Source of the DNA: an uncultured Syntrophaceae bacterium
GTDB taxonomy: Bacteria > Desulfobacterota > Syntrophia > Syntrophales > UBA5619
Length of the DNA: 63,444 nucleotides
NCBI GenBank assembly: GCA_964433455.1
Contig: CAYSSF010000002.1
Location: forward strand, 7,950-71,393
Reading direction: 5' to 3'
Each line of letters begins with the position of its first letter. Position 1 is the stretch's first letter. A program made the translations under genes and the position numbers. Positions 1 to 63,444 of this stretch are shown here, piece after piece. The notes beneath the pieces are model-generated. The model did not search any database and had not been told where the DNA came from. It was given only the letters and a program-made list of their open reading frames with translations.

Positions 1-71
1 ATGGCGGCGTCGCCGAACAACTGTTCATTTTGAACCCTGCGGCTTTCACGCTCGATGTACTGATGCTGCAT
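1..71 (-). CDS. 5' end of an unidentified gene running off the window (MQHQYIERESRRVQNEQLFGDAA...)
   Basis: ATG at 71-69 (minus strand) with GAGG about 8 nt upstream. Only 23 codons are visible, so no product is assignable. Confidence 0.3.
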   Translation of the reverse strand, partial: MQHQYIERESRRVQNEQLFGDAA

Positions 72-216
72 TCGAATACCTCACTGTTTTAGGGTATCAT
101 AGCAGGGGATTGTTAAGCGTTGATGACCGGTCCGTGAAAATTTCATGAAATGGCATTGCGGAGGGACGCCCGAGAGTCCGAGGACCCGGAGGGTAGAAGG
201 GCAGGATTTCGCATCG

Positions 217-379
217 CTACGGATTGAAGGATGCACCCCAATCCCTGACCGCGCTTTTTGATATCACTCCTGATCGTCCGGATGGCTTTCAGCTTTTCCT
301 CCAGCGTGCCGGTCAGAAGCGCCGGGTCCGGAAAAGACCAGTGGAGACTTCAGACAAACAGGACTTTCTCTCTCTTCAT
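217..379 (-). pseudogene. internally deleted, frameshifted arsC-type (LMW-PTPase family) arsenate reductase relic
   Basis: Minus strand reads GGAG-n8-ATG MKREKVLFV*. The next frame reads [31 protein letters not shown], and a further frame reads SAVRDWGASFNP*. These match the N-terminus ([11 protein letters not shown]) and C-terminus ([43 protein letters not shown]) of the intact arsC at 43865-44299. The catalytic core is missing. Confidence 0.75.
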
Positions 380-469
380 CTTGCCACTCCGAAATCTTCC
401 GGGGCTAACCAAACAGAGACAGGTAAGGTTCGAGGTCCTTCCTCCCTCCGCCTCGAATCTGCCCCCTCC

Positions 470-2770
470 TTATCCTCTGGTTTTAAAATCCTTCTTCTTG
501 CCGATCTTCTTGACACTTTCTTCATAGGGCGCTGATTTCAAACCGCCCTGTCGGGCGATGGTAATCAGTTCGCTCTGGCTGCGGATCGGTTTTTCCCGAT
601 CCTTTGGTTCCCTCCGCACATAGGAACCATCCTGTTGCATGAGGCGGGCTTTCACATCGTCCTTCAGGTAGGTCAGCAGAATTTCGTCCATGATACGGGA
701 TTTCAGCTCACTGTCATTGATCGGATAGAGGATTTCGGCCCGTTTATTAAAATTGCGCGGCATCCAATCAGCACTTCCCGAATAGATTTCATTACTTCCA
801 CTGTTGTGAAAGTAATAAATTCGTGAATGCTCAAGGAAGCGGTCGAGGATGCTGATGACGCGGATGTTCTCACTGACTCCCGGTACGCCGGGTCGGAGGC
901 AACAGATGCCCCGGACGATGAGATCGATGTGAACGCCGGCGCAGGAGGCCTCATAAAGTTTACCGATCGTTTCCTTGTCTATGAGGGCGTTCATCTTGGC
1001 GATGATGCGTCCCGGCGACTTCGGTGTCGATTTTTTTATTTCCCGATCGATAAGGCCAAGGATCGTCTCCTGGGTGGTGACCGGGGAGAGCATGAATTTA
1101 TGGAACAGGGAGGCCACCGTTGCCTTGGTAAACATCTCGCCGCTGGTCCAGGAATTGAACCCTGTGAGAACGTTGAATAACGAGGAAACGTCATTGCCGA
1201 AATCCGGATCACAGGTCAGCAGTCCGATGTCGGTGTATAATTTGGCGGTTACTGTATTGTAATTGCCTGTGGATACGTGGACGTAACGCCGCAATTGTTT
1301 GCCCTCCCGGCGGACGACGAGGGTCGCCTTGCAGTGGGTTTTCCAGCGGACGAAACCGAAGACGGCGTTGACGCCAGACTCCTGCATCTGCCGCGACCAG
1401 TCAATGTTGTACTCCTCATCGAAGCGGGCCTTGAGCTCTATCACCGCAGTCACTCGCTTGCCGCGCTCGGCAGCCCGCCGTAAAGCGGCGATAACCGGAG
1501 AATCTTTACCGATCCGATAAAGGGTCTGCTTGATCGCCAGCACATCGGGATCGTCGGCGGCGCTGTTGATAAAATCCATCACGACGGCGAAGGAATCATA
1601 GGGATGGTGCAGGAGTACGTCGCCTTCGCGGATGACGGTAAAGATATCCCTGCCGTCCGCAAACCGCCGCGGTATCCGTGGGTTGAAGGGCGGATCCTTA
1701 TGGGAGGCATCCACCGGAAGATCATAGAGCGCCATGAAATCGCAGATATTCAGGGGGCCATTGATTTCATAGATAAAGCGCTCATCGATGCGGAGTTTCT
1801 GTGAAAGCAAATTGACAATTTTTTTTGGTGCGCCGGGTTCGATTTCGATCCGGACGGCAATCTGCTTCGCGCGATCTCTCAGCTCGGCTTCTACCGCCTG
1901 GATCAGATCCATCACCTCATCGTCATGGAGATCGTAGTCGTGGCTCCTGCTGATCCTTAGCGTGGTGGTGTGGGTAATATCCATCCCGGGAAAGAGCCGC
2001 TGGATATGCTGACGAATGAGCGCTTCCATAAGGACGAAGTGATGCCCTTGTCCCTCATTTACCTGTACGGGGATAAGCCTGGGTACGACGGACGGCACCT
2101 CCACGAAGGCGTAGGCTTTGGTAACCCTCGCTCTGCTTGGTTCCTTGAAGACGGCCATGATATTGAGGCGCAGATTGCCGAGGAACGGAAAGGGGTGACC
2201 CGCATCGACGGCAAAGGGCGTCAGAATGGGGAATACCTGCTCTTCAAAGTAGGTACGGAGTCGATTTTGCTCATTGGCGTCGAGCTCCTCGATGCGATGG
2301 ATGAATATATCGGCCGCCTTTTCCAACTGAGGCAGGATTTCATTCATAATGCATCGATACTGCTCATCAACCAGCTCACGTGCCTTGGCGGCGATATCGT
2401 TGAGTTCCTGACGGAGCGTACGGCCGCTGGGGTCCATATGTTCGAGGTCCGATTCCAGAATTTGGGAGAGCCCACCCACGCGGACCATGAAATACTCATC
2501 CAGGTTCGAACTGAAGATGGAGGCAAATTTGAGTTTATCGAGGGCCGGGGTAAGTGGGTCCTGCGCCTCTTCGAGAACCCGCCGATTGAACTCCAGCCAG
2601 GAGAGTTCGCGGTTAACATAAAGGGAAGGATCCATGAGATCGATCTCTGCTTTCGTCATAACGACCGCAGCCGGCTCTTTCTGTGGGGTTTCAATGCCGT
2701 CTACTGGTTTTTCCTTGGTCTTGATTGATTTCCTCGCGTTACGTACTTGATTGCGGAAAGTTTTGTCCAT
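470..2770 (-). CDS. ppk: polyphosphate kinase 1
   Basis: 766-aa ORF. The N-terminal LYVNRELSWLEFNRRVLEEA motif and the overall length and pattern are typical of PPK1. GGAGG lies 6 nt before ATG 2770. Confidence 0.93.
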   Translation of the reverse strand: MDKTFRNQVRNARKSIKTKEKPVDGIETPQKEPAAVVMTKAEIDLMDPSLYVNRELSWLEFNRRVLEEAQDPLTPALDKLKFASIFSSNLDEYFMVRVGGLSQILESDLEHMDPSGRTLRQELNDIAAKARELVDEQYRCIMNEILPQLEKAADIFIHRIEELDANEQNRLRTYFEEQVFPILTPFAVDAGHPFPFLGNLRLNIMAVFKEPSRARVTKAYAFVEVPSVVPRLIPVQVNEGQGHHFVLMEALIRQHIQRLFPGMDITHTTTLRISRSHDYDLHDDEVMDLIQAVEAELRDRAKQIAVRIEIEPGAPKKIVNLLSQKLRIDERFIYEINGPLNICDFMALYDLPVDASHKDPPFNPRIPRRFADGRDIFTVIREGDVLLHHPYDSFAVVMDFINSAADDPDVLAIKQTLYRIGKDSPVIAALRRAAERGKRVTAVIELKARFDEEYNIDWSRQMQESGVNAVFGFVRWKTHCKATLVVRREGKQLRRYVHVSTGNYNTVTAKLYTDIGLLTCDPDFGNDVSSLFNVLTGFNSWTSGEMFTKATVASLFHKFMLSPVTTQETILGLIDREIKKSTPKSPGRIIAKMNALIDKETIGKLYEASCAGVHIDLIVRGICCLRPGVPGVSENIRVISILDRFLEHSRIYYFHNSGSNEIYSGSADWMPRNFNKRAEILYPINDSELKSRIMDEILLTYLKDDVKARLMQQDGSYVRREPKDREKPIRSQSELITIARQGGLKSAPYEESVKKIGKKKDFKTRG

Positions 2771-2958
2771 GCTTTTCCTCCACGGCTGTTCATCTCAGAT
2801 GGCTTTCCCCATTTCATCGCAAGATCTTCCGGATCACATCGGCAGGGAATGGTCTTCCGTGCGCTGGATAGATTTGCACAACCATCCTCTCAGTCTTTAC
2901 GAAGGTTTGCCCACTTCACTCCGCACCGGTTGATCCATGCCATGCGCCGCGCCGGCTC

Positions 2959-4338
2959 TCACAATATCCGTGCACCCAATTCAGCCAGCGCGGAGCGCTC
3001 CCCTTTGCAGAGGGTCACATGGCCGGCAACGGCTTCACCTTTAAATTTCTCCACGAAGTAGGTCAAACCGTTGCTGCTTGCATCCAGATAGGGGTGATCG
3101 ATCTGCTCCGGATCGCCGGTAAATACAACCTTCGATCCCTCCCCGATCCGAGTAACGATCGTTTTGATCATCTGCGGGCTGAGATTTTGCGCCTCGTCGC
3201 AGATGATGAACTGCCTGGGTATGCTCCTCCCCCGGATGTAGGTCAGCGGTTCCATTTCCATGACCCCACACTCAATCAGGTGCTCAACGATTCTAAGGGA
3301 CTTGATCCGATCCCCCCCATCCGCCTCCCGGCAGCTTTTCCCCGCCACGGAAAGTCTGGAGCGGTTTTCCCTGGGCTCCTGAGAATTGCTGAAGATATGC
3401 TCGATGTTGTCAAAGATGGGCTGCATCCAGGGCCGCAGCTTTTCATCCTTGTCGCCCGGGAGAAAGCCGATATCGTTGCCAACCGGTACGATGGGCCTGG
3501 TAATCAACAGACGCGAGTAGGTCTTTTCGTCAAGCACCTTCTGCAATCCCACGGCAATCGCCAGCAGGGTCTTCCCAGTCCCGGCCCTTCCCACGAGGGT
3601 TACGGCCCCGATTTGGTCATTTAGAAGCAATTCCATCGCAAATCGCTGCTCCTTGTTACGTGCCCTGATCCCAAAACACTCTACATCGGCATGAATCAGC
3701 GGCACAAGCGTATGGCCATTTTGGTGCCGGCTGAGAGCCGACTGAGAAGGGTTGCCAGGATTCCTTAAAATGAAAAACTGATTGGGATGCCCCACCCATT
3801 CCTCGTTCATAACCAGTTTCTTGTTTCGATAAAAGCAGTCCAACTGCTCTTCCGTGACGGCCTCCGTTCCAACCCCGCTATACAACGAGTCAAACTGAAC
3901 CTTGTCCTTATAAAAATCTTCCGACGGGATTCCGATCACATCAGCTTTTATGCGGAGATTCAGATCCTTGGTTACCAGATGGACATTTTCCTTTTCCTGA
4001 TGGAGCTGATAGGTTACGGCCAGTATCCTGTTGTCGTGTTTGCTCCAATCGAGCCCTTTCGGCAGCTTATCGATGGAACCGTGATTCACCTCGATCCGGA
4101 CCGTGCCCCCGCCGGGAGAGACGACACCTTCGGCAAGACTGCCCTTTTCGCGAAGTTCGTCCAGGGACCTCGAAACCTCCCTGGCGTTTTTACCGATCTC
4201 ATCCTGGCGTCTCTTCTGATGATCGATCTCCTCGATGACCGCCAGCGGAATCACCACATCATTGTCTTCAAACGCATGGATCGCCTGGGGGTTGTGCAAA
4301 AGAATGTTGGTATCCAGAATATAGGTTTTTTGCACCAT
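2959..4338 (-). CDS. PhoH2-type protein (N-terminal PIN domain fused to PhoH-like P-loop ATPase)
   Basis: PIN-like YILDTNILLH...LAVIEEID at the N-terminus. Walker A GRAGTGKT and a PhoH-like C-terminal half. 459 aa. Confidence 0.85.
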   Translation of the reverse strand: MVQKTYILDTNILLHNPQAIHAFEDNDVVIPLAVIEEIDHQKRRQDEIGKNAREVSRSLDELREKGSLAEGVVSPGGGTVRIEVNHGSIDKLPKGLDWSKHDNRILAVTYQLHQEKENVHLVTKDLNLRIKADVIGIPSEDFYKDKVQFDSLYSGVGTEAVTEEQLDCFYRNKKLVMNEEWVGHPNQFFILRNPGNPSQSALSRHQNGHTLVPLIHADVECFGIRARNKEQRFAMELLLNDQIGAVTLVGRAGTGKTLLAIAVGLQKVLDEKTYSRLLITRPIVPVGNDIGFLPGDKDEKLRPWMQPIFDNIEHIFSNSQEPRENRSRLSVAGKSCREADGGDRIKSLRIVEHLIECGVMEMEPLTYIRGRSIPRQFIICDEAQNLSPQMIKTIVTRIGEGSKVVFTGDPEQIDHPYLDASSNGLTYFVEKFKGEAVAGHVTLCKGERSALAELGARIL

Positions 4339-4488
4339 GACCTCCTTTCATATCGCGGTCTATCCTGATCATCCGCGGCCAATCCTTGTTCAAGCATCTC
4401 CGGAACCCAGGTGCGCCGATGAGAGATAGAACAAAAAGCCTGAGGATGATCCAGAAAGTATGTCCCTTTTCAGATTTCGGACTTCGGC

Positions 4489-4770
4489 TCATGATGGGGT
4501 AATGGTGAAGCGGTCGCCATTCAGCGGCGCCTGTTCGCCTTTTTTCCATTTCAGAACGATAATGAGCTTTTCCCGCAGGCTCTCTTTTCCCAGCCTGGCC
4601 TCCGCTTCCAGATCGAAAGCGACCGGATCCGTCGGTTTCAACGTGACGACCTCATCATTCTTGCGGATGCAGAACCTGCCCTTTTTGAGGGAGGCGACCA
4701 GGTGCTCCAACTGGTTGATCACATTCCCCAATGTCTCTTTGGATTTGACCTTCAAATGTTGAGTTGCCAT
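4489..4770 (-). CDS. small amphi-Trp-domain-like protein
   Basis: 93 aa with a GGGGAGA RBS. Clear paralog of 4862-5335 (shared QHL.(V/I)K(S/T)K, LE.L, LK(K/R)G, LKP, DLEAEA, K(I/L)...L.W). The family name is from memory of the amphi-Trp domain and is not verified. Confidence 0.6.
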   Translation of the reverse strand: MATQHLKVKSKETLGNVINQLEHLVASLKKGRFCIRKNDEVVTLKPTDPVAFDLEAEARLGKESLREKLIIVLKWKKGEQAPLNGDRFTITPS

Positions 4771-4861
4771 GCTGTCTCCCCTTTGCTGAATTGATATTTA
4801 AACCGGCAATGGCCAAACAGGGCCAATCCGTTTCCACATTCCGGAGAAACGCTATCGTTCA

Positions 4862-5335
4862 TCAGGGCTTTTTCCGCACGAATAGCTTCGACTGCTTCGC
4901 GCCTCGCCTTGCGGCTTTCTTCCGGATCGCTTCAGGTGACGCCTTGTCCTTCCGGGTGTCGCCCGCATCCGGTTGGTTTTCGAATGCTCCCCGTTCTGCT
5001 CCGCCGCTTTTGCGGGGTGAAAGCGGCGGATCCCGATGCTCGCCGTCCGCCAAATCCGGGCCGGCAATCGAAAATATCTCTTCCCCTCGCGGCCAGGTTT
5101 CCCGGATCTCCCATTGGAGTTTGAGGACGATTTTTTCCTTACTGATCGCATGGTCCGGCTTGGCCTCGGCCTCCAGATCCATGCTGATCGGTGTCCGGGG
5201 TTTGAGCAGGATGGACTTCCCGTCATGCGCGAGGAAAATAGTTCCCCGCTTGAGACATTCTATCAGGCTCTCCAGATATTCAACGGCAACGGAAAATCCT
5301 GTTTTCGTTTTGATCTGTAAATGCTGACTGGCCAT
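4862..5335 (-). CDS. amphi-Trp-domain-like protein with basic C-terminal extension
   Basis: 157 aa with AGGAGG 6 nt before the ATG. The N-terminal 85 aa are paralogous to 4489-4770. The tail is Arg/Lys/Pro-rich and low in complexity. Confidence 0.6.
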   Translation of the reverse strand: MASQHLQIKTKTGFSVAVEYLESLIECLKRGTIFLAHDGKSILLKPRTPISMDLEAEAKPDHAISKEKIVLKLQWEIRETWPRGEEIFSIAGPDLADGEHRDPPLSPRKSGGAERGAFENQPDAGDTRKDKASPEAIRKKAARRGAKQSKLFVRKKP

Positions 5336-5419
5336 GGGGCGCCTCCTGACGGTTTCGATATTTCCGACATCAACCAGATTTCCCCCGGTTTGTGAAGCGC
5401 CAACATCAAATCATCAAAA

Positions 5420-5459
5420 TGTGAAGGGAATATGACAAAATCGTGACGATATTGTGAAG
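5420..5459 (-). promoter_or_regulatory. Pho-box-like array (4 phased half-sites) upstream of the amphi-Trp/phoH2/ppk gene string
   Basis: Minus strand reads CTTCACA(5459-5453), CGTCACG(5448-5442), TGTCATA(5437-5431), CTTCACA(5426-5420). Spacing is exactly 11 bp. The array ends 85 nt before ATG 5335. Confidence 0.6.
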
Positions 5460-5478
5460 ATATTCAGTTGCCTCCATA

Positions 5479-5506
5479 TTTAACGAAAACGTCATCAACC
5501 GGTCAC
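5479..5506 (+). promoter_or_regulatory. Pho-box-like array (3 phased half-sites), duplicated copy of the array at 16906-16933
   Basis: TTTAAC(5479), CGTCAT(5490), GGTCAC(5501) at 11-bp spacing, 90 nt before ATG 5597. GTCATCAaCCGGTCACA here matches GTCATCAtCCGGTCACA upstream of the 812-aa gene. Confidence 0.6.
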
Positions 5507-5596
5507 AATAATCCGCTAAAGGATATTCCGGGAAACAGGTCGGCCCCGCATTTCCGGGACTACGAAAATGAAACATCCTTATTCAGGAGTCTATCG

Positions 5597-6244
5597 ATGA
5601 GCAGATCCGAAACAGCCCTTTGCTTGTCCCTGTCCCCGTGCCGCCTTGACGGCGAAAAGATCCACTCTCAAAGGGCGGTCATAGAAAAGCTCAACGTATA
5701 CAAGCTCTTCGGAATCAGCATCGAAGACCTCCCGTTTTCCATAGGCGACACAACCGCCGGGAGCGAAGCGGAGCTGCAGGCCGTGGTGGTCGGCAAAAAA
5801 GAAAATGTCGACCTCCCCCTCACAATCATCCGGTCGCACTATTTTGCCAACATCATCAAAAGGACGGCCTCCGGCGAGCTGCCCACCCGGACCATGACAG
5901 ACCTGGAGAGGTATCTGGACGAAAATGCCGACGGCGTCTGGGAAAACAGTTGGGTCCGTTTTCCGATGGCCCTGCTGGGGTATTTCGCTCGACGGATCTT
6001 TCAGGACGACCTGCTGGCGGACAAGGCCGATCCGGACCAAGGCAACCGAAAGGCCCTTAACAAAGAAAATTATGGAAAGGAAAGGTTTGAATATGTATAC
6101 CGGCACCAACACCCACATGGACGCCTCGCAGGAGGGCGTCGTCATAGCCTGCAAACGGGACTACCTTCCGGATTCGCGGTCCGGGTCCTCCCTGGACGCC
6201 CCTATCGATCTCAAGCTGACACAACTGTTCAAAAGTCTTCGTAG
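5597..6244 (+). pseudogene. truncated duplicate (N-terminal ~165 codons) of the 812-aa unknown protein gene
   Basis: MSRSETALCLSLSPCRL...EKLNVYKLFGISIEDLPF...ENSWVRFP...LLADKADP aligns at roughly 75 % aa identity (hand count) with residues 1-~165 of 14380-16818. Homology is lost near nt 6100, and the frame then runs out-of-frame over the kinase 5' end. Confidence 0.7.
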
Positions 6245-7736
6245 AAACGTTTCCATTTTCATGGTCGCCACCGACCCCCTCGGGATGATCCGCCTGGCCT
6301 CTTCCAACGCCGGGCTGCTGTTGGGTTGCAACCTCTCCGAACTGCTGGAGGTAGACATCCGGACCTTGTTCAGCGACGAACCGGGACGAACGAACGATAT
6401 CATGGCCGATCTGGAAACCGAAGGGGAGTTGGAAAATCTGGAGATGGTTTTGAAAAGGAAAGACGGAGATCCATTGCATGTCGACATCTCCGCTTCCCTG
6501 CTGATCGGCGAAGATCGACAACGGCTGGGGACCATCTTTCTGCTCCGGGACATCACAGAAAAAAAGAAGATGGAAGACCAGTTGCGCCATTCACAAAAGA
6601 TGGAGGCGATCGGAACCCTCGCCGGCGGGATCGCCCACGACTTCAACAATCTCCTGACCGGAATCCAGGGCTACGCCTCCCTGATGCTTTTCGACTTGCA
6701 GCCGCAGCATCCCCATTACGAAATGGTCAGAAGCATCGAACAGCAGATTCAAAGCGGCGCGGACCTCACAAAGAAACTGCTGGGGTTTGCCAAAGGGGGA
6801 AAGTACGAGGTCAGACCCATCGATATCAACGACCTCGTCCGAAAAAGCGTCAGGATCTTCGGTCGCACACGCAAGGAGATCAAGGTGCACGGCAGGTATG
6901 CGGAGCCGATCGAGACCGTCGAGGTCGATGCCAGCCAGATCGAGCATGTCCTGCTGAACCTCTATATCAACGCCTGGCAGGCGATGCCCGAGGGGGGTGA
7001 TCTGTACATCGACACAGAAAACATCATGCTGGATCAACCCTTCCTCAAGACCTACAATATCAAACCGGGACTCTTTGTAAAAGTCTCCGTTACGGACACC
7101 GGGGTCGGTATGGACGCGGAAACCCAACACCGGGTGTTCGAACCCTTTTTCACAACCAAGGAGCGGGGCCGGGGAACAGGCCTCGGCATGGCTTCCGCGT
7201 ACGGCATCATCAAGAGCCACGGCGGCGTCATCAAGGTCTACAGCGAAATCGGGAAAGGGACGACCGTGACCATCCATCTGCCGGCGTCGAACAAGCAGAA
7301 ATTCCGCGAGATCAAACCTCGCCATCAGCTCAGACGGGGTCATGAAACCATTCTGCTCATCGATGACGAAGAGTCGAATGCCCAGGTGACGGGGGAGTTG
7401 CTTGAAAGAGTTGGTTACCGCGTGTTGACGGCGAACAACGGCATGGAAGGAATGGCGATATTCAAAAAGCGGAAGGCGGAGATCTCCGTCGTGATTCTGG
7501 ACATGATCATGCCCGGAATGACGGGCAGAGAAACATTCGAAGCCTTGAAAGAGATCGAACCCACCGTCAGGGTTATCCTGTCCAGCGGTTACAGCCTCAA
7601 CGGCCAGGCCCGGGAAATCCTGGAGCAGGGCTGCCGGGGGTTCATCCAGAAGCCCTTCGATATATCGAGACTCTCGCAAAAGATCGGGGAGGTTTTACTG
7701 GACGGCAGCGGGGAAACGGTCAAACGGGCGGGATGA
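6072..7736 (+). CDS. hybrid sensor histidine kinase (PAS-HisKA-HATPase-REC)
   Basis: PAS-like region followed by the H-box GGIAHDFNNLLTGIQGY. ATPase motifs DTGVGM and GTGLGMA. C-terminal receiver domain ILLIDDEE...ILDMIMPGM...KPF. The start is ambiguous (ATG 6072, 6093 or 6117), and the track ORF begins at 5925. Confidence 0.85.
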   Translation: MERKGLNMYTGTNTHMDASQEGVVIACKRDYLPDSRSGSSLDAPIDLKLTQLFKSLRRNVSIFMVATDPLGMIRLASSNAGLLLGCNLSELLEVDIRTLFSDEPGRTNDIMADLETEGELENLEMVLKRKDGDPLHVDISASLLIGEDRQRLGTIFLLRDITEKKKMEDQLRHSQKMEAIGTLAGGIAHDFNNLLTGIQGYASLMLFDLQPQHPHYEMVRSIEQQIQSGADLTKKLLGFAKGGKYEVRPIDINDLVRKSVRIFGRTRKEIKVHGRYAEPIETVEVDASQIEHVLLNLYINAWQAMPEGGDLYIDTENIMLDQPFLKTYNIKPGLFVKVSVTDTGVGMDAETQHRVFEPFFTTKERGRGTGLGMASAYGIIKSHGGVIKVYSEIGKGTTVTIHLPASNKQKFREIKPRHQLRRGHETILLIDDEESNAQVTGELLERVGYRVLTANNGMEGMAIFKKRKAEISVVILDMIMPGMTGRETFEALKEIEPTVRVILSSGYSLNGQAREILEQGCRGFIQKPFDISRLSQKIGEVLLDGSGETVKRAG

Positions 7737-7833
7737 ATCACGATCCGGGATCTCCTTGGAACACGATCTACAACGCATCCGAACCTGATGGACATCTTCT
7801 ATGAGGCAATCGACGAGAAGGTGTAGACGATCC

Positions 7834-7932
7834 GACCTGCATCGGTATCGAGAACCGACGCTCTTTGAGATAACGCGGGAAGTGAAGAATGATGAATAGA
7901 CAGTCATCGTAATCATCTGTCTTCGGCAACTG
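7834..7932 (-). pseudogene. 99-nt fragment of a corA-like gene (inverted copy of 38476-38574)
   Basis: The minus strand encodes QLPKTDDYDDCLFIILHFPRYLKERRFSIPMQV, against NQLPKIDDYGEYLFIILHFPRYLKELRFSIPMQV in the CorA-like gene. Hand alignment gives about 83 of 99 nt identical with no gaps. Confidence 0.8.
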
Positions 7933-7941
7933 GACGGAACT

Positions 7942-8094
7942 ATGCTCCGCACCGCGGCCGTCCAACAGATTCACGCCGTGATCCGGCAGAACTCGTCGGC
8001 ATCGGATGAGCTCTCCGCCACGGCCGAAGAACTCTCCGGCCAGGCCTACCAGCTTCGGGATACCATTCAATTCTTCAGAACGGACGAAGGATAG
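7942..8094 (+). pseudogene. 3'-terminal fragment of a methyl-accepting chemotaxis protein gene
   Basis: 50 codons read MLRTAAVQQIHAVIRQNSSASDELSATAEELSGQAYQLRDTIQFFRTDEG*. This matches the conserved MCP signalling-domain C-terminus (..QQNAASAEE.SA.AEELS.QA..L...V..F). No upstream MCP body is present. Confidence 0.7.
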
Positions 8095-8170
8095 CGCGCT
8101 TACCGCAGAGAGGGCCCGTCCGGGCCACCCCCACCGGTGTGCCTTGGCCCTTTTTTCATTCACCCCTCTC

Positions 8171-8209
8171 CATCACGGAATCTTCATAAAGACGACACAG
8201 GGACGTAAC
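8171..8209 (+). promoter_or_regulatory. Pho-box-like array (4 phased half-sites) upstream of the second pst operon
   Basis: CATCAC(8171), CTTCAT(8182), CGACAC(8193), CGTAAC(8204) at 11-bp spacing, ending 81 nt before ATG 8290. The half-sites are more degenerate than in the other arrays. Confidence 0.45.
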
Positions 8210-8289
8210 ATTTCTGTGTTTCAATGCCCATGTCTGGACAACGTGTCTGGTCGTTGTTGTAAAACATCCCCTGTCTAAGGAGGCTCTGT

Positions 8290-9174
8290 ATGAAACACCT
8301 CAGAATGCTGTTGGTTGCGCTGTTTTTGTCTCTCCCCTTGATCCCATCGGCAGGCGCCCAGGAAACGAAAAGCTTTAATGGAACCCTGCGTATCGGTGGA
8401 TCCACGACGCTTCTTCCCGTGATCGCTGACGGCGCGAGTCAATTCATGGAAAAGTATGAGACGTGGGATAAGGTAGACCCCTCTTTCCCCAAATCGCGAA
8501 TCCTGATCTATGTCACCGGAGGAGGATCAGGATTCGGAATTAAAGCGGTTATGGATGGGACGGTCAACATCGGAATGTCTTCCCGCGATCTGAAAGACGC
8601 GGAAAAGACCCAGCTCGGCCAGTACAAGGAGTTTCTGGTCAGCAAGGATTGTCTGGCCTTTGCCGTCAACAAGAAAAATCCTCTCGCCAAGAAAAACAAT
8701 TTGACCCGCGAAGAGATCGCCCGGATCTTCTCCGGAGAGGCAAAAACCTTCAAGGAAATCGATCCCTCGCTTCCCAACAAACCGATCCTGGTCCAGATGC
8801 GCGATGCTGCCGGAGGTTCCACCGAAATCGTCAAGGCGATGATCTTGAAAGAGAAGAACTTCTCTCCCGGCGCGATCCAGGTGCCCTCGCAGGGGGCCAA
8901 TCTGAAGAAGCTGGAAACCAATACCAGCGCCATCGGCTATCTCTCCTCGGTGATGGCACAAGAGAGCTCAAAGCTCAAGATTTTCAAGTATGAAGGGGTC
9001 GCCCCGACGAATGAAAATGTGATCAATGGGAAGTACCGGATATCGCGTCCCCTCCTCCTTCTGGTCACCGGGACGCCGGAACCAACCGTGCAGAAGTTTA
9101 TCGATTACGTCCTGAACGACGGGCAGAAGATCGTTCAAGAACATGGATACGTTCCGGTAAAGACGCTCCGATGA
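8290..9174 (+). CDS. pstS: PstS-family phosphate ABC transporter substrate-binding protein (short type)
   Basis: Signal peptide MKHLRMLLVALFLSLPLIPSAGA. Motifs GGSTTLLP and TGGGSGFGIKAV...IGMSSR are typical of PBP-like-2 PstS proteins. GGAGG RBS. Confidence 0.85.
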   Translation: MKHLRMLLVALFLSLPLIPSAGAQETKSFNGTLRIGGSTTLLPVIADGASQFMEKYETWDKVDPSFPKSRILIYVTGGGSGFGIKAVMDGTVNIGMSSRDLKDAEKTQLGQYKEFLVSKDCLAFAVNKKNPLAKKNNLTREEIARIFSGEAKTFKEIDPSLPNKPILVQMRDAAGGSTEIVKAMILKEKNFSPGAIQVPSQGANLKKLETNTSAIGYLSSVMAQESSKLKIFKYEGVAPTNENVINGKYRISRPLLLLVTGTPEPTVQKFIDYVLNDGQKIVQEHGYVPVKTLR

Positions 9175-10076
9175 CTCGACCTCTTCTTTCGAAGACCCTT
9201 TACTGGAGTGATGCCGCGGTCAAAGTGCTTTCGTTCCTCGCCCTTGGGACGGGCGTGTCGTTTCTGTTATTGATGATCGTTTTTGTGCTCAGGGAATCGT
9301 CGCTCGGATCAGGCTTTGCGATGAACCTGTTCGATTTCCTGATACGCGAACCCTGGGCGCCCATGGCAACGCCGCCGAGCCACGGCATTTTCCATGCGTG
9401 GATATCGACCCTGGTCGTCACCGGCCTGAGTCTGGCCTTGGCGATCCCTCTGGGCTTTGGAATCGGACTCTTCCTTTCCGAGGTCGCCCCCCGATGGGTC
9501 CAGCAGGTGATGCAGCCCGCCCTTGAACTCCTTGCCGGCATCCCCGCGGTCGTCTATGGGTTCTTCGGCTACGTCACCCTCGTGCGAAACTTCGAGACAT
9601 GGTTTGATATGCCTGCCGGGGAATGTCTGCTCATTGCGGGGTTGATCCTGGCCGTTATGGTCCTTCCCTTTGTAGCCAGCACCGCCGCGGAAGCCTTCCG
9701 GAGCGTCGCCCAAGACCTCCGGGAGATGGCCTACGGACTCGGTGTCACACAGCTTTATGTCATGCGCAGGGTCCTGTTTCGCAAGGCGCTCCCCGGGCTC
9801 TTTGCGGCGGTTGCGCTGGGATTGGCCAGGGCTCTGGGGGAGACGCTCGCCGTTCTGATGCTGGCCGGCAACACGGTTGCGGTCCCCCATTCCCTGCTGG
9901 ACCGCGGCCAGCCGCTTACCGCACTCCTGGCCACGGAGCTTGGAGAAACAGTCGTTCATTCCGCCAAGTATCAGGCCCTCTTCGCGTCGGGGTTCATCCT
10001 GCTGATCGTCGTTTTGGGCATCAATGCAATCATCTGGACCCTGAAGCACCGCTTCCTGGAGCGCTCGCATGCATGA
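9171..10076 (+). CDS. pstC: phosphate ABC transporter permease PstC
   Basis: Polytopic membrane protein with the EAA-like loop A..LGVT...V.FRKALPG. The ATG overlaps the pstS stop (ATGA). Operon position supports the call. Confidence 0.85.
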   Translation: MTRPLLSKTLYWSDAAVKVLSFLALGTGVSFLLLMIVFVLRESSLGSGFAMNLFDFLIREPWAPMATPPSHGIFHAWISTLVVTGLSLALAIPLGFGIGLFLSEVAPRWVQQVMQPALELLAGIPAVVYGFFGYVTLVRNFETWFDMPAGECLLIAGLILAVMVLPFVASTAAEAFRSVAQDLREMAYGLGVTQLYVMRRVLFRKALPGLFAAVALGLARALGETLAVLMLAGNTVAVPHSLLDRGQPLTALLATELGETVVHSAKYQALFASGFILLIVVLGINAIIWTLKHRFLERSHA

Positions 10077-10965
10077 AACGGCGACACCATCGCCATCAGC
10101 AAACATGACAGGTTCTGAGATCTATCGGTTCGCCCTCCTCAGGGACCGCTTATCTCGGGCCGTTCTGTGGTTCTGCGGCTGTATCGGTTTGTTGCTGCCC
10201 GTCTCGATCATCGGCTACCTGATCATGGAAGGGATCCAATTCATTTCCTGGAACTTTCTGGTGGACTACCCCAAAGGGACTCCGCTGGGAACCGAGGGTG
10301 GAATCTGGCCGGCAGTGGAGGGTTCTCTCGCGCTGGCATCGATCGGGCTTTCCGTCGCCTTTCCGCTGGCCCTGGGAGGAGGCCTCTACCTCTCTGAATA
10401 CGGACATTTACAACGACTCAACCAGATCGTTCGCTTTCTCGTCGAGTGTCTGGCGGCGGTGCCGTCCATCATCTACGGACTCTTCGGATACGCCTTTCTC
10501 GTCGTCTTCCTCAAGTTCGGCATATCCCTTATCGCCGGCGGCCTGGTCCTCGCCCTCATCATGTTTCCCATCCTGCTGATCGCCGTACAGGAATCCCTCC
10601 GCTCCGTCGATGACGCCTACCGGGAAATGGGCCTCTCCCTGGGAGTCACGCGCCTCTACCTCGTTCGCCGGGTTCTGCTGCGAAAGGCTTGGAGGGGCAT
10701 CGTGGCGGGCATTGTGCTCGCCGTGGGCCACGCGGTTGGATCGGCGGCCCCGGTGCTCTTTACGGCAAGCATCTACTTCTCGAAGGGAGGGGTGGGCCTC
10801 GACCGGCCCGTGATGACGCTGCCCACCCATCTCTACAATCTGGTTTCGGAGGCCATCTCTTTCGATCAGGCCTTTGGTACGGCCCTCGTCCTGATCGCGG
10901 GGCTTCTGATCTTCAATGCGAGCGCCATGCTCCTTCGCCGGCTCGGAGGCGGCTCTACCCAATGA
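10069..10965 (+). CDS. pstA: phosphate ABC transporter permease PstA
   Basis: Polytopic membrane protein with REMGLSLGVTRLYLVRRVLLRKA, typical of PstA. It overlaps the pstC end. Confidence 0.85.
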   Translation: MHETATPSPSANMTGSEIYRFALLRDRLSRAVLWFCGCIGLLLPVSIIGYLIMEGIQFISWNFLVDYPKGTPLGTEGGIWPAVEGSLALASIGLSVAFPLALGGGLYLSEYGHLQRLNQIVRFLVECLAAVPSIIYGLFGYAFLVVFLKFGISLIAGGLVLALIMFPILLIAVQESLRSVDDAYREMGLSLGVTRLYLVRRVLLRKAWRGIVAGIVLAVGHAVGSAAPVLFTASIYFSKGGVGLDRPVMTLPTHLYNLVSEAISFDQAFGTALVLIAGLLIFNASAMLLRRLGGGSTQ

Positions 10966-11786
10966 TCATCCCAATGGAAATGACATATTCCCAAGCCCGT
11001 GAAGGGGGACGAGAAGCTTCTGTTCATGGGGCAAGGATCTTTGATATCCGCAACCTTTCCGTCACCTTTAACGGCAGATCGGTCCTCCGGGGGGTTAACG
11101 CGATGGCCCTGGACCGTCAGGTCCTTGCGATCGTCGGCCCTTCGGGGTCCGGAAAATCAACCCTGTTGCGCACCATGAATCGCACCCTCGAACTCACGCG
11201 GGATGCCCGCGTCACTTCCGGTGATATACACTTCAAGGGGAAGCGGCTATACGGAAACGGAACCGATGCAAGAATCGTCCGCAAACGGATCTGTATGGTG
11301 CACCAGAAACCCGTGGCCTTTCCGATGTCGATCGCGGAGAACGTGCTCTTCGGGGTTCGCTTTCACAAGAACTGGAACGGACGGACCAAGGACGAGATTG
11401 TGCGAAACTGCATCGAGAAGGTCGGCCTCTGGAACGAGGTGAAGGACCGGTTGTCGGATCCGGCCTCCCGGTTGTCCGTCGGCCAGCTCCAGCGGCTCTG
11501 CATCGCCAGGGCTCTGGCCAACGATCCCGAGGCCATCCTGATGGACGAGCCTTGTTCCGCCCTCGACCCGGTATCGACGGGGCGGATCGAGGAATTGATT
11601 ATGGCTTTGAAACCGCAACTACCCATCGTCATCGTGACGCATAACCTGGCTCAGGCCCGCCGGATCTCCGACCAGTCTCTTTTTCTGTCCGACGGGCAAT
11701 CACTCGAACAGGATACGACCGAACGCATCTTCACACACTCGGAAAACGAACAGGTGCGCGATTTCATCACCGGAAAGGTGGGATAA
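10962..11786 (+). CDS. pstB: phosphate ABC transporter ATP-binding protein PstB
   Basis: Walker A GPSGSGKST, signature LSVGQLQRL, Walker B ILMDEP. ATG 10962 overlaps the pstA TGA (ATGA). The track ORF start at 10689 lies inside pstA. Confidence 0.9.
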   Translation: MIIPMEMTYSQAREGGREASVHGARIFDIRNLSVTFNGRSVLRGVNAMALDRQVLAIVGPSGSGKSTLLRTMNRTLELTRDARVTSGDIHFKGKRLYGNGTDARIVRKRICMVHQKPVAFPMSIAENVLFGVRFHKNWNGRTKDEIVRNCIEKVGLWNEVKDRLSDPASRLSVGQLQRLCIARALANDPEAILMDEPCSALDPVSTGRIEELIMALKPQLPIVIVTHNLAQARRISDQSLFLSDGQSLEQDTTERIFTHSENEQVRDFITGKVG

Positions 11787-11791
11787 CCCTG

Positions 11792-12946
11792 ATGAATCTT
11801 CGAAAACCGCAACGCGCCGTCATCTGCCTCTACGACGGATTCGGGTACGATTACTACGAACGGAGCCGGTTGCCGACCATGAAGAGAATGGCGGCAGAGG
11901 GTATGGCGAAACGGGGGCGGGCGGTTTTCCCGACGCTCACGAATGCCAACACGATCTCCGTTTGCTGCGCCGCCTGGCCCTCCGAACACGGGGTGACGAC
12001 GAACTGCTATTTCGACGAAGCATCGGGAACGGCCCGATTCCTGGAGAATCGTGGCTTCATCATGACCCCGACCATTTTTCAGCGTTTCGACGAGGCCGGC
12101 GGCCGCTCCGCCCTTCTCACCTGCAAGGCGAAAACCCTTAAACTCCTCGGCAAGGACACGGTGTTTGCGGTGGCCGCGGAAGAGCCGACGCCGGAAACGG
12201 TCTCTCGATACGGAGCCCCGCCCCCCATGTACAGCACGGAGGTGAACGAATGGCTCTGGACTATCGCCGTCGACCTTCTGAAAACAAGGCCCGACATCGG
12301 TTTGGTATACATTCAGACAACGGATTATCCCATGCACATGTGGGGACCGGACGAAAACCAGTCTCTCGCACACATGACCATGCTGGATGAGATGCTGGAG
12401 CAGGCGCGGGCGGCGGCTCCGGATGCCCTCTTTCTGATCACCGCCGATCACGGCATGAATTTCAAGACACATTGCCTCGATCTTCGAAAAATATGCGCCG
12501 GCCACAGTATCGGGCTCCGTTTCGTCGTCTCCCCGGTAGCCGATCGCCTGGTCGTTCATCACCGAGGTTTTGGAGGGGTCTCCTACGCTTATCTTCATTC
12601 AGCGCGAGAATGTGCGGCGGTTGAGAAGTTTCTCCACGGGTTGGTCGGTGTGGAGGATGTGCTTTCACGGCGGGAGGCGGCGGTCCGTTTTCACCTGATG
12701 CCGGAGCGGATTGGGGATCTGGTTGTGATAGCCGATCGGAATGCCGTCTTTGGAGACCTCGATGCCCCGGTCGAAGACCTCAGGCCGGGGTATCGGAATC
12801 ATGGGTCGCTCCATGAGGAAGACATTCCGCTGATCCTCTATGGCGCGGAGGGAATCGGACCTTCTTCTGAAACCTTCATGATGAATTTTGATCTGACCCG
12901 GTGGCTTTGCCGCACCGTTTTTTTGAGGAGGGGAAAAAATGGTTGA
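11792..12946 (+). CDS. alkaline-phosphatase-superfamily hydrolase, phosphonoacetate hydrolase (PhnA)/NPP-like, copy 1
   Basis: Motif set YDGFGYDY, FPTLTNANT (Thr nucleophile position), TTDYPMH, ITADHGMN, NHGSLHE parallels PhnA-type AP-superfamily enzymes. It starts 6 nt after pstB. Confidence 0.7.
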   Translation: MNLRKPQRAVICLYDGFGYDYYERSRLPTMKRMAAEGMAKRGRAVFPTLTNANTISVCCAAWPSEHGVTTNCYFDEASGTARFLENRGFIMTPTIFQRFDEAGGRSALLTCKAKTLKLLGKDTVFAVAAEEPTPETVSRYGAPPPMYSTEVNEWLWTIAVDLLKTRPDIGLVYIQTTDYPMHMWGPDENQSLAHMTMLDEMLEQARAAAPDALFLITADHGMNFKTHCLDLRKICAGHSIGLRFVVSPVADRLVVHHRGFGGVSYAYLHSARECAAVEKFLHGLVGVEDVLSRREAAVRFHLMPERIGDLVVIADRNAVFGDLDAPVEDLRPGYRNHGSLHEEDIPLILYGAEGIGPSSETFMMNFDLTRWLCRTVFLRRGKNG

Positions 12947-14075
12947 AACCAAGCAACGGCTGGTCGTTGCCCTGATGGATGGCATGGGGATGGATTATTT
13001 TGAGAAGAGTCCGATGCCTGTCTTACGAGGGATGAGTCGCGAGGGGTTTTACCGCACCGTCCGGGCGGTTATGCCGACGGTTACCAATATCAACAATGTC
13101 TCGGTCTGCTGCGGCGCCTGGCCCGATGAACACGGGATCTCCTCCAATTCCTACTTCGATCCCGCCTCCGGACAGGCGGAGTATATGAACTCGGCGGATC
13201 TGATCCGGACCGAGACACTGTTTCAGCGCGCCAGGAGGCACGGTGTACGGGGAGCGCTCCTCTCGTCGAAGCGAAAAACCGTGGAGCTGTTCCATAAGGA
13301 CACGGAGATCGCAATCTCGGCCGAAGTTCCCTCTACCGAATGCATTGCCCGTTATGGAGTGCCCCCCGACATCTATTCCGGAGAGATCAACGAGTGGCTC
13401 TGGCAGGTTGCGATCGACTTGCTCCGGACCCGGCCCGATCTCGGGGTTATCTACATCCATACGACGGATTATCCCATGCACCGGTGGGCGCCGGAAGAGG
13501 AAGGATCCAAAGTCCATCTCTCGCGGATTGACGCACTCATCGGTGAAGCAAAAGAAGCGGCCCCGGATGCGGCCTTCTTCATCACTGCGGATCATGGTAT
13601 GAACGAGAAGAGACGATGCTGGGACTTGGCCCGGGCCTGTTCCGAACAGGACATTCCGGTGCGGTTTGCCCTTTCCCCCGAGCGGGACTATTACATCCGA
13701 CATCACCGCAACTTCGCCGGCTCAGCGTGGGTTTGGGTCAACCGGCCCGCTGACCTGCAACCGGTTCGGGACGTCTGCCGGGACCTCGAAGGTGTCGAGT
13801 GCGTTCTCAGCCGCGAGGAGGCCGTGCGGCAATTCCGGCTTCCGCGGGAGTATGTGGGCGATCTGATGGTCCTCGGCGACCGCGAGACCGTCTTCGGCGA
13901 CCTGGAAAAGACGAAAGAGGAGTTGCCCGCAACCTACCGCGCCCACGGCTCCCTGCATGAGGCGGACGTGCCGCTGATCATTCACGGTTGGGAAGGGGAA
14001 CTGCCGCCGGAAGAAGCATTCAGCCACAACCTCCATCTGACCCGGTTCCTCTTCAGGGAACCTTCCGCCAGCTAA
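12939..14075 (+). CDS. alkaline-phosphatase-superfamily hydrolase, PhnA/NPP-like, copy 2
   Basis: Tandem paralog of 11792-12946 (MDGMGMDY, MPTVTNINN, TTDYPMH, ITADHGMN, AHGSLHE). GAGGAGG RBS. It overlaps the end of copy 1 by 8 nt. Confidence 0.7.
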   Translation: MVETKQRLVVALMDGMGMDYFEKSPMPVLRGMSREGFYRTVRAVMPTVTNINNVSVCCGAWPDEHGISSNSYFDPASGQAEYMNSADLIRTETLFQRARRHGVRGALLSSKRKTVELFHKDTEIAISAEVPSTECIARYGVPPDIYSGEINEWLWQVAIDLLRTRPDLGVIYIHTTDYPMHRWAPEEEGSKVHLSRIDALIGEAKEAAPDAAFFITADHGMNEKRRCWDLARACSEQDIPVRFALSPERDYYIRHHRNFAGSAWVWVNRPADLQPVRDVCRDLEGVECVLSREEAVRQFRLPREYVGDLMVLGDRETVFGDLEKTKEELPATYRAHGSLHEADVPLIIHGWEGELPPEEAFSHNLHLTRFLFREPSAS

Positions 14076-14379
14076 AACGATTCCTCTCTTTGAAATTCAG
14101 TGAGTATTGTTGCGGGGCAGCGCCACCGAACGGGGACCGCTCACTCCCGGGAGAAAAAGATCTCTCCGATATCCGCTTCGGCCTCGCCTTTCATGGAGGA
14201 ACACTCCTCCGATCAGGGCGAAAGAGGGATGGTTTCGAACATCCTCAAAGGCCCGCTGGATGTCATCGCAGAGGTTATCTCTTTCTTGACGCCGAATGCC
14301 CTGTCGCCGCTGCTGGCCATCCAGAGATAAAAAGCGATTTCCCTCCTGCTGCATCGTCATGTCCAAATCTCCCCCCTTT

Positions 14380-16818
14380 TCACGCGCGGAGGACGCGCTG
14401 GTTTCTACCGCCAGCGGCCTGCAAGGGCGGGCGCTCGGCCTCGCGCCGATCGAAGGCGACTGTGATGATCAGGAGGGCGATCAGCTTTTGCAGGAGTTCG
14501 GGCGAGGCATGTTCGTCCTGCAGAACCTGCCTGAACCATTCGGAGATCGGCCGGTTCCCGCCGATCGAACGGAGTAGGTTGCGAACCCCCTGCCGTTCGC
14601 TGCACGGGGTCGAGGCGATGCGTCTTAGATCCTCCTCCAGAAATCTGACTCCTTCCAGGGCATGGCTGATCCTCAGGTCGGTGCGGTAGTAGTTCTCGGC
14701 GGTCCGGTTGAAGTCGCCGGCCTGCATCTCCATCGGGGAACGGGCCTTGGCCTTTTCCAGGATGGCCCGGGTCAGTTTTCCCCCTGCGGAACAGCGCTCC
14801 GGCTCCTCGATTCTTTTTTCGAGATCCTCGATCGTTGCGGACATCCGGAGGAGTTCGATCAGCTCCGCCCCATCCTCCTTGATGGTGCGAACGAGGGCCC
14901 GGCAATACTCCCGGTGGTGGACCCGCAGATACCCGGGGTAGCGCCGGCTGGACCTCACCCGCTCCGTTTTTTCCACGATCCGCCGCAGGAACCGGTTCCC
15001 AGAATCCTTGCGGATGAAGAAGGTGGGGATGCCCACGGCCTGCCCGAAGATGATCTGCCGCCGCTCGCTCTCGACAAAGGGATCGTCGGGGATATCGGCG
15101 TGGGCGACGCTCTCTTCGGCAATATATTTGAAGGCCAGGGCCGTGAGGAGGTTTTGCAGATCCACGGCCCTGGCCATATCCCCTTCCAGGCTGAAGAAGA
15201 GGCTGTAGGTGCGGCCCTCGAAACCGGAAAATCCCATGGCCGCGAATTCACGCAGCTTGTTGAACAGATAGAGAGACATCCTTTTGTCGAAGACGCCCAA
15301 TTCGGTGAGATCCCGTTTCAACCGGTCATGGTTTTGAGGCGTTCCATCCAGGGCCGGGCTCTTCTCCGTGCTCCTCAGGGCCACCAGGTAATCGATCAGC
15401 CGAAAATCGGGGATAAAATCGCCGCGGAGCCGAAAAAGGGCGCTGATCGCCCGGTCGAGCCAGGGAGGACCGAAGGGGGTCACGGTCTTTCCGAAGAGAT
15501 TGATGTCGGCCTTTTTCTGCCAGCGCCTCCAGAGCATGCGCAAGTGGGTGAAATCGAGTTCGTGGGGCAGAAATCCGAGAATGCTTTCGGGGTGGAATTC
15601 CGAAAAATCGAGCCGGTAGGGAGTGGCGCTGTAAGTGCCGACCAAAAGGGGCAGGAAATGCTCATGGATCTTGATGACCAGATCTCCCAGATATTTCTCG
15701 TGCCGGCTGTCGAATCCGGAGGCCGGATCCTTCAGTAGATCGGTGAGTTTGCGGCTGCCGAGGCTGACGTGGGTCCCGTTGTTGGCCAGGCTGATGTTGG
15801 AGGTGTTCGGCAGCACCACGAGATTCCGGTTGATGATGCCCGCCTCGCGGAGCTTCCCCAGCGCATTGAGCTGGCTGCGGCTCAGGACCCGGTGGCAGAG
15901 ATGCATGTATTCCTGCTTCACCTCCCCGCGGTTCCAACCCGAGAGACAGGGATTCATGAAAAGTTCCCGGTAAAAGGCATCGGAGATGCAGGCGTTCAGC
16001 TTTTTCTGCCGGATCGGCGGATGGGGCGAGTAGAAGACCAACGCCCTCTGGCCGCTCTCGGCAAGGCCGAAACGGCTGTTGGCGTAGAGGGTCAGCAACT
16101 GCGTCAGCAGAAACCGTTTTGCCGATTCCCTGGCCACCTCCCGTCCCATTTGGGTCCCGGGAGAGAGGGATGAGACATGGAAGGAGCAGACCTCCGGCGA
16201 GGTGTTGTCGCTGAGAAAGTGGTTCATCAGCGTCTGGCCCGTCCCGGCGATGAGCGGCGGCTCTCCGTCGATCGCCTCGGCCAGAGCGATCTTAAGGAGA
16301 TAGCTGATCGGAATGCGGATGTACTCTCTCCCCTCCTGAAGGAAGATGAAATTGGCAAGGTCGGTCCGTTCCCCCCGGGCCGGGTCGCCCTTGTCGGCCA
16401 GGAGATCCTTCTCGAAGACCCGTCGGGCGAAGGGGCCGAGCAGTTCCCTTGGGAAGCGGACCCAACTGTTTTCCCATACCCCGTCGGCATTCTCCTGGAG
16501 GTACCGTTCGAGATCGGTCATGGCCCGGTCCGGCAATTCGCCCGCCGCCCTTCGCCTGACAATATTGGCAAAGTAATGGGATTGGACGATGGTGATCGGC
16601 AGGTCAACCTCTTCCTTTTTCCCGATCACAACGGCCTGCAACTCCGTTTCGCTCCCGGCGGTGGTGTCATGCAGGGAAAAGGGAAGGTCCGCCACGTCGA
16701 CCCCGAACAATTTATAAACATTCAATTTTTCCATTCCTTCCCGGGTGGAGAGAACCTCCTCTTCCGGAAGGCGGCTCGGCGCCATGGCCAAACAGACGCT
16801 GCTTTCATTTCTGCTCAT
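14380..16818 (-). CDS. large (812 aa) conserved-looking protein of unrecognised family
   Basis: Uninterrupted ORF with coding-like composition. No signal peptide or TM segment is visible by eye, and I recognise no motif. ATG 16818 has a GGGGAAAGG RBS and aligns with the start of the duplicated fragment; the track start at 16848 is TTG. Confidence 0.8.
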   Translation of the reverse strand: MSRNESSVCLAMAPSRLPEEEVLSTREGMEKLNVYKLFGVDVADLPFSLHDTTAGSETELQAVVIGKKEEVDLPITIVQSHYFANIVRRRAAGELPDRAMTDLERYLQENADGVWENSWVRFPRELLGPFARRVFEKDLLADKGDPARGERTDLANFIFLQEGREYIRIPISYLLKIALAEAIDGEPPLIAGTGQTLMNHFLSDNTSPEVCSFHVSSLSPGTQMGREVARESAKRFLLTQLLTLYANSRFGLAESGQRALVFYSPHPPIRQKKLNACISDAFYRELFMNPCLSGWNRGEVKQEYMHLCHRVLSRSQLNALGKLREAGIINRNLVVLPNTSNISLANNGTHVSLGSRKLTDLLKDPASGFDSRHEKYLGDLVIKIHEHFLPLLVGTYSATPYRLDFSEFHPESILGFLPHELDFTHLRMLWRRWQKKADINLFGKTVTPFGPPWLDRAISALFRLRGDFIPDFRLIDYLVALRSTEKSPALDGTPQNHDRLKRDLTELGVFDKRMSLYLFNKLREFAAMGFSGFEGRTYSLFFSLEGDMARAVDLQNLLTALAFKYIAEESVAHADIPDDPFVESERRQIIFGQAVGIPTFFIRKDSGNRFLRRIVEKTERVRSSRRYPGYLRVHHREYCRALVRTIKEDGAELIELLRMSATIEDLEKRIEEPERCSAGGKLTRAILEKAKARSPMEMQAGDFNRTAENYYRTDLRISHALEGVRFLEEDLRRIASTPCSERQGVRNLLRSIGGNRPISEWFRQVLQDEHASPELLQKLIALLIITVAFDRREAERPPLQAAGGRNQRVLRA

Positions 16819-16905
16819 AGAGACCTTTCCCCGCAATGTTCCCCGCAACCATCATCCCAAACGTGGGAGATACTGAAAACTTTTAACGGGACTTAGCCGG
16901 TTCAT

Positions 16906-16933
16906 GTGACCGGATGATGACGCTTGGATGAAG
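16906..16933 (-). promoter_or_regulatory. Pho-box-like array (3 phased half-sites) upstream of the 812-aa gene
   Basis: Minus strand reads CTTCAT(16933-16928), CGTCAT(16922-16917), GGTCAC(16911-16906) at 11-bp spacing, ending 88 nt before ATG 16818. Confidence 0.6.
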
Positions 16934-17064
16934 TCGCTGTGAATTTTTTTCCCGTATCACTCCTTGGGAACAAGTGGAATCTTTTATGCGGTGTATGGGT
17001 TTTGATCTTCACCTGTTCTGAAGAATCGGACAGTCTCCCGGAGCTGATAGCCCTGGCTGGATCT

Positions 17065-17103
17065 TTTCACGCAAACTTTATTCGAATGTCATCATCACGT
17101 CAC
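17065..17103 (+). promoter_or_regulatory. Pho-box-like array (4 phased half-sites) upstream of the dehydrogenase/PhnX-like unit
   Basis: TTTCAC(17065), CTTTAT(17076), TGTCAT(17087), CGTCAC(17098) at 11-bp spacing, ending 75 nt before ATG 17178. Confidence 0.6.
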
Positions 17104-17177
17104 AGTTGTCGGTTAAGCGAATCTGGGTTGCTCCGTGCGGAAGCAATCAAGCACATTCTTACCGGAGGAGATGAAGC

Positions 17178-17450
17178 ATGCGAATCGGATTCATTGGCTT
17201 GGGGCGCATGGGCTTTCCCATGGCGCGTAACCTTATCAAGGCGGTAGTGATCATCGGAGATTTCACGGACAACTCGAAAAAAAAGATCACGGAACTGTTT
17301 CCCTCCGATTGGAAGATCGCCATCGTATCGGTTGCGGAAATGGACGCGGAGTTGGCCGATGCGGAGGTCATCATTCCGGAACACATCATGGTTGACGGAC
17401 CGTTTCTCGATCGGGCAAAAAAACTCAGGCTGATCCAGACAGCGGCATGA
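17178..17450 (+). pseudogene. chimeric, truncated dehydrogenase remnant
   Basis: The first 22 aa (MRIGFIGLGRMGFPMARNLIKA) look like a 3-hydroxyisobutyrate/6PGDH-type NAD-binding N-terminus. The rest (AELADAEVIIPEHIMVDGPFLDRAKKLRLIQTAA*) looks like the N-terminal substrate domain of a D-2-hydroxyacid dehydrogenase that stops before its NAD domain. Confidence 0.5.
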
Positions 17451-17508
17451 TCCCCCTCAATGCCCTCAATCGGATTGCCTGATTCTAATTCCCAACAATG
17501 GAGATTGT

Positions 17509-18606
17509 ATGGCGGCAAAAATGGCAAGAGCGGCTGTTATGACGAAAATCAATGGAGATTTGGAAATCCGGGAGTATCCGTTACCCCGGGTGGCGCAAGG
17601 GGCCATGCTGGTCAGGGTGTCCTGTTGCACGATATGCGGTTCGGACATCCTGGCATGGTCGGGGAAGAAGAAAGCCCCGGTCCCCATGATTCTCGGCCAT
17701 GAAATCGTAGGAAGGATTGTAAAACTTGGCGTGGGGGTGGTCTCCGATTCGGGGAATCGGACGCTGAAGGCAGGGGATCGAATCACGTGGACCATCATGG
17801 ACAATTGCGGGAAGTGCTATTATTGCCGGGAAAAGGGACTGATGATGAAATGCCTGAATCTGAAGAAGTACGGGCATGACTGCTGCGACGATTATCCCCA
17901 TTTCACGGGAGGTTTCGCCGAATACTGCTACATCACCCCCGGTACCTGTGTCGTCAAGGTGCCGGATGAACTGACCGACGCAGAGGCGGCGCCGGCCAAT
18001 TGTGCCCTGGCAACAGTTGTGGCAGGATGGGAAGCCGCCGATCTGAAGCCCTTTGAGAACGTCCTGATCCAGGGCGCCGGCGCCCTGGGATTTTATGCGG
18101 CTGCCCTGGCAAAACACTATGGATGCAGGAGAATCATCGTGACGGACATCCTGGCTCATCGCCTCGAGGCGATCAGGAAGTTCGGCGCGACGGACACGAT
18201 CAATACCGCGGGGATGAGGGATGAGGATCTCGTCGGCGCGGTCCGCGACCTTACCGCCGGTTTCGGTGTTGATGCAGCCATGGATGTCGCCATTGCCCCG
18301 AGCATTGTCCCCGTCGGATTGAAGTGTTTGCGAATGGGCGGCCGATAGATTGAGCATGGCAATACGTTTCCCGGAGCAACCGCCACGTTCGATGTTTCCG
18401 ACATCGTGTTTCGGTGTCTCACGATTCGGGGAGTGCATAACTATGATACGCGGCATCTCCAATGGGGGATTGATTTTCTAGCACAGACAAGAGGGACTTT
18501 TCCTTTTGAGAAACTCGTCATCGGGCGGTTTCCCCTCGCGGAGATCAACCAGGCGATGAATCTTGCCCGTTCAGGAAAGGCGATTCGCGTCGCGATCGTC
18601 CCATAG
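17509..18606 (+). pseudogene. zinc-type (MDR) alcohol dehydrogenase interrupted by one in-frame TAG
   Basis: GHEIVG, structural-Zn loop CGKCYYCREK, and NAD motif GAGALG. Track ORFs 17509-18348 and 18406-18606 are in the same frame. ...LRMGGR-TAG(18346-18348)-IEHGNTF... reads through as one ~365-aa ADH. Confidence 0.7.
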
Positions 18607-18648
18607 CGATTCCTCAAAGGGGGAAAATATATCAGGAGGAAGTAAAAC

Positions 18649-19377
18649 ATGGGAAAAATCAGTATGGTGATGTTTGACCTTTCGGGAACGACGGTCTACG
18701 ACGATACGGGGGTGCGGGACTGTCTCTACCAGGCAGCGCAGGAGTACAAGCTCAATGCCACACCGGAAGAAATCCTCTATCATATGGGAACAAACAAGAT
18801 CCATCTCTACCAGTTCCTGATTGCCCGGCAGATGGGAAGGAAGATCGATATCGAAGATTTCGAGAAGACCAAGGATCCGGATACATACGAAGAGGCCCGG
18901 AAGGTCTTCGACCGGTACCAACAGATCATGCTCGAATATTACCGCCAGCAGTGCAAGGCCATTCCCGGGGCAACCGACACGCTCCGCTGGTGCCACAAGC
19001 ACGGGATCAAGGTGGCCACGGACACGGGATTTCACCGGCTCATCACGGATGCCCTCATGGACGGCCTGGGGTGGGTGAGGAATGGTCTGGTGGATATTGC
19101 CGTGGACGTAGAGCATGTTCCCGGAGAGATCGGCCGACCGGCCCCCTTCATGCTCTTTTACGCCATGACCATGCTGAATATTCAGAGCGTCCACGAGGTG
19201 ATCAAGATCGGGGATACGCCGGCTGACATGCTGGAAGGCAAAAATGCGGGTTGCCGCGGCGTGGTAGGCGTGCTCAGCGGTCCCCGGCCGGTCACCGACT
19301 GGGGAAAATACTGGCATACCCACGTGATTCCCAGTGTGGGCGATCTTCCGGAATTGATCGAGAAAGAGTTCTCCTGA
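18649..19377 (+). CDS. HAD-superfamily hydrolase, phosphonoacetaldehyde hydrolase (PhnX)-like
   Basis: HAD motif I is MFDLSGTTV, and there is a late GDTPADM motif. Size (242 aa) and pattern fit the phosphonatase-like subgroup. AGGAGG RBS. Confidence 0.65.
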   Translation: MGKISMVMFDLSGTTVYDDTGVRDCLYQAAQEYKLNATPEEILYHMGTNKIHLYQFLIARQMGRKIDIEDFEKTKDPDTYEEARKVFDRYQQIMLEYYRQQCKAIPGATDTLRWCHKHGIKVATDTGFHRLITDALMDGLGWVRNGLVDIAVDVEHVPGEIGRPAPFMLFYAMTMLNIQSVHEVIKIGDTPADMLEGKNAGCRGVVGVLSGPRPVTDWGKYWHTHVIPSVGDLPELIEKEFS

Positions 19378-19418
19378 CAAGAAGCATCAAGAGGCCGCTG
19401 ATGGTCTCTGCTCGCTTA

Positions 19419-20726
19419 TCACCAGTAGGCGATCGCCCCCTGGAACAGGTGTTCCAAGTCCTCTTTGCCGACCATCCGCGGTGCATTGTCAAGAAGCCGC
19501 CTTTGCGGCATTGCCTTGGCAGTCAGCGCGGCGACATCCCCGTGGTCAAAACCGACACCGGAGAGTCCGTTGGGGATGCCGGTCGTTCGCATCATCTTTA
19601 CAAACCAGTCCGCCAGCACGGATCCCGCGTCTTCCGGTTTCACTTCCCGGATGTCGATGCCAAGTGCCTCGGCTGCACGCAAATGGCGTTCGGGGGAGGT
19701 CGGTCCCGTAAAACGAAACGCAGCGGGCGCATTTACGACCACGGCTACTCCATGAGGGACCAGCGGGTGATCCTGGGGATAGCCCGGAGCGAAATAATTC
19801 CTGGCCAGGCCCGAGACGGCGTAGGACATGCCGTGGGGCAGGTGACAACCGGCATTGTTGAAACCGATTCCCGCAAGCATTCCCGCAAACATCAGGGGTT
19901 CTCGAAGATCGAGGTCGGAGGGCTCCAATACCGCCTGCGCCAGCCATTTTCCCGCGATGCGAATGGCCGCCAGACAGGAAAAGTCACTGTACGGATTTGC
20001 CCCCTGGCTGGTGGGACGGAGATCGGGTCTATCGGGTCTCGGTCTGTGCGTATAGGGACGCGCCGTGAAACTTTCGATGGCATGGGTCAATACGTCAAAT
20101 CCATTGGCGGCAAGGATGAAAGGAGGGAGGGTATGGAGCACCGTTGGATCGAGGAGGCCCAGAACGGGCTTGAGGCGTTTGGATACAATGCCTGACTTTG
20201 CCCCCATTTCCGGAAAGTCGCAAATGGCATGGCCGGTACACTCACTGGCCGTGCCAAATGTGGTTGGGCAGGCGATGTGCGGTTTCAGCGGACCGGGAAC
20301 GACTTTGGCGGCGCCAATCGGGGCATTGACATAGGCCATCATGTCGTCGGGATAGGTCGAGTAGAGGTTTGCGGCCTTGCAGGTGTCAATGACGGATCCG
20401 CCGCCGACTGAAACAAAACCATCATACCTGCCCTCCTTGGTGAAACGCGCGCCTGCCTGAAACGACGCATCCGTCGGCTCCACGGCAACCTCATCGTAGA
20501 CGACCGCATCGATACCGGCACGGCGCAATGAGTCGACCACTGTCTCCAACGGTTTCAACTTGGCGACCCATCGATCGGTGAAGACCGCAACGCGGGACAT
20601 TCCCAAACTCCGTGCATCATCTCCGATTTCCGACAACACGCCGGAACCGAATTTTACCGTCGCACCCTCGACTGCAAAGGCGGTATCGCCGGTTTCCGTC
20701 CTGCTGAAATAGGGGTCAATCGGCAT
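19419..20726 (-). CDS. iron-containing (group III) alcohol dehydrogenase, hydroxyacid-oxoacid transhydrogenase-like
   Basis: VGGGSVIDTCKA and PTTFGTASE motifs, 435 aa. AAGGAG RBS. It starts 36 nt after phnE, so it is probably co-transcribed with phnCDE. Confidence 0.8.
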   Translation of the reverse strand: MPIDPYFSRTETGDTAFAVEGATVKFGSGVLSEIGDDARSLGMSRVAVFTDRWVAKLKPLETVVDSLRRAGIDAVVYDEVAVEPTDASFQAGARFTKEGRYDGFVSVGGGSVIDTCKAANLYSTYPDDMMAYVNAPIGAAKVVPGPLKPHIACPTTFGTASECTGHAICDFPEMGAKSGIVSKRLKPVLGLLDPTVLHTLPPFILAANGFDVLTHAIESFTARPYTHRPRPDRPDLRPTSQGANPYSDFSCLAAIRIAGKWLAQAVLEPSDLDLREPLMFAGMLAGIGFNNAGCHLPHGMSYAVSGLARNYFAPGYPQDHPLVPHGVAVVVNAPAAFRFTGPTSPERHLRAAEALGIDIREVKPEDAGSVLADWFVKMMRTTGIPNGLSGVGFDHGDVAALTAKAMPQRRLLDNAPRMVGKEDLEHLFQGAIAYW

Positions 20727-20762
20727 TCTGCACTCCTTCGCCTGTTCCTCGGATACCGCTGA

Positions 20763-21581
20763 TTAGATGAATGCTTTACGCAGTTTCTCTGAGGCCATGT
20801 CGAGACAACTGACAACGATGATGATGACGAGCAGCACCGCGCAGGTGCTCGTGTAATTGAAGCTCCTGATCAGTTCCCACAAAACCATCCCGATGCCTCC
20901 TCCACCTACCATTCCCAAAACCGTTGCCGAGCGCACATTTGCCTCAAAACGGTACAGTGAATAGGATATCCATAACGGCATGACCTGCGGTATCACGCCG
21001 AACGTTATTTCTTGGAGGGCATTGGCTCCCGTCGACCGGATGCCTTCGACGGGACGCGGATCGATGGCCTCCACGGCCTCGGAAAACAGTTTTGACAGCG
21101 TGCCGGTCGTGTGGACAAAAAGCGCCAGAACACCGGCAAAGGGGCCGAGTCCGACGGCAACGACAAACAGGAGTGCAAAAACCATCTCGTTGATGGCGCG
21201 GCAGGAGTCCATCAGCCGACGAACCGGCTGGTATATCCAGGGAGATACAATGTTGCTGGAACAGAGCAGGCCGAAGGGAATGGACAATACAACGGACAGC
21301 ACCGTACCCCAGACGGCGATCTGGATCGTGACGACCATCTCCTCCACATAAAACCGCCATTCGGCAAAATTGGGGGGAAAGAATCCTTTTGCATAGGTCG
21401 CCATGTTACCGGCGTCTTTTATCAGGTCCAGGGGTCTCATTTCCGCACCTTTCCATGACCAGGCAAGGACGGCAAAAAACAGCCCCCAGGCGACGAGCCG
21501 CATCACTTTTCCTTTAGGGTCCCGTCCAGTGAGCATTGATTCTCCCATGGTGTCGATGGTGGGTGTCGTATGCATGATCAT
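20763..21581 (-). CDS. phnE: phosphonate ABC transporter permease PhnE
   Basis: Polytopic permease with the [16 protein letters not shown] loop typical of PhnE. Operon position follows phnC and phnD. Confidence 0.85.
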
Positions 21582-21631
21582 TCGTGTCCCGATTGCCGGT
21601 ATCAGAAAAGAGGCAAAGCCTTCCCGTCATA

Positions 21632-22618
21632 TTATTTAATCGGCGCCCTTTTTGCCAATTCGGTGAGATCGGCATCGATCTTCGCAAGCTTGGCGCGTTT
21701 TTCTTCAGCATTCAACCTGGCGTCATTCCCGATCTTGACTTTCTCCTTGAAGAGCTCGAGTTGTCTGATGGGAATGAGCTGATCGTTATTCGATTCCCTG
21801 AATGGTCCCCAATTGTGGATTTCGGCGAGAACTTTCAGCTCCTGCTCGGTTTTGCCGTAATTCATGAAAAAGGACTTGATCTTCGCCTTCATCTCTTCCG
21901 GGAGGTCCTTCCTCCAGGCGATGGGATCACTGGGGATGAGGGGCGATTTCCAAAAGATTCTGATATTCTGGAAGTAATCGGGATGGGTCTTTTTGAGCCG
22001 GCTCAGATCCATCGTATTGTTGGTGGCAAAATCGACCTGTTTCGTCGCCACGGCAAGGGCGTTGGTTTCATGGTTGGAATTGACCGTACGCTTGAAGTGC
22101 TTGGCGGGGTCGATATTGTTCAAGGCAAAGACATAGTAGCCGGGAACGAGATAACCCGAGGTGGAATTGGGATCGCCGTTGCCGAACGTATATTGTTTGC
22201 CGTTCTTGATGATGTCATCGACACTCTGGATGGCGCTGTCTTTGTGGGTGATGAGCAAGGACCAGTAGCCGGGGTCGCCGTTCCTGTCTACGGTTTGAAC
22301 AAAGATCTCGGCATTTGCCCGATCTACCGCTTCCATGGCCGATTTATTGCCGTACCAGGCGAGCTGTATCTTGTTGAACCGCATGGCCTCGATGATACCG
22401 GCATAGTCCGAGGCAAAAAAAGTATTGACCTTCATTCCCAGTTTCCTCTCCATGTCCTGGAGAAGGGGCGCCCAAATCGACTTCAGGCCGACCGAGGATT
22501 CTGTGGAAATGATCCCGAAGTTAAGCTCCTTGAGTTCCGCGGCCTGCACAAATCCCGGCAGGGAGAGTAGCGCGACGATGGCCGAAAACACGATATACCT
22601 GATACTTCTCCTAATCAT
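21632..22618 (-). CDS. phnD: phosphonate/phosphite ABC transporter substrate-binding protein PhnD
   Basis: Signal peptide, LNFGIISTES and AWYGNKSAMEAV motifs of the PhnD family. GAGGAGG RBS. Confidence 0.85.
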   Translation of the reverse strand: MIRRSIRYIVFSAIVALLSLPGFVQAAELKELNFGIISTESSVGLKSIWAPLLQDMERKLGMKVNTFFASDYAGIIEAMRFNKIQLAWYGNKSAMEAVDRANAEIFVQTVDRNGDPGYWSLLITHKDSAIQSVDDIIKNGKQYTFGNGDPNSTSGYLVPGYYVFALNNIDPAKHFKRTVNSNHETNALAVATKQVDFATNNTMDLSRLKKTHPDYFQNIRIFWKSPLIPSDPIAWRKDLPEEMKAKIKSFFMNYGKTEQELKVLAEIHNWGPFRESNNDQLIPIRQLELFKEKVKIGNDARLNAEEKRAKLAKIDADLTELAKRAPIK

Positions 22619-22678
22619 TGTTGCCTCCTCTGTTCAATTGGAATAATCGGTTATTATTGAATTTCCTGTTGTATCCGA

Positions 22679-23581
22679 TCACTGTATCGCGGCGTTTGCG
22701 TGGACAAGGACACCGTTCCCGCCGGTGGTGTGAGCCGGGATAGGGATGTCCGCAATATTCGCGAGCGACTGTTCCTCTACACAGGTCTCGATGAATTTTT
22801 CCCCGTAGATATCATGCAGCATCTCTACGCTCACATCGCTGCTCGGCCCGTCATACACGATCTCGCCGTCCTTAAGCGCGATAATGCGCTCACAATACCT
22901 GAGGGCATAATCAACCTGGTGTAGTGAAACAACGATGGTCTTTCGGTCTTCCAGATTGATCCGGGCCAGTATCTCCATGACGTTCCGGGCGGAAGCGGGA
23001 TCAAGAGATGCTATGGGTTCGTCTGCCAGAATGATCTCCGCCCCTTGCATAAGGGCGCGGGCAATCGCAACGCGCTGCTGCTGCCCGCCCGAGAGGGTCG
23101 ATGCCCGCTGCATGGCGAATTTGTCCATGCCCACGCGGGCCAGTGCTTCCAGCGCCTGGACGCGTTCTTCCCGGGTAAACAGTCCAGCTGTTCCCCGCCA
23201 GGACGGTATCCTCCCCAAAGAACCGGCGAGAACATTGGAGAGCACCGTCAGATGGTTTACGATGTTGAATTGCTGAAAAATAAAACCCACCCGCGCCCGT
23301 ATCGCCCGTATGTCACGATCAACTACGCCATTGGCCTGCACACTTCTGCCGAGCACGACGATAGAGTTGGTGATGCAGTCCGCCGCGGTCAGCCCCGAAA
23401 CATGTCGCAGCATCGTCGATTTGCCCGATCCCGAAGCGCCGATCAGTCCGACCATTTGCCCCGATCCTATACTCAGGCTGACGTTGTCGAGGGCTTTACA
23501 TGCTTGGCGTCCGGTCTGGAAGGTTTTGCTGAGACTGTAGATCTCTATGGCCGGGCATGATGCGGTGGGAGACAAGCTCAT
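22679..23581 (-). CDS. phnC: phosphonate ABC transporter ATP-binding protein PhnC
   Basis: Walker [10 protein letters not shown], signature LSGGQQQRV, Walker B ILADEP. ATG 23581 has GGAGG 6 nt upstream; the track start at 23620 is further upstream. Confidence 0.88.
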
Positions 23582-23615
23582 CGGTACCTCCGGGATTGTG
23601 ATTTGCCAATACGCT

Positions 23616-23654
23616 ATCACCCATTCGTTACGGGCGCATTAAAGCAATGTTACA
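23616..23654 (-). promoter_or_regulatory. Pho-box-like array upstream of phnCDE
   Basis: Minus strand reads TGTAAC(23654-23649), TTTAAT(23643-23638), CGTAAC(23632-23627), GGTGAT(23621-23616) at 11-bp spacing. It lies very close to the start codon (35-46 nt), which implies a short leader. Confidence 0.45.
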
Positions 23655-23702
23655 TTTGTATTTCTTTGGATGCCCCTATGGCTCCACCCATTCACTATCA
23701 TT

Positions 23703-23733
23703 AGGAGGGCGGACGGTATCCGTCCGCCCTCCT
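23703..23733 (-). terminator. 13-bp perfect stem-loop downstream of the phosphatase gene
   Basis: AGGAGGGCGGACG (23703-23715), loop gtatc, CGTCCGCCCTCCT (23721-23733), 15 nt after the stop at 23748. There is no strong U-tract. Confidence 0.5.
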
Positions 23734-23747
23734 TGCCTTGGGTTAAG

Positions 23748-26700
23748 TTACTGTACCAGCGGGGCCCCGGCCACTTCCACCACCAGGGCCGGCGGCTGCT
23801 TGCCTTCAGCGGTTTCGAAGTCCCAGCCGTCGCTGCTCGTCGGCTCGAAGAACCAGCCGTGGTTCGCCTGACCGTCGACCCAGGCCTGGACGGCCGCGGT
23901 AAGATCGACGGTCAGGTTTTCAGCGGGGTTGCCGCTGGCGGCCGGAGGGGTATAAACCGTGCCGTACCCGCCGGGCTGCAGGATGAAGGGAACGGGAATC
24001 GGCTTCGGCATGGTGAAGGTGGCGTCAACAGCAGACATGGCCTCCACGTCGTCGGCCTGCACCCCGCCGCCTGTCATGACGGCCGGGAGGACGACATTGG
24101 CATAGATGCCGGTATCGAAATTGAAGTAGGTCAATGCCTCCCAGGAGGGCTGGCCCGCCGAGTCGACCGGCGTGAAGTTCATCCAGGTGGTATTCTCGCC
24201 CCACGGGAGAAGCATCCGGTGCATTTTCACTTTCCCCTTGGTGGAACTGGTGGCATTGAAGACCAGTCTTGCAGAGGCAATGGTCGCCCCCGGAGGTATC
24301 TGGCCCGGATTGGCGCCGATGATGTCGTCGAAGCGGAGGAAGGCGTGGACCCGTGAACCGTTGTCGTCCATATCGGTGGTCAGGGTTGCCTCCCCGCCGT
24401 AGTTGAGGGTCGCATTGTTCTCGTTGATCTGCACGTCCACCGTGCCGGCGTAGGGGATGGTGGTGCCGACGAGCGGGCGGCGGTTCTGGAAGACGTGCGA
24501 ATAAGAGACCGCTGCCGGGATGGCGTTGAGCGGCGGCAATGGGGGCGGAGGAGGCTCGGGCCCGAAATCCACCGTCGTATCGTAGGCCAAACGTTCCTTG
24601 ATGTCGACGCTGTACTCGAACTGGCTGTCGGCGTCGGTCTCGAAGTAGTTCAGATTGACCGGTTGCCCGCTCACCTGATGGTAGGGAGAGAAGGTCTTAA
24701 CGGAGATCTTCGCCTGGACCGGATCGATGGTGATGAGCCGCATCAGGCTGTTGCCGCCGAAAGCGCGATCCTGGTAGTCGGAGAGCATCTGAAAGACCGG
24801 CCGGTTGGCGTCGTTGTGGTTCACCAGGGCGTACTCGGTGTGGGTGTGGCCGTTCAGCACCATGAACACCATGGGGTTTTTCTTGACGAAATCCCTCCAC
24901 ATCATCCGGCCGGTCGTACTCTGGCCGCTGCCATCGATGTAATCATGGGTGGAGACGATGACCGGCAGCCCCTGCATATCGGGACTCGCGAGCAGGGCGT
25001 TGGCCCAGGCGATCTCGGCGGCGGTCGGATCCTTCTGGAAACCGATGTGCAGGAACCGGATGTTCTCGACCGTGAACATCTGGGCCTGGGTCAGACCCGA
25101 CGGAGCTGCGCCGACAAACCAGGGCTTCCCCTGCATGGTCTTCACCGGAATATTGTTCAGGAAGAAGGCCGGTTCGTCATGGTTCCCGCGAACGATGGAG
25201 AAAGGCAGGGAATTCTGGGCCAGGAGCGGGTCGAGGGCCGCCATGGCATTGGTCCACTGGGCGCGGTCGATGCCGTTGTCCACCACGTCGCCCAGGTGGG
25301 TGACAAAGACGATATTCTGGCTGGCGGCATTGTCCAGTACCCAATCGACCTGCTTCTTGAACTCGATGAGGTTCTCTTCCGCATAGACCTGCGTGTCCGG
25401 CAGGACGGCGATGGTGAAGGGTTTTGTGAGGGCGCGAGCGGCTTTGGCGTTCGCTGCCTTGAACATCGGGACAAAGCTCGTCTCCCGGTTCTCGTCGGTC
25501 AGTTCCAGCCAATCCAGCATCGCTTTGTAAATGTGGGTGTTGTCCAGCAGCTTGGTGCCGGGATACCAGGCGCCCTCGAGAGCGGTGAGACTCTGTGTAC
25601 CCGCCCCCCGGGCATAAACGGTTACCGGTTCGTTGGTGTGAGAGTTGAGACCATTGCCGTCAAAGCCGTAGGTGATCTCCCCACCGGGATAGTAATAGGA
25701 GACGTTGGTGGCATACCCGGACGCCGCGCCGCCGTCGCTCAGCGGATTCTGCTGGGGCAGCTTGCCCTTGGCCAGCTTCATGGCGGTGTTGATTCGCATG
25801 TAGCTGTTGCCGTGGTCGGAGGTGATGATCACCAGGGTGTTGCTCCAGTCAACCCCGTCCCCCGGCTGGTCGATGAAGGCTTCCACGGCCTTGACCGCCA
25901 GGTCGAGGTCCCACATGCCTCCCATCAGCCCTTTGTAGTCGTCGGCATGGTTGGCCCAGTCGATATCGCCCTGCTCGATCATCAGGAAAAATCCGTTCTT
26001 GTTCTGGCTGAGCACCTTGAGTGCAGCCGTCGAAGCCTGCGCAAGCGTGGGATTCTCGATGGAGCCGCGGGTAATCGACGCTGTTCCATCATTTGAGACG
26101 TTGTGGTATTCGAAACTGCCGCCCGCCCCGCCGAAGAGGCCGAACAGCTTCTTTTTGCCGCTGATCGCCTGATCGGCTTTCGCGAGCAGCGTCGTACCGC
26201 CATCGACCCCGGACTTTCGCTCGGCCAAGACATATTCCGTGGAGGTCTGTAGATTGGCATACTCCGGGGCGCCTATATATTGATAGGCCGCGGGACCGCT
26301 GATGCCCGCCTTGTCGTTGTACGCCGGATGCCCGCCTCCGATGACCACCTCCGGACGGACCTGGGTGATAATCTCTTTGGTGATGGCCTGATAGTTGTTC
26401 CGGCTTACGTTGTGGCTCACAAACCCTGCCGGCGTAGCGTGGCTGAAGGGCACCGTGGAGACAACCCCCATGGCCGCCTTCTTCTGACGGCGGTACATCT
26501 CGGCTATGGTCACCAGGCTCCCGTTGTCCGGGTCGCCCGTCCGCCAGGCGACGTTGCCGTCATCGGTCTTGAACCCCGTCGCCAGGGCGGTGGCTGCCGA
26601 GGCGGAGTCGGTGGCCGGGACGGCGCCGCCGTCCGTTGCCCGCAGCTTCAGCTTTGCTCCGTAGTAGTTCACGGCCGCCGTGGAATTGACGGCCGCCATG

Positions 26701-27116
26701 GCATCCTGTACGTACGGCATCTTGCCGCCTTTGGCGGGGTCATACCCCAGGGCGGCGGCAAAGCTGGTGGTCACCTGAGAATCGAACCCGGAATCGGCGA
26801 TGGTGGGTGCGCCGGCCGTGTAGGCGTACCGGTTGTACGTGGTTACGTCCCAGGTCGAGGCTTCCCCTTTGTAGGGGAAGTTCCACATTTCCAGCCCGGT
26901 GTCGTATGATCCCGTCGAATAGTTGTTATACGCCCGTTCATGTTCCAGTTGCATCCCGTCGCCGATGATCAGGATGACGTTCTTTGCACCCGCGTTGTTG
27001 CTCGCCGCTGCGTCACTGCCGCTGCAGCCGGCCAAGCCGCTCAGCATGATGAGGACCACCACCGCCGCCAGCGTCCTCGACCTGAATTTGTACAACCATC
27101 CTTTGTTCCTACGCAT
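23748..27116 (-). CDS. secreted lipoprotein fusing alkaline phosphatase (PhoA-type), calcineurin-like metallophosphoesterase and a DNRLRE-like C-terminal domain
   Basis: Lipobox LSGLAGC after MRRNKGWLYKFRSRTLAAVVVLIM. AP motifs IIGDGMQ, TDSASAATALATG, ITSDHGN. MPE motifs LPDTQ, HLGDVVDNG, RGNHDE, LNGHTH. C-terminal RVHAFLRFD...IASARL...LLPWGENTTW. AGGAGG RBS at ATG 27116. Confidence 0.85.
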   Translation of the reverse strand: MRRNKGWLYKFRSRTLAAVVVLIMLSGLAGCSGSDAAASNNAGAKNVILIIGDGMQLEHERAYNNYSTGSYDTGLEMWNFPYKGEASTWDVTTYNRYAYTAGAPTIADSGFDSQVTTSFAAALGYDPAKGGKMPYVQDAMAAVNSTAAVNYYGAKLKLRATDGGAVPATDSASAATALATGFKTDDGNVAWRTGDPDNGSLVTIAEMYRRQKKAAMGVVSTVPFSHATPAGFVSHNVSRNNYQAITKEIITQVRPEVVIGGGHPAYNDKAGISGPAAYQYIGAPEYANLQTSTEYVLAERKSGVDGGTTLLAKADQAISGKKKLFGLFGGAGGSFEYHNVSNDGTASITRGSIENPTLAQASTAALKVLSQNKNGFFLMIEQGDIDWANHADDYKGLMGGMWDLDLAVKAVEAFIDQPGDGVDWSNTLVIITSDHGNSYMRINTAMKLAKGKLPQQNPLSDGGAASGYATNVSYYYPGGEITYGFDGNGLNSHTNEPVTVYARGAGTQSLTALEGAWYPGTKLLDNTHIYKAMLDWLELTDENRETSFVPMFKAANAKAARALTKPFTIAVLPDTQVYAEENLIEFKKQVDWVLDNAASQNIVFVTHLGDVVDNGIDRAQWTNAMAALDPLLAQNSLPFSIVRGNHDEPAFFLNNIPVKTMQGKPWFVGAAPSGLTQAQMFTVENIRFLHIGFQKDPTAAEIAWANALLASPDMQGLPVIVSTHDYIDGSGQSTTGRMMWRDFVKKNPMVFMVLNGHTHTEYALVNHNDANRPVFQMLSDYQDRAFGGNSLMRLITIDPVQAKISVKTFSPYHQVSGQPVNLNYFETDADSQFEYSVDIKERLAYDTTVDFGPEPPPPPLPPLNAIPAAVSYSHVFQNRRPLVGTTIPYAGTVDVQINENNATLNYGGEATLTTDMDDNGSRVHAFLRFDDIIGANPGQIPPGATIASARLVFNATSSTKGKVKMHRMLLPWGENTTWMNFTPVDSAGQPSWEALTYFNFDTGIYANVVLPAVMTGGGVQADDVEAMSAVDATFTMPKPIPVPFILQPGGYGTVYTPPAASGNPAENLTVDLTAAVQAWVDGQANHGWFFEPTSSDGWDFETAEGKQPPALVVEVAGAPLVQ

Positions 27117-27251
27117 CTCGCCTTTCCTCCTGAACTGAAATGTCAAGCGCGCACGCCACTCCTGTGCGTTGAGCTGTCGCGCCCAGCCGCGTCCACCCGC
27201 GGCATCCGGCGCCCCTCGCATCTTCCGATGCAGGGTTTCTACTGCTTCCTC

Positions 27252-27290
27252 ATTACAGGGCTGTTAAGGCGATATGAAATCTCGGTGAAA
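27252..27290 (-). promoter_or_regulatory. Pho-box-like array (4 phased half-sites) upstream of the phosphatase lipoprotein gene
   Basis: Minus strand reads TTTCAC(27290-27285), TTTCAT(27279-27274), CTTAAC(27268-27263), TGTAAT(27257-27252) at 11-bp spacing, 136 nt before ATG 27116. Confidence 0.55.
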
Positions 27291-27331
27291 AAACAATGGC
27301 ACGTTCTATGCGGACAACCATTTTGAAATAT

Positions 27332-27438
27332 TCATCTTTGTTTAACCTGGGCGGTCAAAGGATCGAATCGCTCCTCCGACGCGCCGGTCAAGAGCGCCGG
27401 GTCAGGGAAGTTCCAATGGAGACGTTTGTACTTTTCAT
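27332..27438 (-). pseudogene. second internally deleted arsC-type relic, overlapping the 3' end of the oxidoreductase gene
   Basis: Minus strand reads ATGAAAAGTAC joined to AAACGTCTCCATTGGAACTTCCCTGACCCGGCGCTCTTGACCGGC..., i.e. KRLHWNFPDPALLTGASEERFD.... This has high nt similarity to the [15 protein letters not shown] region of arsC at 43865-44299. The central part of the gene is absent. Confidence 0.65.
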
Positions 27439-28773
27439 CCATTCTTGCGCTGCGATCTGCAGCGGATCCCAGGGACCGCTCAGCAGGGTGCAGGACAGAT
27501 CGAGATCGCCGATCTCATCCATCTTCATGCCGTTGAAGATGGCGGTGGCGATAATGTCCACCCTCTTCGATATTTCGGCGCCGTGATGGCCGATGATCTG
27601 AACGCCGAGCACCCTTTTGGATGCTCTGTCGCCGGTCATACGAAGGGTCAGCTTATGGGCAACGGAATCGCATTCCCTGTGATCCCAGTACGCACAGGCA
27701 ATCGTCAGCGGATCGAATCCGGCGTCTTGCGCCTCCCTGTCGGGCAATCCCGTCCATGCGGCCATCCAATCGAAGATCTTCAACACCCGCGTGCCGAGCG
27801 ATCCTCGATAGTCATGATGGCCGCCGGCGGCGTTTTCGCCCGCCGTCCGGCCCTGCTTGTGCGCTGTGGCGCCGAACGGAAGGTAGTCGTATCGTCCCGT
27901 CAAATTGTGGCGCGTTTCCGCACAGTCGCCGGCGGCATAGATGTCCGCAATATTGGTTTCCATTCGTTCCGTTACGCGGATGGCGCCGAAATCACCGGTC
28001 TGCACGCCCGTCGCCGCCGCCAGGCCGATGTTCGGACTTGGGCCGGCGGCGACCAGCACCAACTCCGCATCCACGTAAAAATCGTCCCCGCCTCTGGCCC
28101 GCAAGATTGAACCTGCCTGTTCGATGGTGTCTACCCAGGTCCGCATGACCACATGAACACCATGATGCTCAAGGATTCTTCCGACCTGTTGCCCAGGTTC
28201 CGGGTCCAAGTTGGGCAAGACCGTATCCGCACATTCGACAACGGTCACCTCCATCCCCCGACCTGAAAGGGCATCCACCATCTCCATCCCGATCGCTCCA
28301 CCACCGACGATGACCACGGAGGCTGGCTTTTTTTCATCCAGGAAGCGCCGCAGGGCTAAGCTCTCCTCAACCCACCGCAGAACAAAGACCCCGGGGAGAT
28401 TTGTCCCTTGGATCTTCGGTGGAACGGTTCCGGCCCCGGTGCACAGGATGAGTTTGTCGTATTCCACCGTTCTCCTCGACCCGCCGGGCTCTTCGATGGT
28501 TATGGTCTTGTTTTGAGAATCGATGGATTCCGCCCGGTGGTCGACCAAGAGATGAACCCCCTCTCGTTTGACCATCTCATCAGCGGCCTGATAAACCTGT
28601 TTGCACCGGTCCGGCATCTCCCTGCTCAGGTAAAAGGGAATTCCGCAAATGCTGAAATTGGGAGATCGATCCGCCGTGAGGACGATGATCTCGATCTCCG
28701 GGTCCTTCTCTCTGGCACGCAGGGCTGCACTGATGCCCGCGTCGCTCCCACCTATGACGACCAAGCGACTCAT
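27388..28773 (-). CDS. pyridine nucleotide-disulfide oxidoreductase, CoA-disulfide reductase/NADH oxidase family
   Basis: VVIGGSDAG FAD motif, redox Cys context SPNFSICGIPFY, second Rossmann VVIVGGGAIGMEM, and GDCA. The last ~17 codons derive from the arsC relic. Confidence 0.8.
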   Translation of the reverse strand: MSRLVVIGGSDAGISAALRAREKDPEIEIIVLTADRSPNFSICGIPFYLSREMPDRCKQVYQAADEMVKREGVHLLVDHRAESIDSQNKTITIEEPGGSRRTVEYDKLILCTGAGTVPPKIQGTNLPGVFVLRWVEESLALRRFLDEKKPASVVIVGGGAIGMEMVDALSGRGMEVTVVECADTVLPNLDPEPGQQVGRILEHHGVHVVMRTWVDTIEQAGSILRARGGDDFYVDAELVLVAAGPSPNIGLAAATGVQTGDFGAIRVTERMETNIADIYAAGDCAETRHNLTGRYDYLPFGATAHKQGRTAGENAAGGHHDYRGSLGTRVLKIFDWMAAWTGLPDREAQDAGFDPLTIACAYWDHRECDSVAHKLTLRMTGDRASKRVLGVQIIGHHGAEISKRVDIIATAIFNGMKMDEIGDLDLSCTLLSGPWDPLQIAAQEWMKSTNVSIGTSLTRRS

Positions 28774-28935
28774 CGACGCTCTCCTTGTGACGGCCGAATC
28801 TGGCCGCGATCATGCCCCGCGAATATCGTCAGGAAAGGGGAAACGGTTCAAGGGACAAAAGGAGGGCGAAACCCCTGAACAGTTCCCCTTTCCGAATTGT
28901 ACGGGATCCGACGAAAGAGAGCCTACGGCTCTTTT

Positions 28936-28974
28936 GTTACAACAATGTGAATGAAAGATGAATTGTCGATGACA
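28936..28974 (-). promoter_or_regulatory. Pho-box-like array (4 phased half-sites) upstream of the CoADR-family gene
   Basis: Minus strand reads TGTCAT(28974-28969), ATTCAT(28963-28958), ATTCAC(28952-28947), TGTAAC(28941-28936) at 11-bp spacing, 163 nt before ATG 28773. Confidence 0.5.
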
Positions 28975-29086
28975 TCGTCGGACAGGCAACGAATCCGACG
29001 ACGGTGAAAGCGAGCTGAAAAATGTGGAGGTGGCCCACATCCAGAATTGCGCGGACGTTCGGCCTGTCGATGCGGGTGACTTTGCG

Positions 29087-30136
29087 TTAAGATTGAGTGA
29101 AAAGAGTGACAGGCGGGGCTGAAGCGCGGTGGCTCCTTTCAAAAGGCGGGGATGAAGCCGCGAATTCGACGCGCATACCGCCTTCGGGATGCGAATTTGT
29201 CCTGATATATCGCCAATGAACACCGCTGATTTGCCAAAGACCGGTTTCACCCGGACCCATCTCCACCTTGCAGACGATCCCGTATTGAAACTTTTCGATC
29301 CTCAACCCGGTGCAAAAATCTCCCAATGAGAAGGCAAGCAATTTTAAACCATTGCCATGTTTCAAGCTAACCAGCGGCTGAGGAACGTGGGGGTGGTGCC
29401 CTATGACGGCGTCAAAATCTTGGAGAAACCGTTTGCCCGCGCAGACAATCGCCGGCCGCGGAAACATCTCCAGTTCGTATCCCCAGTGGGGATATGCAAT
29501 GTTCAAAGTCGCGGCGCCGCGGCTCGCGTCAAGGGAGGCAAGAGGCGCAATCTCGCTGCAGGGATGGTTGCTCCACATCGAAGCGGCCACGACCCGGACG
29601 CGCCCGGTAAGATCGGCGAAAGGCTCCTGCCGCAAACCAAAAACGCGGAATCCTCTTTTCCGCAGGCTGTCGAGAGACTGCCGGAAGATGGCCGGTGGAA
29701 AATCTCCTGCATGGTTGTTGGCAATGGAGAGGAAAGTCCGGTCAGGCCGGGAGAGTTCGGTCAGGGCATCAAGGATCGCAGGATCGTGGACCTGGGCCGC
29801 GAGCCCTCTTTTCCCGGCCCGGGTAATCGTTGCTTCGAAATTTCCGATGACGAAATCGCAATCCCGGAAGAATTCGACGACCGCGGGCGAGATCTGGAGT
29901 CTTTTGCCGCGCATATCCATGATGTCCCCCACAAAACCCACAGTCATGCAGCCAACGATGGGGTTCAGGACGCAATTTTCCGGCAACGGTCGAATCCCGC
30001 AGGGGTTTGTCTTGGAGACGCCTCGAACATTCCTCCAGATCCAGCGGATCGCTTCCCGCAATGGATAGGGGACGCAGCGGTCATGAGGGACCTCGGACAG
30101 GCAACCTTCCCGATGGTCTGCGTTCTCTCCGTTCAA
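29087..30136 (-). CDS. CapA/PGA_cap-family metallophosphatase-like protein
   Basis: FVGDIM, NFE, ANNH.GD, YPHWGYE and GHHPHV motif series is typical of the CapA family. The track start at 30136 is TTG, and an internal ATG at 29947 (MTVGFVGDIM) is an alternative start. Confidence 0.7.
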   Translation of the reverse strand: MNGENADHREGCLSEVPHDRCVPYPLREAIRWIWRNVRGVSKTNPCGIRPLPENCVLNPIVGCMTVGFVGDIMDMRGKRLQISPAVVEFFRDCDFVIGNFEATITRAGKRGLAAQVHDPAILDALTELSRPDRTFLSIANNHAGDFPPAIFRQSLDSLRKRGFRVFGLRQEPFADLTGRVRVVAASMWSNHPCSEIAPLASLDASRGAATLNIAYPHWGYELEMFPRPAIVCAGKRFLQDFDAVIGHHPHVPQPLVSLKHGNGLKLLAFSLGDFCTGLRIEKFQYGIVCKVEMGPGETGLWQISGVHWRYIRTNSHPEGGMRVEFAASSPPFERSHRASAPPVTLFTQS

Positions 30137-30168
30137 CTCCGCAGTACTCCTTTCCCTTTTGATGGTCG

Positions 30169-30207
30169 TTTAACCATAATTTCATCAAGCTGTCACACTC
30201 CCGTAAA
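30169..30207 (+). promoter_or_regulatory. Pho-box-like array (4 phased half-sites) upstream of the small HMA-like gene
   Basis: TTTAAC(30169), TTTCAT(30180), TGTCAC(30191), CGTAAA(30202) at 11-bp spacing, ending 72 nt before ATG 30279. Confidence 0.6.
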
Positions 30208-30278
30208 AGAGCAATGGTAGATTTGCCCGCAAATGGACGCAAGAAGCTTACGACCTTGGACGAGCATAAGGAGAAAAA

Positions 30279-30602
30279 ATGAATCATTACATCCATGACG
30301 TTCCCGGGAGAATCCGGGTAAAAAGTCCCGGGATAAAAGGCAACCAGCGCGCGGCCGACGAGGTGAAATATCTCGTTGCGGGTTTCAGCGGTGTCAATTC
30401 GGTGGAGTGCAACCTGATCACGGGAAGCATTCTAATCAACTATCAAAAGGATAAGCTCAACAAAAAGGTCATTGTCGATCTGCTCTCGGAAAAGGGGTTC
30501 TTCGATCAGTCGAAAGCGGTGACGATCGATGAATACTTCAACAGGGCCGCAAATTACATCGGCCGATCCGTCATCCCCGATCTCTTGATGGGGTTGATCT
30601 GA
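30279..30602 (+). CDS. small HMA-like (HMA2-type, no CxxC) protein
   Basis: 107 aa with an AAGGAG RBS. HDVPGRIRVKSPGIKG...VNSVECNLITGSILINY matches the N-domain of the ATPase (34700-37762) and the protein at 39297-39782. Confidence 0.7.
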   Translation: MNHYIHDVPGRIRVKSPGIKGNQRAADEVKYLVAGFSGVNSVECNLITGSILINYQKDKLNKKVIVDLLSEKGFFDQSKAVTIDEYFNRAANYIGRSVIPDLLMGLI

Positions 30603-30630
30603 CCCAAGGGTTGTTCCTAACATCACTATT

Positions 30631-31275
30631 TTACAGATGTATTACATTTTCGTTAAATGATGCCCCCCTGTTGCGTCTGACGGAGCTGATTTTGTTCTCT
30701 TCCCACAACCCGGCGTAAATCACCCTTCCGGATCGATCGGTCTGCGTTCCATATCCGTCGAACATCCCATGCGCGAAATCGCCATGATAGGACGAACCAT
30801 CGGTGTCCGTAAAAACACCCCTCCCGTGAAACCTTCCCTCCACGAAATCGCCGCGATAGGATGATCCATCGAATCGTCTTAAAACACCCTTCCCGTGCAT
30901 CTTCATCTCCTTCACTTCCCCCTCATACTCGCTGCAATCCGTCACGATCCTTGCTGTCCTGCCAACGGGGTTGAAGCCGTCCCACGTTCCGGAAAGCGCA
31001 AAACCTTGATAATGGAGCGTCCCTTTCCCTTTAGGCACAAGCCCCATAATTTCTCCAAGATATTTCATCTCACCGCCGGGGGAAATCAACATCGCGTCAT
31101 TTTCGACGGGGTTGCCCTCTTTCCATGGGCAGCCCAGAATCAATCCTCCGGAAAAGGTCAGTACGCCTCTGCCATGGAAGCGCCCTTTTCGAAAACTCCC
31201 CTCATATCTTTTGAATTCGCTGCCTTCTGGAAATTCCAACACACCCTGCCCGGTGAGTTCCAAAAACTTGAGCAT
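30631..31275 (-). CDS. MORN-repeat protein
   Basis: Repeated Y.G.F..G..HG.G units (YEGSFRKGRFHGRGV, YEGEVKEMKMHGKGV, YRGDFVEGRFHGRGV, YHGDFAHGMFDGYG). 214 aa. Confidence 0.75.
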   Translation of the reverse strand: MLKFLELTGQGVLEFPEGSEFKRYEGSFRKGRFHGRGVLTFSGGLILGCPWKEGNPVENDAMLISPGGEMKYLGEIMGLVPKGKGTLHYQGFALSGTWDGFNPVGRTARIVTDCSEYEGEVKEMKMHGKGVLRRFDGSSYRGDFVEGRFHGRGVFTDTDGSSYHGDFAHGMFDGYGTQTDRSGRVIYAGLWEENKISSVRRNRGASFNENVIHL

Positions 31276-31405
31276 ATTGTCCCTCTATGTGATTGCTTGC
31301 TTCCGCGTGTCATTCAGGTTTTTATGCGCTGCTCGGTTACGGCACCGTCGCGACATCCTCACGGTCCCAATGTATTTCCCACCCCAACCCTGTCCGCCGC
31401 CGGTT

Positions 31406-33331
31406 TCACGCCGCCCCAATTTCTTCGATGATCTCCGACTCCATCGGCGGAGCTTCAATCGAGCGCCTTGCAAACGCGCACCTGAAGGAATGCCACGCCC
31501 GTCTAAACGGATTTGGTCTCTTCTCCGGCCGGTTGCCATCCCCCACCAAAGCCACAAGATCGGCAACAAACCCGTTCATCTGTTCCGCCTGGGCGCTCAT
31601 CTGTTCGGAAGCCGAAGCCGATTCTTCCGCACTTACTGCGTATTGCTGCACGATCCTGTCCATCTCAACGACTGAGGCGCTCACCTGGCCAACACCTCTG
31701 GCCTGTTCTTGCGAGGCCGCCGTGATCTCTTCAACAAGCGCAGCGCAGCTTTTCGCCGAGTGGGCCACCTCCGCAACGTCACCATTCGTTTTGCCGACAA
31801 TTTCGCATCCCTCTTTGACCTGGTCCGTCATGTGCGCTATGAGGTCAGCGGTGTTTTTTGCCGCTTCGGCTGTTCGCCTGGCCAGATTTCTCACCTCCTC
31901 GGCAACGACTGCGAAACCCATCCCCGCCTCGCCGGCCCTGGCCGCCTCCACGGCGGCATTCAGAGCGAGGATATTGGTCTGGAAGGCGACTTTGTCGATC
32001 GTATCGATGATTTTTCGCGTCTCCTCGCTTGTCTTTGCCAATTCGCCCATGGAGGAGGTCAACCGGTGCATGGACAGGGAGGCAACGGAGGTCAGCTTGG
32101 CCGTACTCTGCATCAGGCGATCGGCCTGGAAAGCGTTGTCCGCGTTATTTTTGGTCATCGTATTGATCTGCTCAAGACTCGCCGAGCTTTCTTCAAGGGC
32201 TGCCGCTTGTCGGGACGCCCCCTCCGCCACGGACGAACTGGAAGAGGTCACTTGAGAAGAGGCATGGGCCACTTGAACGGCGCCGTCCAAAAGGCCTTTG
32301 GCGACGTCTCTGATGGGCTTTACGGTTGCACGGGTGATATAGACGGCCAGAACGATGCCGAGGAGGGTCGCGAGGAGAATGCCCATGATCATTGTGGACA
32401 AAGAAACCTTGTCGGCCGTCCGGACGGAAATCTTGTATGTCTCATCTAGACCTGTGTCGTGCGCCCCCTGGGTGAGCCTCACGACCTCGTTCCCGGTCCG
32501 TTGTCCCTCTTTGTTGATCTTCTGGACATCTGACCAGATGGCGACGAGCTCCTGCAGGGAATCCTTGTACATTTGGGAAGCGTTTTTCAGGTTGCTCACC
32601 AGGCTAAGTTCCTCTTCGGAGCGCGACAGCTCCTTCAGGGCCTTAAGCTTCTGGTCAATCGTTTCAAAGTATTTTCCCGTTTCGTCGATGGCCGTCAGGT
32701 CCCGCTTGGTCCGCGCCGACGATGCCGCCAGCACAATCTTGTTCCCCAAGTCGACCAGCTCGTTCATGAAGGCAACCTTGTTCAGTCTTTCCAAAAGCTT
32801 GTCGCGACTTGTCCCCGCGCGCATTTCGGTTTTCAACGTATCGAATTGACGGGAGAGAAAGCGGTTTGCGTTGCCCATGAAGAACTTGTTGGTTTCCTGC
32901 ATGTCGTCATAGTTTCTCATCAAGTCATAGTCTTTCACGGCAGCCGAATTGAACTGCTGTTCAAAAAGATCGATCTTGCTGCGGGCCCCTTTTACGGTCT
33001 CTTGAAACCTTGCCAGATTTGGGGTCCCGGAAGCCATTTTTTCGGCATGGTCAAGATTTTTCCTGGCTTCAGCCAACGCCGCCTTCCCCTCACTGAGAAC
33101 ATTGCTGTCCTGGGTGTATGAATAGATGGTGGCGCCCAGTGCGGCCTGAAGAAAGTTGCGCTCCAAATCGCTCGCAAGTTTCACCTGCGGAAGATATTCC
33201 TCTGCCAGTCTTTGCGTGGTCGCCTCGATCGTCAACGTGTTCCACAATGCGATGCTGCCGAAAACAATGTTCAAGAAGATAACGATTCCGAAACCGACGC
33301 CGATCTTCACCCCCAATTTCATGGATGTCAT
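31406..33331 (-). CDS. methyl-accepting chemotaxis protein
   Basis: N-terminal TM, periplasmic-type helical sensor, second TM, HAMP, and the conserved signalling hairpin ([37 protein letters not shown]). ATG 33331 (MTSMKL) is preferred over the track start at 33364. Confidence 0.88.
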
Positions 33332-33512
33332 TTTTTGGTCCCCTATCGCGGCCGGTGGGCGCATGGTCTATTTGCCCGAACTGTTCCGAACAGCGTGAAA
33401 GATGTCACGCTATTGTTGCGTGCGCCTTACGGTGATGTGAAATGAATGTTAATTTTTTGCCACTTACAGGTCTTGGCGGGGTTGAGATTAGAGCTATCCT
33501 TCTTGACTTGCG

Positions 33513-34703
33513 CTACGATCCCAGCAGCGCAGCTTTGTCCGTCCGTTCCCAGGGAAGATCAAGATCTGTTCTGCCGACCTGTCCGTACACGGCAAGCCGC
33601 CGATAGAAACCGTCCCGCGCAATCGAAGGAAGGTGTCGGAGATTGAACTGTTTCACAATCGCGGCCAGCCTAAAATCGAACAGCCGTTCAACCCGGTCAG
33701 ACAGTTCGTCATCGGCAATTTTTCGCGTGCCGAAAGTTTTGATCTGGACGCTCACGGGACGCGCCAAGCCGATGGAATAGCTCAACTGCACTTCACACTC
33801 GTCTGCCAGTCCGGCTGCTACGACATTCTTCGCCGCATAGCGGGCCGCGTAGGCGCCGACGCGGTCGATGCGCAACGGATCCTTGCCGCTCAGGGCGGCC
33901 TCGCTTTGCCGCGCATATCCGCCGTAAGTGTCCACACTGTTCTTTCTGCCGGTAAGCCCCGAATGCTGTGCAGGGCCACCGCCGATGAAAGGTCCGTCCG
34001 GATTGATGAAGATCTGCGTCTGGTCATCCGGCTTGATGGGTTCGTCCCGGAACACGGGATCGATGACCGAAGAGCGAATCTCCTCCGCCATTTTTCGCGG
34101 ATCGGGCTCGCCCGCCTTCGTCTGGCTAGCGATCACCGTAAGGCTGTGAATCCGGTAGGGCGAACGCTCCCGGTACCCGATCCCGACCTGTATCTTTCCG
34201 TCGGGATCCAGGTAGGGGAGCACCCCCTGCACCCTGACATCCCGGAGCCTCCGGGCGAGTTTGTGGGAGAGCCAGATAGGCAGGGGCATCAGAACAGGCG
34301 TCTGGTTGCAGGCATAGCCGAAGAGCGTTACCTGGTTCTTGACCGGTATCCGTTCAATCTCCTGATCCGACAGGGTTCGTTCATCGAAGCGACGGTAGCC
34401 ATCCGGCTCGATCTCCTTGAGACTTGTCACGATGCTGCAGTTCTTGGCGTTGAAGGTCCGGCGATTGTAACCCACCTGGTCGATCACGCTTCTGGCGATA
34501 TTCGCCACGTCCGCCGATGCCTCGGAATCGAACCGCGCCGCGACAAAGACGATGGATGTGGCTACCGCGCACTCGGCAACAATGCGCGACCACGGATCCT
34601 GCTGCAGGAAATGGTCGACAATGCTGTCGCTGATGAGGTCGCACAGCTTGTCGGGATGGCCTTCGGTGAGCGACTCGGATGTAAACAGAACGACCTTTTT
34701 CAT
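33513..34703 (-). CDS. divergent S-adenosylmethionine synthetase (MetK-like)
   Basis: SESLTEGHPDKLCD, GLTGRK, VDTYGG, SGKDP and AAYAARY motifs are present. The canonical GAGDQG loop is replaced (PVKNQVTLFGYA). The ATG overlaps the upstream ATPase stop (ATGA at 34700-34703). Confidence 0.8.
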   Translation of the reverse strand: MKKVVLFTSESLTEGHPDKLCDLISDSIVDHFLQQDPWSRIVAECAVATSIVFVAARFDSEASADVANIARSVIDQVGYNRRTFNAKNCSIVTSLKEIEPDGYRRFDERTLSDQEIERIPVKNQVTLFGYACNQTPVLMPLPIWLSHKLARRLRDVRVQGVLPYLDPDGKIQVGIGYRERSPYRIHSLTVIASQTKAGEPDPRKMAEEIRSSVIDPVFRDEPIKPDDQTQIFINPDGPFIGGGPAQHSGLTGRKNSVDTYGGYARQSEAALSGKDPLRIDRVGAYAARYAAKNVVAAGLADECEVQLSYSIGLARPVSVQIKTFGTRKIADDELSDRVERLFDFRLAAIVKQFNLRHLPSIARDGFYRRLAVYGQVGRTDLDLPWERTDKAALLGS

Positions 34704-37700
34704 TGCAACTCTCCTTTCCCATTTCCCTTGGCGAGTTCATTCACGATCACCGGCAGTACCGATGTTCCGGCAATGACCGCCCCGTCTGCGATGTTTATCG
34801 CCGTGTTGCCCAGCAGATTTCTCAATCCCGGCATCGCGACGGCCAATCCCTGGACTGCAAAAGATCCGGCGAGAGCCCCGGTGAGATGCCGATTCGGAGG
34901 CAACGGATTCCCGCCGAAGAGAGTCCGTTCCGTCGAACGGCAGCTCAAGGCGTGCAGGAGCTGCCCGGAAGAGAGGCTCAAGAACGCCAGCGTGCCGGCC
35001 TGCGCGCCCAAGCCGTACCGGACAACGCCGTATCCGTATGCGGCGAGCGCCCCCGAGGACAGCATGGCGGACTGAAGCATGATTTTCTTCAAATCGGCGG
35101 TGGTCAAGATCTCCTCGTCCTGTTGCCTCGGCGGTCTGGTCAGCACGTCCGGCTCCGGCGGTTCGAGGGCGAGCGCCAATCCCGGGAAGATGTCCGAGAT
35201 GAGATTGATCCAGAGAAGCTGCATGGTGTTCAGGGGCTGGCCGAGGCCGGCCCCGATCGCCACGAACATCACCATGATCTCGCTCATATTGGTGGAGAGC
35301 AGGTAGTGGATCGCTTTGCGGATGTTGTTGTAGATGGTCCTCCCCTGGCTGATCGCCACGATCATGGTCTGGAGGTTGTCGTCCTCCAGCACCACGTCGG
35401 CCACCTCGCGTGCCAGGTCCGTTCCGGTGTGGCCCATGGCAATGCCCACGTCGGCGGCCTTCAAAGCGGGTCCGTCGTTGATCCCGTCGCCGGTCATGGC
35501 CACCACCCGTCCCGCCTTTTGCAGAGACTGCACGATCTGCAGTTTGTGGGCGGGGCTGACCCGTGAAAAAATGGGGACGCGTTCGCTAAGGGAGCGCAGA
35601 ATATCGGGATCCATGTCGGCCAGATGGGTCGAGTCGAGAATTTCCATCTCCTCTCCGCGGCCGAGATCCAGTTCCTTTCCGATGGCGTACGCGGTCGGCG
35701 TCTGATCCCCGGTGATCATAACCGTATCGATGCCGGCTGTGTGAAATTGGGCAATCAGTTCCTTCACACCTTCCCTGATCGGATCGGCCATCCCGGTCAT
35801 TCCGAGCCAGATGTAGTCTTGTCCATTTGGATGGTCGCCGCATGGGCGTTCTCCGGATGCATCCACCGCCGCATAGGCAAAACCCAGAATTCGAAGGGCG
35901 CGGCCCGCCATCCGCTCGTTGGCGATCTCGATGACCCGCCGATCCTCATCGGTGAGGCGGCACTGTCTTCCCTGCACGATCTGAAAGGTGCATCGGGAGA
36001 GGATTTCGCGGGGACTTCCCTTGGCGGCATAAATGATCCTTCCCCGGTTGTCCTCGGCGCTGTGCAGCGTCGTCATGATGTTTTGGCCTTCGGACCGGTA
36101 CAGAATGCGAAGACGGGGATTTCCAGCCCGTAACGGTCGCGGATCGATTCCGGCGCTCAGGGCCATATGGATCAGCGCGTTTTCGGTGGACGAGCCTGTG
36201 ACCTCATAACACCCATCCCGGCCAGTTACTTCACTTTCATTGCACAACACCGAAACGTGGATCAGCCGCAGCAATTCGTCGCATGCAAAGGGGCTGATAT
36301 AGCCGTTCCCTGAAACGAACTTCCCGTCATGAAGGCGCATGGATCGCATCCCGGAGTAAAGCTCCTGCACGGACATGGTGTTCAGCGTGATGGTGCCTGT
36401 TTTGTCGAGGCAGATGGTCTGCAGGGAGCCAAGGGTTTCAACCGCTTCGAGATGGCGGATGAGCACATGCTGCTTTTTCATGTTCCGCAAACCCAGCGCA
36501 AGCGTTGTCGTCGCCACGGCCGGCAGCCCCTCGGGAACGGCGGCCACGGCAAGGGCGATGGAGGACTTGAGCATCTCCAGAAACCCGTATCCCCGCAGCA
36601 TACCGATCACAAAGACGCTCCCGCAGATCCCGATCGACATCAGGCCCAATTGCGTCCCCATGTGGTCGAGCTGCCTCTCCATGGGCGTATCCGGCGTTTT
36701 GATCTCGGAAGAAAGGCTCTGGATCTTTCCGATCTCCGTATACCGGCCGGTGCCCACGGCCACGGCCAGCCCCTGTCCTCCGATCACGAGCGTTCCCATG
36801 TAAACCATGTTACGCCGCTCGGCGAGGGGAATCTCACAACCGGCCGGCAGGACTGCTGCGGTCTTTTCAACGGGCATGCTCTCGCCGGTCAGGGCCGATT
36901 CATCGACGGTCAGGTGCTCCGTTTCGATGAGCCTTGCATCCGCCATAATGTAGCTGCCCGGCCGGAGAACGAGGATGTCGCCCGGCACCACATCCTCCGT
37001 GCTTCTCTCCTCAATGACGCCGTCGCGGATCACGGAGGCGTTCGGCCGCACCAGTCGTTTGAGCGAGTGGATGGTCTTTTCGGATCCGCTTTCGGTGAGG
37101 TAACCGATGGCGGAATTGACAACTACAACGGCCGCAATCACAACAGCATCAGCAAGGCCGCCGGTGAAAAGGGAAATGGCCGCCGCCACACCCAGAAGCG
37201 CCACGGGAAGAGATTTGAATTGACTCAATAGAATGGAGAGTCCCGAACGGGGAACCGACTCGGGAAGAATATTCGGGCCGTATTTTCGGATCTTGGCAAC
37301 GGCGGTCTGACCCGACAGCCCGATTGCCCTGTGGGAATCATGCCGCTCCAGGACATCGGCCGCCCCCATGAGATGCCACGGCTCCGCCGTCTGCTGTTCC
37401 GCCTTGGTAACCAGCTTCCGCAGGATCCGTCTGCTGGATGCTTTGTCGTCCCGCGCGGATTTTCCCCGCCGGATACCCGCCTGTGAACGATCGATCAGCA
37501 CTGTTTGCGGACCTAAGGAATTCCCCTGATTTGCATACTTTACAACGAACTTCAAGATAACGGCGGCAATCTCGCCAGGCGTCCTGTCCGGTCTGTGGAC
37601 AATCAAAACCGTGCCTGTCAGCGTGCTGGCCGAAATATGCAGGATTTCATTTCGTTTCGACAGCCCCTCCTCCAGATAGGCTTGGCAGGAATTTGAATGG

Positions 37701-37762
37701 TAGAGGCCGGCAACTCTGAAACGCGCTCTTCCTTTGACGGCGACATGAATCGGATGGACCAC
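34700..37762 (-). CDS. P2-type cation-transporting P-type ATPase with N-terminal HMA-like domain
   Basis: TGESMPVEK, PEGLP in TM4, DKTGTIT, KGSPREIL, TGDQ and GDGINDGPALKAADVGIAMG. The first ~75 aa (HVAVKGRARFRVAG...STLTGTVLIVH) resemble the small HMA-like proteins. GTG start with a GGAGA RBS. Confidence 0.88.
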   Translation of the reverse strand: MVHPIHVAVKGRARFRVAGLYHSNSCQAYLEEGLSKRNEILHISASTLTGTVLIVHRPDRTPGEIAAVILKFVVKYANQGNSLGPQTVLIDRSQAGIRRGKSARDDKASSRRILRKLVTKAEQQTAEPWHLMGAADVLERHDSHRAIGLSGQTAVAKIRKYGPNILPESVPRSGLSILLSQFKSLPVALLGVAAAISLFTGGLADAVVIAAVVVVNSAIGYLTESGSEKTIHSLKRLVRPNASVIRDGVIEERSTEDVVPGDILVLRPGSYIMADARLIETEHLTVDESALTGESMPVEKTAAVLPAGCEIPLAERRNMVYMGTLVIGGQGLAVAVGTGRYTEIGKIQSLSSEIKTPDTPMERQLDHMGTQLGLMSIGICGSVFVIGMLRGYGFLEMLKSSIALAVAAVPEGLPAVATTTLALGLRNMKKQHVLIRHLEAVETLGSLQTICLDKTGTITLNTMSVQELYSGMRSMRLHDGKFVSGNGYISPFACDELLRLIHVSVLCNESEVTGRDGCYEVTGSSTENALIHMALSAGIDPRPLRAGNPRLRILYRSEGQNIMTTLHSAEDNRGRIIYAAKGSPREILSRCTFQIVQGRQCRLTDEDRRVIEIANERMAGRALRILGFAYAAVDASGERPCGDHPNGQDYIWLGMTGMADPIREGVKELIAQFHTAGIDTVMITGDQTPTAYAIGKELDLGRGEEMEILDSTHLADMDPDILRSLSERVPIFSRVSPAHKLQIVQSLQKAGRVVAMTGDGINDGPALKAADVGIAMGHTGTDLAREVADVVLEDDNLQTMIVAISQGRTIYNNIRKAIHYLLSTNMSEIMVMFVAIGAGLGQPLNTMQLLWINLISDIFPGLALALEPPEPDVLTRPPRQQDEEILTTADLKKIMLQSAMLSSGALAAYGYGVVRYGLGAQAGTLAFLSLSSGQLLHALSCRSTERTLFGGNPLPPNRHLTGALAGSFAVQGLAVAMPGLRNLLGNTAINIADGAVIAGTSVLPVIVNELAKGNGKGELQ

Positions 37763-37827
37763 GACGGTGATCTCCTACAGAAGTTCGTTTCCGGTCACAG
37801 AAATCTACGAAAACCGATAGGTACCAT

Positions 37828-37866
37828 AGCGAAATACTATGACAACCCTATGACATTTCGATTACA
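37828..37866 (-). promoter_or_regulatory. Pho-box-like array upstream of the ATPase/MetK-like operon
   Basis: Minus strand reads TGTAAT(37866-37861), TGTCAT(37855-37850), TGTCAT(37844-37839), and a weak TTCGCT(37833-37828) at 11-bp spacing, 66-77 nt before GTG 37762. Confidence 0.6.
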
Positions 37867-37949
37867 GAAATATAAAATTTCCCGAAAGATGGCTGAAGGC
37901 GGCATGGGGTATCGCGAAAAGATAGTGACGGCAACGGCCGCATACGACA

Positions 37950-37977
37950 TTTAACGGAATTGTCATCCATCTGTCAC
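37950..37977 (+). promoter_or_regulatory. Pho-box-like array upstream of the small ORF/CorA-like operon
   Basis: TTTAAC(37950), TGTCAT(37961), TGTCAC(37972) at 11-bp spacing, ending 78 nt before ATG 38055. Confidence 0.6.
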
Positions 37978-38054
37978 AATTTCGTGGGATCATATGTCGT
38001 TTCTTTGGAAAACTTCAGCAGCAATGCAGCGAAGCTCTAAAGAGGAGCGAATCG

Positions 38055-38354
38055 ATGAACCGACCTCAATCCGAATCTGACGACAAAGCGGAACAAGTGA
38101 AGCATCGTCAATCCATAGAAGATTTGTCCATGTTACTGGAGATGCCCCGGGATTGCGTTGTCGCCGCCTATGAGCAGGAGCTGGACGCGATGGGACGGAT
38201 GGCGCGGGTTAGAGATTATCTTCCCATCCTGGTGAGCCGGCGGGTGAAGAACTTGCTCCAATCTCGCCGGGCTTTTGACGTTGCAACGGGCCGGTCAACG
38301 GCTCATCAAAATGAACACTTCACCGAAGGAAGAATGCATCATGGGATGGAATGA
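38055..38354 (+). CDS. small hypothetical protein (possibly DUF3562-like)
   Basis: 99 aa with a GAGGAG RBS. It overlaps the CorA-like start by 14 nt. The family guess is from memory only. Confidence 0.45.
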   Translation: MNRPQSESDDKAEQVKHRQSIEDLSMLLEMPRDCVVAAYEQELDAMGRMARVRDYLPILVSRRVKNLLQSRRAFDVATGRSTAHQNEHFTEGRMHHGME

Positions 38355-39279
38355 AATCAAAGGCAACAACATTCGTTGGATCAACATCGATCACCCGAAC
38401 AGCGAGACGGTCAATGCTTTGGCGGAAGTCCATCCATTCCACAAGCTTGCCCTCGATGATTGCCTTTCGAAAAATCAGCTCCCGAAAATAGATGATTATG
38501 GGGAATATCTATTCATCATTCTACACTTCCCCCGTTATCTCAAAGAGCTCAGATTCTCGATCCCGATGCAGGTCGCCCTCTTTCTGGGCCGCGATTTTCT
38601 TGTGACGGTCCATTCCGGCGACCTCAAGCCCATTAACCGCATCTTCGAAGCGTGCCGCGACAACGAGGCAGCCCGGAGCAATTACATGGGCAAGAGCTCC
38701 TATTACCTCGTTTACCAACTTATCCTGGCACTGGTGGAAAATCTCCTGAAGATGGCGGCCAAGGTTATGTCGAACATTGAGGTCCTGGAAGAGAAGGTCT
38801 TTGACGAATCTGTCGACGCTGTCCGCGACGTGACCGGGCTTCGCCACAACATCGCAAACCTGCGGCGAACGATCTTTCCGCTCAAGCGGGTGTTGCACGA
38901 ACTGGAGCGCGGAGTCGACCATTTTTCCAAAGATGAGACGATGGCTGTTTACTTCGGCGATCTTTCCGACTCGATCGACAAGGTTTGGGAGATCATCGAA
39001 TCCTGTAAAGAGATGAGCGAGATCTACAAGGACACGGACTACATCATCAGTGCGGATCGCACCAACAGGATCCTGACCCTTCTCACGATTGTCTTCACCT
39101 TTTCGATACCGGCATCGCTCATCGGGACGTTTTACGGCACGAACGTCAGAATCCCGGGAGGTCTCGAAGACGCTCCGACATTCCTCGGCCCGTACACGAC
39201 CTTCATTCTGATCGTCGCGGCCTCGGTTTTTTCCGTCGTCGTTATGCTTGCCCTCTTCCGCAAATTCCGCTGGCTGTGA
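38341..39279 (+). CDS. CorA-family divalent cation channel with GTN in place of GMN
   Basis: CorA-like length and architecture: a cytoplasmic domain followed by two C-terminal TMs. The loop motif reads FYGTNVRIPG (ggc acg aac at 39136-39144). ATG 38341 is preferred; the track ORF starts at 38275. Confidence 0.8.
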   Translation: MGWNEIKGNNIRWINIDHPNSETVNALAEVHPFHKLALDDCLSKNQLPKIDDYGEYLFIILHFPRYLKELRFSIPMQVALFLGRDFLVTVHSGDLKPINRIFEACRDNEAARSNYMGKSSYYLVYQLILALVENLLKMAAKVMSNIEVLEEKVFDESVDAVRDVTGLRHNIANLRRTIFPLKRVLHELERGVDHFSKDETMAVYFGDLSDSIDKVWEIIESCKEMSEIYKDTDYIISADRTNRILTLLTIVFTFSIPASLIGTFYGTNVRIPGGLEDAPTFLGPYTTFILIVAASVFSVVVMLALFRKFRWL

Positions 39280-39296
39280 TCGGAAGATGGCAAGTC

Positions 39297-39782
39297 CTAT
39301 TCTCCAACGGTGTTGCCGCTGGATGGGGATTTCGACATGATTCCGAAGGCGTACCAGAACGCCGTATACCAGGCAGGCGCTGCCAAATTCCCCTTGAACA
39401 CCTGGTAGACGCCGGCCCCGAGCAGGTAAATGCCTGCGACATCCAGCAAATCGACCTTCCCCCCTGTCAAGGATGAAAGATTCCGATTGACGGCCCGGAC
39501 TCCGGTGGTGATGTCCTGCCGCAAGGAGGTCCGCTTCGTGCCTGCGTTTTTCAGGCTGATGAGGCTTTGCTTGCGGATCGACTCGCAAAGGGAAGGCGTG
39601 TCCGAGTGATGGCACACCAGAACGCTGCCGGTCAGGGAATTGGTCTCCACGGATTCTATGCCCGGCAGCGTCGAAATGGTTTCCACCAATGCCCGGAAAA
39701 AAGCGTCGCTCCCCTTTTTGGCGGGGACTTTCATGCGGAACCGGCGGGACGTACTGTGGCTGAGATAGGCTTCAGGCAACAT
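39297..39782 (-). CDS. HMA-like (HMA2-type) protein with C-terminal membrane segment
   Basis: 161 aa. HSTSRRFRMKVPAKKG...IESVETNSLTGSVLVCH parallels 30279-30602 and the ATPase N-domain. The C-terminus VDLLDVAGIYLLGAGVYQVF...WYTAFWYAFGI is hydrophobic. Confidence 0.65.
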   Translation of the reverse strand: MLPEAYLSHSTSRRFRMKVPAKKGSDAFFRALVETISTLPGIESVETNSLTGSVLVCHHSDTPSLCESIRKQSLISLKNAGTKRTSLRQDITTGVRAVNRNLSSLTGGKVDLLDVAGIYLLGAGVYQVFKGNLAAPAWYTAFWYAFGIMSKSPSSGNTVGE

Positions 39783-39793
39783 GACACTCTCGC

Positions 39794-40234
39794 TCAGCTT
39801 TCCTTGGCCGCGGCCTCGGCTGCGATTTCAGACCTTGCTTCCTCAACGAGCTGCTCAACCGCTTCCCTGGCCTCCACAATGACGCTCTTCCCCTTATCAT
39901 AAACGGACCGGCCCTCGCCCATGATCGCTTTGGCGATGCGGTTCGGCTTCCCGGGGGCCGCTTTGGCTTTCTTCCCCTTTTTTGCCGCAACAGCAGCGGG
40001 CGCCGCCATTTCCGACTTTGCCTCCGCCATGCAATGCTCTATCGCCTCCTTCGCCTCCGACAAGGTTTCTTCACCCGTTTTGTAGAGCATCAAACCACCC
40101 TTGATAGCGGCCTTGGTCAACGGTTTGACGATGCTCGCCAGGATCGGAAGAATGAACGGCACCGCCACCGCGACCCCTACCCCGATGGCAATTCCACCAA
40201 CCGTCATCTTCATACCATTCTCTAAGAGAGCCAT
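39794..40234 (-). CDS. DUF5132-like protein, copy 2
   Basis: 146 aa with an AGGAGG RBS. N-terminal hydrophobic stretch GGIAIGVGVAVAVPFILPILASIVKPLTKAAIKGG followed by a charged Ala/Glu/Lys-rich helical tail. The family name is from memory. Confidence 0.65.
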   Translation of the reverse strand: MALLENGMKMTVGGIAIGVGVAVAVPFILPILASIVKPLTKAAIKGGLMLYKTGEETLSEAKEAIEHCMAEAKSEMAAPAAVAAKKGKKAKAAPGKPNRIAKAIMGEGRSVYDKGKSVIVEAREAVEQLVEEARSEIAAEAAAKES

Positions 40235-40275
40235 AAGATCACCTCCTGCCTTGCCTTTGCCCTTTTTCGGGATCC

Positions 40276-40629
40276 TCAGGACTTTTTACGCCGCGCCTGT
40301 TTTCTGGGTTCCTTTGCCGCAATCGTTGCTTCTTCAGCCCCGTGGGCCGCCGCAGCCATCACTTCCGCGCCTGCTCCCGCTGCAAGCTCCGAACATGCCT
40401 CGATCTCAGATTTTGCCTCAGCCAGAAGATCATCGATCGTTTCCTGGGCCTCTGCCAAGGTTTCTCTACCCTTGCCGTACAAAATCAGACCTTGCTTAAT
40501 GACGGCCTTGGTCAACGGTTTGGCAATACTCGCCAGGATTGGAACGATAATGGGCGCCACAACGGCAACTCCTACCCCGATGGCGAGGCCGCCAAGCGTC
40601 GTCTTTAGACCATTCTCCAACATAGCCAT
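40276..40629 (-). CDS. DUF5132-like protein, copy 1
   Basis: 117 aa counted from ATG 40629 (AGGAGG RBS). About 65 % identical over the first ~75 aa to 39794-40234 (MAMLENGLKTTLGGLAIGVGVAVVAPIIVPILASIAKPLTKAVIKQG). Confidence 0.65.
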   Translation of the reverse strand: MAMLENGLKTTLGGLAIGVGVAVVAPIIVPILASIAKPLTKAVIKQGLILYGKGRETLAEAQETIDDLLAEAKSEIEACSELAAGAGAEVMAAAAHGAEEATIAAKEPRKQARRKKS

Positions 40630-40709
40630 GAAATCACCTCCTTTCCGGTAAAACAACAGCACGGGAAGTAATGTAAAACCGGTGCCAATGGGTTGTCAAT
40701 ATTTTAATT

Positions 40710-40726
40710 GTTAAGTGTTTGTGACA
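40710..40726 (-). promoter_or_regulatory. single Pho-box-like pair upstream of the DUF5132-like operon
   Basis: Minus strand reads TGTCAC(40726-40721) and CTTAAC(40715-40710) at 11-bp spacing, 81 nt before ATG 40629. There are only two half-sites. Confidence 0.4.
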
Positions 40727-40821
40727 AAAAGATTCGACCGGGGCAACAACAGGCACCAGCCCGAAATTCGGGCAAACATCACTTCCCGTCCCGACTCCCC
40801 TTCATGGAACCAGCGGCCAGA

Positions 40822-41805
40822 CTACTTTGTCACTGCCTGGGAATGAGACGCCTTCCTGTCCGAGGAGATCAGGTGAGACAGCAACGCCGCGTCCATCTTC
40901 GACCACATTTCCTTCCCGACGACCGTCTCGTCGATGAGCAGATGATGCGCAAACAGGGCGTTTTCAGACGGACTTTTGCGGACGGGGATGATCCGCCAGC
41001 GGTCGAGACCTTCCTCTGCAATCATCTCCCTCAGGCCCTCGTAGGAGATGAACTCATCCTCTCGGTCCAGGAAAACGATGGTCGGCACATTCAGCTTTCC
41101 ATTCAGATTCTTCTCGAAGCGGTTCAGGGTGTCAAACATCGCCTTATATCCGGCCATGGGCGTGCCTGCATTGGCGCGATAGTCCACCGGCGCCAGACTG
41201 TCGATCACGAGGTCCGGAAAGGGCATCAGAGCCTTGAGGAGATGAGGTTTCAGGGTGATTTTGAGGGCCGGGGCGAAAAGGACCATCCTGTCGAAGGAGA
41301 CATCGGGCCTGGAAACCTGCAGCTCGCAGCCCAAGAGACCGCCCAGGGAATAGCCGATCAAGAAAACGGGAACCTTTATTTGGCGCGCCCGCTGCCGCGC
41401 TTTCCGATAGGCCTCGTAGAGTTCCGCCGACCAGAGCCGGGAGGTGACGGCTCTGAAGGAATCGAGTCTCGCCTCCGCTGTGCCCGCCGTGCCTTTGCCA
41501 AGATAATTCTCCCCGTGCCCGTGCAGCGACACGCCCAGCGCGTCGATTCCCGCCCGGTTCAGCAGCGCGATCAGGGAGTCCATCCTCTCCGGCTTCAGGT
41601 TGAGGCCGTGAACGACTACCGCGACGCCTCTGGGTTTCCTGAAGACGCCTGTCCGATGCCAGTGGGTGCAATTCCCTTCGTTCTCCGCCGCGGCCTCGGA
41701 GGAAGCATAAAATCTCGGAACGGCGCTGTTGAACCGCAGATAGACAAAGAAAAGCGAAGAAGCGATCAGCAGAGATACCCACAGGATGGTCCACCGTTTC
41801 TTCAT
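40822..41805 (-). CDS. alpha/beta hydrolase with N-terminal membrane anchor
   Basis: Nucleophile elbow GYSLGG, HG oxyanion region VVVHGL, and N-terminal TM WTILWVSLLIASSLFFVYL. Confidence 0.75.
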   Translation of the reverse strand: MKKRWTILWVSLLIASSLFFVYLRFNSAVPRFYASSEAAAENEGNCTHWHRTGVFRKPRGVAVVVHGLNLKPERMDSLIALLNRAGIDALGVSLHGHGENYLGKGTAGTAEARLDSFRAVTSRLWSAELYEAYRKARQRARQIKVPVFLIGYSLGGLLGCELQVSRPDVSFDRMVLFAPALKITLKPHLLKALMPFPDLVIDSLAPVDYRANAGTPMAGYKAMFDTLNRFEKNLNGKLNVPTIVFLDREDEFISYEGLREMIAEEGLDRWRIIPVRKSPSENALFAHHLLIDETVVGKEMWSKMDAALLSHLISSDRKASHSQAVTK

Positions 41806-41899
41806 CTTTCGGAAGGTCCGTCACGGCCGGAGCGGCTGTCTGCCGCCCGTGGGACGGATCCACGCCGGCTTTTGCGCAACTTCGGATCTCGCCGGCGGC

Positions 41900-43831
41900 C
41901 TAAGCATGCTGCCGCTGCTCGAACATGAATCCACTTTTCCCGGTTTCGGCCGTCATCCTTTTGACCTCTTTCTTCAAAGAGGCGGCGACTTCCGAAAACA
42001 GGGCCGGATGCGGCTCCGTCCAAATCTTGCTGCTGTCGACCACGGAGAGGCTCATGGTGACGAGCGGCGTTCTGACGGGGTTTCCCTGGCGATCCGTGGT
42101 CCCGAGGAGAAAACCTCTTGCGATATCCTCATTCTTGAACAGGGCGAGCTTTTCGGCATCGAAGCTTCGGCACAGATCTACCAGGGCCTCTTCCGGAATG
42201 ATGCCCCGGTTGACGATCACGAAGTCGTCGCCGCCGACGTTTCCCAATCTCGCCCCCTCCGGCAGCCGGGCGAGCCAGTCGCCCATCACCTTCGCCGCGA
42301 GGCACAGCATCTCATCCCCCATCAGAAAACCGTAGGTATCGTTATAGCCTTTGAACTGATCGAGATCGACATAGATAATCGAATAGGCGGGCCAGGTCAG
42401 GGCATCGTTGATCCAACGGCGGATCGCGTTGTTGCCCGGCAGGCCGGTCAGGGGATTAACCCCCATTGCGCAGCGGATCTCCAATTCAAGCGACTTGGTC
42501 ATCACCTGCTTCATGGTCACGGTCCCCATGAATTCCCCCCGGGAATCCACCACCAGGACGGGATCGTAGAGGTCTTCCGCCGGGCGGTCCATGGCCAGTT
42601 TCGCCATCGTCGTCACCGTCATCTTGTCTTCGACGATCAATGGATTCCGCTTGCAGACCACCTCAGCGGGTTTCTTCTGGAACAACTGATACCCGAAAGC
42701 GCCCCCGGTTTCCGCATAAAAATTCTGCCGCGTGATCATTCCGGCGATGCTCTCCCCGTCAAGAATGATCACGTGGTCCAGGTGGGTCTGTTTCTTGAAA
42801 ACCATATCCAGCTCCTTGCAGCAGAGGGTGCGGACGGCGATCGTCATCGGACGAATCACGAGGCCCGCCACCTTTTCATCGATATCGATCGCGGCCTGAT
42901 CATACTTTTCGATCAGCGCCCTGATCTTCTTTTTCATCTCCGCTGAAATGGGATAGGGCTCCTTCTCGGGCATGCCGAAGAGAAATCCCTGGACATACCG
43001 GATGCCGTAGCGAACCAGGACCTCCAACTCCTCCAACGATTCAACCCCTTCGGCGATCACCCTGGCATTGACGCTGGAGGCGAAGGCCGTAATGGCCTTG
43101 ACGAGCTTCTGCTTGTAGTCATGCCTGTGAACATCCCGGACGATCGCCATGTCCAGCTTCAGATAGTGGGGCGTCGAAGCGATCAACGTGACCAGGCCGG
43201 AATAGCCCGATCCGAAGTCGTCCATGGCGATCTTGAAACCCTGATTGGCGTAATGAGAAACCAGGGCCCCGAACGTTTTGAAGTCCTCGAAGCTCTTTCC
43301 CTCGGTGATCTCAATCACGATCTGTTTTTGATCGATCCCGTATTCATGGAGGCGCTTCTGGGTGAATCTTTCCAGAAAGCGGGGATCACTGAAGATGTCC
43401 GGGCTGACGTTGATGAAGTAGACGGCGTTTCGGAAGGGTTCGGAAAGCGACGCGATCTTCTTCAGGGCTGCGACACGGCAGGCCCTTTCCAAATCCCATG
43501 TCGCCCCCAGCCTTTTCGCCTCCGAGAACATCCGTCCCGGCGTTTCAAAGGGAGGGTTGCCCCGTGACAGGACTTCAAACCCCGTGATGGTGGCCGAGAA
43601 GAGATCGATAATGGGGTGAAAATGGGGAGTCACCTGAATCGACTCGATGAACCCGTTCACCAAGGTCTCCCGTGCGCGTGCGAGATCGCTGAAACCCTCT
43701 GCAGCGTGATCGGTTCGCGCCATGAGTTGGCTTTGCATGTCTGGTTTCTCCAATGTTTCCGATACATAACAGTGGATTGTGACGCCGTGATGACCGGTCA
43801 ATGAAGACTCCGTGAAATCAGGCGACGGCAA
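41900..43831 (-). CDS. EAL - CBS pair - GGDEF-like (GGDDF) signalling protein
   Basis: EAL-domain residues are present (EVLSR, N in FINVS, EITE, DDFGSGYS, KLD, EGVE, QG). The central region is CBS-like. The C-terminal cyclase-like domain has GGDDF instead of GG(D/E)EF. The true start is uncertain (43831 or ATG 43738). Confidence 0.8.
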   Translation of the reverse strand: MPSPDFTESSLTGHHGVTIHCYVSETLEKPDMQSQLMARTDHAAEGFSDLARARETLVNGFIESIQVTPHFHPIIDLFSATITGFEVLSRGNPPFETPGRMFSEAKRLGATWDLERACRVAALKKIASLSEPFRNAVYFINVSPDIFSDPRFLERFTQKRLHEYGIDQKQIVIEITEGKSFEDFKTFGALVSHYANQGFKIAMDDFGSGYSGLVTLIASTPHYLKLDMAIVRDVHRHDYKQKLVKAITAFASSVNARVIAEGVESLEELEVLVRYGIRYVQGFLFGMPEKEPYPISAEMKKKIRALIEKYDQAAIDIDEKVAGLVIRPMTIAVRTLCCKELDMVFKKQTHLDHVIILDGESIAGMITRQNFYAETGGAFGYQLFQKKPAEVVCKRNPLIVEDKMTVTTMAKLAMDRPAEDLYDPVLVVDSRGEFMGTVTMKQVMTKSLELEIRCAMGVNPLTGLPGNNAIRRWINDALTWPAYSIIYVDLDQFKGYNDTYGFLMGDEMLCLAAKVMGDWLARLPEGARLGNVGGDDFVIVNRGIIPEEALVDLCRSFDAEKLALFKNEDIARGFLLGTTDRQGNPVRTPLVTMSLSVVDSSKIWTEPHPALFSEVAASLKKEVKRMTAETGKSGFMFEQRQHA

Positions 43832-43864
43832 GATCGTGGAGGGAAGTCCGAACGGCGGCGATCA

Positions 43865-44299
43865 TCACAGGTTGATGGCCGCGCCCCACTCCCGGACCTT
43901 GGCCTTGATGTCGCCACGGATCTTGCGGATGGCGTCCATCTTCTCCTCCGGCGTACCGCTCAGAAGCGCCGGATCGGGGAAGCTCCAATGGAGACGTTTG
44001 GCATAACCCGGGAAGATGGGGCACCGTTGGGCGTTTGCCTCGTCACAAACGGTGATGACCCAGGAGAAGAGCTCGCCCTTCTTGAAAAGTTCGTAGACGC
44101 TCTTGGTCGGGTTCCTTGAGATATCGATCCCGACCTCCTCCATTGCCGCCACGGCAAGGGGGTTCAGCTCCCCCGGCTCAAGCCCGGCGCTTTGCGCTTC
44201 GAACCGCTCCCCGTAGAGAAAGTTCAGCCAGGCTTCCGCCATCTGGCTGCGGGCGCTGTTGTGAACACATACAAACAAAACCTTCGGTTTTTTCTTCAT
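43865..44299 (-). CDS. arsC: thioredoxin-coupled arsenate reductase (LMW-PTPase family)
   Basis: [25 protein letters not shown]-loop (CX5R), later Cys in [14 protein letters not shown], 144 aa. GGAGGAG RBS before ATG 44299. Confidence 0.85.
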
Positions 44300-44376
44300 T
44301 TTCAACTCCTCCACCGCCCCCCCCCGGCTGAAAACAAGGCGCGATATTCTTAACGTGGGGAGCCTACAGAACATTT

Positions 44377-44415
44377 GTTGCAAAACCATGACGGTCCCGT
44401 GAAGAATTCATGAAG
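44377..44415 (-). promoter_or_regulatory. Pho-box-like array (4 phased half-sites) upstream of arsC
   Basis: Minus strand reads CTTCAT(44415-44410), CTTCAC(44404-44399), CGTCAT(44393-44388), TGCAAC(44382-44377) at 11-bp spacing, 78 nt before ATG 44299. Confidence 0.6.
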
Positions 44416-44460
44416 GTTGTGCAATAGAGGTTTCGCGCGATGAAGACGAGGGAAAGGTTT

Positions 44461-45168
44461 TCAGCCCTCCACATCGGCAAACTTGTACCCGATGCCGCGC
44501 ACGGTCAGAATGTAGCGGGGAGCCTCCTTGTCCGGTTCGATCGCCCCCCGGAGACGGCTGATATGGACATCGACGGTGCGGGGCTCCACGAAAGACTCGT
44601 CGCCCCAAACCCGGTCCAGAAGTTGATCCCGGCTGTAGACCCGGCCCGGATGGCCGATGAAAAACTGGAGCAGCTTGAATTCGCGGGAGCTGAGGTCAAC
44701 GGGCCGGCCGTCCACGGAGACCTGGTAAGATTTAAAATCGATGTGGAGACCTCTGAAATCGAAGGATTCCGGAAGATCGTCGTCCGGTTTCCGTTCCATC
44801 CGCCGCAGCACGGCGCGGATGCGGGCGATCAGCTCCCGGACATGGAACGGTTTGGTGATGTAGTCGTCGGCCCCGACCTCCAGCCCCAGAATCTTGTCCA
44901 CCGGATCCGACTTGGCGGTGAGCATGATGATTGGCAGGGCGACTGTCGCGTTCTGTCGCCGGACCATCCGGCATACCTCCATACCGGAAATTTCAGGCAT
45001 CATCAGATCAAGGATGACGAGGTCCGGCTTGTCCGCATTGATCATTCTCCATGCCTTCTGCCCGTCAAAGGCCTTGAGAACGGAAAATCCCTCCTGCTCC
45101 AGGTTGTAGGCGATCAGTTCGACGATATCCTTCTCGTCATCGGCCACCAGAATTTTTTTTTGGCTCAT
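44461..45168 (-). CDS. phoB: phosphate regulon response regulator PhoB (OmpR family)
   Basis: REC domain (ILVADDE...LDLMMPE...TAK) plus a winged-helix C-terminus (..TVRGIGYKF). It lies directly after phoR with an ATGA overlap, in a pst-phoU context. Confidence 0.88.
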   Translation of the reverse strand: MSQKKILVADDEKDIVELIAYNLEQEGFSVLKAFDGQKAWRMINADKPDLVILDLMMPEISGMEVCRMVRRQNATVALPIIMLTAKSDPVDKILGLEVGADDYITKPFHVRELIARIRAVLRRMERKPDDDLPESFDFRGLHIDFKSYQVSVDGRPVDLSSREFKLLQFFIGHPGRVYSRDQLLDRVWGDESFVEPRTVDVHISRLRGAIEPDKEAPRYILTVRGIGYKFADVEG

Positions 45169-47024
45169 GCGCTCCCTCCTGCGGCATCGATTTTTACGGC
45201 GTCGCCGCCTGCGGGAACATCATCGGCCGTTCCCCCGAGGGGAGAGGTCAGGCGCGGCTCATCCGCCGATTCCGGTTCCCGAAAAAGGGGAAAGGAGAGC
45301 GAAACCGTCGTGCCGCGACCCAGGACGCTGTCGATGATCACCCGTCCACGGTGGGCCATCATCAGGTGTTTGACGATGGACAACCCCAACCCCGTGCCGC
45401 CCATCTCCCGGGAGCGCATCTTGTCTGCGCGGTAGAAGCGCTCGCCCAGCCTCGGGATCTCGCCCTTCGGGATGCCGACGCCCGTATCGCTGATCCGGAC
45501 GGTCAGGTTCTCTTTATCGCCCGGTGAAGTCGTGATGGAAATCGTTCCGCCCGCCGGGGTAAATTTGATTGCATTATCGAGAATATTGATCAGAATCTGC
45601 GCCAGCCGGTCCCGGTCGGCGTGGATCAGCGGAAGTTCCCCGGCAATCTCTTTCCGGATCGTCAATCCCTTTTCCCCGGCCCTCGCCTCGACAACGGTCA
45701 GAACCTGGTCGAACGCCTCTTCGATCCGTATCCCCTCCAGGTGGAGCTTGGCCTCGCCCAGTTCGAGACCGGACAAGGTCAGCAGATCGTCCACGAGGCG
45801 GTTCAGCCGTTCGGCGTTCTCCCGGATCGTGCCCAGGAACTTCCGGGCCGTCTCCGGGTCTTCGAATGCGCCCTGCTGCAGGGTTTCCGCAAACCCGATG
45901 ATCGCCGTCAGGGGCGTCCGGATCTCGTGGGTGACGTTGGCCACGAAATCGGTCCGCGTCCGTTCGAGCTTCTTCAGACGCGTCACGTCGTGGAAAACCA
46001 GAATGGTTTTCCGCTCCCCGCCGGTCTCGCCATGAAAGGCGGAGAAGGTGACGTCCATCATGACGGGAGGGTACTCTCCCAAACCGATCTCCTCGCTGAT
46101 GGTCTCTTCCCGCTGCCGGAACCGTTCCAGGGCGTCGTGGAGTTCGCTGTTCCTGAATGCTCCCAGGAGTGTCTTTCCTGTCACGTCCCCGTGCAAACGG
46201 CCGGTCATCTTCTCCATCCCCCGGTTGACCGACTCGATCCGGTTTTCGGCATCCAGGACGACGACCCCTTCCTGCATGCTGGAGAATACCGATTCAAGTT
46301 TTCGTTTTTCCGCGTCGGCCGCCTGGATTTTTTTTTGGAGGGCCTCAACCATTTCGTTAATGCATTCAGCAAGTTGTCCTATTTCATCCTGGGAGTCGAC
46401 CCGCAAGGCTCCCGCGATGTACCCCGTGCGGACCTGGCCGGCGAATGCCGCCAGTCTGCGGATGGGGGAGAGCATCTTCAGAGAAAACAAGAACGCGATC
46501 GTCAGGGAGACGACAACGATGGCAAGAAGAATACCGAAAACGGTTTTTCCCATCCCCCGGGTGGCCAGCGCGATTTCGGTGAGGGGACGGGAGAGACGGA
46601 TGTATCCGGTTATCCGCGATTCCTCCCGAAGAGGGACGGCGACGTAGATCATATCCTTCTTCAGCGTGAGGCTGTAGCGAACCGCCTTCCCGACCCCCTT
46701 CAGACGGGCTTGCTCGATCTCCGGGCGATCGAGGTGATTGTCCATCTTCCGGCCGTCGCGCTCCGAATCCGCAGTAACCAGGCCCGCGGCGTCGATCAAC
46801 GTCAGACGGGCACGGGTGCGCTCCGCCAGTTCCGCGGCATGCCTCGCGATCTCTCGCGCCGGCATCAGCGCGATGACCCGCGCCTCGGCCGTTACTTCGT
46901 CATCGATTCGTGCGGTGAGGTCCGTCGTCAGCTCCCGTTCGATCAGGAAACCGGCGACCGCGACGACCGCAATACCGACGGCGAGAAAGGCGAAAAAGAA
47001 TTTATGGAAGAGGCGAATCTTCAT
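45165..47024 (-). CDS. phoR: phosphate regulon sensor histidine kinase PhoR
   Basis: Two TMs, HAMP, PAS, H-box FVANVTHEIRTPLTAI, and ATPase motifs DTGVGIP and GTGLGLSIV. Operon position lies between phoU and phoB. Confidence 0.85.
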   Translation of the reverse strand: MKIRLFHKFFFAFLAVGIAVVAVAGFLIERELTTDLTARIDDEVTAEARVIALMPAREIARHAAELAERTRARLTLIDAAGLVTADSERDGRKMDNHLDRPEIEQARLKGVGKAVRYSLTLKKDMIYVAVPLREESRITGYIRLSRPLTEIALATRGMGKTVFGILLAIVVVSLTIAFLFSLKMLSPIRRLAAFAGQVRTGYIAGALRVDSQDEIGQLAECINEMVEALQKKIQAADAEKRKLESVFSSMQEGVVVLDAENRIESVNRGMEKMTGRLHGDVTGKTLLGAFRNSELHDALERFRQREETISEEIGLGEYPPVMMDVTFSAFHGETGGERKTILVFHDVTRLKKLERTRTDFVANVTHEIRTPLTAIIGFAETLQQGAFEDPETARKFLGTIRENAERLNRLVDDLLTLSGLELGEAKLHLEGIRIEEAFDQVLTVVEARAGEKGLTIRKEIAGELPLIHADRDRLAQILINILDNAIKFTPAGGTISITTSPGDKENLTVRISDTGVGIPKGEIPRLGERFYRADKMRSREMGGTGLGLSIVKHLMMAHRGRVIIDSVLGRGTTVSLSFPLFREPESADEPRLTSPLGGTADDVPAGGDAVKIDAAGGSA

Positions 47025-47710
47025 CCGTTCTCCGCAAATGGCGGCTTGTGCCGAACGCTCTTTCCGGTGACCATGTAAATCACCATGTCGGCGATACCCT
47101 CCGCATGGTCGGACACCCTCTCCAGAAGTTTGGATATCTGGGAGATGATAAGCGCCCGGTGAATCGTCTGCGGATTTTCCATCATGAAGGTAAGCAGCTC
47201 GCGGAATATCTGCTCGTTGAGATTATCGATGATCTCGTCATCCTTTCTGACCTTGTGGGCTAATGCCACATCTTCGTTGACGAAGGCATCCAGGCTTTCC
47301 TTGATCATACCCTGCGCGATTTCCGCCATCCTCGGCAGGTCGACATAGGGCTTCAATTGGGATTCCTGGTTCAAAATGATGGCCTTTTCCGCAATGTTGG
47401 CGGCCATATCGCCGATCCGCTCCAGATGCCCGTTGATCTTGATCGCCGTGGCGATGAACCTCAAGTCCCTGGCCGCGGGCTGCCGCAGGGCCAGAAGGCG
47501 GATGCATTTTTCCTCTATCTCCGTATCCAGCCTGTCAATCAGGTTGTCATTGGCGATGACCTTCCGCGCCAGCTCCGTGTCCCGGTTTAGAAGGGCAACG
47601 ATTCCCTCTTCAATGGCCTTTTCCGTCAGTGCACCCACGTAGATCAGGCTCTCCTTTACCTCCCGCAACTCCTTATCGTACTGGATGTTGATATGCCTTT
47701 TTTCTTCCAT
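47021..47710 (-). CDS. phoU: phosphate signalling complex protein PhoU
   Basis: Two PhoU repeats (RLLALRQPAARDLR, E.IGD.A.NIA / ERVSDHAEGIA). ATG 47710 has GAAAGGAG upstream; the track start at 47731 is TTG. Confidence 0.88.
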   Translation of the reverse strand: MEEKRHINIQYDKELREVKESLIYVGALTEKAIEEGIVALLNRDTELARKVIANDNLIDRLDTEIEEKCIRLLALRQPAARDLRFIATAIKINGHLERIGDMAANIAEKAIILNQESQLKPYVDLPRMAEIAQGMIKESLDAFVNEDVALAHKVRKDDEIIDNLNEQIFRELLTFMMENPQTIHRALIISQISKLLERVSDHAEGIADMVIYMVTGKSVRHKPPFAENG

Positions 47711-47723
47711 AGGGCTCCTTTCA

Positions 47724-48488
47724 TCAACCAAACCTTCCGGTTACGTAATCTTCAGTGAGTTTTTGGGATGGCGTGGTGAATATCTTGTCCGTCCGGTCGA
47801 ACTCGATCAGCTCCCCGAGCATCAAAAAACCGGTCCAATCGGAAATCCGTGCCGCTTGCTGCATATTGTGCGTAACGATGATAATGGTGATGTCCTTTTT
47901 CAGGATTTCCATAAGCTCCTCGATCTTCGCGGTGGACAATGGATCAAGGGCGGAAGTGGGCTCGTCAAAGAGCAGTATTTCCGGATTAACGGCCAGGGCC
48001 CTCGCAATGACGAGTCTCTGCTGTTGTCCGCCGGAGAGCGCATAGGCGCTGGATTTGAGCTTGTCCTTCACCTCGGCCCATAAATTCGCATGGTGGAGGG
48101 CTTTCTCAACCAGTTCGGCCTGATCGGCTGTTTTTTTGATGCCCTTCAGTTTAAGGCCATAGGCGATATTGTCGAATACGCTCATCGGGAAAGGGGTTGG
48201 CTTTTGAAAGACCATCCCGATGCGGCTTCGGAGGTCGATCAGATCCATCGGGTTTTTGAGGATGTTCTCGCCGCGCAGCAGGATCTCCCCTTCGTACCGG
48301 TTGTTGGGGTAGAGGTCATGCATCCGGTTGAAACAGCGGAGCAGGGTCGTCTTGCCGCACCCGGAGGGGCCTATCAAAGCTGTTACCGAATTTTTATACA
48401 CCGGCAGATGGATGTTCTTCAGGGCCTGAGAATTCCCGGGGTAATAGAAGTTCAAGTTGTTGACTTTGATTTCGATCGACTCGGGCAC
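47724..48488 (-). CDS. pstB: phosphate ABC transporter ATP-binding protein PstB
   Basis: [27 protein letters not shown] start at 48488-48486 has GGAGG 7 nt upstream and overlaps the pstA TAG (TAGTG). The track start at 48572 lies inside pstA. Confidence 0.9.
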
Positions 48489-49327
48489 TATTTGTACCTC
48501 CACTTGATGATCAACCTTCCCAGAATGGTGAGTAGAAGGATAAAAACCGTAATGACAAAGGACGCCGCCCATGCCTGGGCGTGCCAGCTCTTGTAGGGAC
48601 CCATCGCGTACTGAAAAATCGTCGCCGTCAGGGAAGACATGGGGTGATTCATATCCAGCGAGAAAAAAGAGTTGTTAAACGAGGTGAACAGCAGCGGCGC
48701 GGTCTCGCCGGCGACCCGGGCGATGGAAAGAAGGATGCCGGTCAGGATGCCGGTTGCGGCGCCCCGGTAAACGATCTGGATGATCACCTTGTAATAGGGC
48801 GCCCCGAGGGCAAAGGCCGCCTCCCGCAGTTCCCACGGCACCAGGGACAGCATATCTTCCGTTGTCCGGAGGACGACGGGAATCATGATGATGGCGAGGG
48901 CGACCGCCCCGGCCCATCCGCTGAAATGTCCAACGGGTTTCACCAGGACCGCATAGACGAAGGTTCCGATGACGATGGAAGGAACGCTCACCACGATGTC
49001 GGAGAGAATGCTGATGATCCTGGCGATCTTTTTGCCCCGTGCATACTCGGCCAGGAATGTCCCCCCGAGCACCCCGATCGGGACCCCGATCAGAGACGCG
49101 CAGAAGGTGATCATCAACTGGCCGACGAAAGCATGTCGCAGGCCCCCGCCTTCAACGCCGAGCGGCACAGGGTCATTGATGAACAGCGCCGGATTGAGCG
49201 CCCGCATCCCGTGCACGAGCACATCTCCGAGGATAAAGACCAGCCAGAACAACCCCAGAATGGCGGAAAACGTGCAGAGCCATAGGGCGACCACCCCTTC
49301 CGTTTTGCGTATCTGCTCTCTCGTCAT
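48488..49327 (-). CDS. pstA: phosphate ABC transporter permease PstA
   Basis: Polytopic permease with [23 protein letters not shown]. It overlaps the pstC end. Confidence 0.88.
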
Positions 49328-50265
49328 CTTGCATGCCTCCGCTCCGCCCGCAGGAGAAAGAATTTCGCGATGGCAAGGAATACGAAACTCATCACAAACA
49401 GGATGAGGGCGAGGTAAAAGAGCGATGAAAGGTAAATATCATTATCCGCCTCGGTAAATTCATTGGCCAAGGTTACCGTGATCGTCGCGGCGCTGTCAAA
49501 GAGCGAGGTGAATATCCGGTGGTTGTTCCCCAGGACAAAGGCGACGGCCATGGTCTCGCCGAGGGCGCGTCCCAGGGAAAAGAGGATTCCCCCGAAAACA
49601 CCAATCTTTGAATAGGGAATAACGATATTTTTCACCACCTCCCACCTGGTCGCCCCCAGGGCGTAGGCCGATTCCTTGACGACGTCCGGCGTCAGATTGA
49701 ATGCGTCTCTCGCGATGCTTGCCGTAAAGGGAACGATCATGATGCTCAGGATGACGCTTGCCGTTAAAATATCAATGCCCATGGGCGTTCCTTGAAACAG
49801 GACGCCGACCAGCGGAATGTCGGCGGTGGCTCTTTGGAGAAGCGGCTCGACATAGTTGCCCATGATCGGAGAAAGGGTGAAAAACCCCCACATGCCGTAG
49901 ATGATGCTCGGAATGGCAGCCAGGAGCTCTATAGCGATTCCAATGGGCCCTTTCAGGAAATTCGGCGATACTTCGGTGATGAAGATCGCAATACCCAGGG
50001 CGACGGGGATTGCCATGACAAGCGACAGGACCGTGGTAACGACGGTTCCATAGATGCTGGTCAATGCGCCGAAGGACTCCTTGACCGGATCCCAGTCTGT
50101 GGAAGTAAGGAATTGGATGACGCCGAACTTTTCTATCGCCGGGGAGGATTCCCTGATAAGAACGAACAGAATTCCGATCACGAAGACGATAACCGTGCAG
50201 GAGGCGACGGCGGTAATCGCCGAGAAGATGATATCACCCGGATTTCTTTTAAATGTAACGGCCAT
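49324..50265 (-). CDS. pstC: phosphate ABC transporter permease PstC
   Basis: Polytopic permease with KESAYALGATRWEVVKNIVIPY. Operon position supports the call. Confidence 0.88.
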   Translation of the reverse strand: MAVTFKRNPGDIIFSAITAVASCTVIVFVIGILFVLIRESSPAIEKFGVIQFLTSTDWDPVKESFGALTSIYGTVVTTVLSLVMAIPVALGIAIFITEVSPNFLKGPIGIAIELLAAIPSIIYGMWGFFTLSPIMGNYVEPLLQRATADIPLVGVLFQGTPMGIDILTASVILSIMIVPFTASIARDAFNLTPDVVKESAYALGATRWEVVKNIVIPYSKIGVFGGILFSLGRALGETMAVAFVLGNNHRIFTSLFDSAATITVTLANEFTEADNDIYLSSLFYLALILFVMSFVFLAIAKFFLLRAERRHAR

Positions 50266-50352
50266 TTAAAATATTCCTCTGCAATTCCAATAAGAACGAA
50301 GCGGGACGGGCAAGGATCTTACCCGCCCCGCCGCTGTCCGGCACCGCCTGTT

Positions 50353-51363
50353 TCATTGAGCGCCATTCGCCTTCCAGTAGGCCCTGATCTTGTCCTTCAA
50401 TGATTTCGGCAACGGCACGTAGACCAGTTCCTTTGCCTTGGGATCTCCATTCCTGAAGGCCCAGTCGAAAAATTTGACCACATTCCGGTTGGCTTCCGCC
50501 TTCTCCTGGGCAAGGAGGATGAAGGTGGCTCCCGCGATGGGCCATGAATTTTTCCCCGGTGCATTCACGAGCCAGAGATAAAAATGGTTTTTCGGATCGA
50601 ACGTGCCGGTGTCCGCGGCATCCTCAAAAGCATCGAAGCTCGGTGTTACAAAAGTTCCGGCGGAATTTTTAAGGAGCGTATAGGTAAGCTTGTTCTGCTC
50701 TGCATAGGCAAATTCCACGTAGCCGACGGAGTTTGCCGTCCTTTGCACATAGTTGGCCACCCCTTCGTTCCCCTTGCCGCCGATACCGGCAGGCCATTTT
50801 ACCGAAGTGCCCGCTCCCACTTTTGCCTTCCAGTCGGGAGAGACAGCACTAAGGTATTCCGTAAACAGCGCCGTAGTCCCCGATCCGTCCGACCGGTGGA
50901 CCACCGTGATCTCATCATGAGATAATTTGAGATTGGGATTCAAGGACTTAATTTTGTTGTCATTCCAATATTTAATTTCTCCCAGGAAGATTTTTGCGGT
51001 AGCTTCGGCGTCAAGCCTCATGTCGCCCGGTTTCACGCCGGCGATGTTGACCACCGGCACCACGCCGCCGATGACGGCGGGGAATTGCAGCAGCTTCACC
51101 TTGGCAAGCGCCTCCGGCGTCAAAGGTGCATCGGACGCCCCGAAATCCACGGTTCTCTCGGTAATCTGCCGGATTCCACCGCCTGAGCCGATGGACTGGT
51201 AGTTGAGCTGTACCCCGGTCGTCTTGTTGTAATCAAAGGCCCAGGCCGAGTAAACGGGATAAGGGAAACTTGCCCCCGCACCGTTCAGTCTCTCCGCCGC
51301 CTCCGCGCCGGTAAAGGATAACACACATGCCAACACCGCTGCAACTTTGAAAATCCCTTTCAT
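50353..51363 (-). CDS. pstS: high-affinity phosphate-binding protein PstS (canonical long type)
   Basis: Signal peptide, GAGASFPYPVY, YQSIGSGGGI and FGASDAP motifs as in E. coli-type PstS. AGAAGGAGG RBS. Confidence 0.92.
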   Translation of the reverse strand: MKGIFKVAAVLACVLSFTGAEAAERLNGAGASFPYPVYSAWAFDYNKTTGVQLNYQSIGSGGGIRQITERTVDFGASDAPLTPEALAKVKLLQFPAVIGGVVPVVNIAGVKPGDMRLDAEATAKIFLGEIKYWNDNKIKSLNPNLKLSHDEITVVHRSDGSGTTALFTEYLSAVSPDWKAKVGAGTSVKWPAGIGGKGNEGVANYVQRTANSVGYVEFAYAEQNKLTYTLLKNSAGTFVTPSFDAFEDAADTGTFDPKNHFYLWLVNAPGKNSWPIAGATFILLAQEKAEANRNVVKFFDWAFRNGDPKAKELVYVPLPKSLKDKIRAYWKANGAQ

Positions 51364-51439
51364 ATTTCCTCCTTCTGCTGAATTTGACCATCCTTTGGAT
51401 GTCCGTTCCTCGAATACGAGGGGAATCTATACCTTGATT

Positions 51440-51479
51440 GTTACAACCATGTGACAGCGCGATGAACTTTTCGTTACAC
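51440..51479 (-). promoter_or_regulatory. Pho-box array (4 phased heptamers) upstream of pstSCAB-phoU-phoRB
   Basis: Minus strand reads GTGTAAC(51479-51473), AGTTCAT(51468-51462), CTGTCAC(51457-51451), TTGTAAC(51446-51440) at exactly 11-bp spacing, 77 nt before ATG 51363. This is the expected location for PhoB boxes. Confidence 0.75.
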
Positions 51480-51687
51480 TTTATCCGGCGTCTGCCCATG
51501 GACGGCCGGCCTCGCCATTCGTCCGGACTGCCGCGTGTGAGCCGATCCGGAGAAAGATGGAAGCCTTTGTCAATCGCCTGCCGAAACAAAGCACCGGCAC
51601 GACGCCAGACACACGACGCCAGCGCAATTGTAATTTTACAAAATCGGGTGTAAGATGGGTTCCCATATCGGGAAAAGGAGGCACGTC

Positions 51688-52305
51688 ATGAAGATCTTTA
51701 TCGTCTATTATTCCATGTATGGCCATATCCACCGGATGGCGGAAGCGGTCCGGGAAGGCGCCGGAGAAATCGGCGGGGCGGATGTTCGTCTCTACCGCGT
51801 GCCCGAAACCCTCCCGGAAGAGGTCCTGAAAAATATGGGCGCCCTGGAGCCTCAGAAAGCGATGGCCCATGTCCCGGTCTGCAAGGTGGAAGACCTGCCC
51901 CAGGCGGATGCCATCATCTTCGGCACGCCCACGCGTTTCGGCAACATGTGCGGCCAAATGCGCCAGTTTCTCGATGCGACCGGGGAACTCTGGAGCCGGG
52001 GGGCTCTGGTCGGAAAGGTAGGCAGCGTCTTCACCAGCAGCGCAACCCAGCATGGCGGGCAGGAATCGACCATCCTCAGTTTTCATATCACCTTGCTGCA
52101 CCAGGGAATGGTCGTGGTCGGCCTGCCCTACAGTTTCGAGGGGCAGATGCGCATCGACGAGATCACCGGCGGATCGCCCTACGGGGCATCCACCATCGCG
52201 GGGGGGCGAGGCGAACGCATGCCGTCGGAGAATGAACTGGCCGCGGCCCGCTTTCAGGGAAGACATGTGGCCGGGATTGCGTCCAAGCTGTCCGGGAGAC
52301 CTTAA
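51688..52305 (+). CDS. wrbA: NAD(P)H:quinone oxidoreductase, WrbA-type flavodoxin-like protein
   Basis: [14 protein letters not shown]...[10 protein letters not shown]...GGQE...GSPYGAS is typical of WrbA. AGGAGG before ATG 51688; the track start is 51655. Confidence 0.88.
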
Positions 52306-52363
52306 AGACGCAGGCCGCCGCAACCTCGGAGAGATTCCTCCGTCAACAATGAATGCCCCCTAC

Positions 52364-52427
52364 CGTCATTCCCGTGAAAGCGGGAATCCAGGACAGGGCC
52401 GGATGCCGGATCAAGTCCGGCATGACA
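52364..52427. repeat. double-hairpin intergenic repeat element (the widespread type whose frames read ...SRESGNPG... / ...LDSRFHGNDG...)
   Basis: Hairpin 1 is ATTCCCG(52368-52374) tgaaag CGGGAAT(52381-52387). Hairpin 2 is ATGCCGGA(52403-52410) tcaag TCCGGCAT(52416-52423). There is only one copy in this window. Confidence 0.55.
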
Positions 52428-52535
52428 ACTTTTAACATGTTTACTTGCCGAAGTAATAATCCCGCTCGGCAAATGGGGAAGTGAAGTTTTGCAGACCGCG
52501 GCCCGAGCAAACCGGCGATCAAAGGAGGAGAACGG

Positions 52536-52871
52536 ATGAACACGCAGGATAAATGCGATCAGGTTGATCAACCGCAGGATCTCGAAAAAGTACTGGCGGC
52601 CAAAGGCCGCGTGATCGCCCTGTGGTATGCCTCCTGGTGCCCTTTTTGCGCTAAGTTTCTGCCCATATTCGAGAAGTACGCCAAGGGGGAGGAGCGAAAG
52701 TTTCTGCTGGTCCGCGATGATCGGGAAAGCATGGGGGATCGCTATGCGGTGGAGATATTTCCAACCGTCCTTTTCTTTGAAAACGGCGCGGTTTCAAAAC
52801 GGCTGGATGGCATCCCGAGAGTGGGACTCACCGAAAAACACCTTGTGGACTTCATCGCAACATGCCCATAA
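52536..52871 (+). CDS. thioredoxin-fold protein (WCPFC active site)
   Basis: 111 aa. ALWYASWCPFCAKFLP motif and later FPTVLFFENG. AAAGGAGG RBS. Confidence 0.8.
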   Translation: MNTQDKCDQVDQPQDLEKVLAAKGRVIALWYASWCPFCAKFLPIFEKYAKGEERKFLLVRDDRESMGDRYAVEIFPTVLFFENGAVSKRLDGIPRVGLTEKHLVDFIATCP

Positions 52872-52971
52872 TCGGGGCATTTCTTAAGCGTCCGGAGGAA
52901 CGGATTTCAATCATCCGCCGGCCCGACGAAGGTTCCGGACAAAATGGACGGAGGAGGAGGTTTGGTCTGAT

Positions 52972-53676
52972 ATGGCAACACAACGCAAACAGCCTGTGCA
53001 AACGAAACAGCAGCCGAGATCCGCGACGAATGAAACGGCGGCCCGTATATTTCTGACCGGCTTCGTCTGCCTCTGCATCGGATTCGGAATCGGCTATCTG
53101 GTCGGCAAACCATCCGGGGGGGGAGGCGCCCCCATCGCATCACAGCCGTTCCAGTCGCAAACCTCCCCCGCATCCCAGGGTCAGCCGCCGGCACAGAATC
53201 CCGCCGTCGCAGCCCAAAACGAGGCCAGTCTCCGGGCGTTGCTGATGACCAACCCTAAAAATCTCGACGCCCTGATCCAACTCGGCAATCTCTATTACGA
53301 TCAGGGGCAGCACCAGCAGGCGGTTGAATGGTACGGCAAGGCGCTGGAGATCGATCCCCGGAATCCCAACGTCCGCACCGACCGGGGCAGCAGCTACTGG
53401 AGCCTCAACCGGCCCGACGAGGCCATCGCCGAGTTCAAGAAGTCTCTCCAGGTGGACCCGAATCACCAGCAGACCCTCTACAACCTGGGATTGGTTTACC
53501 TGCAGGGCAAGAACAATGTCGCGGAAGCAAGGAAGGCCTGGCAAGAGCTGCTGAAGATCAATCCAAATTACCCCAACCATGCCGATATCGAGCGGCAATT
53601 GGCCTCCATGGGGGCGCCTCCTCCGATCACGGCCCCGGCCGCGCAGAAAAACACCGGCGCCAGTGGAAAAAAATGA
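52972..53676 (+). CDS. membrane-anchored TPR-repeat protein
   Basis: N-terminal TM IFLTGFVCLCIGFGIGYLV, a low-complexity Pro/Gln linker, then TPR units (LGNLYYDQGQHQQAVEWYGKALEIDPRN, etc.). Confidence 0.8.
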   Translation: MATQRKQPVQTKQQPRSATNETAARIFLTGFVCLCIGFGIGYLVGKPSGGGGAPIASQPFQSQTSPASQGQPPAQNPAVAAQNEASLRALLMTNPKNLDALIQLGNLYYDQGQHQQAVEWYGKALEIDPRNPNVRTDRGSSYWSLNRPDEAIAEFKKSLQVDPNHQQTLYNLGLVYLQGKNNVAEARKAWQELLKINPNYPNHADIERQLASMGAPPPITAPAAQKNTGASGKK

Positions 53677-53694
53677 CGACCGGAGGCGGTTTAA

Positions 53695-54060
53695 TCACCC
53701 GGCCTCGATAAAATCGTCCGCCAACGGCGGAGAGGTGAAGAATTCGACGTAGCGGAAATCGCGGTCGGAGCGGTTGACCGTGGTGTGTTTCTCCCCGGCG
53801 GGGATGAGGAGCACATCCCCGGGGCGGATGACGGTCTCTTCCCCCTCGATGATCTCCACCGCCTCGCCGCTCACCGGGATCAGAATCGATTCCCGGTTTT
53901 GGTGGTAATGGTAAGGCACCCGACTTCCCGGAACCAGCAGGCCGAACATCCCGCCCAAGGCAAGGAACCCCTCCCCGTCGAGTTTGATTTCGGGCCGGTA
54001 AGGTTCGCCGGGCGTCGGATTCTCGATCGCGCAGAGCTCGTCCATTTTGATGATCTTCAT
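53695..54060 (-). CDS. cupin-domain protein
   Basis: 121 aa. YHYHQNRESILIPVSGE...GDVLLIPAGEKH matches the cupin motifs G(X)5HXH...G(X)5PXG...H. Confidence 0.75.
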   Translation of the reverse strand: MKIIKMDELCAIENPTPGEPYRPEIKLDGEGFLALGGMFGLLVPGSRVPYHYHQNRESILIPVSGEAVEIIEGEETVIRPGDVLLIPAGEKHTTVNRSDRDFRYVEFFTSPPLADDFIEAG

Positions 54061-54675
54061 GGAAACTCCCTATTCTGTGAAAGGCCGGCATTTAACGGCA
54101 GCACCTTTGGCCCGTCCCCCGGATCCGGTGTTCCCGGCATTCGTCGGGATGGTCATTTCAACAGGACCGTTCGATCCTTCTTCCGGTAGCCCCTGATTTT
54201 GGGATATCCGTATTGAAAGAACAGAACGACGGCGATCAAGAGGAGCAGCACAATGCTCAGCCCGACACCGTGAACCGATCTGAAGACCGGAAAGGCCACT
54301 TCTCCCCGGCAGCGCCGCCGGCGCGTTCAGGGTCATGAGCAGGAAAGATCAAAACATGATTACCAGTACCCATTGCCGTTTCAGCCCGCTCCTGAGTAAC
54401 TTCAAAAGTTACTCCCTGATAAACCGCTTCGCGGGGCGTGAGTCGCTATTTTGTTATTGGTTCCCAAGAGCCTGAGGCAAGAATCTGACGGGTCTTTTGC
54501 ACACGCAAACAGGAATTTTGTCAAGTTTTTTGTGCATGTTTTAAATCCGGTTGACTTAACCGGAGACTTCTCCTATCCTCCCGCGCAAAAATAGGCATTG
54601 TTTTGCGGGGCACAGGAGGATCCTCTCTCCGGTAAACACCCCCGCACCGCATCGATTGATTTGAAGGAGTGAGAA

Positions 54676-56343
54676 ATGAAGGTTTGCATCATCGGCGGGG
54701 GGGCCGGCGGCGCCACGGCCGCAGCCCGGTTGCGGCGGCTGGATGAAAAAGCGCGGATTATCATGTTTGAGAGGGGCGACTATATCTCCTTTGCGAATTG
54801 CGGCCTCCCCTACCATCTTTCCGGAAAAATCCGGGAACGCAGCAGTTTGCTTCTCCAAACGCCCGAACGCCTCTGGACCAATTTTCGGATCGAGGTCCGG
54901 GTGCGAAACGCGGTTATGGCCATCGATCCCCACCGGAAACTGGTCCAGGTCAGGAATCTCAGGACGGGCGAAGAGTACACCGAATCGTACGACGATCTCA
55001 TCCTCTCTCCGGGGGCCTACCCTCTGATTCCACGGATTGAAGGAAGCGACGCCGCGATGTTCATGAGCCTCTACGACATCCCCGGCATGGACGCCGTGAT
55101 CGCCCGGATCAACGATCGGCGGGTGCAAAAGGCGGTCGTCATCGGCGGGGGATTCATCGGCGTGGAGATCGCGGAGAACCTGGTCGGCCGGGGGATCAAG
55201 ACCCAGCTTGTCGAGATGCTGGATCAGGTCATGGCGCCTTTTGATCCGGAGATGGCCGGCATCATCCAGGCCCGGCTTCTCTCCGGAGGGGTGACGCTCC
55301 ATCTGTCCGATAGCGTGAAACGGATCGTGGGCGATGGGCAGGGCAGGGTCGTCCTGGCATCGGGGATTGAACTGCCCGCCGAACTGGTGGTAAGCGCCGT
55401 AGGGGTGCGGCCCGAGATCGAACTGGCCCGCGAGGCAGGCCTGAAGATCGGCGCCACCGGCGGAATTGCCGTCGATGCCGGCATGAGGACCAGCGATCCT
55501 TCCATTTTTGCGGTCGGCGATGCCGTGGAGACGACCCATCTGGTGGGGGGAATGCCGGTGCTCATGCCGCTGGCCGGTCCCGCCAACAAACAGGCCCGCA
55601 TCGCCGCGGACAACATCTGCGGCCTCGATTCCCGCTACCCGGGATCGCTGGGCACGGCCATCGTCAAGGTCTTCGATCTGCAGGCGGCCGCAACAGGAGT
55701 GAATGAAAAAACGGCCCGAAGGAACAACCTCGACTACCGGGCCGTTCATCTCCATCCCCTCAGCCACGCCGGCTACTATCCCGGCGCCGTGACGCTGTCC
55801 CTGAAACTCCTGTTTGCGGCGCCGGGGGGCAGGATTCTCGGCGCCCAGTGCATCGGAACGGACGGCGCGGATAAGCGAATCGACATCATCGCGACCGCCA
55901 TCCGCGCGGGGATGACGGTCTACGACCTGCAACAGTTGGAACTCTGCTACGCGCCCCCTTTCGGCTCCGCCAAGGACCCGGTCAACATGGCCGGTTTTGT
56001 GGGCAGCAATATCCTCAAGGGGCTCGTGGATTCGGTGACCTATGACCGGACTGCGGCAATCGGGAACGCGCTCTTTGTCGACGTGCGGACCCGGAAGGAA
56101 TTCGAGGCCGGCAGCATCCCGAAGTCGATCAACATCCCGAGGGAAGAGCTGCGGGAACGGATCGGCGAAATCCCGAAGGATCGGAATCTCGTCGTGGTCT
56201 GCCGATCCGGCGTCCGCTCCTACGCGGCCATCCGGGTCCTGAAGCAGTCGGGATTCGAGCAGTTGGCGAACCTCTCGGGGGGATACATCAGCTACTGCCA
56301 CTACACCGGAAAGAGCGTTCCGCCCGCGCCAACTGCCGGTTAA
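54676..56343 (+). CDS. CoA-disulfide reductase family oxidoreductase with C-terminal rhodanese domain (CoADR-RHD type)
   Basis: IIGGGAGGATAA, redox Cys SFANCGLPYH, VVIGGGFIGVE and GDAV. C-terminal rhodanese VDVRTRKEFEAGSIP...VVVCRSGVRS. GAAGGAG RBS. Confidence 0.88.
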   Translation: MKVCIIGGGAGGATAAARLRRLDEKARIIMFERGDYISFANCGLPYHLSGKIRERSSLLLQTPERLWTNFRIEVRVRNAVMAIDPHRKLVQVRNLRTGEEYTESYDDLILSPGAYPLIPRIEGSDAAMFMSLYDIPGMDAVIARINDRRVQKAVVIGGGFIGVEIAENLVGRGIKTQLVEMLDQVMAPFDPEMAGIIQARLLSGGVTLHLSDSVKRIVGDGQGRVVLASGIELPAELVVSAVGVRPEIELAREAGLKIGATGGIAVDAGMRTSDPSIFAVGDAVETTHLVGGMPVLMPLAGPANKQARIAADNICGLDSRYPGSLGTAIVKVFDLQAAATGVNEKTARRNNLDYRAVHLHPLSHAGYYPGAVTLSLKLLFAAPGGRILGAQCIGTDGADKRIDIIATAIRAGMTVYDLQQLELCYAPPFGSAKDPVNMAGFVGSNILKGLVDSVTYDRTAAIGNALFVDVRTRKEFEAGSIPKSINIPREELRERIGEIPKDRNLVVVCRSGVRSYAAIRVLKQSGFEQLANLSGGYISYCHYTGKSVPPAPTAG

Positions 56344-56412
56344 CAAGCCCTGCGGCGGGGATCCGCAAAACCGGGCCGGCGCCTTAAACCGGAACGAAAC
56401 CGACGGACGGGC

Positions 56413-56444
56413 GCGGCCCCCGACAGCGCCGGGGGCCGCCTTTT
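56413..56444 (+). terminator. rho-independent-type terminator after the CoADR-RHD gene
   Basis: GCGGCCCCCG(56413-56422), loop acagcgc, CGGGGGCCGC(56430-56439), followed by CTTTT. Confidence 0.65.
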
Positions 56445-56896
56445 CACGCCTTCTTGCGGTACCGTTCGCTTTCGGGCATCGCTGCGATCAGTTGGTCCCC
56501 GTCGAGCAGCAGCTTCGTAACGATCGCCGCCCCCTTTTTATAGACGCTGGAGCAGTTCTGGGCCTCACCGCTTTGGTAATAGGCAAAGGGCCGCAGGACG
56601 CGGCAATCGAAACTGCCAATTTCCTTCAGGAAGCGGTCGCAGCGGCGCCACCTCCGATTCCGGGAGGATGCCGGACGGAAGTCCGGCGAATTCGCGCCTC
56701 GCCACGCTGCGGCGGACCAGCGAGAAAGTTCCCCGGTGAACGCCCGAAGCAGTGGCGGAGAAAGAAGGTCTTTTAAGCGGGCCCGCCGGTTTCGCCCTGC
56801 CCGATCTTAGGGAAGCGCCTCCGTGTCGGGCATGGCGGACAGGAAGCGCGCTGTTTGCAGGACGGTTCCGCCCCGATTGACCGGCCCCCCCCAAAG

Positions 56897-57778
56897 TTAC
56901 CCGGTTCGCCCGGGGAGGGGGATTTTCGCCTCGCAGGGGACGCCTACCTGACAGAGACCGCAGCCCGATGTCTCAAAACCGAACCGGGACTGGATCGATT
57001 TTGACGATACGTCGTGGACGTAGACCGCACATTTTTCCTTGTCATGCCCCTCCCGCGTGATCGCATCCGCCGGGCAGCGCTCGATGCATTTGCCGCAGCT
57101 TCCGTCGAAGTGGAAGAGGCAGTAGGCGTGGTGATCGGTGTAGGGCCTCTCCGACGGGGGGACGGCGATCCGGGCCACGACGGAGCCGCAGCGCATCGCC
57201 TTTCCCCTGGGGGTAATCAGGCCGTCGGACAGCCCGAAGGTGCCGAGGCCGGAGGCGAACGCCGCGTGCCGCTCCGACCAGGAAGAGGCGAAACCGTAGC
57301 GGGCCGATTTTTCCCATTTCCAGGCAGGCGCGTTCATCGGTGCGACGGCCTCGCAACCGGCCTCGCAAAGGGCGCCCGCCAGATGGTCGCGCAGCTTGAT
57401 GTTGAATTCTTCCCCATATTTGCGGGATCTTGCCCATCTCTCCGCGGAAACGGCCTTTTCCCGACGGTTGTCGAGCCGGGTCTGTTCCGTCTGCGGCAGG
57501 ATCCAACTGATCACGGTCAACGCGCCGGGTTCAACCCGCAGTCCGGGAAACGTCGCGGTGAAGATCTCATGCGGGGTCCAGTAGAACGGGCCGATGTCCT
57601 CCTTGAACTTCGAGTAGAGCGGGTCGTCGCCGCGGGAGAAGCCGACAAGCGGCTCCGCCCACGCCGGCTCATGGGCGCCTTCGAACCGAAGACTGTTCTC
57701 ACTGGAGGCGGTGTAACGAACGATGCAATCCCGGATCCACGCCGCCGCATCTTGCATTTTGCCTGGGTTTTCCGTCAT
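56897..57778 (-). CDS. 4Fe-4S cluster protein related to epoxyqueuosine reductase / reductive dehalogenase family
   Basis: 293 aa with an AGGAGG RBS. C-terminal Cys clusters CGKCIERCP and CGLCQVGVPC. The N-terminal part resembles the QueG/RdhA-like fold by pattern only. Confidence 0.5.
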   Translation of the reverse strand: MTENPGKMQDAAAWIRDCIVRYTASSENSLRFEGAHEPAWAEPLVGFSRGDDPLYSKFKEDIGPFYWTPHEIFTATFPGLRVEPGALTVISWILPQTEQTRLDNRREKAVSAERWARSRKYGEEFNIKLRDHLAGALCEAGCEAVAPMNAPAWKWEKSARYGFASSWSERHAAFASGLGTFGLSDGLITPRGKAMRCGSVVARIAVPPSERPYTDHHAYCLFHFDGSCGKCIERCPADAITREGHDKEKCAVYVHDVSSKSIQSRFGFETSGCGLCQVGVPCEAKIPLPGRTG

Positions 57779-57859
57779 GCTGCACCTCCTGATCGTTTGA
57801 GATTCCGTTTCTTTTAATATAAACGCCCGGTCTCGGCAAGTTTTATATCAGAACTCCAG

Positions 57860-58189
57860 CTATCCGCAGCAGGTTGCGCCCTTTTTCCCGGAAGGCGACC
57901 GTACAGAATCGGCGGGTCCGCAACAGGGCTGATCCGTCCGCCCCAACATGGCGCCGATCACGGCCGCCGCGCAGCCGACGCCGGTTTTGACGGAAATCGC
58001 TTCGAACGGGCAGTTCCGGCTGCAGGCGCCGCACTCCATGCACGCGTCCCGATCCCGGATTTCGACATGCCGGCTGTTCATTTGAAACACCGCGTGCGGA
58101 CACACCTCCAGGCACGTTCCGCAGCCGGTGCACCTGGCTTCATCGAGCTTCAGGGTAACCACATCCCTGATATAAGTCATATGATTCAT
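57860..58189 (-). CDS. hgcB: mercury methylation ferredoxin HgcB
   Basis: Two CX2CX2CX3CP motifs (CTGCGTCLEVCP, CMECGACSRNCP), an extra internal Cys, and a C-terminal ..TCCG. It lies 4-10 nt after hgcA. ATG 58189 has GGAGG 6 nt upstream; ATG 58195 is the track start. Confidence 0.85.
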   Translation of the reverse strand: MNHMTYIRDVVTLKLDEARCTGCGTCLEVCPHAVFQMNSRHVEIRDRDACMECGACSRNCPFEAISVKTGVGCAAAVIGAMLGRTDQPCCGPADSVRSPSGKKGATCCG

Positions 58190-58199
58190 CTTCATCCTC

Positions 58200-59363
58200 C
58201 TATGCCATCAGTCGTGAGGCAATCCATATAAGCAGGCCGCCGCCGCCCATTCCGATCTCCGTCGGGAGCGCCCACCGCATCTCCCTGTTCACCCCGGAAA
58301 GCGATGTATACGTGGATGCCCCGGTAAAATTCATCGCCAGATAGGCCGTTACGGCCGGGATGATCAAGAGCCACGCCAGAGAGCCCAGCCGTCCCGCCCA
58401 CATCGACAAATCGTACCCATGCAGGAAAAGCATAATCACCGCCACAGCCGCACCGAGCCAAAGGCCTTTCGTCGAGAAGGCCCGACCGGGAAGATAGGGC
58501 AGGAGGAGGGGATTGATCACGGCTCCCCCCACAATGGCGCTTAAAAACGCCAAAACGGCAAAAGAGCCTTCATGAAGGGCGTTCGCCCAGAAACCGGAAG
58601 AACCGCCGATGCCGGCAAAGAGGAACAGGACCGGCGCGATGATCAGTGTCGGTTTGATGGTTTCGACGAGTTCGATCGGGGTCAGGACGGCCCTCTCCTT
58701 GAGCGGGAAGGTCTTGAAGCGCATGGCGCTCGTGGCCTTGAAACCGGCATCGATATAGGTCGGCAGGTCCCCGGCCATGATTGGACCGTAACGGACGCCG
58801 AATCCGGAGAGTTTCTTGACCGTGTGGGCGGCCACACCCGGAGCCCCCAACTGAGGCAAGATCAGCGACCGGTGGCCGACGACCTCTTTCAGGCCGCTCG
58901 ATTCAATTCTTGCAACCAGTTCCTCCGTTCCGAAGGTCCCCTTTCCGGCGGCGCACCAGACGTTGATCCCCTTCGTATCGAGGACCAGGATCCAGAGATT
59001 CCGGCCGGGGAGCGCGCTCCGCAACCGGTCGAAGCTCATCTTGTAATTGGCGCTCACGAGGACAGGCGACTCCCGGTCCGGATTCCCCAGCGCGTATAGT
59101 CCCGGATCGATGGTGTAATCCATCCGGCCGACCCCCCAGCGGGCCTTCATGGCGCCCCAGTGGTCCCGCCAGTTCAGCTCCGCGGACACCTGCGGCACGC
59201 TTCCGGCCGGTGTCGAAACCGTCCCGGTCAAAAAAGCCTGATCCGGCCTCGGGCGAGAAGTCGGTTTTCCCGCCGGGGCCGCATCGCAACAGGGCGAATC
59301 GGAATAGATGGGTAACATGGACGATGCTTTCTTTTGCTGCGATGGATGGTTTGCCTGATTCAT
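58200..59363 (-). CDS. hgcA: mercury methylation corrinoid protein HgcA
   Basis: The diagnostic cap-helix motif GINVWCAAGKGTFG is followed by a multi-TM C-terminal domain. The start is uncertain (ATG 59363 lies after the regulator stop; alternatives are 59318 and 59420). Confidence 0.88.
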   Translation of the reverse strand: MNQANHPSQQKKASSMLPIYSDSPCCDAAPAGKPTSRPRPDQAFLTGTVSTPAGSVPQVSAELNWRDHWGAMKARWGVGRMDYTIDPGLYALGNPDRESPVLVSANYKMSFDRLRSALPGRNLWILVLDTKGINVWCAAGKGTFGTEELVARIESSGLKEVVGHRSLILPQLGAPGVAAHTVKKLSGFGVRYGPIMAGDLPTYIDAGFKATSAMRFKTFPLKERAVLTPIELVETIKPTLIIAPVLFLFAGIGGSSGFWANALHEGSFAVLAFLSAIVGGAVINPLLLPYLPGRAFSTKGLWLGAAVAVIMLFLHGYDLSMWAGRLGSLAWLLIIPAVTAYLAMNFTGASTYTSLSGVNREMRWALPTEIGMGGGGLLIWIASRLMA

Positions 59364-59388
59364 AACGTAATCGTTGATGTTAGAACGC

Positions 59389-59853
59389 TTATTCACAGCA
59401 TCTGCATTCAACCGCGGCATTTCTCATGGCCGCCGTAAACACCTTGACTGCTTCCAATACCTCTTCCTGCCGATCTTCCGGGATGTTACGGGTGATATTT
59501 CCGAAAAATCCCCCCAGGCACATCCAGACTCTCTCGTGGGTTTCCCGCCCCTCTTCCGTCAGTGTGAGTTTTATCGCCCTGGAATCGTGCTCTGCCCTGT
59601 CTCGTTTCAATAGTCCCTTTTGGATCAGCGGATTGACCAGGCGGGTCGTCGTGCTCTTCTCGACGGCGAGCAATTTGTGAAGGTCCGAGAGATCGAGGCC
59701 GTGATTTTTCACCACCGCATCGAGGATGACAAACTGGTGAAAAGTGACGCCCCCGCAAATCGCCTCATCCCGGCTGCAGCACCGGATCTCCCGTCCGAGG
59801 CTCATGATGATTCCGAAGAGCTCCCGGCATTTCTTATCGATATTCGTTGACAT
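59389..59853 (-). CDS. MarR-family transcriptional regulator with Cys-rich termini
   Basis: Winged-helix core LAVEKSTTTRLVNPLIQKGLLKRDRAEHDSRAIKLTLTEEG. Cys motifs REIRCCSRDEAIC near the N-terminus and ECRCCE at the C-terminus. ATG 59853 (MSTNIDKK) is preferred over 59880. Confidence 0.75.
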   Translation of the reverse strand: MSTNIDKKCRELFGIIMSLGREIRCCSRDEAICGGVTFHQFVILDAVVKNHGLDLSDLHKLLAVEKSTTTRLVNPLIQKGLLKRDRAEHDSRAIKLTLTEEGRETHERVWMCLGGFFGNITRNIPEDRQEEVLEAVKVFTAAMRNAAVECRCCE

Positions 59854-60164
59854 GGTTGCATAATACAACCAAATTCCCATTTGTCAACAAAAAAGTGGGA
59901 GGCAGAGACAAGATTTTTTATCTTTTATCGATAGACACGCTTTCCTGCCCGAGATGCGAGAGGCCGCAGAACGGCATCGTCAACCCCTGATGGTTCCACA
60001 TGGCGCATGCTGTTTTTGTTGACGTCCGGAAAAGCCTGCACAGCAGGATACATAAGGCGATGCCGACAAGCGGCGCCACCCGCCCGATACCGACCATGAC
60101 GCATCTCCACACCATTCGTTCATAATTCCTCCTTTCTCCGATCATCCCGTCGTTTTCCCTTGAT

Positions 60165-60488
60165 CTATTCCGCACACCCCATACAACGGGCAGCGGCCTT
60201 TGTCGTCCCCGCCGGCTGTCCGCACTCCATAGCGGCGAGGACGCTGTCGGCAACCTGGCGAGCTACAAGTTTCCGCTCTTCTTCCGGCACCTCATCGATG
60301 TCGAACAGATCCGTGTATTTCTGGTAAACCTCCAGGCGAGAATGAAGAAACATGGATAAGTTCCCTGATGATTTTATGTTCTCCTTAACCCGTGAGGAGA
60401 TCATGAGGATATCACAATTTGTGACATCCTCCATGATGATCATATCCACAATATACGCCTTTTGAAAAATGGCCCTACTTTGTTGCAT
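60165..60488 (-). CDS. hypothetical protein (lower-GC ORF, C-terminal CMGC)
   Basis: 107-aa ORF with noticeably AT-richer composition than its neighbours. No family is recognised, and both start and RBS are unclear. Confidence 0.4.
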   Translation of the reverse strand: MQQSRAIFQKAYIVDMIIMEDVTNCDILMISSRVKENIKSSGNLSMFLHSRLEVYQKYTDLFDIDEVPEEERKLVARQVADSVLAAMECGQPAGTTKAAARCMGCAE

Positions 60489-60688
60489 TCCAGGCTTAAT
60501 TCAAACCAGATCCCAATCTTTGGTGTTGACGACCTACATCCCGAATCGATGACACAAGGCAGGACGTTATTCTCGCCGCACGCCGTCAATCCGCATGTAA
60601 AACGCTGCTGCCGTACCATTGCTTCTTGTATAGGACCCGGCAGATGTGTTAGTTCTATCGGCAGATTTCCGGTATTCCAAGGAGGGTT

Positions 60689-61192
60689 ATGATGGAAGGG
60701 AAAAGGGTTGAAGAGAGCAGCGTCGTCATGTCGCAACTGATGACCCATCAGGACACGAATCTCGCCGGGAACGTCCACGGCGGCGTCATCATGAAACTCA
60801 TCGATACCGCAGCCGGGGTCGCCGCGGTCCGGCACGCAAGATCCAACGTGGTCACCGCATCGATTGATCGGCTGGACTTCCATCACCCCGTTTTTGTCGG
60901 CGATCTTTTAACCCTGCGGGCCACCCTGAATTTCATCGGGAGGACCTCGATGGAGGTGGGGGTCCGGGTAGAGACCGAAAATCCGATGACCGGCGTGAGA
61001 CGCCATACGGCATCCGCCTATCTCACCTACGTGGCGCTGGATCGGAACGGTCGACCCATGCCGCTTCCCCCGCTGATCCTGGAAACCGAGGAGCAGATGC
61101 GGCGCAACCGGGAGGCAAAGGCCCGTCGGGAGACGCGGCTGGCCGAAAAGAAAAAGGAAAAGGCGTGCCAGCTCCGGGCGGAAAGCTGCTGA
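60689..61192 (+). CDS. acyl-CoA thioesterase (hotdog fold, YciA/BFIT-like)
   Basis: MTHQDTNLAGNVHGGVIMKLIDTAAGVAA...ASIDRLDFHHPV..GD is typical. AAGGAGG RBS. Confidence 0.85.
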   Translation: MMEGKRVEESSVVMSQLMTHQDTNLAGNVHGGVIMKLIDTAAGVAAVRHARSNVVTASIDRLDFHHPVFVGDLLTLRATLNFIGRTSMEVGVRVETENPMTGVRRHTASAYLTYVALDRNGRPMPLPPLILETEEQMRRNREAKARRETRLAEKKKEKACQLRAESC

Positions 61193-61217
61193 CAACTTCT
61201 CCCAGATAAAAATTCCC

Positions 61218-61246
61218 TTGACACCCCCTTCCGCTTCCGTTATTTA
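61218..61246 (+). promoter_or_regulatory. sigma70-like promoter for the TetR-family gene
   Basis: TTGACA(61218-61223), a 17-nt spacer, TATTTA(61241-61246), 38 nt before ATG 61284. Confidence 0.45.
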
Positions 61247-61283
61247 TCCATCAAACGATTGAATCGCAGGCTGGAGCACGCCG

Positions 61284-61916
61284 ATGTCCACCCCCCTCGA
61301 AAAGGCCCGTAAGGACCCCGAATCGATGAAGGCCCGCATCCTCGACGTCGCCCGACGGATCTTCGGCGAGTACGGCTTCCACGGCACGACGACCCGGATG
61401 ATCGCCCAGGAGGTGGGGATCGACATCTCCACCCTTCACTACCACTGGGGCGGGAAGAAGGACCTCTACGAATCCGTGGTCATCGACATCAACAAGGACC
61501 TCCGGCAAAAGCTGATCGACGTGGAGCAGGTGATCCACGGCCTGCCGCTCAGAGAGCGTCTGGATATCTCGATCGACATGACAACCGACTACCTCTTCGA
61601 ACACCCCGAAGTCTCGAACCTGATCCTTTTCCGCTATTTCGGAAAGACCCGCTCCAATGGGAATCTCGACGCCATCATTCCCGAGTTCACCGCCGACATC
61701 GCACGCTCGATGGGGCTCGCCCTCGACCGGAAGAACGTCCCGCCCGGGACGATGATGAAGGTGCTCGCGGTGATGAACGCCATCCATAACTTTATTTCGG
61801 GCGAAAACTTCTTTAGCCCGATGCTGAAGGTGGACCGGGAGCGGTACATCGCCCTGGTGAAAGAGACGCTGAAGTTCATCCTGATCCCCGCCTTCACGCA
61901 GAATGAAGTCGTATAG
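61284..61916 (+). CDS. TetR/AcrR-family transcriptional regulator
   Basis: N-terminal HTH ARILDVARRIFGEYGFHGTTTRMIAQEVGIDISTLHYHWGGKKDLY. 210 aa. Confidence 0.88.
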   Translation: MSTPLEKARKDPESMKARILDVARRIFGEYGFHGTTTRMIAQEVGIDISTLHYHWGGKKDLYESVVIDINKDLRQKLIDVEQVIHGLPLRERLDISIDMTTDYLFEHPEVSNLILFRYFGKTRSNGNLDAIIPEFTADIARSMGLALDRKNVPPGTMMKVLAVMNAIHNFISGENFFSPMLKVDRERYIALVKETLKFILIPAFTQNEVV

Positions 61917-61970
61917 CACCGGCTTAAACCGCTTCCCGGACTGGTTTTGCTGCTCTCGGATCAAGTGGAA

Positions 61971-61994
61971 TTCCCCTCCCCCGGGCGGGAGGGG
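61971..61994 (+). terminator. stem-loop after the TetR-family gene
   Basis: TCCCCTCCC(61971-61979), loop ccgggc, GGGAGGGGA(61986-61994). There is no U-tract, so function is uncertain. Confidence 0.35.
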
Positions 61995-62010
61995 ATTAAG
62001 GGGGAGGGGA

Positions 62011-62097
62011 AATTATATGCCCCTGTCAAGGGGGAGTGTTGATTATATGCCCCTGTCAAGGGGAGGTATTGATTATATGCCCCCCATCAACGGGCAG
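62011..62097 (+). repeat. 30-bp tandem repeat, about 2.9 copies, each with an internal CCCCT-n4-AGGGG palindrome
   Basis: 62011-62040 ATTATATGCCCCTGTCAAGGGGGAGTGTTG. 62041-62070 ATTATATGCCCCTGTCAAGGGGAGGTATTG. 62071-62097 ATTATATGCCCCCCATCAACGGGCAGG (degenerate). Confidence 0.85.
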
Positions 62098-62157
62098 GCG
62101 AGTTGGGACTTTTTACGAGGTCGTCAAAGGCCTTAATCCATATTCAAGGAGGAAACC

Positions 62158-63444
62158 AATGGCACTCAACATGGATGCAATCGGCAAGAAGATCGGCCCC
62201 ATCAAGAAGGAGTACAACTGGAAGGACGTGATCCTCTACGCGCTCGGCGTCGGGGCCGGGGTCGACGAACTGGACTACACCTATGAAAAGAACCTCAAGG
62301 TGATCCCCAGCTTCTCCATCGCGTCGATCTTCGGCTTCCTGGGGGAGATCGGCGTCGCCTCCAACATGAACCTGGCGGGGATTCTCCACGGCGAGCAGGA
62401 GCTGATCTTCCACAACCCGATCCCCACCTCGGGGACGCTGACCACCGAGGGGAAGATCACCCATTATTACGACAAGGGGCCGAAGGGGGCGCTGGTCGTG
62501 GGCGAGAGCGAGACTTTCCACTCGAACGGCCAGAGGCTCTTCACGAACATCGTCACGGTCTTCGCCCGGCTGGACGGCGGTTTCGGCGGCGAAAACGCCC
62601 CCCCGAACGTCGTGGAGTTTCCGGAACGCGAGCCCGATTTCTCGGTGGACGCCGCCCCTTCGCCGAACCAGCCGCTCGTCTACCGCCTCTCGGGCGATAT
62701 CTTCCAGCTCCACGTCGACCCCGAATTTGCGAAGATGGTCGGTTTCGAAAAGCCGATCATGCACGGCCTCTGCACCCACGGCTTTGCCTGCCGTGCGCTG
62801 ATGGCGAGCCTCACGCCGGGGAAGCCTGAGCTGGTGCGGCGGCTCGCCTGCCGCTTCTCGAAAACCCTCTATCCCGGCGATCCGATCCGGACGCTGATCT
62901 GGAAGGTATCGGAAGGAAAGGCCCTCTGGCGGACGATCAACACCCGGACCGGTGATACCGTCATCGACAACGGCGTCTTCGAATACGGCGAGATTCCGAA
63001 AGACGAGATCCGTTTCGACGGCAGGGTAGCGATCGTCACCGGCGCGGGCGGCGGGCTGGGAATGGTTTACGCGCTGGAACTCGCCAAACGCGGCGCGAAG
63101 ATCGTCGTAAACGACCTCGGCGGCGCTAGGGACGGCGCAGGCGAGGGATCGACGACGCCGGCCCAGAAGGTCGTGGAGGAGATCCAGGCCGCGGGCGGCC
63201 TTGCGGTCGCGAATTACGACAACGTCGCCACCGTGGAGGGGGGCGAGGGGATCGTGAAATCCGCGCTCGACGCCTTCGGGACGGTGGACATCCTGATCAA
63301 CAACGCCGGAATCCTCCGGGACAAGAGCATCCTCAAAATGGAGCCCGAGACCTGGCAGGCGGTCCTCGACGTCCACCTTCACGGGGCCTACCACGTGACG
63401 AAACCGGCCTTCGCCGTGATGAAGGAGAAGGGCTACGGCCGGAT
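62158..63444 (+). CDS. MaoC-type (R)-hydratase (double hotdog) fused to a C-terminal short-chain dehydrogenase; 3' end outside the window
   Basis: AAGGAGG lies 6 nt before ATG 62158. My translation reads MALNMDAIGKKIGPIKKEYNWKDVILYALGVGAG...YRLSGDIFQLHVDPEFA...GRVAIVTGAGGGLGMVYALELAKRGAKIVVNDLGG...NNAGILRD and is open to the window end. The gene is absent from the ORF track, which shows only the antisense shadow 62144-63394. Confidence 0.85.

Follow-up and report, generated by a model that had tools for sequence, protein, structure and literature searches.

In silico evidence for a PhoB regulon island in an uncultured Syntrophaceae bacterium from groundwater

The window, that is, the whole stretch of 63,444 nucleotides analysed here, comes from an uncultured groundwater bacterium known from metagenomes only. 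Between 1 and 51.5 kb, its intergenic regions carry 15 strong arrays of three to five 11-nt direct-repeat units, accompanied by two weak arrays and one orphan. The genes that follow them are mostly classical phosphate genes, with sites before two pst operons, phnCDE, alkaline phosphatase, phosphodiesterases, ppk and phoH. The features are as follows (units are listed where they were recorded individually; "start" is the start codon of the first target):

112..150, minus strand: four units (TTTCAT TTTCAC GGTCAT CTTAAC), -10 TATGAT at 96-101; before a partial ORF (start 71) continuing past the left window edge
5421..5459, minus strand: four units, -10 TTTGAT at 5405-5410; before hyp157 (start 5335), an Amphi-Trp protein, PIN-PhoH and ppk
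5479..5506, plus strand: three units, -10 TAAAGG at 5517-5522; before a 207-aa truncated hyp812 paralogue (start 5597), then a hybrid histidine kinase
8171..8209, plus strand: four units, two of them with one mismatch, -10 TTCAAT; before the second pstSCAB operon (start 8290) and two type I phosphodiesterase/nucleotide pyrophosphatase genes
16906..16944, minus strand: four units, -10 TAAGTC; before the 812-aa protein, hyp812 (start 16818)
17065..17103, plus strand: four units, -10 TAAGCG; before an NAD-binding fragment (start 17178), a Zn-ADH-like gene and possibly a HAD hydrolase
23627..23654, minus strand: three units, -10 TAGCGT at 23611-23616; before phnC-phnD-phnE and an Fe-ADH gene (start 23581)
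27252..27301, minus strand: five units, -10 TAGAAA; before a 1122-aa protein in which alkaline phosphatase, metallophosphoesterase and a DNRLRE/CBM96 domain are fused (start probably 27116)
28936..28974, minus strand: four units, -10 TAGGCT; before a CoA-disulfide-reductase-like (CoADR) flavoprotein (start 28773, leader 162 nt)
30158..30207, plus strand: five units, -10 TAGATT; before a 107-aa single-domain HMA_2 protein (start 30279)
30630..30657, minus strand: orphan, three units (TTTAAC TGTAAT TGTAAA), -10 TAGGAA at 30614-30619
33415..33453, minus strand: weak, doubtful four-unit array before an MCP gene
37839..37877, minus strand: four units, -10 TATGGT; before a P2-type (PMR1/LMCA1-like) ATPase (GTG start 37762) and translationally coupled metK
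37950..37977, plus strand: three units, -10 GATCAT; before a 99-aa DUF3562 small ORF (38055-38354), then CorA (~38341-39279)
40710..40726, minus strand: weak, two units immediately upstream of a sigma70-like TTGACA-N17-TTACAT; before DUF5132b (start 40629), DUF5132a and HMA_2b
43779..43817, minus strand: four units, -10 TATGTA; before EAL-GGDEF (real start 43738) and an alpha/beta hydrolase
44377..44415, minus strand: four units, -10 TAGGCT; before a low-molecular-weight phosphatase, ArsC (thioredoxin-type)-like (start 44299)
44461..45168, minus strand: phoB-like OmpR-family response regulator, the presumed array-binding protein
45165..47024, minus strand: phoR-like sensor histidine kinase
51440..51478, minus strand: four units (TGTAAC GTTCAT TGTCAC TGTAAC), -10 TAGATT; before pstS-pstC-pstA-pstB-phoU-phoR-phoB (51363 down to 44461)

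A preliminary description of this DNA had listed 14 such sites. All of them exist, but two were off by one unit and three arrays had been missed, namely 112-150(-), 43779-43817(-) and the orphan 30630-30657(-). The array given as 23616-23654 truly extends over 23627-23654 with three units, and that given as 37828-37866 over 37839-37877. Two candidate units were rejected: GGTGAT, proposed as the fourth unit of the former, lies within the spacer adjoining the -10 hexamer, and TTCGCT, assigned to the latter, is spacer sequence. The arrays at 16906, 27252 and 30169 are present, each one unit longer on the upstream side than described, and the site at 40710-40726 consists of only two units. The site before the MCP gene, already called weak, is weak indeed, with a mismatch in three of its four units and no good -10 hexamer. 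Some units of the pstS2 and CoADR arrays are degenerate.

The periodicity of the arrays is sharp. The strict half-site [TC][TG]T[CA]A[CT] is present in 447 copies over both strands of the window and forms 27 pairs, nine triples and two quadruples at a spacing of exactly 11 bp, as the earlier account had proposed, whereas spacings of 6-10 and 12-17 bp give 0-4 pairs and no triples, and 300 dinucleotide shuffles give on average 0.9 pairs, 0.003 triples and no quadruples at 11 bp. Furthermore, when one mismatch is allowed, the E. coli-type core TGTCAY-N5-TGTMAY has eight matches versus 0.85 expected, seven of them inside arrays. Non-coding DNA, which makes up 13.7% of the window, contains all weight-matrix matches scoring at least 8 except two. 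Every array that has a downstream gene is co-oriented with it, and the distance to the start codon is 40-162 nt (71-90 nt in 10 of 17), close to the 35-165 nt, mostly 65-90 nt, first reported. The promoters of hyp812 and of its truncated 207-aa paralogue are duplicates and thus do not count as independent observations.

A Pho box is defined by two or more 11-nt direct-repeat units, each with about seven conserved nucleotides (CTGTCAT-like) and about four variable ones (PMC4415409), and PhoB sites overlap the -35 position (PMC3348028). At all 15 strong arrays, co-oriented with their genes, the last unit is followed by 10 bp and then by a TAnnnT-like -10 hexamer, without a -35 element; as the last unit ends 10 nt before the -10, the array overlaps the -35 position. 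The same geometry was found in 49 arrays from other organisms, where T, A and T occupy positions +11, +12 and +16 in 42/49, 36/49 and 37/49 cases, positions that lay outside the matrix used to search for these arrays.

The phoB and phoR genes named in the preliminary reading are both in the window, at the end of a pstSCAB-phoU-phoR-phoB operon. They form a cognate pair, and the DNA-recognition residues of the regulator are of the PhoB type: the recognition helix reads RTVDVHIsRLR versus RTVDVHIRRLR in E. coli PhoB and the wing TVRGxGY is conserved between the two, with one sigma-contact residue changed (E. coli D192 to P). The best NCBIfam match of the regulator is TIGR02154 (PhoB), with 284.8 bits just below the cut-off of 296.2. 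Its DNA-binding domain has E. coli PhoB as the closest PDB chain (3e-27). We infer that the arrays are very probably Pho boxes, head-to-tail tandem sites that phosphorylated PhoB, the product of 44461-45168, would bind. Another OmpR-family response regulator, answering to a different cue (Mg2+, Ca2+ or envelope stress, for instance), is a very unlikely occupant of the arrays. In its favour, direct repeats with 10-11 bp phasing are generic for the OmpR/PhoB family, the full-length protein has RegX3 and MtrA as its best PDB matches and scores slightly under the PhoB equivalog cut-off, and the island encodes cation transporters and a hybrid histidine kinase. However, the array-bearing operons encode just one DNA-binding response regulator, and it lies in the pstSCAB-phoU-phoR operon; its DNA-binding domain taken alone is nearest to E. 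coli PhoB, and RegX3, for its part, regulates the phosphate response of mycobacteria (PMC4415409). In addition, the half-site is TGTCA/TGTAA-like, as in the PhoB boxes of E. coli and of Desulfovibrio (PMC3333781), and the best arrays precede pstS, phn and phosphatase genes.

In E. coli, the Pho boxes of pstS, phoA, phoB and ugpB are made up of two direct repeats of 11 nt (CTGTCAT + 4 nt) that overlap the -35. The window shares with them the 11-bp phased repeats, the TGTCA-type core, arrays of 2-5 units, a last unit 10 nt from the -10 with no -35, sites before pstS and phosphatases, a nearly identical PhoB recognition helix and wing, and autoregulation of phoBR, predicted here. Unlike in E. coli, the unit is less constrained at its first two positions, TGTAAC occurs as often as TGTCAC, the spacers lack an A/T-rich composition, phoR-phoB are joined to the end of the pstSCAB-phoU operon, and about 17 promoters lie within 51 kb instead of being scattered over the chromosome. 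Desulfovibrio vulgaris belongs to a related lineage (Desulfobacterota), judging from the names on hyp812 homologues of the window, and the PhoB (DVU1083) regulon of its strain Hildenborough was mapped by DAP-chip and EMSA (Rajeev et al. 2011, PMC3333781). As described in that report, the box (c/t)GT(n)AC matches the window half-site, and the targets shared in kind are pst genes, PhoU, HD/EAL-domain proteins and alcohol dehydrogenase; in contrast, the D. vulgaris targets are dispersed, with the motif at 14/30 of them, and are not known to include a P-type ATPase, HMA_2, DUF5132 or 812-aa family protein (PMC3333781). The PhoP operators of Streptomyces coelicolor are likewise built of two to several 11-nt units, simple or complex and of variable quality, but their core is GTTCACC, the regulator belongs to another lineage and many sites are repressive (PMC2275107; PMC4415409).

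The arrays are also conserved elsewhere. In Syntrophales/Smithellaceae MAG loci they precede orthologues of hyp812, PhoH, alkaline phosphatase, LMWP, EAL-GGDEF and pstS, and in many metagenome contigs they precede HMA_2 genes and are present at the ATPase module. A model trained solely on foreign sites recovers all strong window promoters (30 matches versus 2.3 in shuffles), with no match right of 51.5 kb. Conversely, in two Enterobacteriaceae loci the window matrix picks the site TTTTCATAAATCTGTCATAAATCTGACGCA immediately before phoB, which is the known enterobacterial phoB Pho box. It is very unlikely that the motif, though real, is partly non-functional or repressive (promoter remnants, PhoB-repressed sites), with fewer operons induced by phosphate limitation. 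In favour of this reading, the promoters of hyp812 and of orf207 are paralogues, the orphan at 30630-30657, which spans the MORN stop codon antisense toward the HMA_2 gene without an obvious target, faces the 3' end of a gene in convergent orientation, the DUF5132b site consists of two units beside a good sigma70 promoter, and confirmed PHO boxes are known at genes without obvious Pi regulation (PMC4415409). Against it, 15 arrays share the activator geometry, and several species retain arrays before the orthologous genes. That the pattern arises from composition or chance in AT-rich intergenic DNA is refuted: the AT content is higher in intergenic than in coding DNA and the half-site, which covers 16 hexamers, is short and degenerate, but the excess is confined to spacings of 11, 22 and 33 bp, shuffles never attain the observed counts, and no arrays were found in the intergenic regions of the last 12 kb of the window, right of 51.5 kb, or in 265 kb of unrelated P-ATPase loci.

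Because of the arrays, their -10 geometry, the PhoB-like regulator, the match to the Desulfovibrio box and the conservation, the proposal that about 51 kb of this genome are a phosphate-starvation gene island, with a PhoB-type array at nearly every operon, stands in silico as a predicted PhoB regulon. Under Pi scarcity, PhoR, controlled by PstSCAB-PhoU, would phosphorylate PhoB, and each PhoB dimer would cover two 11-bp units. Arrays of 3-5 units, spanning about -23 to -72, would substitute for the -35 element, and PhoB would bring sigma70-RNA polymerase to the -10 hexamer 10 nt past the last unit, acting as an activator rather than a repressor. About 15-17 transcription units, to which nearly every gene between 1 and 51.5 kb belongs, would be induced jointly. 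Since the array at 51440..51478 heads the operon encoding phoR-phoB, autoregulation is predicted, and it would be positive, with pstSCAB-phoU-phoR-phoB among the units switched on. The mechanism is textbook, and it is the density of arrays that is unusual, a density that refers to the window and the fetched loci covered by the scans. For an uncultured anaerobe, the arrays would offer a nearly complete map of the phosphate-starvation regulon that is drawn from nothing but sequence and can be tested, and the motif with its fixed -10 spacing is a possible marker of phosphate limitation in groundwater or peat metatranscriptomes.

The preliminary description had emphasized targets not classically Pho-regulated. 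Arrays were indeed found before each of those it named (the CoADR-family reductase, the arsC-like gene, CorA, the P2-type ATPase and the 812-aa protein), but such targets are fewer than implied, most of the island consisting of ordinary genes for phosphate scavenging. The less expected ones are the 812-aa family, the ArsC-like phosphatase, the EAL-GGDEF protein and a conserved HMA_2 (CoBaHMA-like)/DUF5132/PMR1-like Ca-ATPase/MetK module. EAL-domain and alcohol-dehydrogenase targets have already been reported for Desulfovibrio PhoB (PMC3333781). The arrays would give a phosphate-starvation context to the 812-aa family, HMA_2/CoBaHMA-like proteins, DUF5132 and DUF3562, and they indicate the Ca-type P-ATPase with its coupled MetK as phosphate-responsive.

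The module combines HMA_2 (CoBaHMA-like) proteins of a single domain, DUF5132 membrane proteins (one or two of them), a small DUF3562 protein, a PMR1/LMCA1-like P2-type Ca2+-ATPase with an N-terminal HMA_2-like domain of its own, and a SAM synthetase whose translation is coupled. More than 20 uncultured lineages, ranging in GC content from 34% to 62%, carry the module, and where the ATPase is at least 54% identical, Pho-box arrays surround it in nearly all loci. In the window, DUF5132 (PF17195) scores 42.7 and 34.6 bits (cut-off 25) and Pfam HMA_2 (PF19991) 47.9 and 59.4 bits, with the ATPase N-terminus at 28.6 bits, just below the HMA_2 cut-off of 30. From the motif HxxxxxGRxR(V/F)K, HMA_2 may correspond to CoBaHMA. 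The latter has an HMA-like fold with an extra beta0 strand whose His is conserved, as are basic residues in beta1 and beta2 (PMC8890360), and the motifs HYIHDVPGRIRVK and HPIHVAVKGRARFRV agree with this published description. The neighbourhood of Microcystis ccyA (calcyanin, intracellular amorphous CaCO3) contains two DUF5132, CoBaHMA-domain proteins and a Ca2+/H+ exchanger (bioRxiv 10.1101/2024.07.07.602159). Similarly, the window and its relatives cluster DUF5132, single-domain HMA-superfamily (HMA_2) proteins and a Ca2+-type transporter. Unlike that neighbourhood, they have a P2-type ATPase instead of a CAX exchanger, include metK and a small ORF of the DUF3562 type, and belong to a host that is not a cyanobacterium; the cyanobacterial cluster has no described Pho-box control. 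Calcyanin (ccyA, GlyZip3 domain) is absent from the annotations among the window's Pfam matches. A conserved, Pho-box-controlled cation-handling module beyond the ordinary Pho regulon is a tentative reading, and we lean against it. The overlap with the ccyA neighbourhood suggests that the module could couple phosphate starvation to sequestration or export of Ca2+ (or Mn2+/Mg2+), for example in mobilising Ca/Mg-polyphosphate, supplying metal to phosphatases or building a Ca-rich inclusion.

Finally, the 812-aa protein has no Pfam domain and belongs to a family of about 810 aa with more than 2,900 homologues, which is possibly a Pho-regulated enzyme, perhaps in lipid remodelling. Genes of this family are often followed by PS-decarboxylase-like and Lgt-like genes.

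Judged from sequence, it is highly probable that the arrays, runs of co-oriented half-sites phased by 11 bp, are Pho boxes and that positions 1-51.5 kb of the window (hereafter the island) form a PhoB regulon island. Pfam and NCBIfam scans, which covered about 50 ORFs, showed that phosphate-related genes fill nearly all of 1-51.4 kb. The gene content read from them was as follows.

Left end, minus strand: ppk, PIN-PhoH, Amphi-Trp protein and 157-aa protein
5597-6217, plus strand: 207-aa ORF, then a hybrid histidine kinase
Second pstSCAB operon with two type I phosphodiesterases
14380-16818, minus strand: hyp812, an 812-aa protein without family
17178-18348, plus strand: dehydrogenase ORFs, grouped with HAD genes
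phnCDE plus an Fe-ADH gene
23748-27116, minus strand: 1122-aa alkaline phosphatase/metallophosphoesterase fusion
CoA-disulfide-reductase-like flavoprotein
Start at 30136: PGA_cap protein (metallophosphatase fold)
30279-30602, plus strand: 107-aa HMA_2 protein; also a MORN protein and an MCP
33513-37762, minus strand: P2-type ATPase, its stop codon overlapped by metK
38055-38354, plus strand: DUF3562 small ORF, then CorA (likely start about 38341)
HMA_2 gene (HMA_2b) and two DUF5132 genes
Alpha/beta hydrolase and EAL-GGDEF protein
ArsC-like low-molecular-weight phosphatase (LMWP)
pstS-pstC-pstA-pstB-phoU-phoR-phoB, a single tight operon
Last 12 kb: flavin reductase, TPR, cupin, CoADR-rhodanese, Fe-S, MarR, TetR and others, unrelated to phosphate

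The candidate regulator is the response regulator encoded at 44461-45168 (minus strand), whose best NCBIfam match is the PhoB model TIGR02154 (284.8 bits, below the cut-off of 296.2). PnpS/PhoR models match its cognate kinase best, and pstS clears its equivalog cut-off. Among all solved structures, the best match to the full-length regulator is RegX3, a mycobacterial phosphate regulator (PMC4415409), and that to its DNA-binding domain alone is E. coli PhoB (3e-27; next 7e-21). The recognition helix reads RTVDVHIsRLR here versus RTVDVHIRRLR in E. coli PhoB, and the wing TVRGxGY is conserved. Three of the four E. coli PhoB residues implicated in polymerase contact (W184, G185, V190 and D192; PMC3348028) are also conserved, D192 being replaced by Pro. 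Binding of the arrays by another OmpR-family regulator is much less likely than binding by this PhoB-like protein. Because the pstS operon ends in phoR and phoB, it would be positively autoregulated. The matrix built on the window arrays also matches TTTTCATAAATCTGTCATAAATCTGACGCA immediately upstream of phoB in Kluyvera and Dryocola loci, which we take to be the known phoB Pho box. A PHO box comprises two 11-nt direct-repeat units with seven conserved and four variable positions, the E. coli unit being CTGTCAT (PMC4415409), and the PhoB box of Desulfovibrio vulgaris, from DAP-chip and EMSA, is (c/t)GT(n)AC (PMC3333781).

When the window arrays are aligned on their last unit (one 11-nt repeat), it is followed in nearly every case by N10 and then a TAnnnT-like hexamer (TATGAT, TAGATT twice, TAGGCT twice, TATGGT, TATGTA, TAGAAA, TAGCGT, TAAGTC and others), and a -35 element is absent from the aligned promoters. 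The E. coli pstS promoter is TGTCAC-N10-TATTTT, and the layout of array, N10 and -10 is shared by E. coli PhoB promoters and those of the window. PhoB sites in E. coli overlap the -35 (PMC3348028). Since this geometry played no part in site finding, it represents independent support. Such spacing suggests that PhoB~P dimers would stand in for the -35 contact and activate transcription, a mechanism that is textbook; that the sites are partly non-functional or repressive is much less likely. Among non-redundant arrays from other organisms, T occurs at +11 in 42/49, A at +12 in 36/49 and T at +16 in 37/49. A model trained on these foreign arrays alone (two units, N10, then the -10) finds every strong window promoter, with 30 matches versus 2.3 in shuffles, and gives no match upstream of ppk, phoH, the Amphi-Trp gene, HAD, MORN, the hydrolase or PGA_cap. 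Most of these array-less genes sit downstream of a co-oriented, array-headed gene, with which they are presumably co-transcribed; MORN follows the MCP gene, which has a weak site, and PGA_cap is without an obvious array-headed partner.

The 11-bp phasing proposed in the preliminary description is real. The half-site [TC][TG]T[CA]A[CT] occurs in the window at exactly this spacing in 27 pairs, 9 triples and 2 quadruples, against 0.9 pairs and 0.003 triples expected from 300 dinucleotide-preserving shuffles; other spacings from 6 to 17 bp yield 0-4 pairs each and zero triples, and harmonics appear at 22 and 33 bp. The core TGTCAY-N5-TGTMAY (at most one mismatch), derived from the E. coli consensus and independent of the window, has 8 matches versus 0.85 expected, 7 of them inside arrays. 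Leave-one-out scores for a 30-nt matrix built on 15 sites were 15-29 bits. Scans covered the window and loci fetched from other genomes and metagenomes. In the window, matrix matches of at least 8 bits are all intergenic bar two exceptions (non-coding DNA is 13.7% of the window), and neither the window matrix nor the foreign-trained model has any match right of 51.5 kb. An origin of the arrays by chance is therefore much less likely than their being Pho boxes. The PhoB genome scan, in which the matches listed were at most 55% identical, came from many phyla and included no close genome, supplied loci used as controls only.

Density of array clusters (PWM score at least 18)
ATPase-ortholog loci: 49 clusters in 392 kb
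Distant P-ATPase loci: 0 clusters in 265 kb
Diverse phoB loci: 9 clusters in 1,261 kb
Window, 1-51.5 kb: 16 clusters in 51.5 kb
Window, 51.5-63.4 kb: 0 clusters in 12 kb

Altogether, the window holds 15 strong arrays, 2 weak ones and 1 orphan, and the last unit lies 40-162 nt from the start codon (71-90 nt in 10/17). All 14 sites listed earlier are present. At 23616-23654 and 37828-37866 the arrays stand and only their register needed correction: it was one unit off, the true unit lying one step upstream, and the promoter-proximal "half-sites" GGTGAT and TTCGCT, respectively, are spacer beside the -10. Three listed arrays gain one further upstream unit, 40710-40726 has two units only, and the site of the MCP gene is weak. 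Arrays absent from that list are found at 112-150 (minus), at 43779-43817 (minus), upstream of the true EAL-GGDEF start on which gene calls on other contigs agree, and at 30630-30657 (minus), the orphan. An Rfam scan of the whole window returned zero matches; thus, the long leaders (135 and 162 nt) contain no known riboswitch.

Four MAG loci from Syntrophales and relatives (L153-L155 and L157) carry a hyp812 orthologue of 59-74% identity in the same Pho neighbourhood, which comprises PIN-PhoH, the alkaline phosphatase fusion, LMWP, hydrolase, EAL-GGDEF, phoBRU-pstBACS and the phn C-P lyase genes. The orthologue is preceded by arrays of the N10/-10 geometry in 4/4 loci with upstream sequence, and in the MAG loci arrays also precede PhoH, phosphatase, LMWP, EAL-GGDEF and pstS. 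Clustering of Pho promoters is thus a lineage feature. Taken with periodicity, -10 geometry and the PhoB-like regulator, this conservation supports in silico the earlier proposal of Pho boxes under one PhoB regulon.

In-silico Pho regulons have already been built for many bacteria. The packing seen here, about 17 predicted PhoB promoters in 51 kb, is uncommon; E. coli has on the order of ten in 4.6 Mb. Most island targets are classical. The ArsC-like reductase makes sense as a target because arsenate enters via Pst. The EAL-GGDEF gene has precedent, since D. vulgaris PhoB targets include HD/EAL-domain and alcohol dehydrogenase genes (PMC3333781); the same paper also refers to c-di-GMP being under PhoB control in Vibrio cholerae. 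Two associations are truly new, that of the 812-aa family and that of the HMA_2/DUF5132/DUF3562/Ca-type ATPase/MetK module. The main value lies in pointers to the function of uncharacterised families and in a predicted regulon map, ready to use, for an uncultured anaerobe.

Querying metagenomes with the P-type ATPase returned 66 loci and a recurrent module of DUF5132, HMA_2, a gene of about 230 aa, ATPase, metK, a DUF3562-like small ORF and an opposite-strand HMA_2, often adjoining phoB, pst or phoH. Array clusters (PWM at least 18) occur in 20/29 ATPase-ortholog loci, and all those with at least 54% identity carry one except a 3.6-kb contig. About a dozen loci have co-oriented arrays ahead of the single-domain HMA_2 gene, and in others such arrays head the DUF5132 operon. 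The relatives' ATPase is placed after DUF5132, HMA_2 and the ~230-aa gene, with arrays at the operon head or beside HMA_2, and no relative has an array within 400 nt upstream of the ATPase; therefore, an array directly at this gene is specific to the window organism. The ATPase is nearest to the Ca2+ pumps PMR1/SPCA and Listeria LMCA1 and has an N-terminal HMA_2-like domain. The window HMA_2 proteins contain a His and a basic stretch, GRxR(V/F)K, that resemble the CoBaHMA signature (PMC8890360). In the literature searched, DUF5132 is described only around the Microcystis calcyanin gene (intracellular amorphous CaCO3), which is flanked by two DUF5132, CoBaHMA-domain proteins and a Ca2+/H+ exchanger (bioRxiv 10.1101/2024.07.07.602159), and no Pho-regulated P-type Ca-ATPase was found. 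By analogy, the module suggests a phosphate-starvation-linked Ca-handling system.

Several local features accompany this module. In the closest relative (L084, 6891-7635; ATPase 79% identical) the ATPase comes immediately after HMA_2b; the window (37763-39279) has a DUF3562-CorA unit inserted between these two genes and oriented the other way, with two new divergent Pho arrays at the ATPase/DUF3562-CorA junction. The array at 37950-37977 heads the 99-aa DUF3562 (PF12085) ORF, which precedes CorA and overlaps its likely start; DUF3562-like small ORFs also come after metK in related loci. The metK start overlaps the ATPase stop (ATGA at 34700-34703), and the pairing is retained in essentially all orthologous loci (L084-L138); a cation pump coupled to a SAM synthetase is unusual. 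The DUF5132b promoter (40630-40730, minus) has a near-consensus sigma70 TTGACA-N17-TTACAT directly after its two Pho units, so the operon may have basal, PhoB-independent expression.

The hyp812 family has more than 2,900 homologues, every one labelled hypothetical, mainly in Syntrophales, Geobacteraceae and Smithellaceae MAGs; the closest named relatives belong to Syntrophales and other Desulfobacterota MAGs. Many His, Asp, Glu, Cys and Asn residues are invariant, and no Pfam or NCBIfam model matches. An AlphaFold model from 36 homologues (pLDDT 72) had no Foldseek match in the PDB at E<=0.001, and recurring weak matches to a glutamate-cysteine ligase/glutamine-synthetase-like fold were set aside. 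PS-decarboxylase-like, DksA-like and Lgt-like genes come after hyp812 in several genomes, which hints at a role in lipid remodelling. The 207-aa ORF is a truncated hyp812 paralogue (65% identity over the first 167 aa) whose promoter copies that of hyp812 (CGTCATCAaCCGGTCACA versus CGTCATCAtCCGGTCACA). It looks like the remnant of a hyp812-hybrid kinase operon, because the full-length orthologue in L154 has a similar hybrid kinase immediately after it.

Proteins identical to those of the window occur on groundwater and JGI metagenome contigs, and every ppk-bearing contig found stops at the window's own left edge. A mobile-element origin was rejected, as Pfam scans of the window gave no integrase or transposase domains and composition is uniform. 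The fusion of about 1,120 aa joins alkaline phosphatase, calcineurin-like metallophosphoesterase and DNRLRE/CBM96 domains, and a Syntrophales MAG (L153, 4747-8127) has the identical three-domain architecture, again with a Pho array. At 17178-18348, behind a good Pho promoter, a 90-aa ORF carries a 6PGDH-type NAD-binding domain cut off after its first part, and the next ORF, Zn-ADH-like, stops inside its C-terminal domain; both genes may be frameshifted or in decay. Finally, the orphan array is strong, with three units, the N10/-10 geometry and a -10-like TAGGAA at 30614-30619. It overlaps the MORN stop codon, is directed antisense to the HMA_2 gene at 30279-30602, whose 3' end it faces, and has no target ORF in the window; transcription from it might yield an antisense RNA or a long leader running towards PGA_cap.

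Follow-up and report, generated by a model that had tools for sequence, protein, structure and literature searches.

A predicted carboxylate-amine ligase behind a candidate Pho promoter in a Syntrophaceae bacterium, with a possible place in lipid head-group synthesis

What does a long gene of no recognised family do among the phosphate genes of a bacterium? The question is raised by a 63,444-nucleotide stretch of DNA from an uncultured Syntrophaceae bacterium (the window, in what follows), in which an open reading frame of 812 codons has pstSCAB and two PhnA-like/Phosphodiest genes on one flank and a dehydrogenase gene, a HAD gene and phnCDE genes on the other. An earlier interpretation made from the letters alone (the sequence-only reading) had placed the gene between a pst-phnA-like operon and phosphonate genes, and the flanking genes are as it described them. 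The same window carries phoB, phoR, phoU and two pst operons. The explanation that accounts best for the locus, and that is put forward here tentatively, is that a Pho-induced ligase of the GCL fold acts with a PSD-like and an Lgt-like protein in a lipid head-group pathway.

Table 1. Features of the locus, in window coordinates
Feature	Position	Strand	Description and basis
Pho-box array CTTCAT-N5-CGTCAT-N5-GGTCAC	16906..16933	(-)	Three half-sites at 11-bp phase: CTTCAT 16933-16928, CGTCAT 16922-16917, GGTCAC 16911-16906, exactly 11 bp apart; sequence and conservation
Candidate -10 element CTAAGT	16891..16896	(-)	9 nt (16897-16905) downstream of the last half-site; upstream-region alignment
812-aa open reading frame	14380..16818	(-)	ATG start, stop codon included; predicted divergent carboxylate-amine ligase, GCL/GS fold superfamily (structure model)
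Stub of second gene copy	5597..6060	(+)	First ~155 codons; tblastn and DNA alignment
Stub-copy Pho box	5479..5506	(+)	CGTCAT 5490-5495, GGTCAC 5501-5506, degenerate third half-site upstream
PSD-like gene, first 23 codons (MQHQYIERESRRVQNEQLFGDAA)	1..70	(-)	Runs off the left window edge; tblastn and translation
Pho-box-like site (TCACGGACCGGTCAT)	123..137	(-)	~55 nt upstream of the PSD-like start codon

A gene behind its own candidate Pho promoter

The open reading frame is long and clean, as the sequence-only reading had it. An alternative in-frame TTG upstream, at 16848, would give a protein of 822 amino acids; the start at the ATG, with MSR as the first residues, is common to the relatives. 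No signal peptide was seen in the 812-residue protein. In Kyte-Doolittle windows of 19 residues the highest mean is 1.63, and the AF2 model shows the helix concerned to be well packed, in line with the earlier impression of a protein with no visible transmembrane segment. As part of the favoured explanation, and with the same caution, the product may be taken as a soluble enzyme of about 90 kDa.

Does this gene have its own Pho promoter? The claim that it does was based on half-sites at 11-bp phase upstream of the ATG, and the array is indeed there, with 87 nt between its last half-site and the start codon. In the classical Pho promoter of E. coli, the Pho box replaces the -35 element and lies about 10 bp from the -10 element. 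The predicted promoter fits this layout: the box stands where the -35 element would be, some 10 bp ahead of a -10-like element, to which an alignment of upstream regions matches CTAAAG, CTATAA, and TATAAA of relatives. The box has been kept in the related loci L010, L011, L012, L003, and L090 and in a stub copy of the gene within the window, while the remaining leader has diverged. Box and -10-like element together have been kept in five promoters, at 62-85% protein identity. The conservation among relatives and in the stub copy bears out the idea of a separate promoter for this gene.

In the window as a whole the pattern TCAYN6GTCAY is found 16 times, mostly in front of genes, where 1.56 occurrences are expected (an excess of about tenfold); none of 100 shuffled sequences reached 16. 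The strict pattern lies upstream of the gene in only 7 of 71 relatives. With a relaxed matrix, a 4.4-fold enrichment is obtained over the 71 more distant relatives (28% vs 6% at 10 of 12 matches). Linkage to phosphate genes is also found beyond this genome: a specific Pho marker (pho, pst, or phn) lies within 8 kb of the gene in at least 28 of 80 species loci, and in Citrifermentans bremense phoB-phoR-phoU stands between the gene and a PSD/LGT pair. The linkage to pho, pst, and phn genes extends across phyla, and it makes the phosphorus-sparing role suggested for the gene a reasonable hypothesis.

Promoter architecture and gene context together make it likely that the gene belongs to the Pho regulon. 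Its transcription would then start from a PhoB-type promoter, with the box of three half-sites in place of the -35 element, and would be turned on when phosphate is scarce. A literature search found no record of expression or PhoB binding for the family, and the study of D. alaskensis under Pi limitation (PMC5193443) does not mention it.

Fold and predicted chemistry

Which family does the protein belong to? The sequence-only reading called it unrecognised, and at the level of sequence models this stands. Scans of the 812-residue protein against Pfam, NCBIfam, and PADLOC gave no match (at E<=1 for Pfam and NCBIfam), and a sequence search of the PDB gave nothing meaningful. The predicted structure, on the other hand, places the protein in the GCL/GS fold superfamily. 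An AF2 model built on a 63-sequence alignment (A3) has a pLDDT of 90.9 and a pTM of 0.92, and the top 14 Foldseek matches in the PDB are all GshF, GshA, yeast GCL, or Dop, with PafA at rank 19. The GCL-type matches have probabilities of 0.72-1.00, a best E-value of 8.9e-3, and TM-scores of up to 0.51 when normalised to E. coli GshA. E-values are modest overall (about 0.01-0.25), and global TM-scores normalised to the query are only 0.25-0.35, because the protein is some 300 residues longer than GshA. The model replaced an earlier one built on 30 close sequences, with a pLDDT of 65 and a core below 50; the Foldseek matches of that poor model were insignificant, and yet it picked YbdK and GS III.

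The structural match to the GCL superfamily, 14 out of 14 at the top, is not accompanied by a significant match of sequences or profiles. A Pfam scan of 34 diverse family members returned nothing to Glu_cys_ligase, GCS2, or Gln-synt_C at E<=0.1, only noise, and the family profile found no match among PDB sequences. In hhalign comparisons, the same profile gave an E-value of 0.11 and a probability of 0.5% against YbdK, and an E-value of 0.2 against a GshA profile of four sequences rebuilt from PDB alignments; neither is significant.

The conserved residues are of the kind expected of an enzyme. About 35 positions are invariant in the family, most of them polar; in the 63 sequences E209, H350, D471, R473, E534, and R536 do not vary, and E57, E59, and R402 are kept in 90% or more of them. 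With residue equivalences assigned by eye, the motifs appear to follow the order seen in GshA and YbdK: GSETELQAVV can be paired with GLERETLRV, NGTHVSLG with SGVHYNFS or GQHVHVG, FLPLFVGTYSAAPYR with FVPHFIALSAASPY, PDFRLIDY with APIRPKR or WDIRPSP, and GFEGRxYS with YIEVRSLD.

How close is the family to the known enzymes of this fold? Closest to the confident model in structure are GshA and the N-terminal domain of GshF (PF04262; 1V4G, 2D32, 1VA6, 3NZT, 3LN7), together with yeast GCL (3IG5). The motif order that they appear to have in common with the family runs from an E-x-E strand through a G-x-H strand, an [AS][AS]xP-Y loop with an Arg after it, and a D/P-x-R motif to an E-x-R strand. In contrast to GshA and GshF, with which it has no detectable sequence or profile similarity, the family has further Cys, His, Lys, and Arg residues that do not vary, and it is found in putatively Pho-regulated operons with PSD-like and Lgt-like genes, not in glutathione synthesis. 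YbdK (GCS2, PF04107; 1R8G, 1TT4) provides the sole, weak hhalign match, of EHFLPLFVGTYSAAPYRL with SRFVPHFIALSAASPYMQ, and its GIELEMQVV resembles the GSETELQAVV of the family; however, YbdK has only 372 amino acids and is absent from the top Foldseek matches of the good model. The Pup ligase PafA and the depupylase Dop (4BJR, 7OXV) belong to the same fold superfamily (Foldseek probability 0.63-0.96). They act on proteins, in the Pup-proteasome system of Actinobacteria, and have no sequence similarity to the family; no Pup or proteasome genes lie near the open reading frame.

From the model we consider it likely that the protein has the ligase fold of the GCL/GS superfamily. It is probably a divergent ATP-dependent carboxylate-amine ligase, because the top Foldseek matches are to GCL and Dop and because the Glu, His, and Arg motifs appear to follow in the same order. 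By analogy with the superfamily, Mg-ATP would be bound through conserved acidic and His residues, for which the candidates are the first-strand residues E57 and E59, either E116 or E209, H350, and E534-x-R536. A carboxylate would then be activated as an acyl-phosphate and joined to an amine.

The family itself, of proteins some 800 amino acids long, is large, with more than 2,900 members from at least 540 species, and every member found is unnamed. Its carriers include Syntrophales, Geobacterales, Acidobacteriota, Brocadia, and Nitrospinota. When 1.84 billion representatives were searched exhaustively with a profile, 866 clusters were obtained at E<=0.001; the best 150 of the 866 are family members or fragments, and among these 150, in a library that is unannotated, no bridge to another family is visible. 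A protein of 228 amino acids (P0235), which could have been taken for a short form with the N-domain only, was rejected as such; its contig has 1.7x coverage and apparent frameshifts. On a conservative reading, this analysis defines a new family within the GCL/GS superfamily.

A truncated second copy before a histidine kinase

The N-terminal part of the protein had been described as a module duplicated elsewhere in the window. A copy does exist: tblastn finds it at 5597-6097 on the forward strand, with 65% identity over 167 amino acids (E 3e-66). Is it a mobile or reusable domain? This part of the claim does not hold. The copy is, on the evidence of alignment and synteny, the stub of a resident gene copy that has lost its codons from about 156 to the end, because a syntenic relative (L090) has a full-length gene at the very position of the stub. 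The closest relatives of the stub are also full-length proteins (P0013, P0009, and P0014, at 83-85%).

The similarity at the DNA level ends near 6060, about 15 nt before the candidate ATG, at 6075, of a gene for a PAS-HisKA-HATPase-REC histidine kinase. In L012, the kinase directly follows a full-length gene. The idea that the copy works as a domain of its own, or as a sensor joined to the kinase, was considered and rejected in view of the full-length nearest relatives, the complete gene in L090, and the gene order in L012. The dN/dS obtained for the stub is low (0.115, with dS saturated), which first hinted at a functional domain; it is better explained by a long period of purifying selection on a full-length ancestor. 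A fusion of the stub with the histidine kinase by a frameshift is unlikely, but conceivable. As for its Pho box, this now probably drives the stub and with it the kinase.

Partner genes and a possible lipid pathway

The most informative clue to the function of the family lies outside the coordinates considered in the sequence-only reading: it is the almost universal operon that the gene forms with a PSD-like gene and one that is Lgt-like. Immediately downstream and on the same strand, a PSD-like gene is present in 75 of 80 species from several phyla, and an Lgt-like gene follows it in 69 of the 80, likewise across several phyla. A gene for a DksA/TraR-type zinc-finger protein lies within the operon in 19 of 80 species. 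With 150 vs 371 bits for the PSD-like protein and 27 vs 119 bits for the Lgt-like protein, the partners fall well short of the NCBIfam equivalog cut-offs and are therefore not the housekeeping Psd and Lgt. Catalytic residues are retained in both: Asp, His, and the GS|ST site of self-cleavage in the PSD-like protein, and the equivalents of R143, R239, and E243 of Lgt in the Lgt-like protein, which has no equivalent of Lgt His103.

In the window, and in the closest relatives L010-L012, the gene does not adjoin the PSD/LGT genes. The PSD-like gene is nonetheless represented at the left edge of the window, on the same strand about 14.3 kb away and with a Pho-box-like site of its own; its start aligns with the conserved N-terminus of the other partners, M-HQYI[ED]RE. 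No Lgt-like gene is found within the 63,444 nucleotides.

What could the three proteins do together? The partners are predicted to be a pyruvoyl decarboxylase of the phosphatidylserine-decarboxylase family and a membrane protein of the Lgt (phosphatidylglycerol diacylglyceryl transferase) family, and the likeliest joint function would be to equip diacylglycerol with a head group derived from an amino acid, or to alter such a head group. Diacylglycerol would be taken from phosphatidylglycerol and handed to an acceptor by the Lgt-like enzyme, with release of glycerol phosphate; the PSD-like enzyme would turn the amino-acid head group into an amine by decarboxylation; and the ligase would supply the acceptor or else form the final amide. 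The outcome would be a phosphorus-free or phosphorus-sparing membrane lipid. That the ligase is a component of such a head-group pathway is possible, and we hold it with slightly more reserve than the overall explanation.

Membrane lipid remodelling under Pho control is well established (e.g., PMC5193443, PMC6298996). PlcP with its glycosyltransferases, BtaA/BtaB (DGTS), and OlsBA/OlsF (ornithine lipid) follow the same logic of Pho-controlled, phosphorus-sparing lipid enzymes, but none of these families is part of the module formed by the ligase, PSD-like, and Lgt-like genes. A literature search found no paper on the family or on this module.

If the product were not a lipid, what else might a ligase of this fold make? 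It is unlikely, but conceivable, that the product is soluble: a thiol or amine of gamma-glutamyl or other dipeptide-like structure, or else a compound for storage or signalling, with the adjacency of the PSD-like and Lgt-like genes reflecting, for example, modification of a protein or peptide. The fold would suit this, since its matches include makers of soluble gamma-glutamyl-cysteine and the protein-modifying PafA; the protein has no membrane segment, the zinc-finger gene found in some of the operons would be in keeping, and the known acceptor of Lgt is a protein cysteine. Set against this, two of the three conserved partners come from families in which the known members use diacylglycerol lipids as substrates, the module lies inside Pho islands, and an unsystematic look noticed no conserved small peptide gene.

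Another possibility, which we judge somewhat less likely again, is that the likeness in fold is misleading and that the protein has a Pho role other than ligation, as a Dop-like hydrolase or amidase, a phosphotransferase, a regulator, or a scaffold. The insignificance of the sequence and profile links to GCL families would allow this, and a hydrolase, Dop, is among the structural matches; there are also extra invariant residues (C291, K301, Y304, C308, H309, and R586-R587) for which we know of no GCL counterpart. However, 14 consecutive top matches from one superfamily and the apparently conserved order of the Glu, His, and Arg motifs argue for a ligase, and the wealth of invariant polar residues favours an enzyme over a scaffold. 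It is improbable that the gene is outside Pho control altogether, with a half-site array that repeats by chance and phosphate genes that are incidental neighbours. The rarity of the strict pattern directly upstream in relatives and the silence of the literature on expression and binding would agree with such a view; it is opposed by the excess of the pattern in the window, mostly at promoter positions, by the retention of the array and the -10-like element in five diverged promoters, that of the stub copy included, and by the recurrence of pho/pst/phn linkage in several phyla.

The lipid head-group pathway can be taken one step further, to an undescribed Pho-induced route by which the ligase, the PSD-like enzyme, and the Lgt-like enzyme produce a phosphorus-free diacylglyceryl amino lipid; this specific form we regard as doubtful. 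In this version diacylglycerol would pass straight from phosphatidylglycerol to an amino acid or a dipeptide by the action of the Lgt-like enzyme, perhaps via a cysteine thiol as in lipoprotein lipidation, and the glycerol phosphate would be set free for reuse. The decarboxylase and the ligase would next give the head group its zwitterionic or anionic form. The new lipid would replace phosphatidylethanolamine or phosphatidylglycerol in such anaerobes as Syntrophales, Geobacterales, Brocadia, and Acidobacteriota. The literature search found no description of direct diacylglycerol transfer from phosphatidylglycerol by an Lgt-like enzyme in combination with a PSD-like protein and a GCL-fold ligase.

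The carriers of the family include environmentally important anaerobes, namely syntrophs, metal reducers, anammox bacteria, and Acidobacteriota; cultured carriers such as Syntrophus buswellii, Citrifermentans bremense, and Trichlorobacter thiogenes could be used for testing. Lipids free of phosphorus abound in anoxic sediments and water columns, and for many of them no producing genes are known. If the proposed route is true, it would represent a new biosynthetic logic for Pho-controlled lipid remodelling, in which the diacylglycerol of phosphatidylglycerol is reused by an Lgt-type enzyme, and the module would provide a gene marker for reading environmental lipidomes.

A widespread family with a ligase-like predicted fold

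The sequence-only reading described an 812-aa protein of unrecognised family, and the open reading frame is there, complete from ATG to stop. Starting from an in-frame TTG upstream, at 16848, the protein would have 822 aa; because the MSR... start is common to its relatives, translation likely begins at ATG 16818. As had been claimed, there is no clear membrane segment (top 19-residue Kyte-Doolittle mean, 1.63). The lack of a recognised family holds for sequence models, since Pfam, NCBIfam and PADLOC gave no match to the protein, but not for predicted structure, where Foldseek leads to the carboxylate-amine ligase superfamily (GshA, YbdK, glutamine synthetase, PafA/Dop). There was also no match to PDB sequences.

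More than 2,951 relatives came up in a word-indexed search. Each of the best 120 measures 775-848 aa, lacks a Pfam domain and is unnamed or called 'hypothetical protein'; those with a name trace to Syntrophales, Geobacteraceae and Thermodesulfobacteriota MAGs. When 1.84 billion cluster representatives were searched exhaustively with a profile, 866 clusters were returned at E<=0.001, the best 150 of which are family members or fragments. With one genome counted for each GTDB species, relatives are encoded at no fewer than 540 loci. Cultured carriers include Syntrophus buswellii, Citrifermentans bremense, Trichlorobacter thiogenes and Geomesophilobacter sediminis, and the family also occurs in Candidatus Brocadia sapporoensis and in Acidobacteriota, Nitrospinota and Nitrospirota MAGs. 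Literature searches on the family and its gene module found no paper.

What kind of protein is it? An alignment of 63 family sequences, down to 31% identity, has about 35 invariant columns, mostly polar (D153, D204, N205, E209, R284, K301, C308, H309, H350, E386, D471, R473, E534, R536, R586, R587 and others). Such a pattern is characteristic of an enzyme, and the protein is predicted to be one. With 30 close sequences as input, a first structure model came out poor (pLDDT 65), with YbdK and glutamine synthetase III already among its insignificant matches; the model from 63 diverse sequences is confident (pLDDT 90.9, pTM 0.92). The 14 best PDB matches of the latter are confined to the glutamate-cysteine ligase (GCL) domain of GshF (3LN7; probability 1.00, E 8.9e-3), GshA of E. 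coli (2D32, 1V4G, 1VA6, 2D33; TM up to 0.51, normalised to GshA) and Francisella (3NZT), yeast GCL (3IG5) and Dop (7OXV). PafA (4BJR) follows a few ranks below, and every one of these matches is from the superfamily. Aligned by eye with retrieved GshA and YbdK sequences, the conserved blocks of the family fall in the same order.

Conserved blocks of the family beside those of GshA and YbdK
Family	GshA	YbdK
AGSETELQAVV	GLERETLRV	GIELEMQVV
NGTHVSLG	SGVHYNFS	GQHVHVG
FLPLFVGTYSAAPYR	IPYLFGASPA	FVPHFIALSAASPY
PDFRLIDY	APIRPKR	WDIRPSP
GFEGRxYS	YIEVRSLD	TVEVRVMD

The link is not borne out by sequence statistics (hhalign E 0.11 against YbdK, where the SAASPY block alone matched, and 0.2 against a four-sequence GshA profile), so the assignment rests on predicted structure and motif order. 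On that basis, the protein probably belongs to this superfamily. GshA/YbdK-type ligases are what it would work most like, but their sequence models do not recognise it and it is about 300 residues longer. We rate the family as new, inside a known fold superfamily and in an undescribed conserved module.

Operon partners in other genomes

On Smithellaceae, Geobacteraceae and Syntrophaceae contigs the next gene, often overlapping, is of the PS_Dcarbxylase family (PSD-like), followed sometimes by a DksA/TraR zinc-finger gene and then by an LGT-family gene (LGT-like). The arrangement is near-universal: in 75 of 80 species loci the family gene has the PSD-like gene directly behind it in the same orientation (-25 to +301 bp), and an LGT-like gene accompanies the family gene in 69. 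Other neighbours are pstSCAB-phoU-phoR, phnGHIJKLM, PIN-PhoH, EAL-GGDEF, DUF3047, Hydrolase_4, PstS-like and PHO4 transporter genes. A specific Pho marker (PhoU, PstS, PhnJ, PIN-PhoH, or PhoB at least 50% identical) lies within 8 kb in at least 28 of the 80 loci, a minimum, given the shortness of many contigs. In C. bremense, phoB-phoR-phoU lies between the family gene and the PSD/LGT pair.

The PSD-like and LGT-like proteins score 150 and 27 bits against NCBIfam equivalog cut-offs of 371 and 119, and judged by sequence they are not housekeeping enzymes. The former retain the catalytic Asp, His and G-S|S-T self-cleavage motif. The latter (L013-L086, e.g., L005 13969-15027) keep equivalents of Lgt R143, R239 and E243 but lack one of His103; they have a strictly conserved ISFGCCYGKP (GCCYG motif) in place of Lgt NFINGELWG and a conserved C-terminal extension, YTGRSxVTGSxLSFHV. 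These differences suggest that the acceptor is another one or that a covalent intermediate forms. Often beside the module (L005 8240-9757, L001 8525-9853 and other loci) is a 442-505-aa protein without Pfam domain; at its N-terminus it bears a weak resemblance to a Desulfovibrio-type outer-membrane trimeric porin (NF033939, E 1.4e-9), and it could act as a porin in phosphate starvation.

Five of the 80 loci lack an adjacent PSD-like gene. In L054 and L058 the contig ends 103-250 bp past the family gene. The others, L010-L012, hold the three closest relatives (74-76% identity), and there the family gene adjoins Hydrolase_4, EAL-GGDEF, phoBR, phoU and pstB. No LGT-like gene was found inside the window. 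Since the left-edge PSD-like gene has a Pho-box-like site of its own, the partners are probably present but dispersed in the window's Pho island, each under its own box.

The phosphate island and the N-terminal copy

The 812-aa gene lies, as the sequence-only reading had it, between pst/PhnA-like genes (pstSCAB and two PhnA-like/Phosphodiest genes) and phosphonate genes (dehydrogenase/HAD/phnCDE). The surrounding phosphate-starvation island also holds ppk1 and a PIN-PhoH gene, a 1157-aa alkaline-phosphatase, metallophosphatase and CBM96 fusion, EAL-GGDEF, Hydrolase_4 and low-molecular-weight phosphatase genes, phoB, phoR, phoU and a second pst operon (pstBACS).

Features of the window
Feature	Position	Strand	Remark
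Phosphate-starvation island	1-52400		roughly the first 52 kb
PSD-like gene	starts at 70	-	MQHQYIERESRRVQNEQLFGDAA; runs past left edge
Pho-box-like site	123-137		near PSD-like gene
Tandem small genes	4460-5335	-	mutually related, 34% identity
Two overlapping Pho-box-like sites	5432-5457		upstream of tandem genes, divergent from stub
Stub (N-terminal-only copy)	5597-6097	+	frame 2
High AT skew	6001-8000		0.185
A-rich run	6063-6072		
Hybrid histidine kinase, PAS-HisKA-HATPase-REC	6075-7736	+	frame 3; directly after stub, behind its Pho box
812-aa protein gene	14380-16818	-	
Half-site GGTCAC	16911-16906	-	
Half-site CGTCAT	16922-16917	-	
Half-site CTTCAT	16933-16928	-	
Pho-box-like site	17089-17103		upstream of dehydrogenase genes
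Dehydrogenase genes	17100-18650	+	look broken
SAM synthetase, P-type cation ATPase (HMA_2 N-terminus), CorA-like transporter	33513-39279		
Pho-box-like sites	37839 and 37963		within the preceding group
High AT skew	52001-54000		0.146

The predicted half-sites at 11-bp phase are present, the last ending 87 nt before the ATG. TCAYN6GTCAY is matched 16 times in the window, where 1.56 matches are expected (0 of 100 shuffles reached 16). When we placed the 16 sites on the ORF list, some 13 fell directly in front of genes, among them the 812-aa gene, the stub, pstS2, the EAL-GGDEF, low-molecular-weight phosphatase and P-type ATPase genes and the left-edge PSD-like gene. An alignment of the 200 nt in front of the start codon, for the 812-aa gene, the stub, L012, L090 and L003, showed one conserved block, TTCAY-N6-YGTCATCAnCCGGTCACA, and the remaining leader had diverged. 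About 10 nt past the block stands CTAAAG, CTATAA or TATAAA, a layout typical of classical Pho promoters. L010-L012 retain the strict pattern's double match. Among 71 more distant relatives the strict pattern lies upstream of 7, against 0.7% of control segments; a relaxed two-half-site score of at least 10/12 is reached by 28% of them against 6.4% of controls. Many of the others have pho genes ahead of them in the same orientation.

Several further observations concern the island. The tandem small genes have relatives with an Amphi-Trp-like match, and a gene of this pair also adjoins a family member in L003, L090 and L091. The first dehydrogenase is a 90-aa ORF holding just the start of an NAD_binding_2 domain and the next a 279-aa zinc-ADH ORF ending inside its C-terminal domain; either they are pseudogenes or the assembly is frameshifted here, perhaps. 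A pairing of SAM synthetase and ATPase is also near a family member in L003/L004, as is a CorA gene in L091, and the grouping may represent Pho-linked cation transport. Of the two intervals whose AT skew is unusually positive against the rest of the window, the first coincides with the kinase gene.

How did the stub arise? The N-terminus had been called a duplicated module, and the copy is real (65% identity over 167 aa, E 3e-66), but its simplest reading is a deletion remnant. DNA similarity to the 812-aa gene spans the Pho box and codons 1 to ~155 and ends at ~6060, ~15 nt before the kinase's candidate ATG. With dS saturated and a dN/dS of 0.115, the two copies must have split long ago. The stub is nearer to full-length P0013, P0009 and P0014 of other metagenomes (83-85%) than to the window's own protein (69%). 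At L090, which encodes P0014, the neighbours match the window (ppk1, PIN/PhoH and Amphi-Trp at one flank, pstSCAB plus a pair of Phosphodiest genes at the opposite one), and a full-length 804-aa gene stands exactly at the stub's position. Kinase orthologues adjoin full-length members in L012, directly after the gene, and in L013. On the simplest reading, the resident copy would have lost its body by deletion, its putative Pho promoter would now serve the kinase too, and the function would be carried by the second-lineage copy, the 812-aa gene. The stub and kinase ORFs overlap near the A-rich run, where there may instead be a frameshift fusion or an assembly error.

A proposed role in lipid synthesis

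The large conserved family, the GCL-type predicted fold, the conserved Pho-box promoter and the operon with PSD-like and LGT-like genes form the basis of a proposal. The protein is predicted to carry out ATP-dependent carboxylate-amine ligation and to be induced by Pi limitation through PhoB, and together with its partners it may equip diacylglycerol with a head group derived from an amino acid. Phosphatidylglycerol would supply the diacylglycerol to the LGT-like enzyme, with glycerol phosphate set free; an amine would come from the PSD-like enzyme, and either the acceptor or the final amide from the ligase. Which exact substrates are used, and in which order the steps run, is speculative. The likeness of the module to Pho-regulated lipid remodelling (PlcP, BtaAB, OlsBA/OlsF) is one of logic only.

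There are rival explanations. The ligase might yield a soluble product or have a protein or peptide target. The protein might instead have a non-ligase activity on the GCL-type fold. There might also be no Pho control at all.

The finding gives a concrete starting point, open to experiment, for a phosphorus-sparing lipid pathway that may be new, and whose carriers are environmentally important anaerobes, cultured strains included.

Follow-up and report, generated by a model that had tools for sequence, protein, structure and literature searches.

A putative PhoB-regulated copy of a multi-phylum operon pairing a CoBaHMA-headed P2-type ATPase with a MetK-like paralog in an uncultured Syntrophaceae bacterium

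The Pho island of an uncultured Syntrophaceae bacterium (GTDB: Bacteria; Desulfobacterota; Syntrophia; Syntrophales; UBA5619) contains genes for a P2-type cation ATPase, small HMA-like and DUF5132 proteins, a SAM synthetase-like protein, and a CorA-like channel, and this raises the question of whether these genes form one module and what such a module does. The window, by which we mean the whole stretch of DNA that was analyzed, is 63,444 nt long (GCA_964433455.1, contig CAYSSF010000002.1, forward strand, 7,950-71,393), and the cluster under study lies at positions 30169-40726 within it. Profile matches identify three HMA_2 domains, two DUF5132 proteins, one P2-type ATPase, a CorA-like protein, and a DUF3562 protein, in agreement with the HMA2-type, DUF5132, P2-type ATPase, and CorA-like assignments of the first-pass annotation. 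The parts lie in four transcription units with MCP and MORN genes intervening, as would be the case if unrelated Pho-island genes were adjacent by chance and formed no functional module. We find this scarcely credible, however, since dozens of genomes spread over several phyla carry the same genes side by side and in one direction, a synteny that already contradicts it.

The co-occurrence of the cluster's families in other genomes, whose absence would have counted against the initial reading, was borne out by a neighborhood survey that found them together in at least five phyla. The conservation survey covered 80 species genomes together with 120 metagenome contigs. In these, the CoBaHMA-ATPase and MetK-like genes form a conserved core with DUF5132 and CoBaHMA-hairpin genes, plus a small antisense CoBaHMA gene, and the same gene order is seen in Nitrospirota, Desulfobacterota, Cyanobacteria, Binatia, Brocadiales, and Nitrosospira. 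These comparisons establish the gene content and synteny of the cluster and the pairing of its ATPase and MetK-like genes and the cluster appears to be a copy of this multi-phylum operon that has been rearranged locally. The parts originally described are real, but the conserved unit is not the one drawn there. The CorA-like two-TM channel (38341..39279, + strand), in which GTN replaces GMN, is present in only 5/85 sources and fills a variable slot for a second divalent-cation transporter, which after the MetK-like gene is occupied by one of MntP, CDF, or CorA; contrary to the initial grouping, it does not belong to the core. The DUF3562 small protein (38055..38354, +) recurs in the extended operon (19 loci). 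About half of the loci also encode a ~230-aa protein built of ~21-aa amphipathic repeats. Translational coupling of this protein to the pump is seen in 43-53 loci, but it is missing from this window.

All three HMA-like modules have the CoBaHMA fold (Pfam HMA_2, PF19991; Benzerara 2022, PMC8890360; Gaschignard 2024), with an extra beta0 strand carrying a conserved His, a basic beta1, and a ferredoxin-like HMA core, and the shared H..R.R...TG(S/T)(I/V)L pattern and lack of CxxC noted at first reading were confirmed in each. The free-standing protein (107 aa; 30279..30602, +; 47.9 bits, E 1.8e-12) is orthologous to the antisense gene (~123 aa) that the canonical operon carries, while a second (161 aa; 39297..39782, -) matches HMA_2 over its full length (59.4 bits) and ends in a hydrophobic helical hairpin (WYxxxWYAF). 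The third module forms approximately residues 1-75 of the ATPase, followed by a conserved basic linker. Its HMA_2 match of 25 bits is under the gathering score of 30, but H6, G11, R12, and R14 are invariant among orthologs, most of which have a precomputed PF19991 match, so the original reading of the ATPase N-terminus as HMA-like holds. CoBaHMA architectures reportedly include fusions to membrane transport proteins. The two DUF5132 proteins (a, 146 aa, 39794..40234, -; b, 40276..40662, -, with a likely start at M12, position 40629, giving 117 aa) are 54% identical rather than the ~65% first estimated, and cyanobacteria have fusions in which DUF5132 is joined to the hairpin from the CoBaHMA-hairpin protein. 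Both types of accessory protein have hydrophobic hairpins and not classical transmembrane bundles. The net charge is +2 to +5 for the CoBaHMA domains, against a median of -3 for the conserved helix of DUF5132, and this charge complementarity, together with co-occurrence, makes a DUF5132-CoBaHMA contact a candidate interaction. Published work on CoBaHMA describes the domain and its architectures (PMC8890360), and in the CoBaHMA literature we found no account of the operon, the MetK-like partner, or a Pho link. The initial statement that the gene combination has no described function is thus true of function, but its parts, CoBaHMA included, were already known.

The ATPase (1020 aa; 34700..37762, -) contains the motifs TGES, PEGLP, DKTGTIT, and GDGINDGPAL, and among solved structures it matches SPCA1 and LMCA1 best (E about 1e-146 to 1e-148). 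Its ion site is SERCA-like (E411, N825, E828, N853, S856, and D857, with Q934 replacing E908) and is invariant in 16 family members. A subfamily check placed it outside any characterized clade, membership of which, with an unrelated established role, would have counted against the initial reading: in the profile search it fell below the NCBIfam equivalog cut-offs, including those for Ca-ATPases. Given the missed Ca-ATPase cut-offs and the E908 to Q replacement, Ca2+ is only a candidate substrate on sequence grounds.

The gene 3' of the ATPase (33513..34703, -) encodes a 396-aa MetK-like paralog that is translationally coupled to the pump by an ATGA overlap of 4 nt with its stop codon, just as initially described. 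Its designation as a divergent SAM synthetase is correct as to family but not if taken to mean a plain MetK, as the Met/adenosine pocket is replaced. The protein shares with MetK (TIGR01034) the three-domain fold and all of the triphosphate-, Mg2+-, and K+-binding residues, and H14, D16, K17, E42, D163, R244, K245, K265, D271, and R272 are invariant in 76/76 orthologs. What sets the subfamily apart is a fixed series of changes (E55R, Q98L, T227(D/E), R229P, D238H, G258S, and K269R), with E55 replaced by R in 73/76 orthologs, D238 by H in all 76, and K269 by R in 75. The GAGDQG motif is lost and becomes x(K/R)(N/Q)Q(V/A), and the adenine-contact stretch is likewise altered. The pocket has thereby gained basic residues (R55, K/R117, H238), with K269 changed to R. 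Library MetK representatives fall into two clearly separate groups, one with the canonical and one with the variant signature. In the human enzyme, E70, Q113, and D258 contact the Met/SAM backbone, and two disease mutants, D258G and K289N, no longer synthesize SAM yet retain PPPase activity (PMC6850014). The remodeling of the methionine/adenosine pocket is evident at the level of these residues, and on the same grounds we consider the protein a re-specified paralog for which the label SAM synthetase is inappropriate. It could be argued that it is an ordinary enzyme that supplies SAM for phosphate-starvation chemistry, such as betaine or methylated lipids or the radical-SAM C-P lyase, with the pump merely co-operonic. 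Its TIGR01034 score of 357 bits exceeds the cut-off of 309, metK is under PhoP regulation in Saccharopolyspora, and PhnH lies close to one locus. We nevertheless judge this very improbable: the Met/SAM-contact residues are all replaced in 76/76 orthologs whereas canonical MetKs retain E-Q-D-D-G-K, comparable human substitutions abolish SAM synthesis (PMC6850014), and the variant is seldom found away from the CoBaHMA-ATPase. Specifically, the MetK-like gene is 3' of the ATPase on the same strand in 76/85 sources (26 of these with the 4-nt overlap), and when metagenomes were scanned for the variant signature, 78 contigs reached far enough upstream of the MetK-like gene to be informative, and 75 of them had the ATPase there. 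Three Nitrospirota loci also encode an archaeal-type SAM synthetase.

The window is a Pho island by its gene content (two pst operons, PhoU, a PhoR-like kinase, PIN-PhoH, phn genes, PhoA-like, and ppk1), as first recognized, and the Pho-box reading is upheld by both motif enrichment and promoter geometry. The motif TGTCAY-N5-TGTCAY with at most one mismatch occurs eight times in the window versus 0.57 expected, and 0/100 shuffles reach eight. Phased 11-bp TGTCAY arrays are found at three promoters of the cluster, namely TTTCAT/TGTCAC/CGTAAA upstream of the small CoBaHMA gene (30180..30223, +; motif match 30180-30196), TGTAAT/TGTCAT/TGTCAT at the ATPase/MetK-like operon (37823..37866, -; three-unit match 37839-37866), and TGTCAT/TGTCAC at the DUF3562/CorA-like pair (37961..37993, +; two-unit match 37961-37977). 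Their geometry is that of the pstS2 promoter, which served as the positive control (four units, 51440-51478, -): at all four, the -10-like hexamer (TAGATT, TATGGT, GATCAT, and, for pstS2, TAGATT) begins exactly 10 nt past the last unit. At the position matching the ATPase/MetK-like array, the closest relative (L001) carries TGTAAA/TGACAC/TGTCAT. An array had been assigned to each of the four units, but that by the DUF5132 genes (about 40711-40727) is a weak pair, TGTCAC-N5-CTTAAC, upstream of a good sigma-70-like promoter (TTGACA-18-TACATT; 40670..40727, -). The operon in this genome thus appears, from its promoter sequences, to be switched on by phosphate starvation as a PhoB regulon member. 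In other genomes, PstSCB, PhoU, or PhoH genes lie within 10 kb in 13/55 Nitrospirota/Desulfobacterota loci, and further loci have PhoR/PhoB-like pairs, along with PsiE, OlsF-like, PhnD, PhnH, and PHO4 genes. At the other loci the E. coli-type phased motif shows no enrichment (35 matches in 1.55 Mb), so Pho control beyond this lineage is suggested by gene neighborhood only. As for polyphosphate, ppk1 is in the same island as noted (470-2770) but about 27 kb from the cluster, and any polyphosphate link is indirect because PPK, PPX, and CHAD genes are not recurrent beside the operon in the surveyed neighborhoods.

Based on these data, we infer either that a divalent-cation pump complex is induced by the Pho system and linked to (poly)phosphate turnover, or that the operon serves a compartment for cation storage. 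The explanation we prefer, although we hold it only tentatively, is that the cluster is a PhoB-regulated copy of the multi-phylum operon encoding a cation pump, its accessory proteins, and a non-SAM MetK-like partner. We propose that upon phosphate starvation PhoB turns on three units, namely the small CoBaHMA gene, the DUF3562/CorA-like pair, and the operon of the ATPase and MetK-like genes; a PhoB effect on the DUF5132/CoBaHMA-hairpin operon is less certain. The P2-type pump, with its SERCA-like ion site, would expel Ca2+-type divalent cations from the cytoplasm, while the second transporter (CorA-like here, MntP or CDF elsewhere) would deal with other divalent cations, and together they would offset the cations freed as phosphorus-rich polyanions (polyphosphate, RNA, and phospholipids) are broken down. 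The basic CoBaHMA head of the pump may be a regulatory or tethering domain for an anionic partner, for which the invariantly acidic, amphipathic DUF5132 helix, anionic lipids, and polyphosphate are candidates, and the free-standing and hairpin-anchored CoBaHMA proteins may tune or localize this interaction. The MetK-like protein, which would make no SAM but keeps the tripolyphosphate/metal site, most likely binds or hydrolyzes tri- or polyphosphate beside the pump, or takes substrates different from ATP plus methionine. This refines the plausible suggestions made at the outset, cation handling coupled to polyphosphate or to cations freed during phosphate starvation.

The operon might instead fit cation transport to lipid remodeling, with CoBaHMA sensing anionic phospholipids and switching the pump as phosphorus-free lipids replace them. 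Anionic lipids are a ligand hypothesized for CoBaHMA in the literature, and the operon's neighbors include OlsF-like acyltransferases, an 803-aa GT4 glycosyltransferase (5 loci), and PlcP-like Metallophos, PS-decarboxylase-like, and VTT/DedA proteins. These neighbors may merely share Pho control, however, and the obligate MetK-like partner and the DUF5132 proteins are left unexplained, making this account quite unlikely.

The accessory set of hairpin and repeat proteins seems more than a simple efflux pump needs, and the operon could build or service an intracellular cation store, an amorphous Ca-carbonate or Ca/Mg-polyphosphate body whose compartment the pump loads and whose boundary the DUF5132, CoBaHMA-hairpin, and repeat proteins form or coat. 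Amphipathic repeats such as those coupled to the pump are typical of coat proteins, the hydrophobic hairpins fit a boundary role, and the set resembles that around ccyA in cyanobacteria forming intracellular amorphous calcium carbonate (iACC). Around ccyA and a Ca2+/H+ exchanger gene (cax) in Microcystis aeruginosa PCC 7806 lie two DUF5132 genes, a CoBaHMA-DUF454 hairpin gene, and a small CoBaHMA gene, and DUF5132, CoBaHMA-DUF454, and cax are co-expressed with ccyA (bioRxiv 10.1101/2024.07.07.602159), and the ATPase operon itself occurs in Chlorogloeopsis fritschii PCC 6912, named in the literature as ccyA-bearing. Against this, the cluster has no calcyanin-like gene, the repeat protein is missing from the window, many operon-bearing taxa are not known as calcifiers, Pho control has no obvious role, pumps of this kind as a rule move their ions out through the cell membrane, and no such compartment is known from these organisms; we regard a store as unlikely.

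The preferred reading, a Pho-regulated pump with its partners, can be set beside several known systems. The ccyA neighborhood has the accessory set of the window (two DUF5132 proteins and two CoBaHMA proteins, one small and one ending in a C-terminal helical hairpin) next to a Ca2+ transporter, but it has a CAX exchanger and calcyanin where the window has the CoBaHMA-fused P2-type ATPase and the MetK-like protein; the window also differs in its Pho-box control elements and the operon in its anaerobic Desulfobacterota or Nitrospirota hosts. In ferrosome (fez) operons, a P1B-6 ATPase is encoded with small membrane proteins, and the products build an organelle for iron storage. These operons are similarly compact and widely transferred, with a specialized P-type ATPase and small hydrophobic partners, but differ in ATPase subfamily, partner families, and metal, and in the present system an organelle is hypothetical. 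LMCA1, SPCA1/PMR1, and SERCA share PEGLP, DKTGT, GDGxND, and most Ca-site residues with the window ATPase, which in addition has the N-terminal CoBaHMA domain and basic linker. The SERCA site-I residues N768 and E771 are kept in the window ATPase but not in SPCA1 nor, presumably, in LMCA1. By analogy with phospholamban and sarcolipin, the small single-helix regulators of SERCA, the small membrane-anchored, amphipathic-helix proteins encoded beside this pump, although unrelated to the regulins, could act as its regulators.

A survey of neighbourhood conservation, proposed as a check in the first-pass annotation, finds the same gene set in several phyla, and the genes at 30-41 kb of the window are a rearranged copy of this conserved multi-gene unit. 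Look-ups of ATPase neighbourhoods combined with a scan of one genome per species gave 80 loci, whose genes were annotated by unbiased clustering together with local HMMs. The loci belong to Nitrospirota/Thermodesulfovibrionales, several Desulfobacterota orders, Syntrophorhabdales, Binatia, Brocadiales, Nitrosospira and 22 cyanobacteria, including Chlorogloeopsis fritschii PCC 6912. The canonical order is DUF5132, a CoBaHMA-hairpin protein (~160 aa), a ~230-aa repeat protein, the CoBaHMA-ATPase, a MetK-like protein, a variable transporter and DUF3562, with a ~123-aa CoBaHMA gene on the opposite strand. Of the 85 sources, 76 have the MetK-like gene behind the ATPase, without exception on the ATPase strand and in 26 cases overlapping it by 4 nt, and look-ups seeded with DUF5132 proteins arrive at the same ATPase operon. 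The acidic repeat protein belongs to no Pfam family and consists of about six amphipathic repeats of ~21 aa (V..V.KGAI.A.EEVG..; for example at 1623-2318 (+) of the related locus L026); in 43-53 loci its translation is coupled to the start of the ATPase. Chance adjacency of the cluster genes has a negligible probability, and was ruled out by the residue and synteny evidence.

Within the window, ORF listing and a Pfam/NCBIfam scan place a 107-aa HMA_2 (PF19991) protein at 30279-30602 (+), a DUF3562 protein at 38055-38354 (+) and a CorA-like protein at 38341-39279 (+). The 1020-aa P2-type ATPase (34700-37762 (-)) contains E1-E2_ATPase, Cation_ATPase_N and Cation_ATPase_C domains, and its stop codon is overlapped by 4 nt by the MetK-like gene (33513-34703 (-)). 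The 161-aa CoBaHMA-hairpin protein (39297-39782 (-)) matches the whole HMA_2 model, and two DUF5132 proteins are encoded at 39794-40234 and 40276-40662 (-). The profile scans thus recover the families first assigned as HMA-like, DUF5132-like, P2-type ATPase and CorA-like, while the identity between the two DUF5132 proteins, first put at ~65 %, is 54 %. Compared with the canonical operon, the DUF3562 and CorA-like genes stand in inverted orientation between the pump and the accessory genes, genes for a methyl-accepting chemotaxis-type (MCP) protein (31406-33364 (-)) and a MORN-repeat protein (30631-31275 (-)) are inserted between the MetK-like and small CoBaHMA genes, and the repeat protein, also absent from the cyanobacteria, has been lost. 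The MORN and MCP genes look like lineage-specific insertions, and the MORN protein recurs in 0 of 84 related loci.

The gene behind the ATPase had been called a SAM synthetase, and its product does pass TIGR01034 with 357 bits (cut-off 309), has all three MetK domains and can be aligned over its full length with solved MetKs, but the Met/SAM pocket is replaced in 73-76 of the 76 operon orthologues. Specifically, in E. coli numbering the triphosphate/metal ligands H14, D16, K17, E42, D163, R244, K245, D249, K265 and R272 are retained in 76/76, D271 in 75/76 and K165 in 67/76. The pocket carries E55R (73/76), D238H (76/76), G258S (74/76) and K269R (75/76), together with L or another hydrophobic residue at Q98, D/E at T227 and R229P, and the GAGDQG motif is gone from these orthologues, which have x(K/R)(N/Q)Q(V/A) instead. 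R, L and H stand at E55, Q98 and D238, the equivalents of human E70, Q113 and D258; in MAT2A these three residues bind Met/SAM through its amino and carboxyl groups, and SAM synthesis is lost in the patient mutants D258G and K289N, which keep tripolyphosphatase activity (PMC6850014). A full-library search splits the family cleanly, with canonical representatives retaining E-Q-D-D-G-K and the variant signature in ~30 representative clusters, which rank at the top. As a reciprocal test, a DNA pattern for the variant 'H-S-GLTGRK' stretch was run on metagenome contigs, giving 123 MetK-like ORFs from 120 contigs. The variant signature is present in 117 of these, and the ATPase lies upstream on the same strand in 75 of the 78 that have at least 400 nt of upstream DNA. 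The MetK-like gene is a near-universal partner of the ATPase, and the pair is obligate.

Judged from these residues the predicted MetK pocket is remodelled, and the protein is almost certainly ill-named as a SAM synthetase and does something else. A plain supply of SAM by this gene is very improbable, and is ruled out by the combined residue and synteny evidence. Since the subfamily passes the NCBI MetK equivalog model, its annotation as SAM synthetase is to be expected; together with its invariant cation-pump partner it offers a concrete, testable case of enzyme neofunctionalisation. It should be noted that three Nitrospirota species have a gene for an archaeal-type SAM synthetase (PF01941) no more than 10 kb from the operon (L062:19457-20728, E 4e-161; L031:20375-21577 and L032:17813-19084, both assigned by clustering).

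The ATPase has the P-type core motifs in addition to its Cation_ATPase_N and Cation_ATPase_C domains, and among solved structures it comes closest to SPCA1 and Listeria LMCA1 (E about 1e-146 to 1e-148). It falls under every NCBIfam equivalog cut-off, including those of the PMR1-type (611 vs 798 bits), SERCA-type (525 vs 703 bits) and PMCA-type (391 vs 507 bits) pumps. We mapped onto it E309, N768, E771, N796, T799, D800 and E908, the Ca2+ ligands of SERCA. The corresponding residues E411, N825, E828, N853, S856 and D857 do not vary within the family, and Q934 stands at the E908 position; the predicted ion site is SERCA-like except for this Q. The N-terminal ~75 residues score 25 bits against HMA_2, under the gathering score of 30, and precomputed PF19991 matches are found on almost all of the abundant ATPase homologues (~60 % identity).

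The transporter slot behind the MetK-like gene is variable, being occupied by MntP in 8-10 loci, by a CDF transporter in 5 loci and by CorA in 5 sources, the window included. The description of the window protein as a CorA-like channel holds for its Pfam match (PF01544, E 1.6e-52) but not for its equivalog score (TIGR00383, 137 against a cut-off of 200) or its signature, which is GTN rather than the GMN of operon CorA proteins elsewhere. Directly upstream of pstS1, a 131-aa ORF (7768-8163 (-)) is similar to the N-terminal portion of the CorA-like protein ('...FIILHFPRYLKE.RFSIPMQV'); it has the appearance of a CorA fragment or pseudogene and points to a past rearrangement of the module.

Against HMA_2, the Pfam family of the CoBaHMA domain (gathering score 30 bits), the 107-aa and 161-aa proteins score 47.9 and 59.4 bits. 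An AF2 model of the 161-aa protein (69 sequences) has a beta0 strand followed by a beta-alpha-beta-beta-alpha-beta core with pLDDT 87-94 (E4-10, E14-18, H26-37, E42-48, E53-58, H62-71, E76-78) and then three helices, the last two hydrophobic. Foldseek matches this model to HMA domains (probability 0.97-1.0) and to YbgJK/KipI-type proteins. The CoBaHMA fold is thereby predicted from the model of the 161-aa domain alone, and the CoBaHMA features in it agree with the published description of the domain, first seen in calcyanin (PMC8890360). The sequence pattern reported for the three modules is borne out: each CoBaHMA domain of the window, that of the ATPase N-terminus included, has the invariant His, the R.R pair and the TG(S/T) turn, and CxxC is absent. 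A conserved His in beta0 and conserved basic residues in beta1/beta2 are thus present, as expected of the domain. The residues invariant among orthologues are H6/R12/R14 and H9/R14/R16.

The two DUF5132 proteins score 34.6 and 42.7 bits against PF17195 (gathering score 25 bits), and the family has conserved prolines and an acidic helix after the N-terminal hydrophobic segment. The DUF5132 AF2 model is all-helical and of moderate quality (pLDDT 75.6), and at that quality has no structural neighbours in the PDB; the Microcystis homologue has likewise been published as lacking a PDB match (bioRxiv 10.1101/2024.07.07.602159). The CoBaHMA domains carry a net charge of +2 to +5, and the conserved DUF5132 helix has a median of -3. 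In cyanobacteria, the upstream gene encodes DUF5132 fused to the C-terminal 'WYxxxWYAF' hairpin of the CoBaHMA-hairpin protein, which provides a Rosetta-stone link between the two families and is the reason why the local DUF5132 HMM cross-matched CoBaHMA-hairpin proteins.

Phosphate control is suggested by the promoters. The motif TGTCAY-N5-TGTCAY, allowing at most one mismatch, occurs 8 times in the window against 0.57 expected, a count attained in 0 of 100 shuffles, and the single heptamer is not enriched there. One phased match, within the four-unit array TGTAAC/GTTCAT/TGTCAC/TGTAAC, lies in the pstS2 promoter and serves as an internal positive control. The cluster accounts for 4 of the 8: a pair in the small CoBaHMA promoter (30180-30196 (+)), two overlapping matches that make three units in the ATPase promoter (37839-37866 (-)) and a pair in the DUF3562/CorA promoter (37961-37977 (+)). 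As read from the sequence, a -10-like hexamer starts exactly 10 nt past the last unit in all four of these promoters (pstS2 and small CoBaHMA TAGATT, ATPase TATGGT, DUF3562/CorA GATCAT), and none of the four has a -35 element. Classical PhoB-dependent promoters of E. coli are laid out in this way, with an array, 10 nt and then a -10, and no -35. Hence at least two phased, pstS-like 11-bp repeats placed 10 nt before a -10 are found at three cluster promoters. The DUF5132 operon conforms only in part, since its pair is weak and lies ahead of a good sigma-70-like promoter, and of the phased arrays described for all four transcription units those of the small CoBaHMA, ATPase and DUF3562/CorA units stand.

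By these signatures, PhoB-type promoter architecture is present in this genome, and the closest relative, L001 (ATPase identity 74 %), has TGTAAA/TGACAC/TGTCAT at the equivalent position of the ATPase promoter. We make no claim of conserved Pho boxes beyond it because the E. coli-type phased TGTCAY motif is not enriched across the 84 related loci. Upstream of the cyanobacterial operons, SphR-type boxes (YTTAAYYW repeats) give merely scattered single matches. The Nostocales operons (L051, L060, L061, L071, L073, L077) have in common a motif CTCTGTAACTTTAGGCTGATG..TAG.AAT, ~50-100 nt upstream, which differs from the SphR/Pho-box consensus. Rfam at gathering thresholds returns no match across the entire window, so no known riboswitch lies upstream of its operons.

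The surrounding Pho island of the window contains ppk1, PIN-PhoH, two pst operons, a PhoR-like kinase, phnCDE, two phosphodiesterases, a PhoA-like/metallophosphatase protein and, between the kinase and pstB, an ORF of the size of PhoU. In 13 of 55 Nitrospirota/Desulfobacterota loci, many of them truncated, strict Pho markers (PstS/C/B, PhoU, PhoH) are encoded no farther than 10 kb from the operon, and PhoR-like/PhoB-like pairs adjoin it in further loci. Also recurring nearby are PsiE, OlsF-like acyltransferases, a GT4 glycosyltransferase, PlcP-like metallophosphatases, PhnD/PhnH and PHO4, as well as LMWPc/ArsC and an EAL-GGDEF protein, which are also in the window. There, the EAL-GGDEF gene (41900-43831 (-)) and the LMWPc (ArsC-like) phosphatase gene (43865-44389 (-)) flank the module, as they do in a distant Pseudomonadota MAG (L085), and a Zn-ribbon protein recurs in 21 loci; all three may be further Pho-island companions. 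An 822-aa protein without a Pfam match (14380-16848 (-)) has a partial N-terminal copy at ~5530-5925 (+), upstream of a hybrid kinase gene. The regions upstream of both contain 'cgtcatca(a/t)ccggtcaca', phased TGTCAY sites lie at 5432 (-) and 17087 (+), and the 822-aa protein may itself be Pho-regulated.

We now tentatively put forward a mechanism in which the cluster encodes a Pi-starvation-induced divalent-cation pump complex with basic CoBaHMA modules, a triphosphate/polyP-handling MetK-like protein and a second transporter. In it the CoBaHMA domains would act as basic regulatory or tethering modules for an anionic partner, candidates being the acidic DUF5132 helix, anionic lipids and polyP. 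The MetK-derived protein would handle a triphosphate- or polyphosphate-type ligand instead of making SAM, and the second transporter would broaden the cation range. That the system is instead a lipid-remodelling sensor seems decidedly unlikely. The main rival, a compartment or biomineral-type cation store akin to the system of ccyA (the calcyanin gene, a calcification marker), is also unlikely, if less so; the hairpin and repeat proteins and a parallel in Microcystis speak for it indirectly. In the vicinity of the operon in the related loci, none of the PPK, PPX, CHAD, carbonic-anhydrase and bicarbonate-transporter families is recurrent, and the gene neighbourhood supports neither a polyP nor a carbonate model.

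A bolder and rather improbable reading is of a multi-phylum machine in which a MetK-derived enzyme with a non-methionine substrate, probably an anionic one of phosphate type, a CoBaHMA-gated P2-type pump to which this enzyme is an obligate partner, and hairpin/coat proteins assemble or take apart a store, inside the cell, of divalent-cation/(poly)phosphate or carbonate type. If true, the system would be of a new, organelle-type kind, and the 'SAM synthetase' annotation would conceal a novel enzymatic activity. The cluster as a P2-type pump with novel partners has a reasonable chance of being a categorically new system. The finding of the first-pass annotation is real, although its interest rests partly on other grounds than those given there. 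Pho control of a Ca-type P2 ATPase, as in the pump complex that we favour, would tie phosphate starvation to divalent-cation homeostasis beyond the enterobacterial Mg2+/Pi paradigm.

The domain families themselves are known. The literature searched does not describe the operon, its Pho wiring or its near-universal MetK-like partner, and we found in it no account of the ATPase/MetK-like operon, its Pho link, Pho-regulated Ca-ATPases or MetK paralogues. The nearest published arrangement is that of Microcystis, where two DUF5132 genes, a CoBaHMA-DUF454 hairpin protein and a small CoBaHMA protein surround ccyA and a Ca2+/H+ exchanger, and the DUF5132 and CoBaHMA-DUF454 genes are co-expressed (bioRxiv 10.1101/2024.07.07.602159). 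The iACC biomineralisation set requires ccyA, with its triple GlyZip C-terminal domain, whereas the window cluster has no ccyA at 30-41 kb, every sizeable ORF there being assigned to another family. CoBaHMA and DUF5132, so far discussed only for cyanobacterial intracellular calcification, belong to a pump operon of anaerobic Nitrospirota and Desulfobacterota, and the calcification field gains genetically independent systems and, in phosphate, a regulatory handle.
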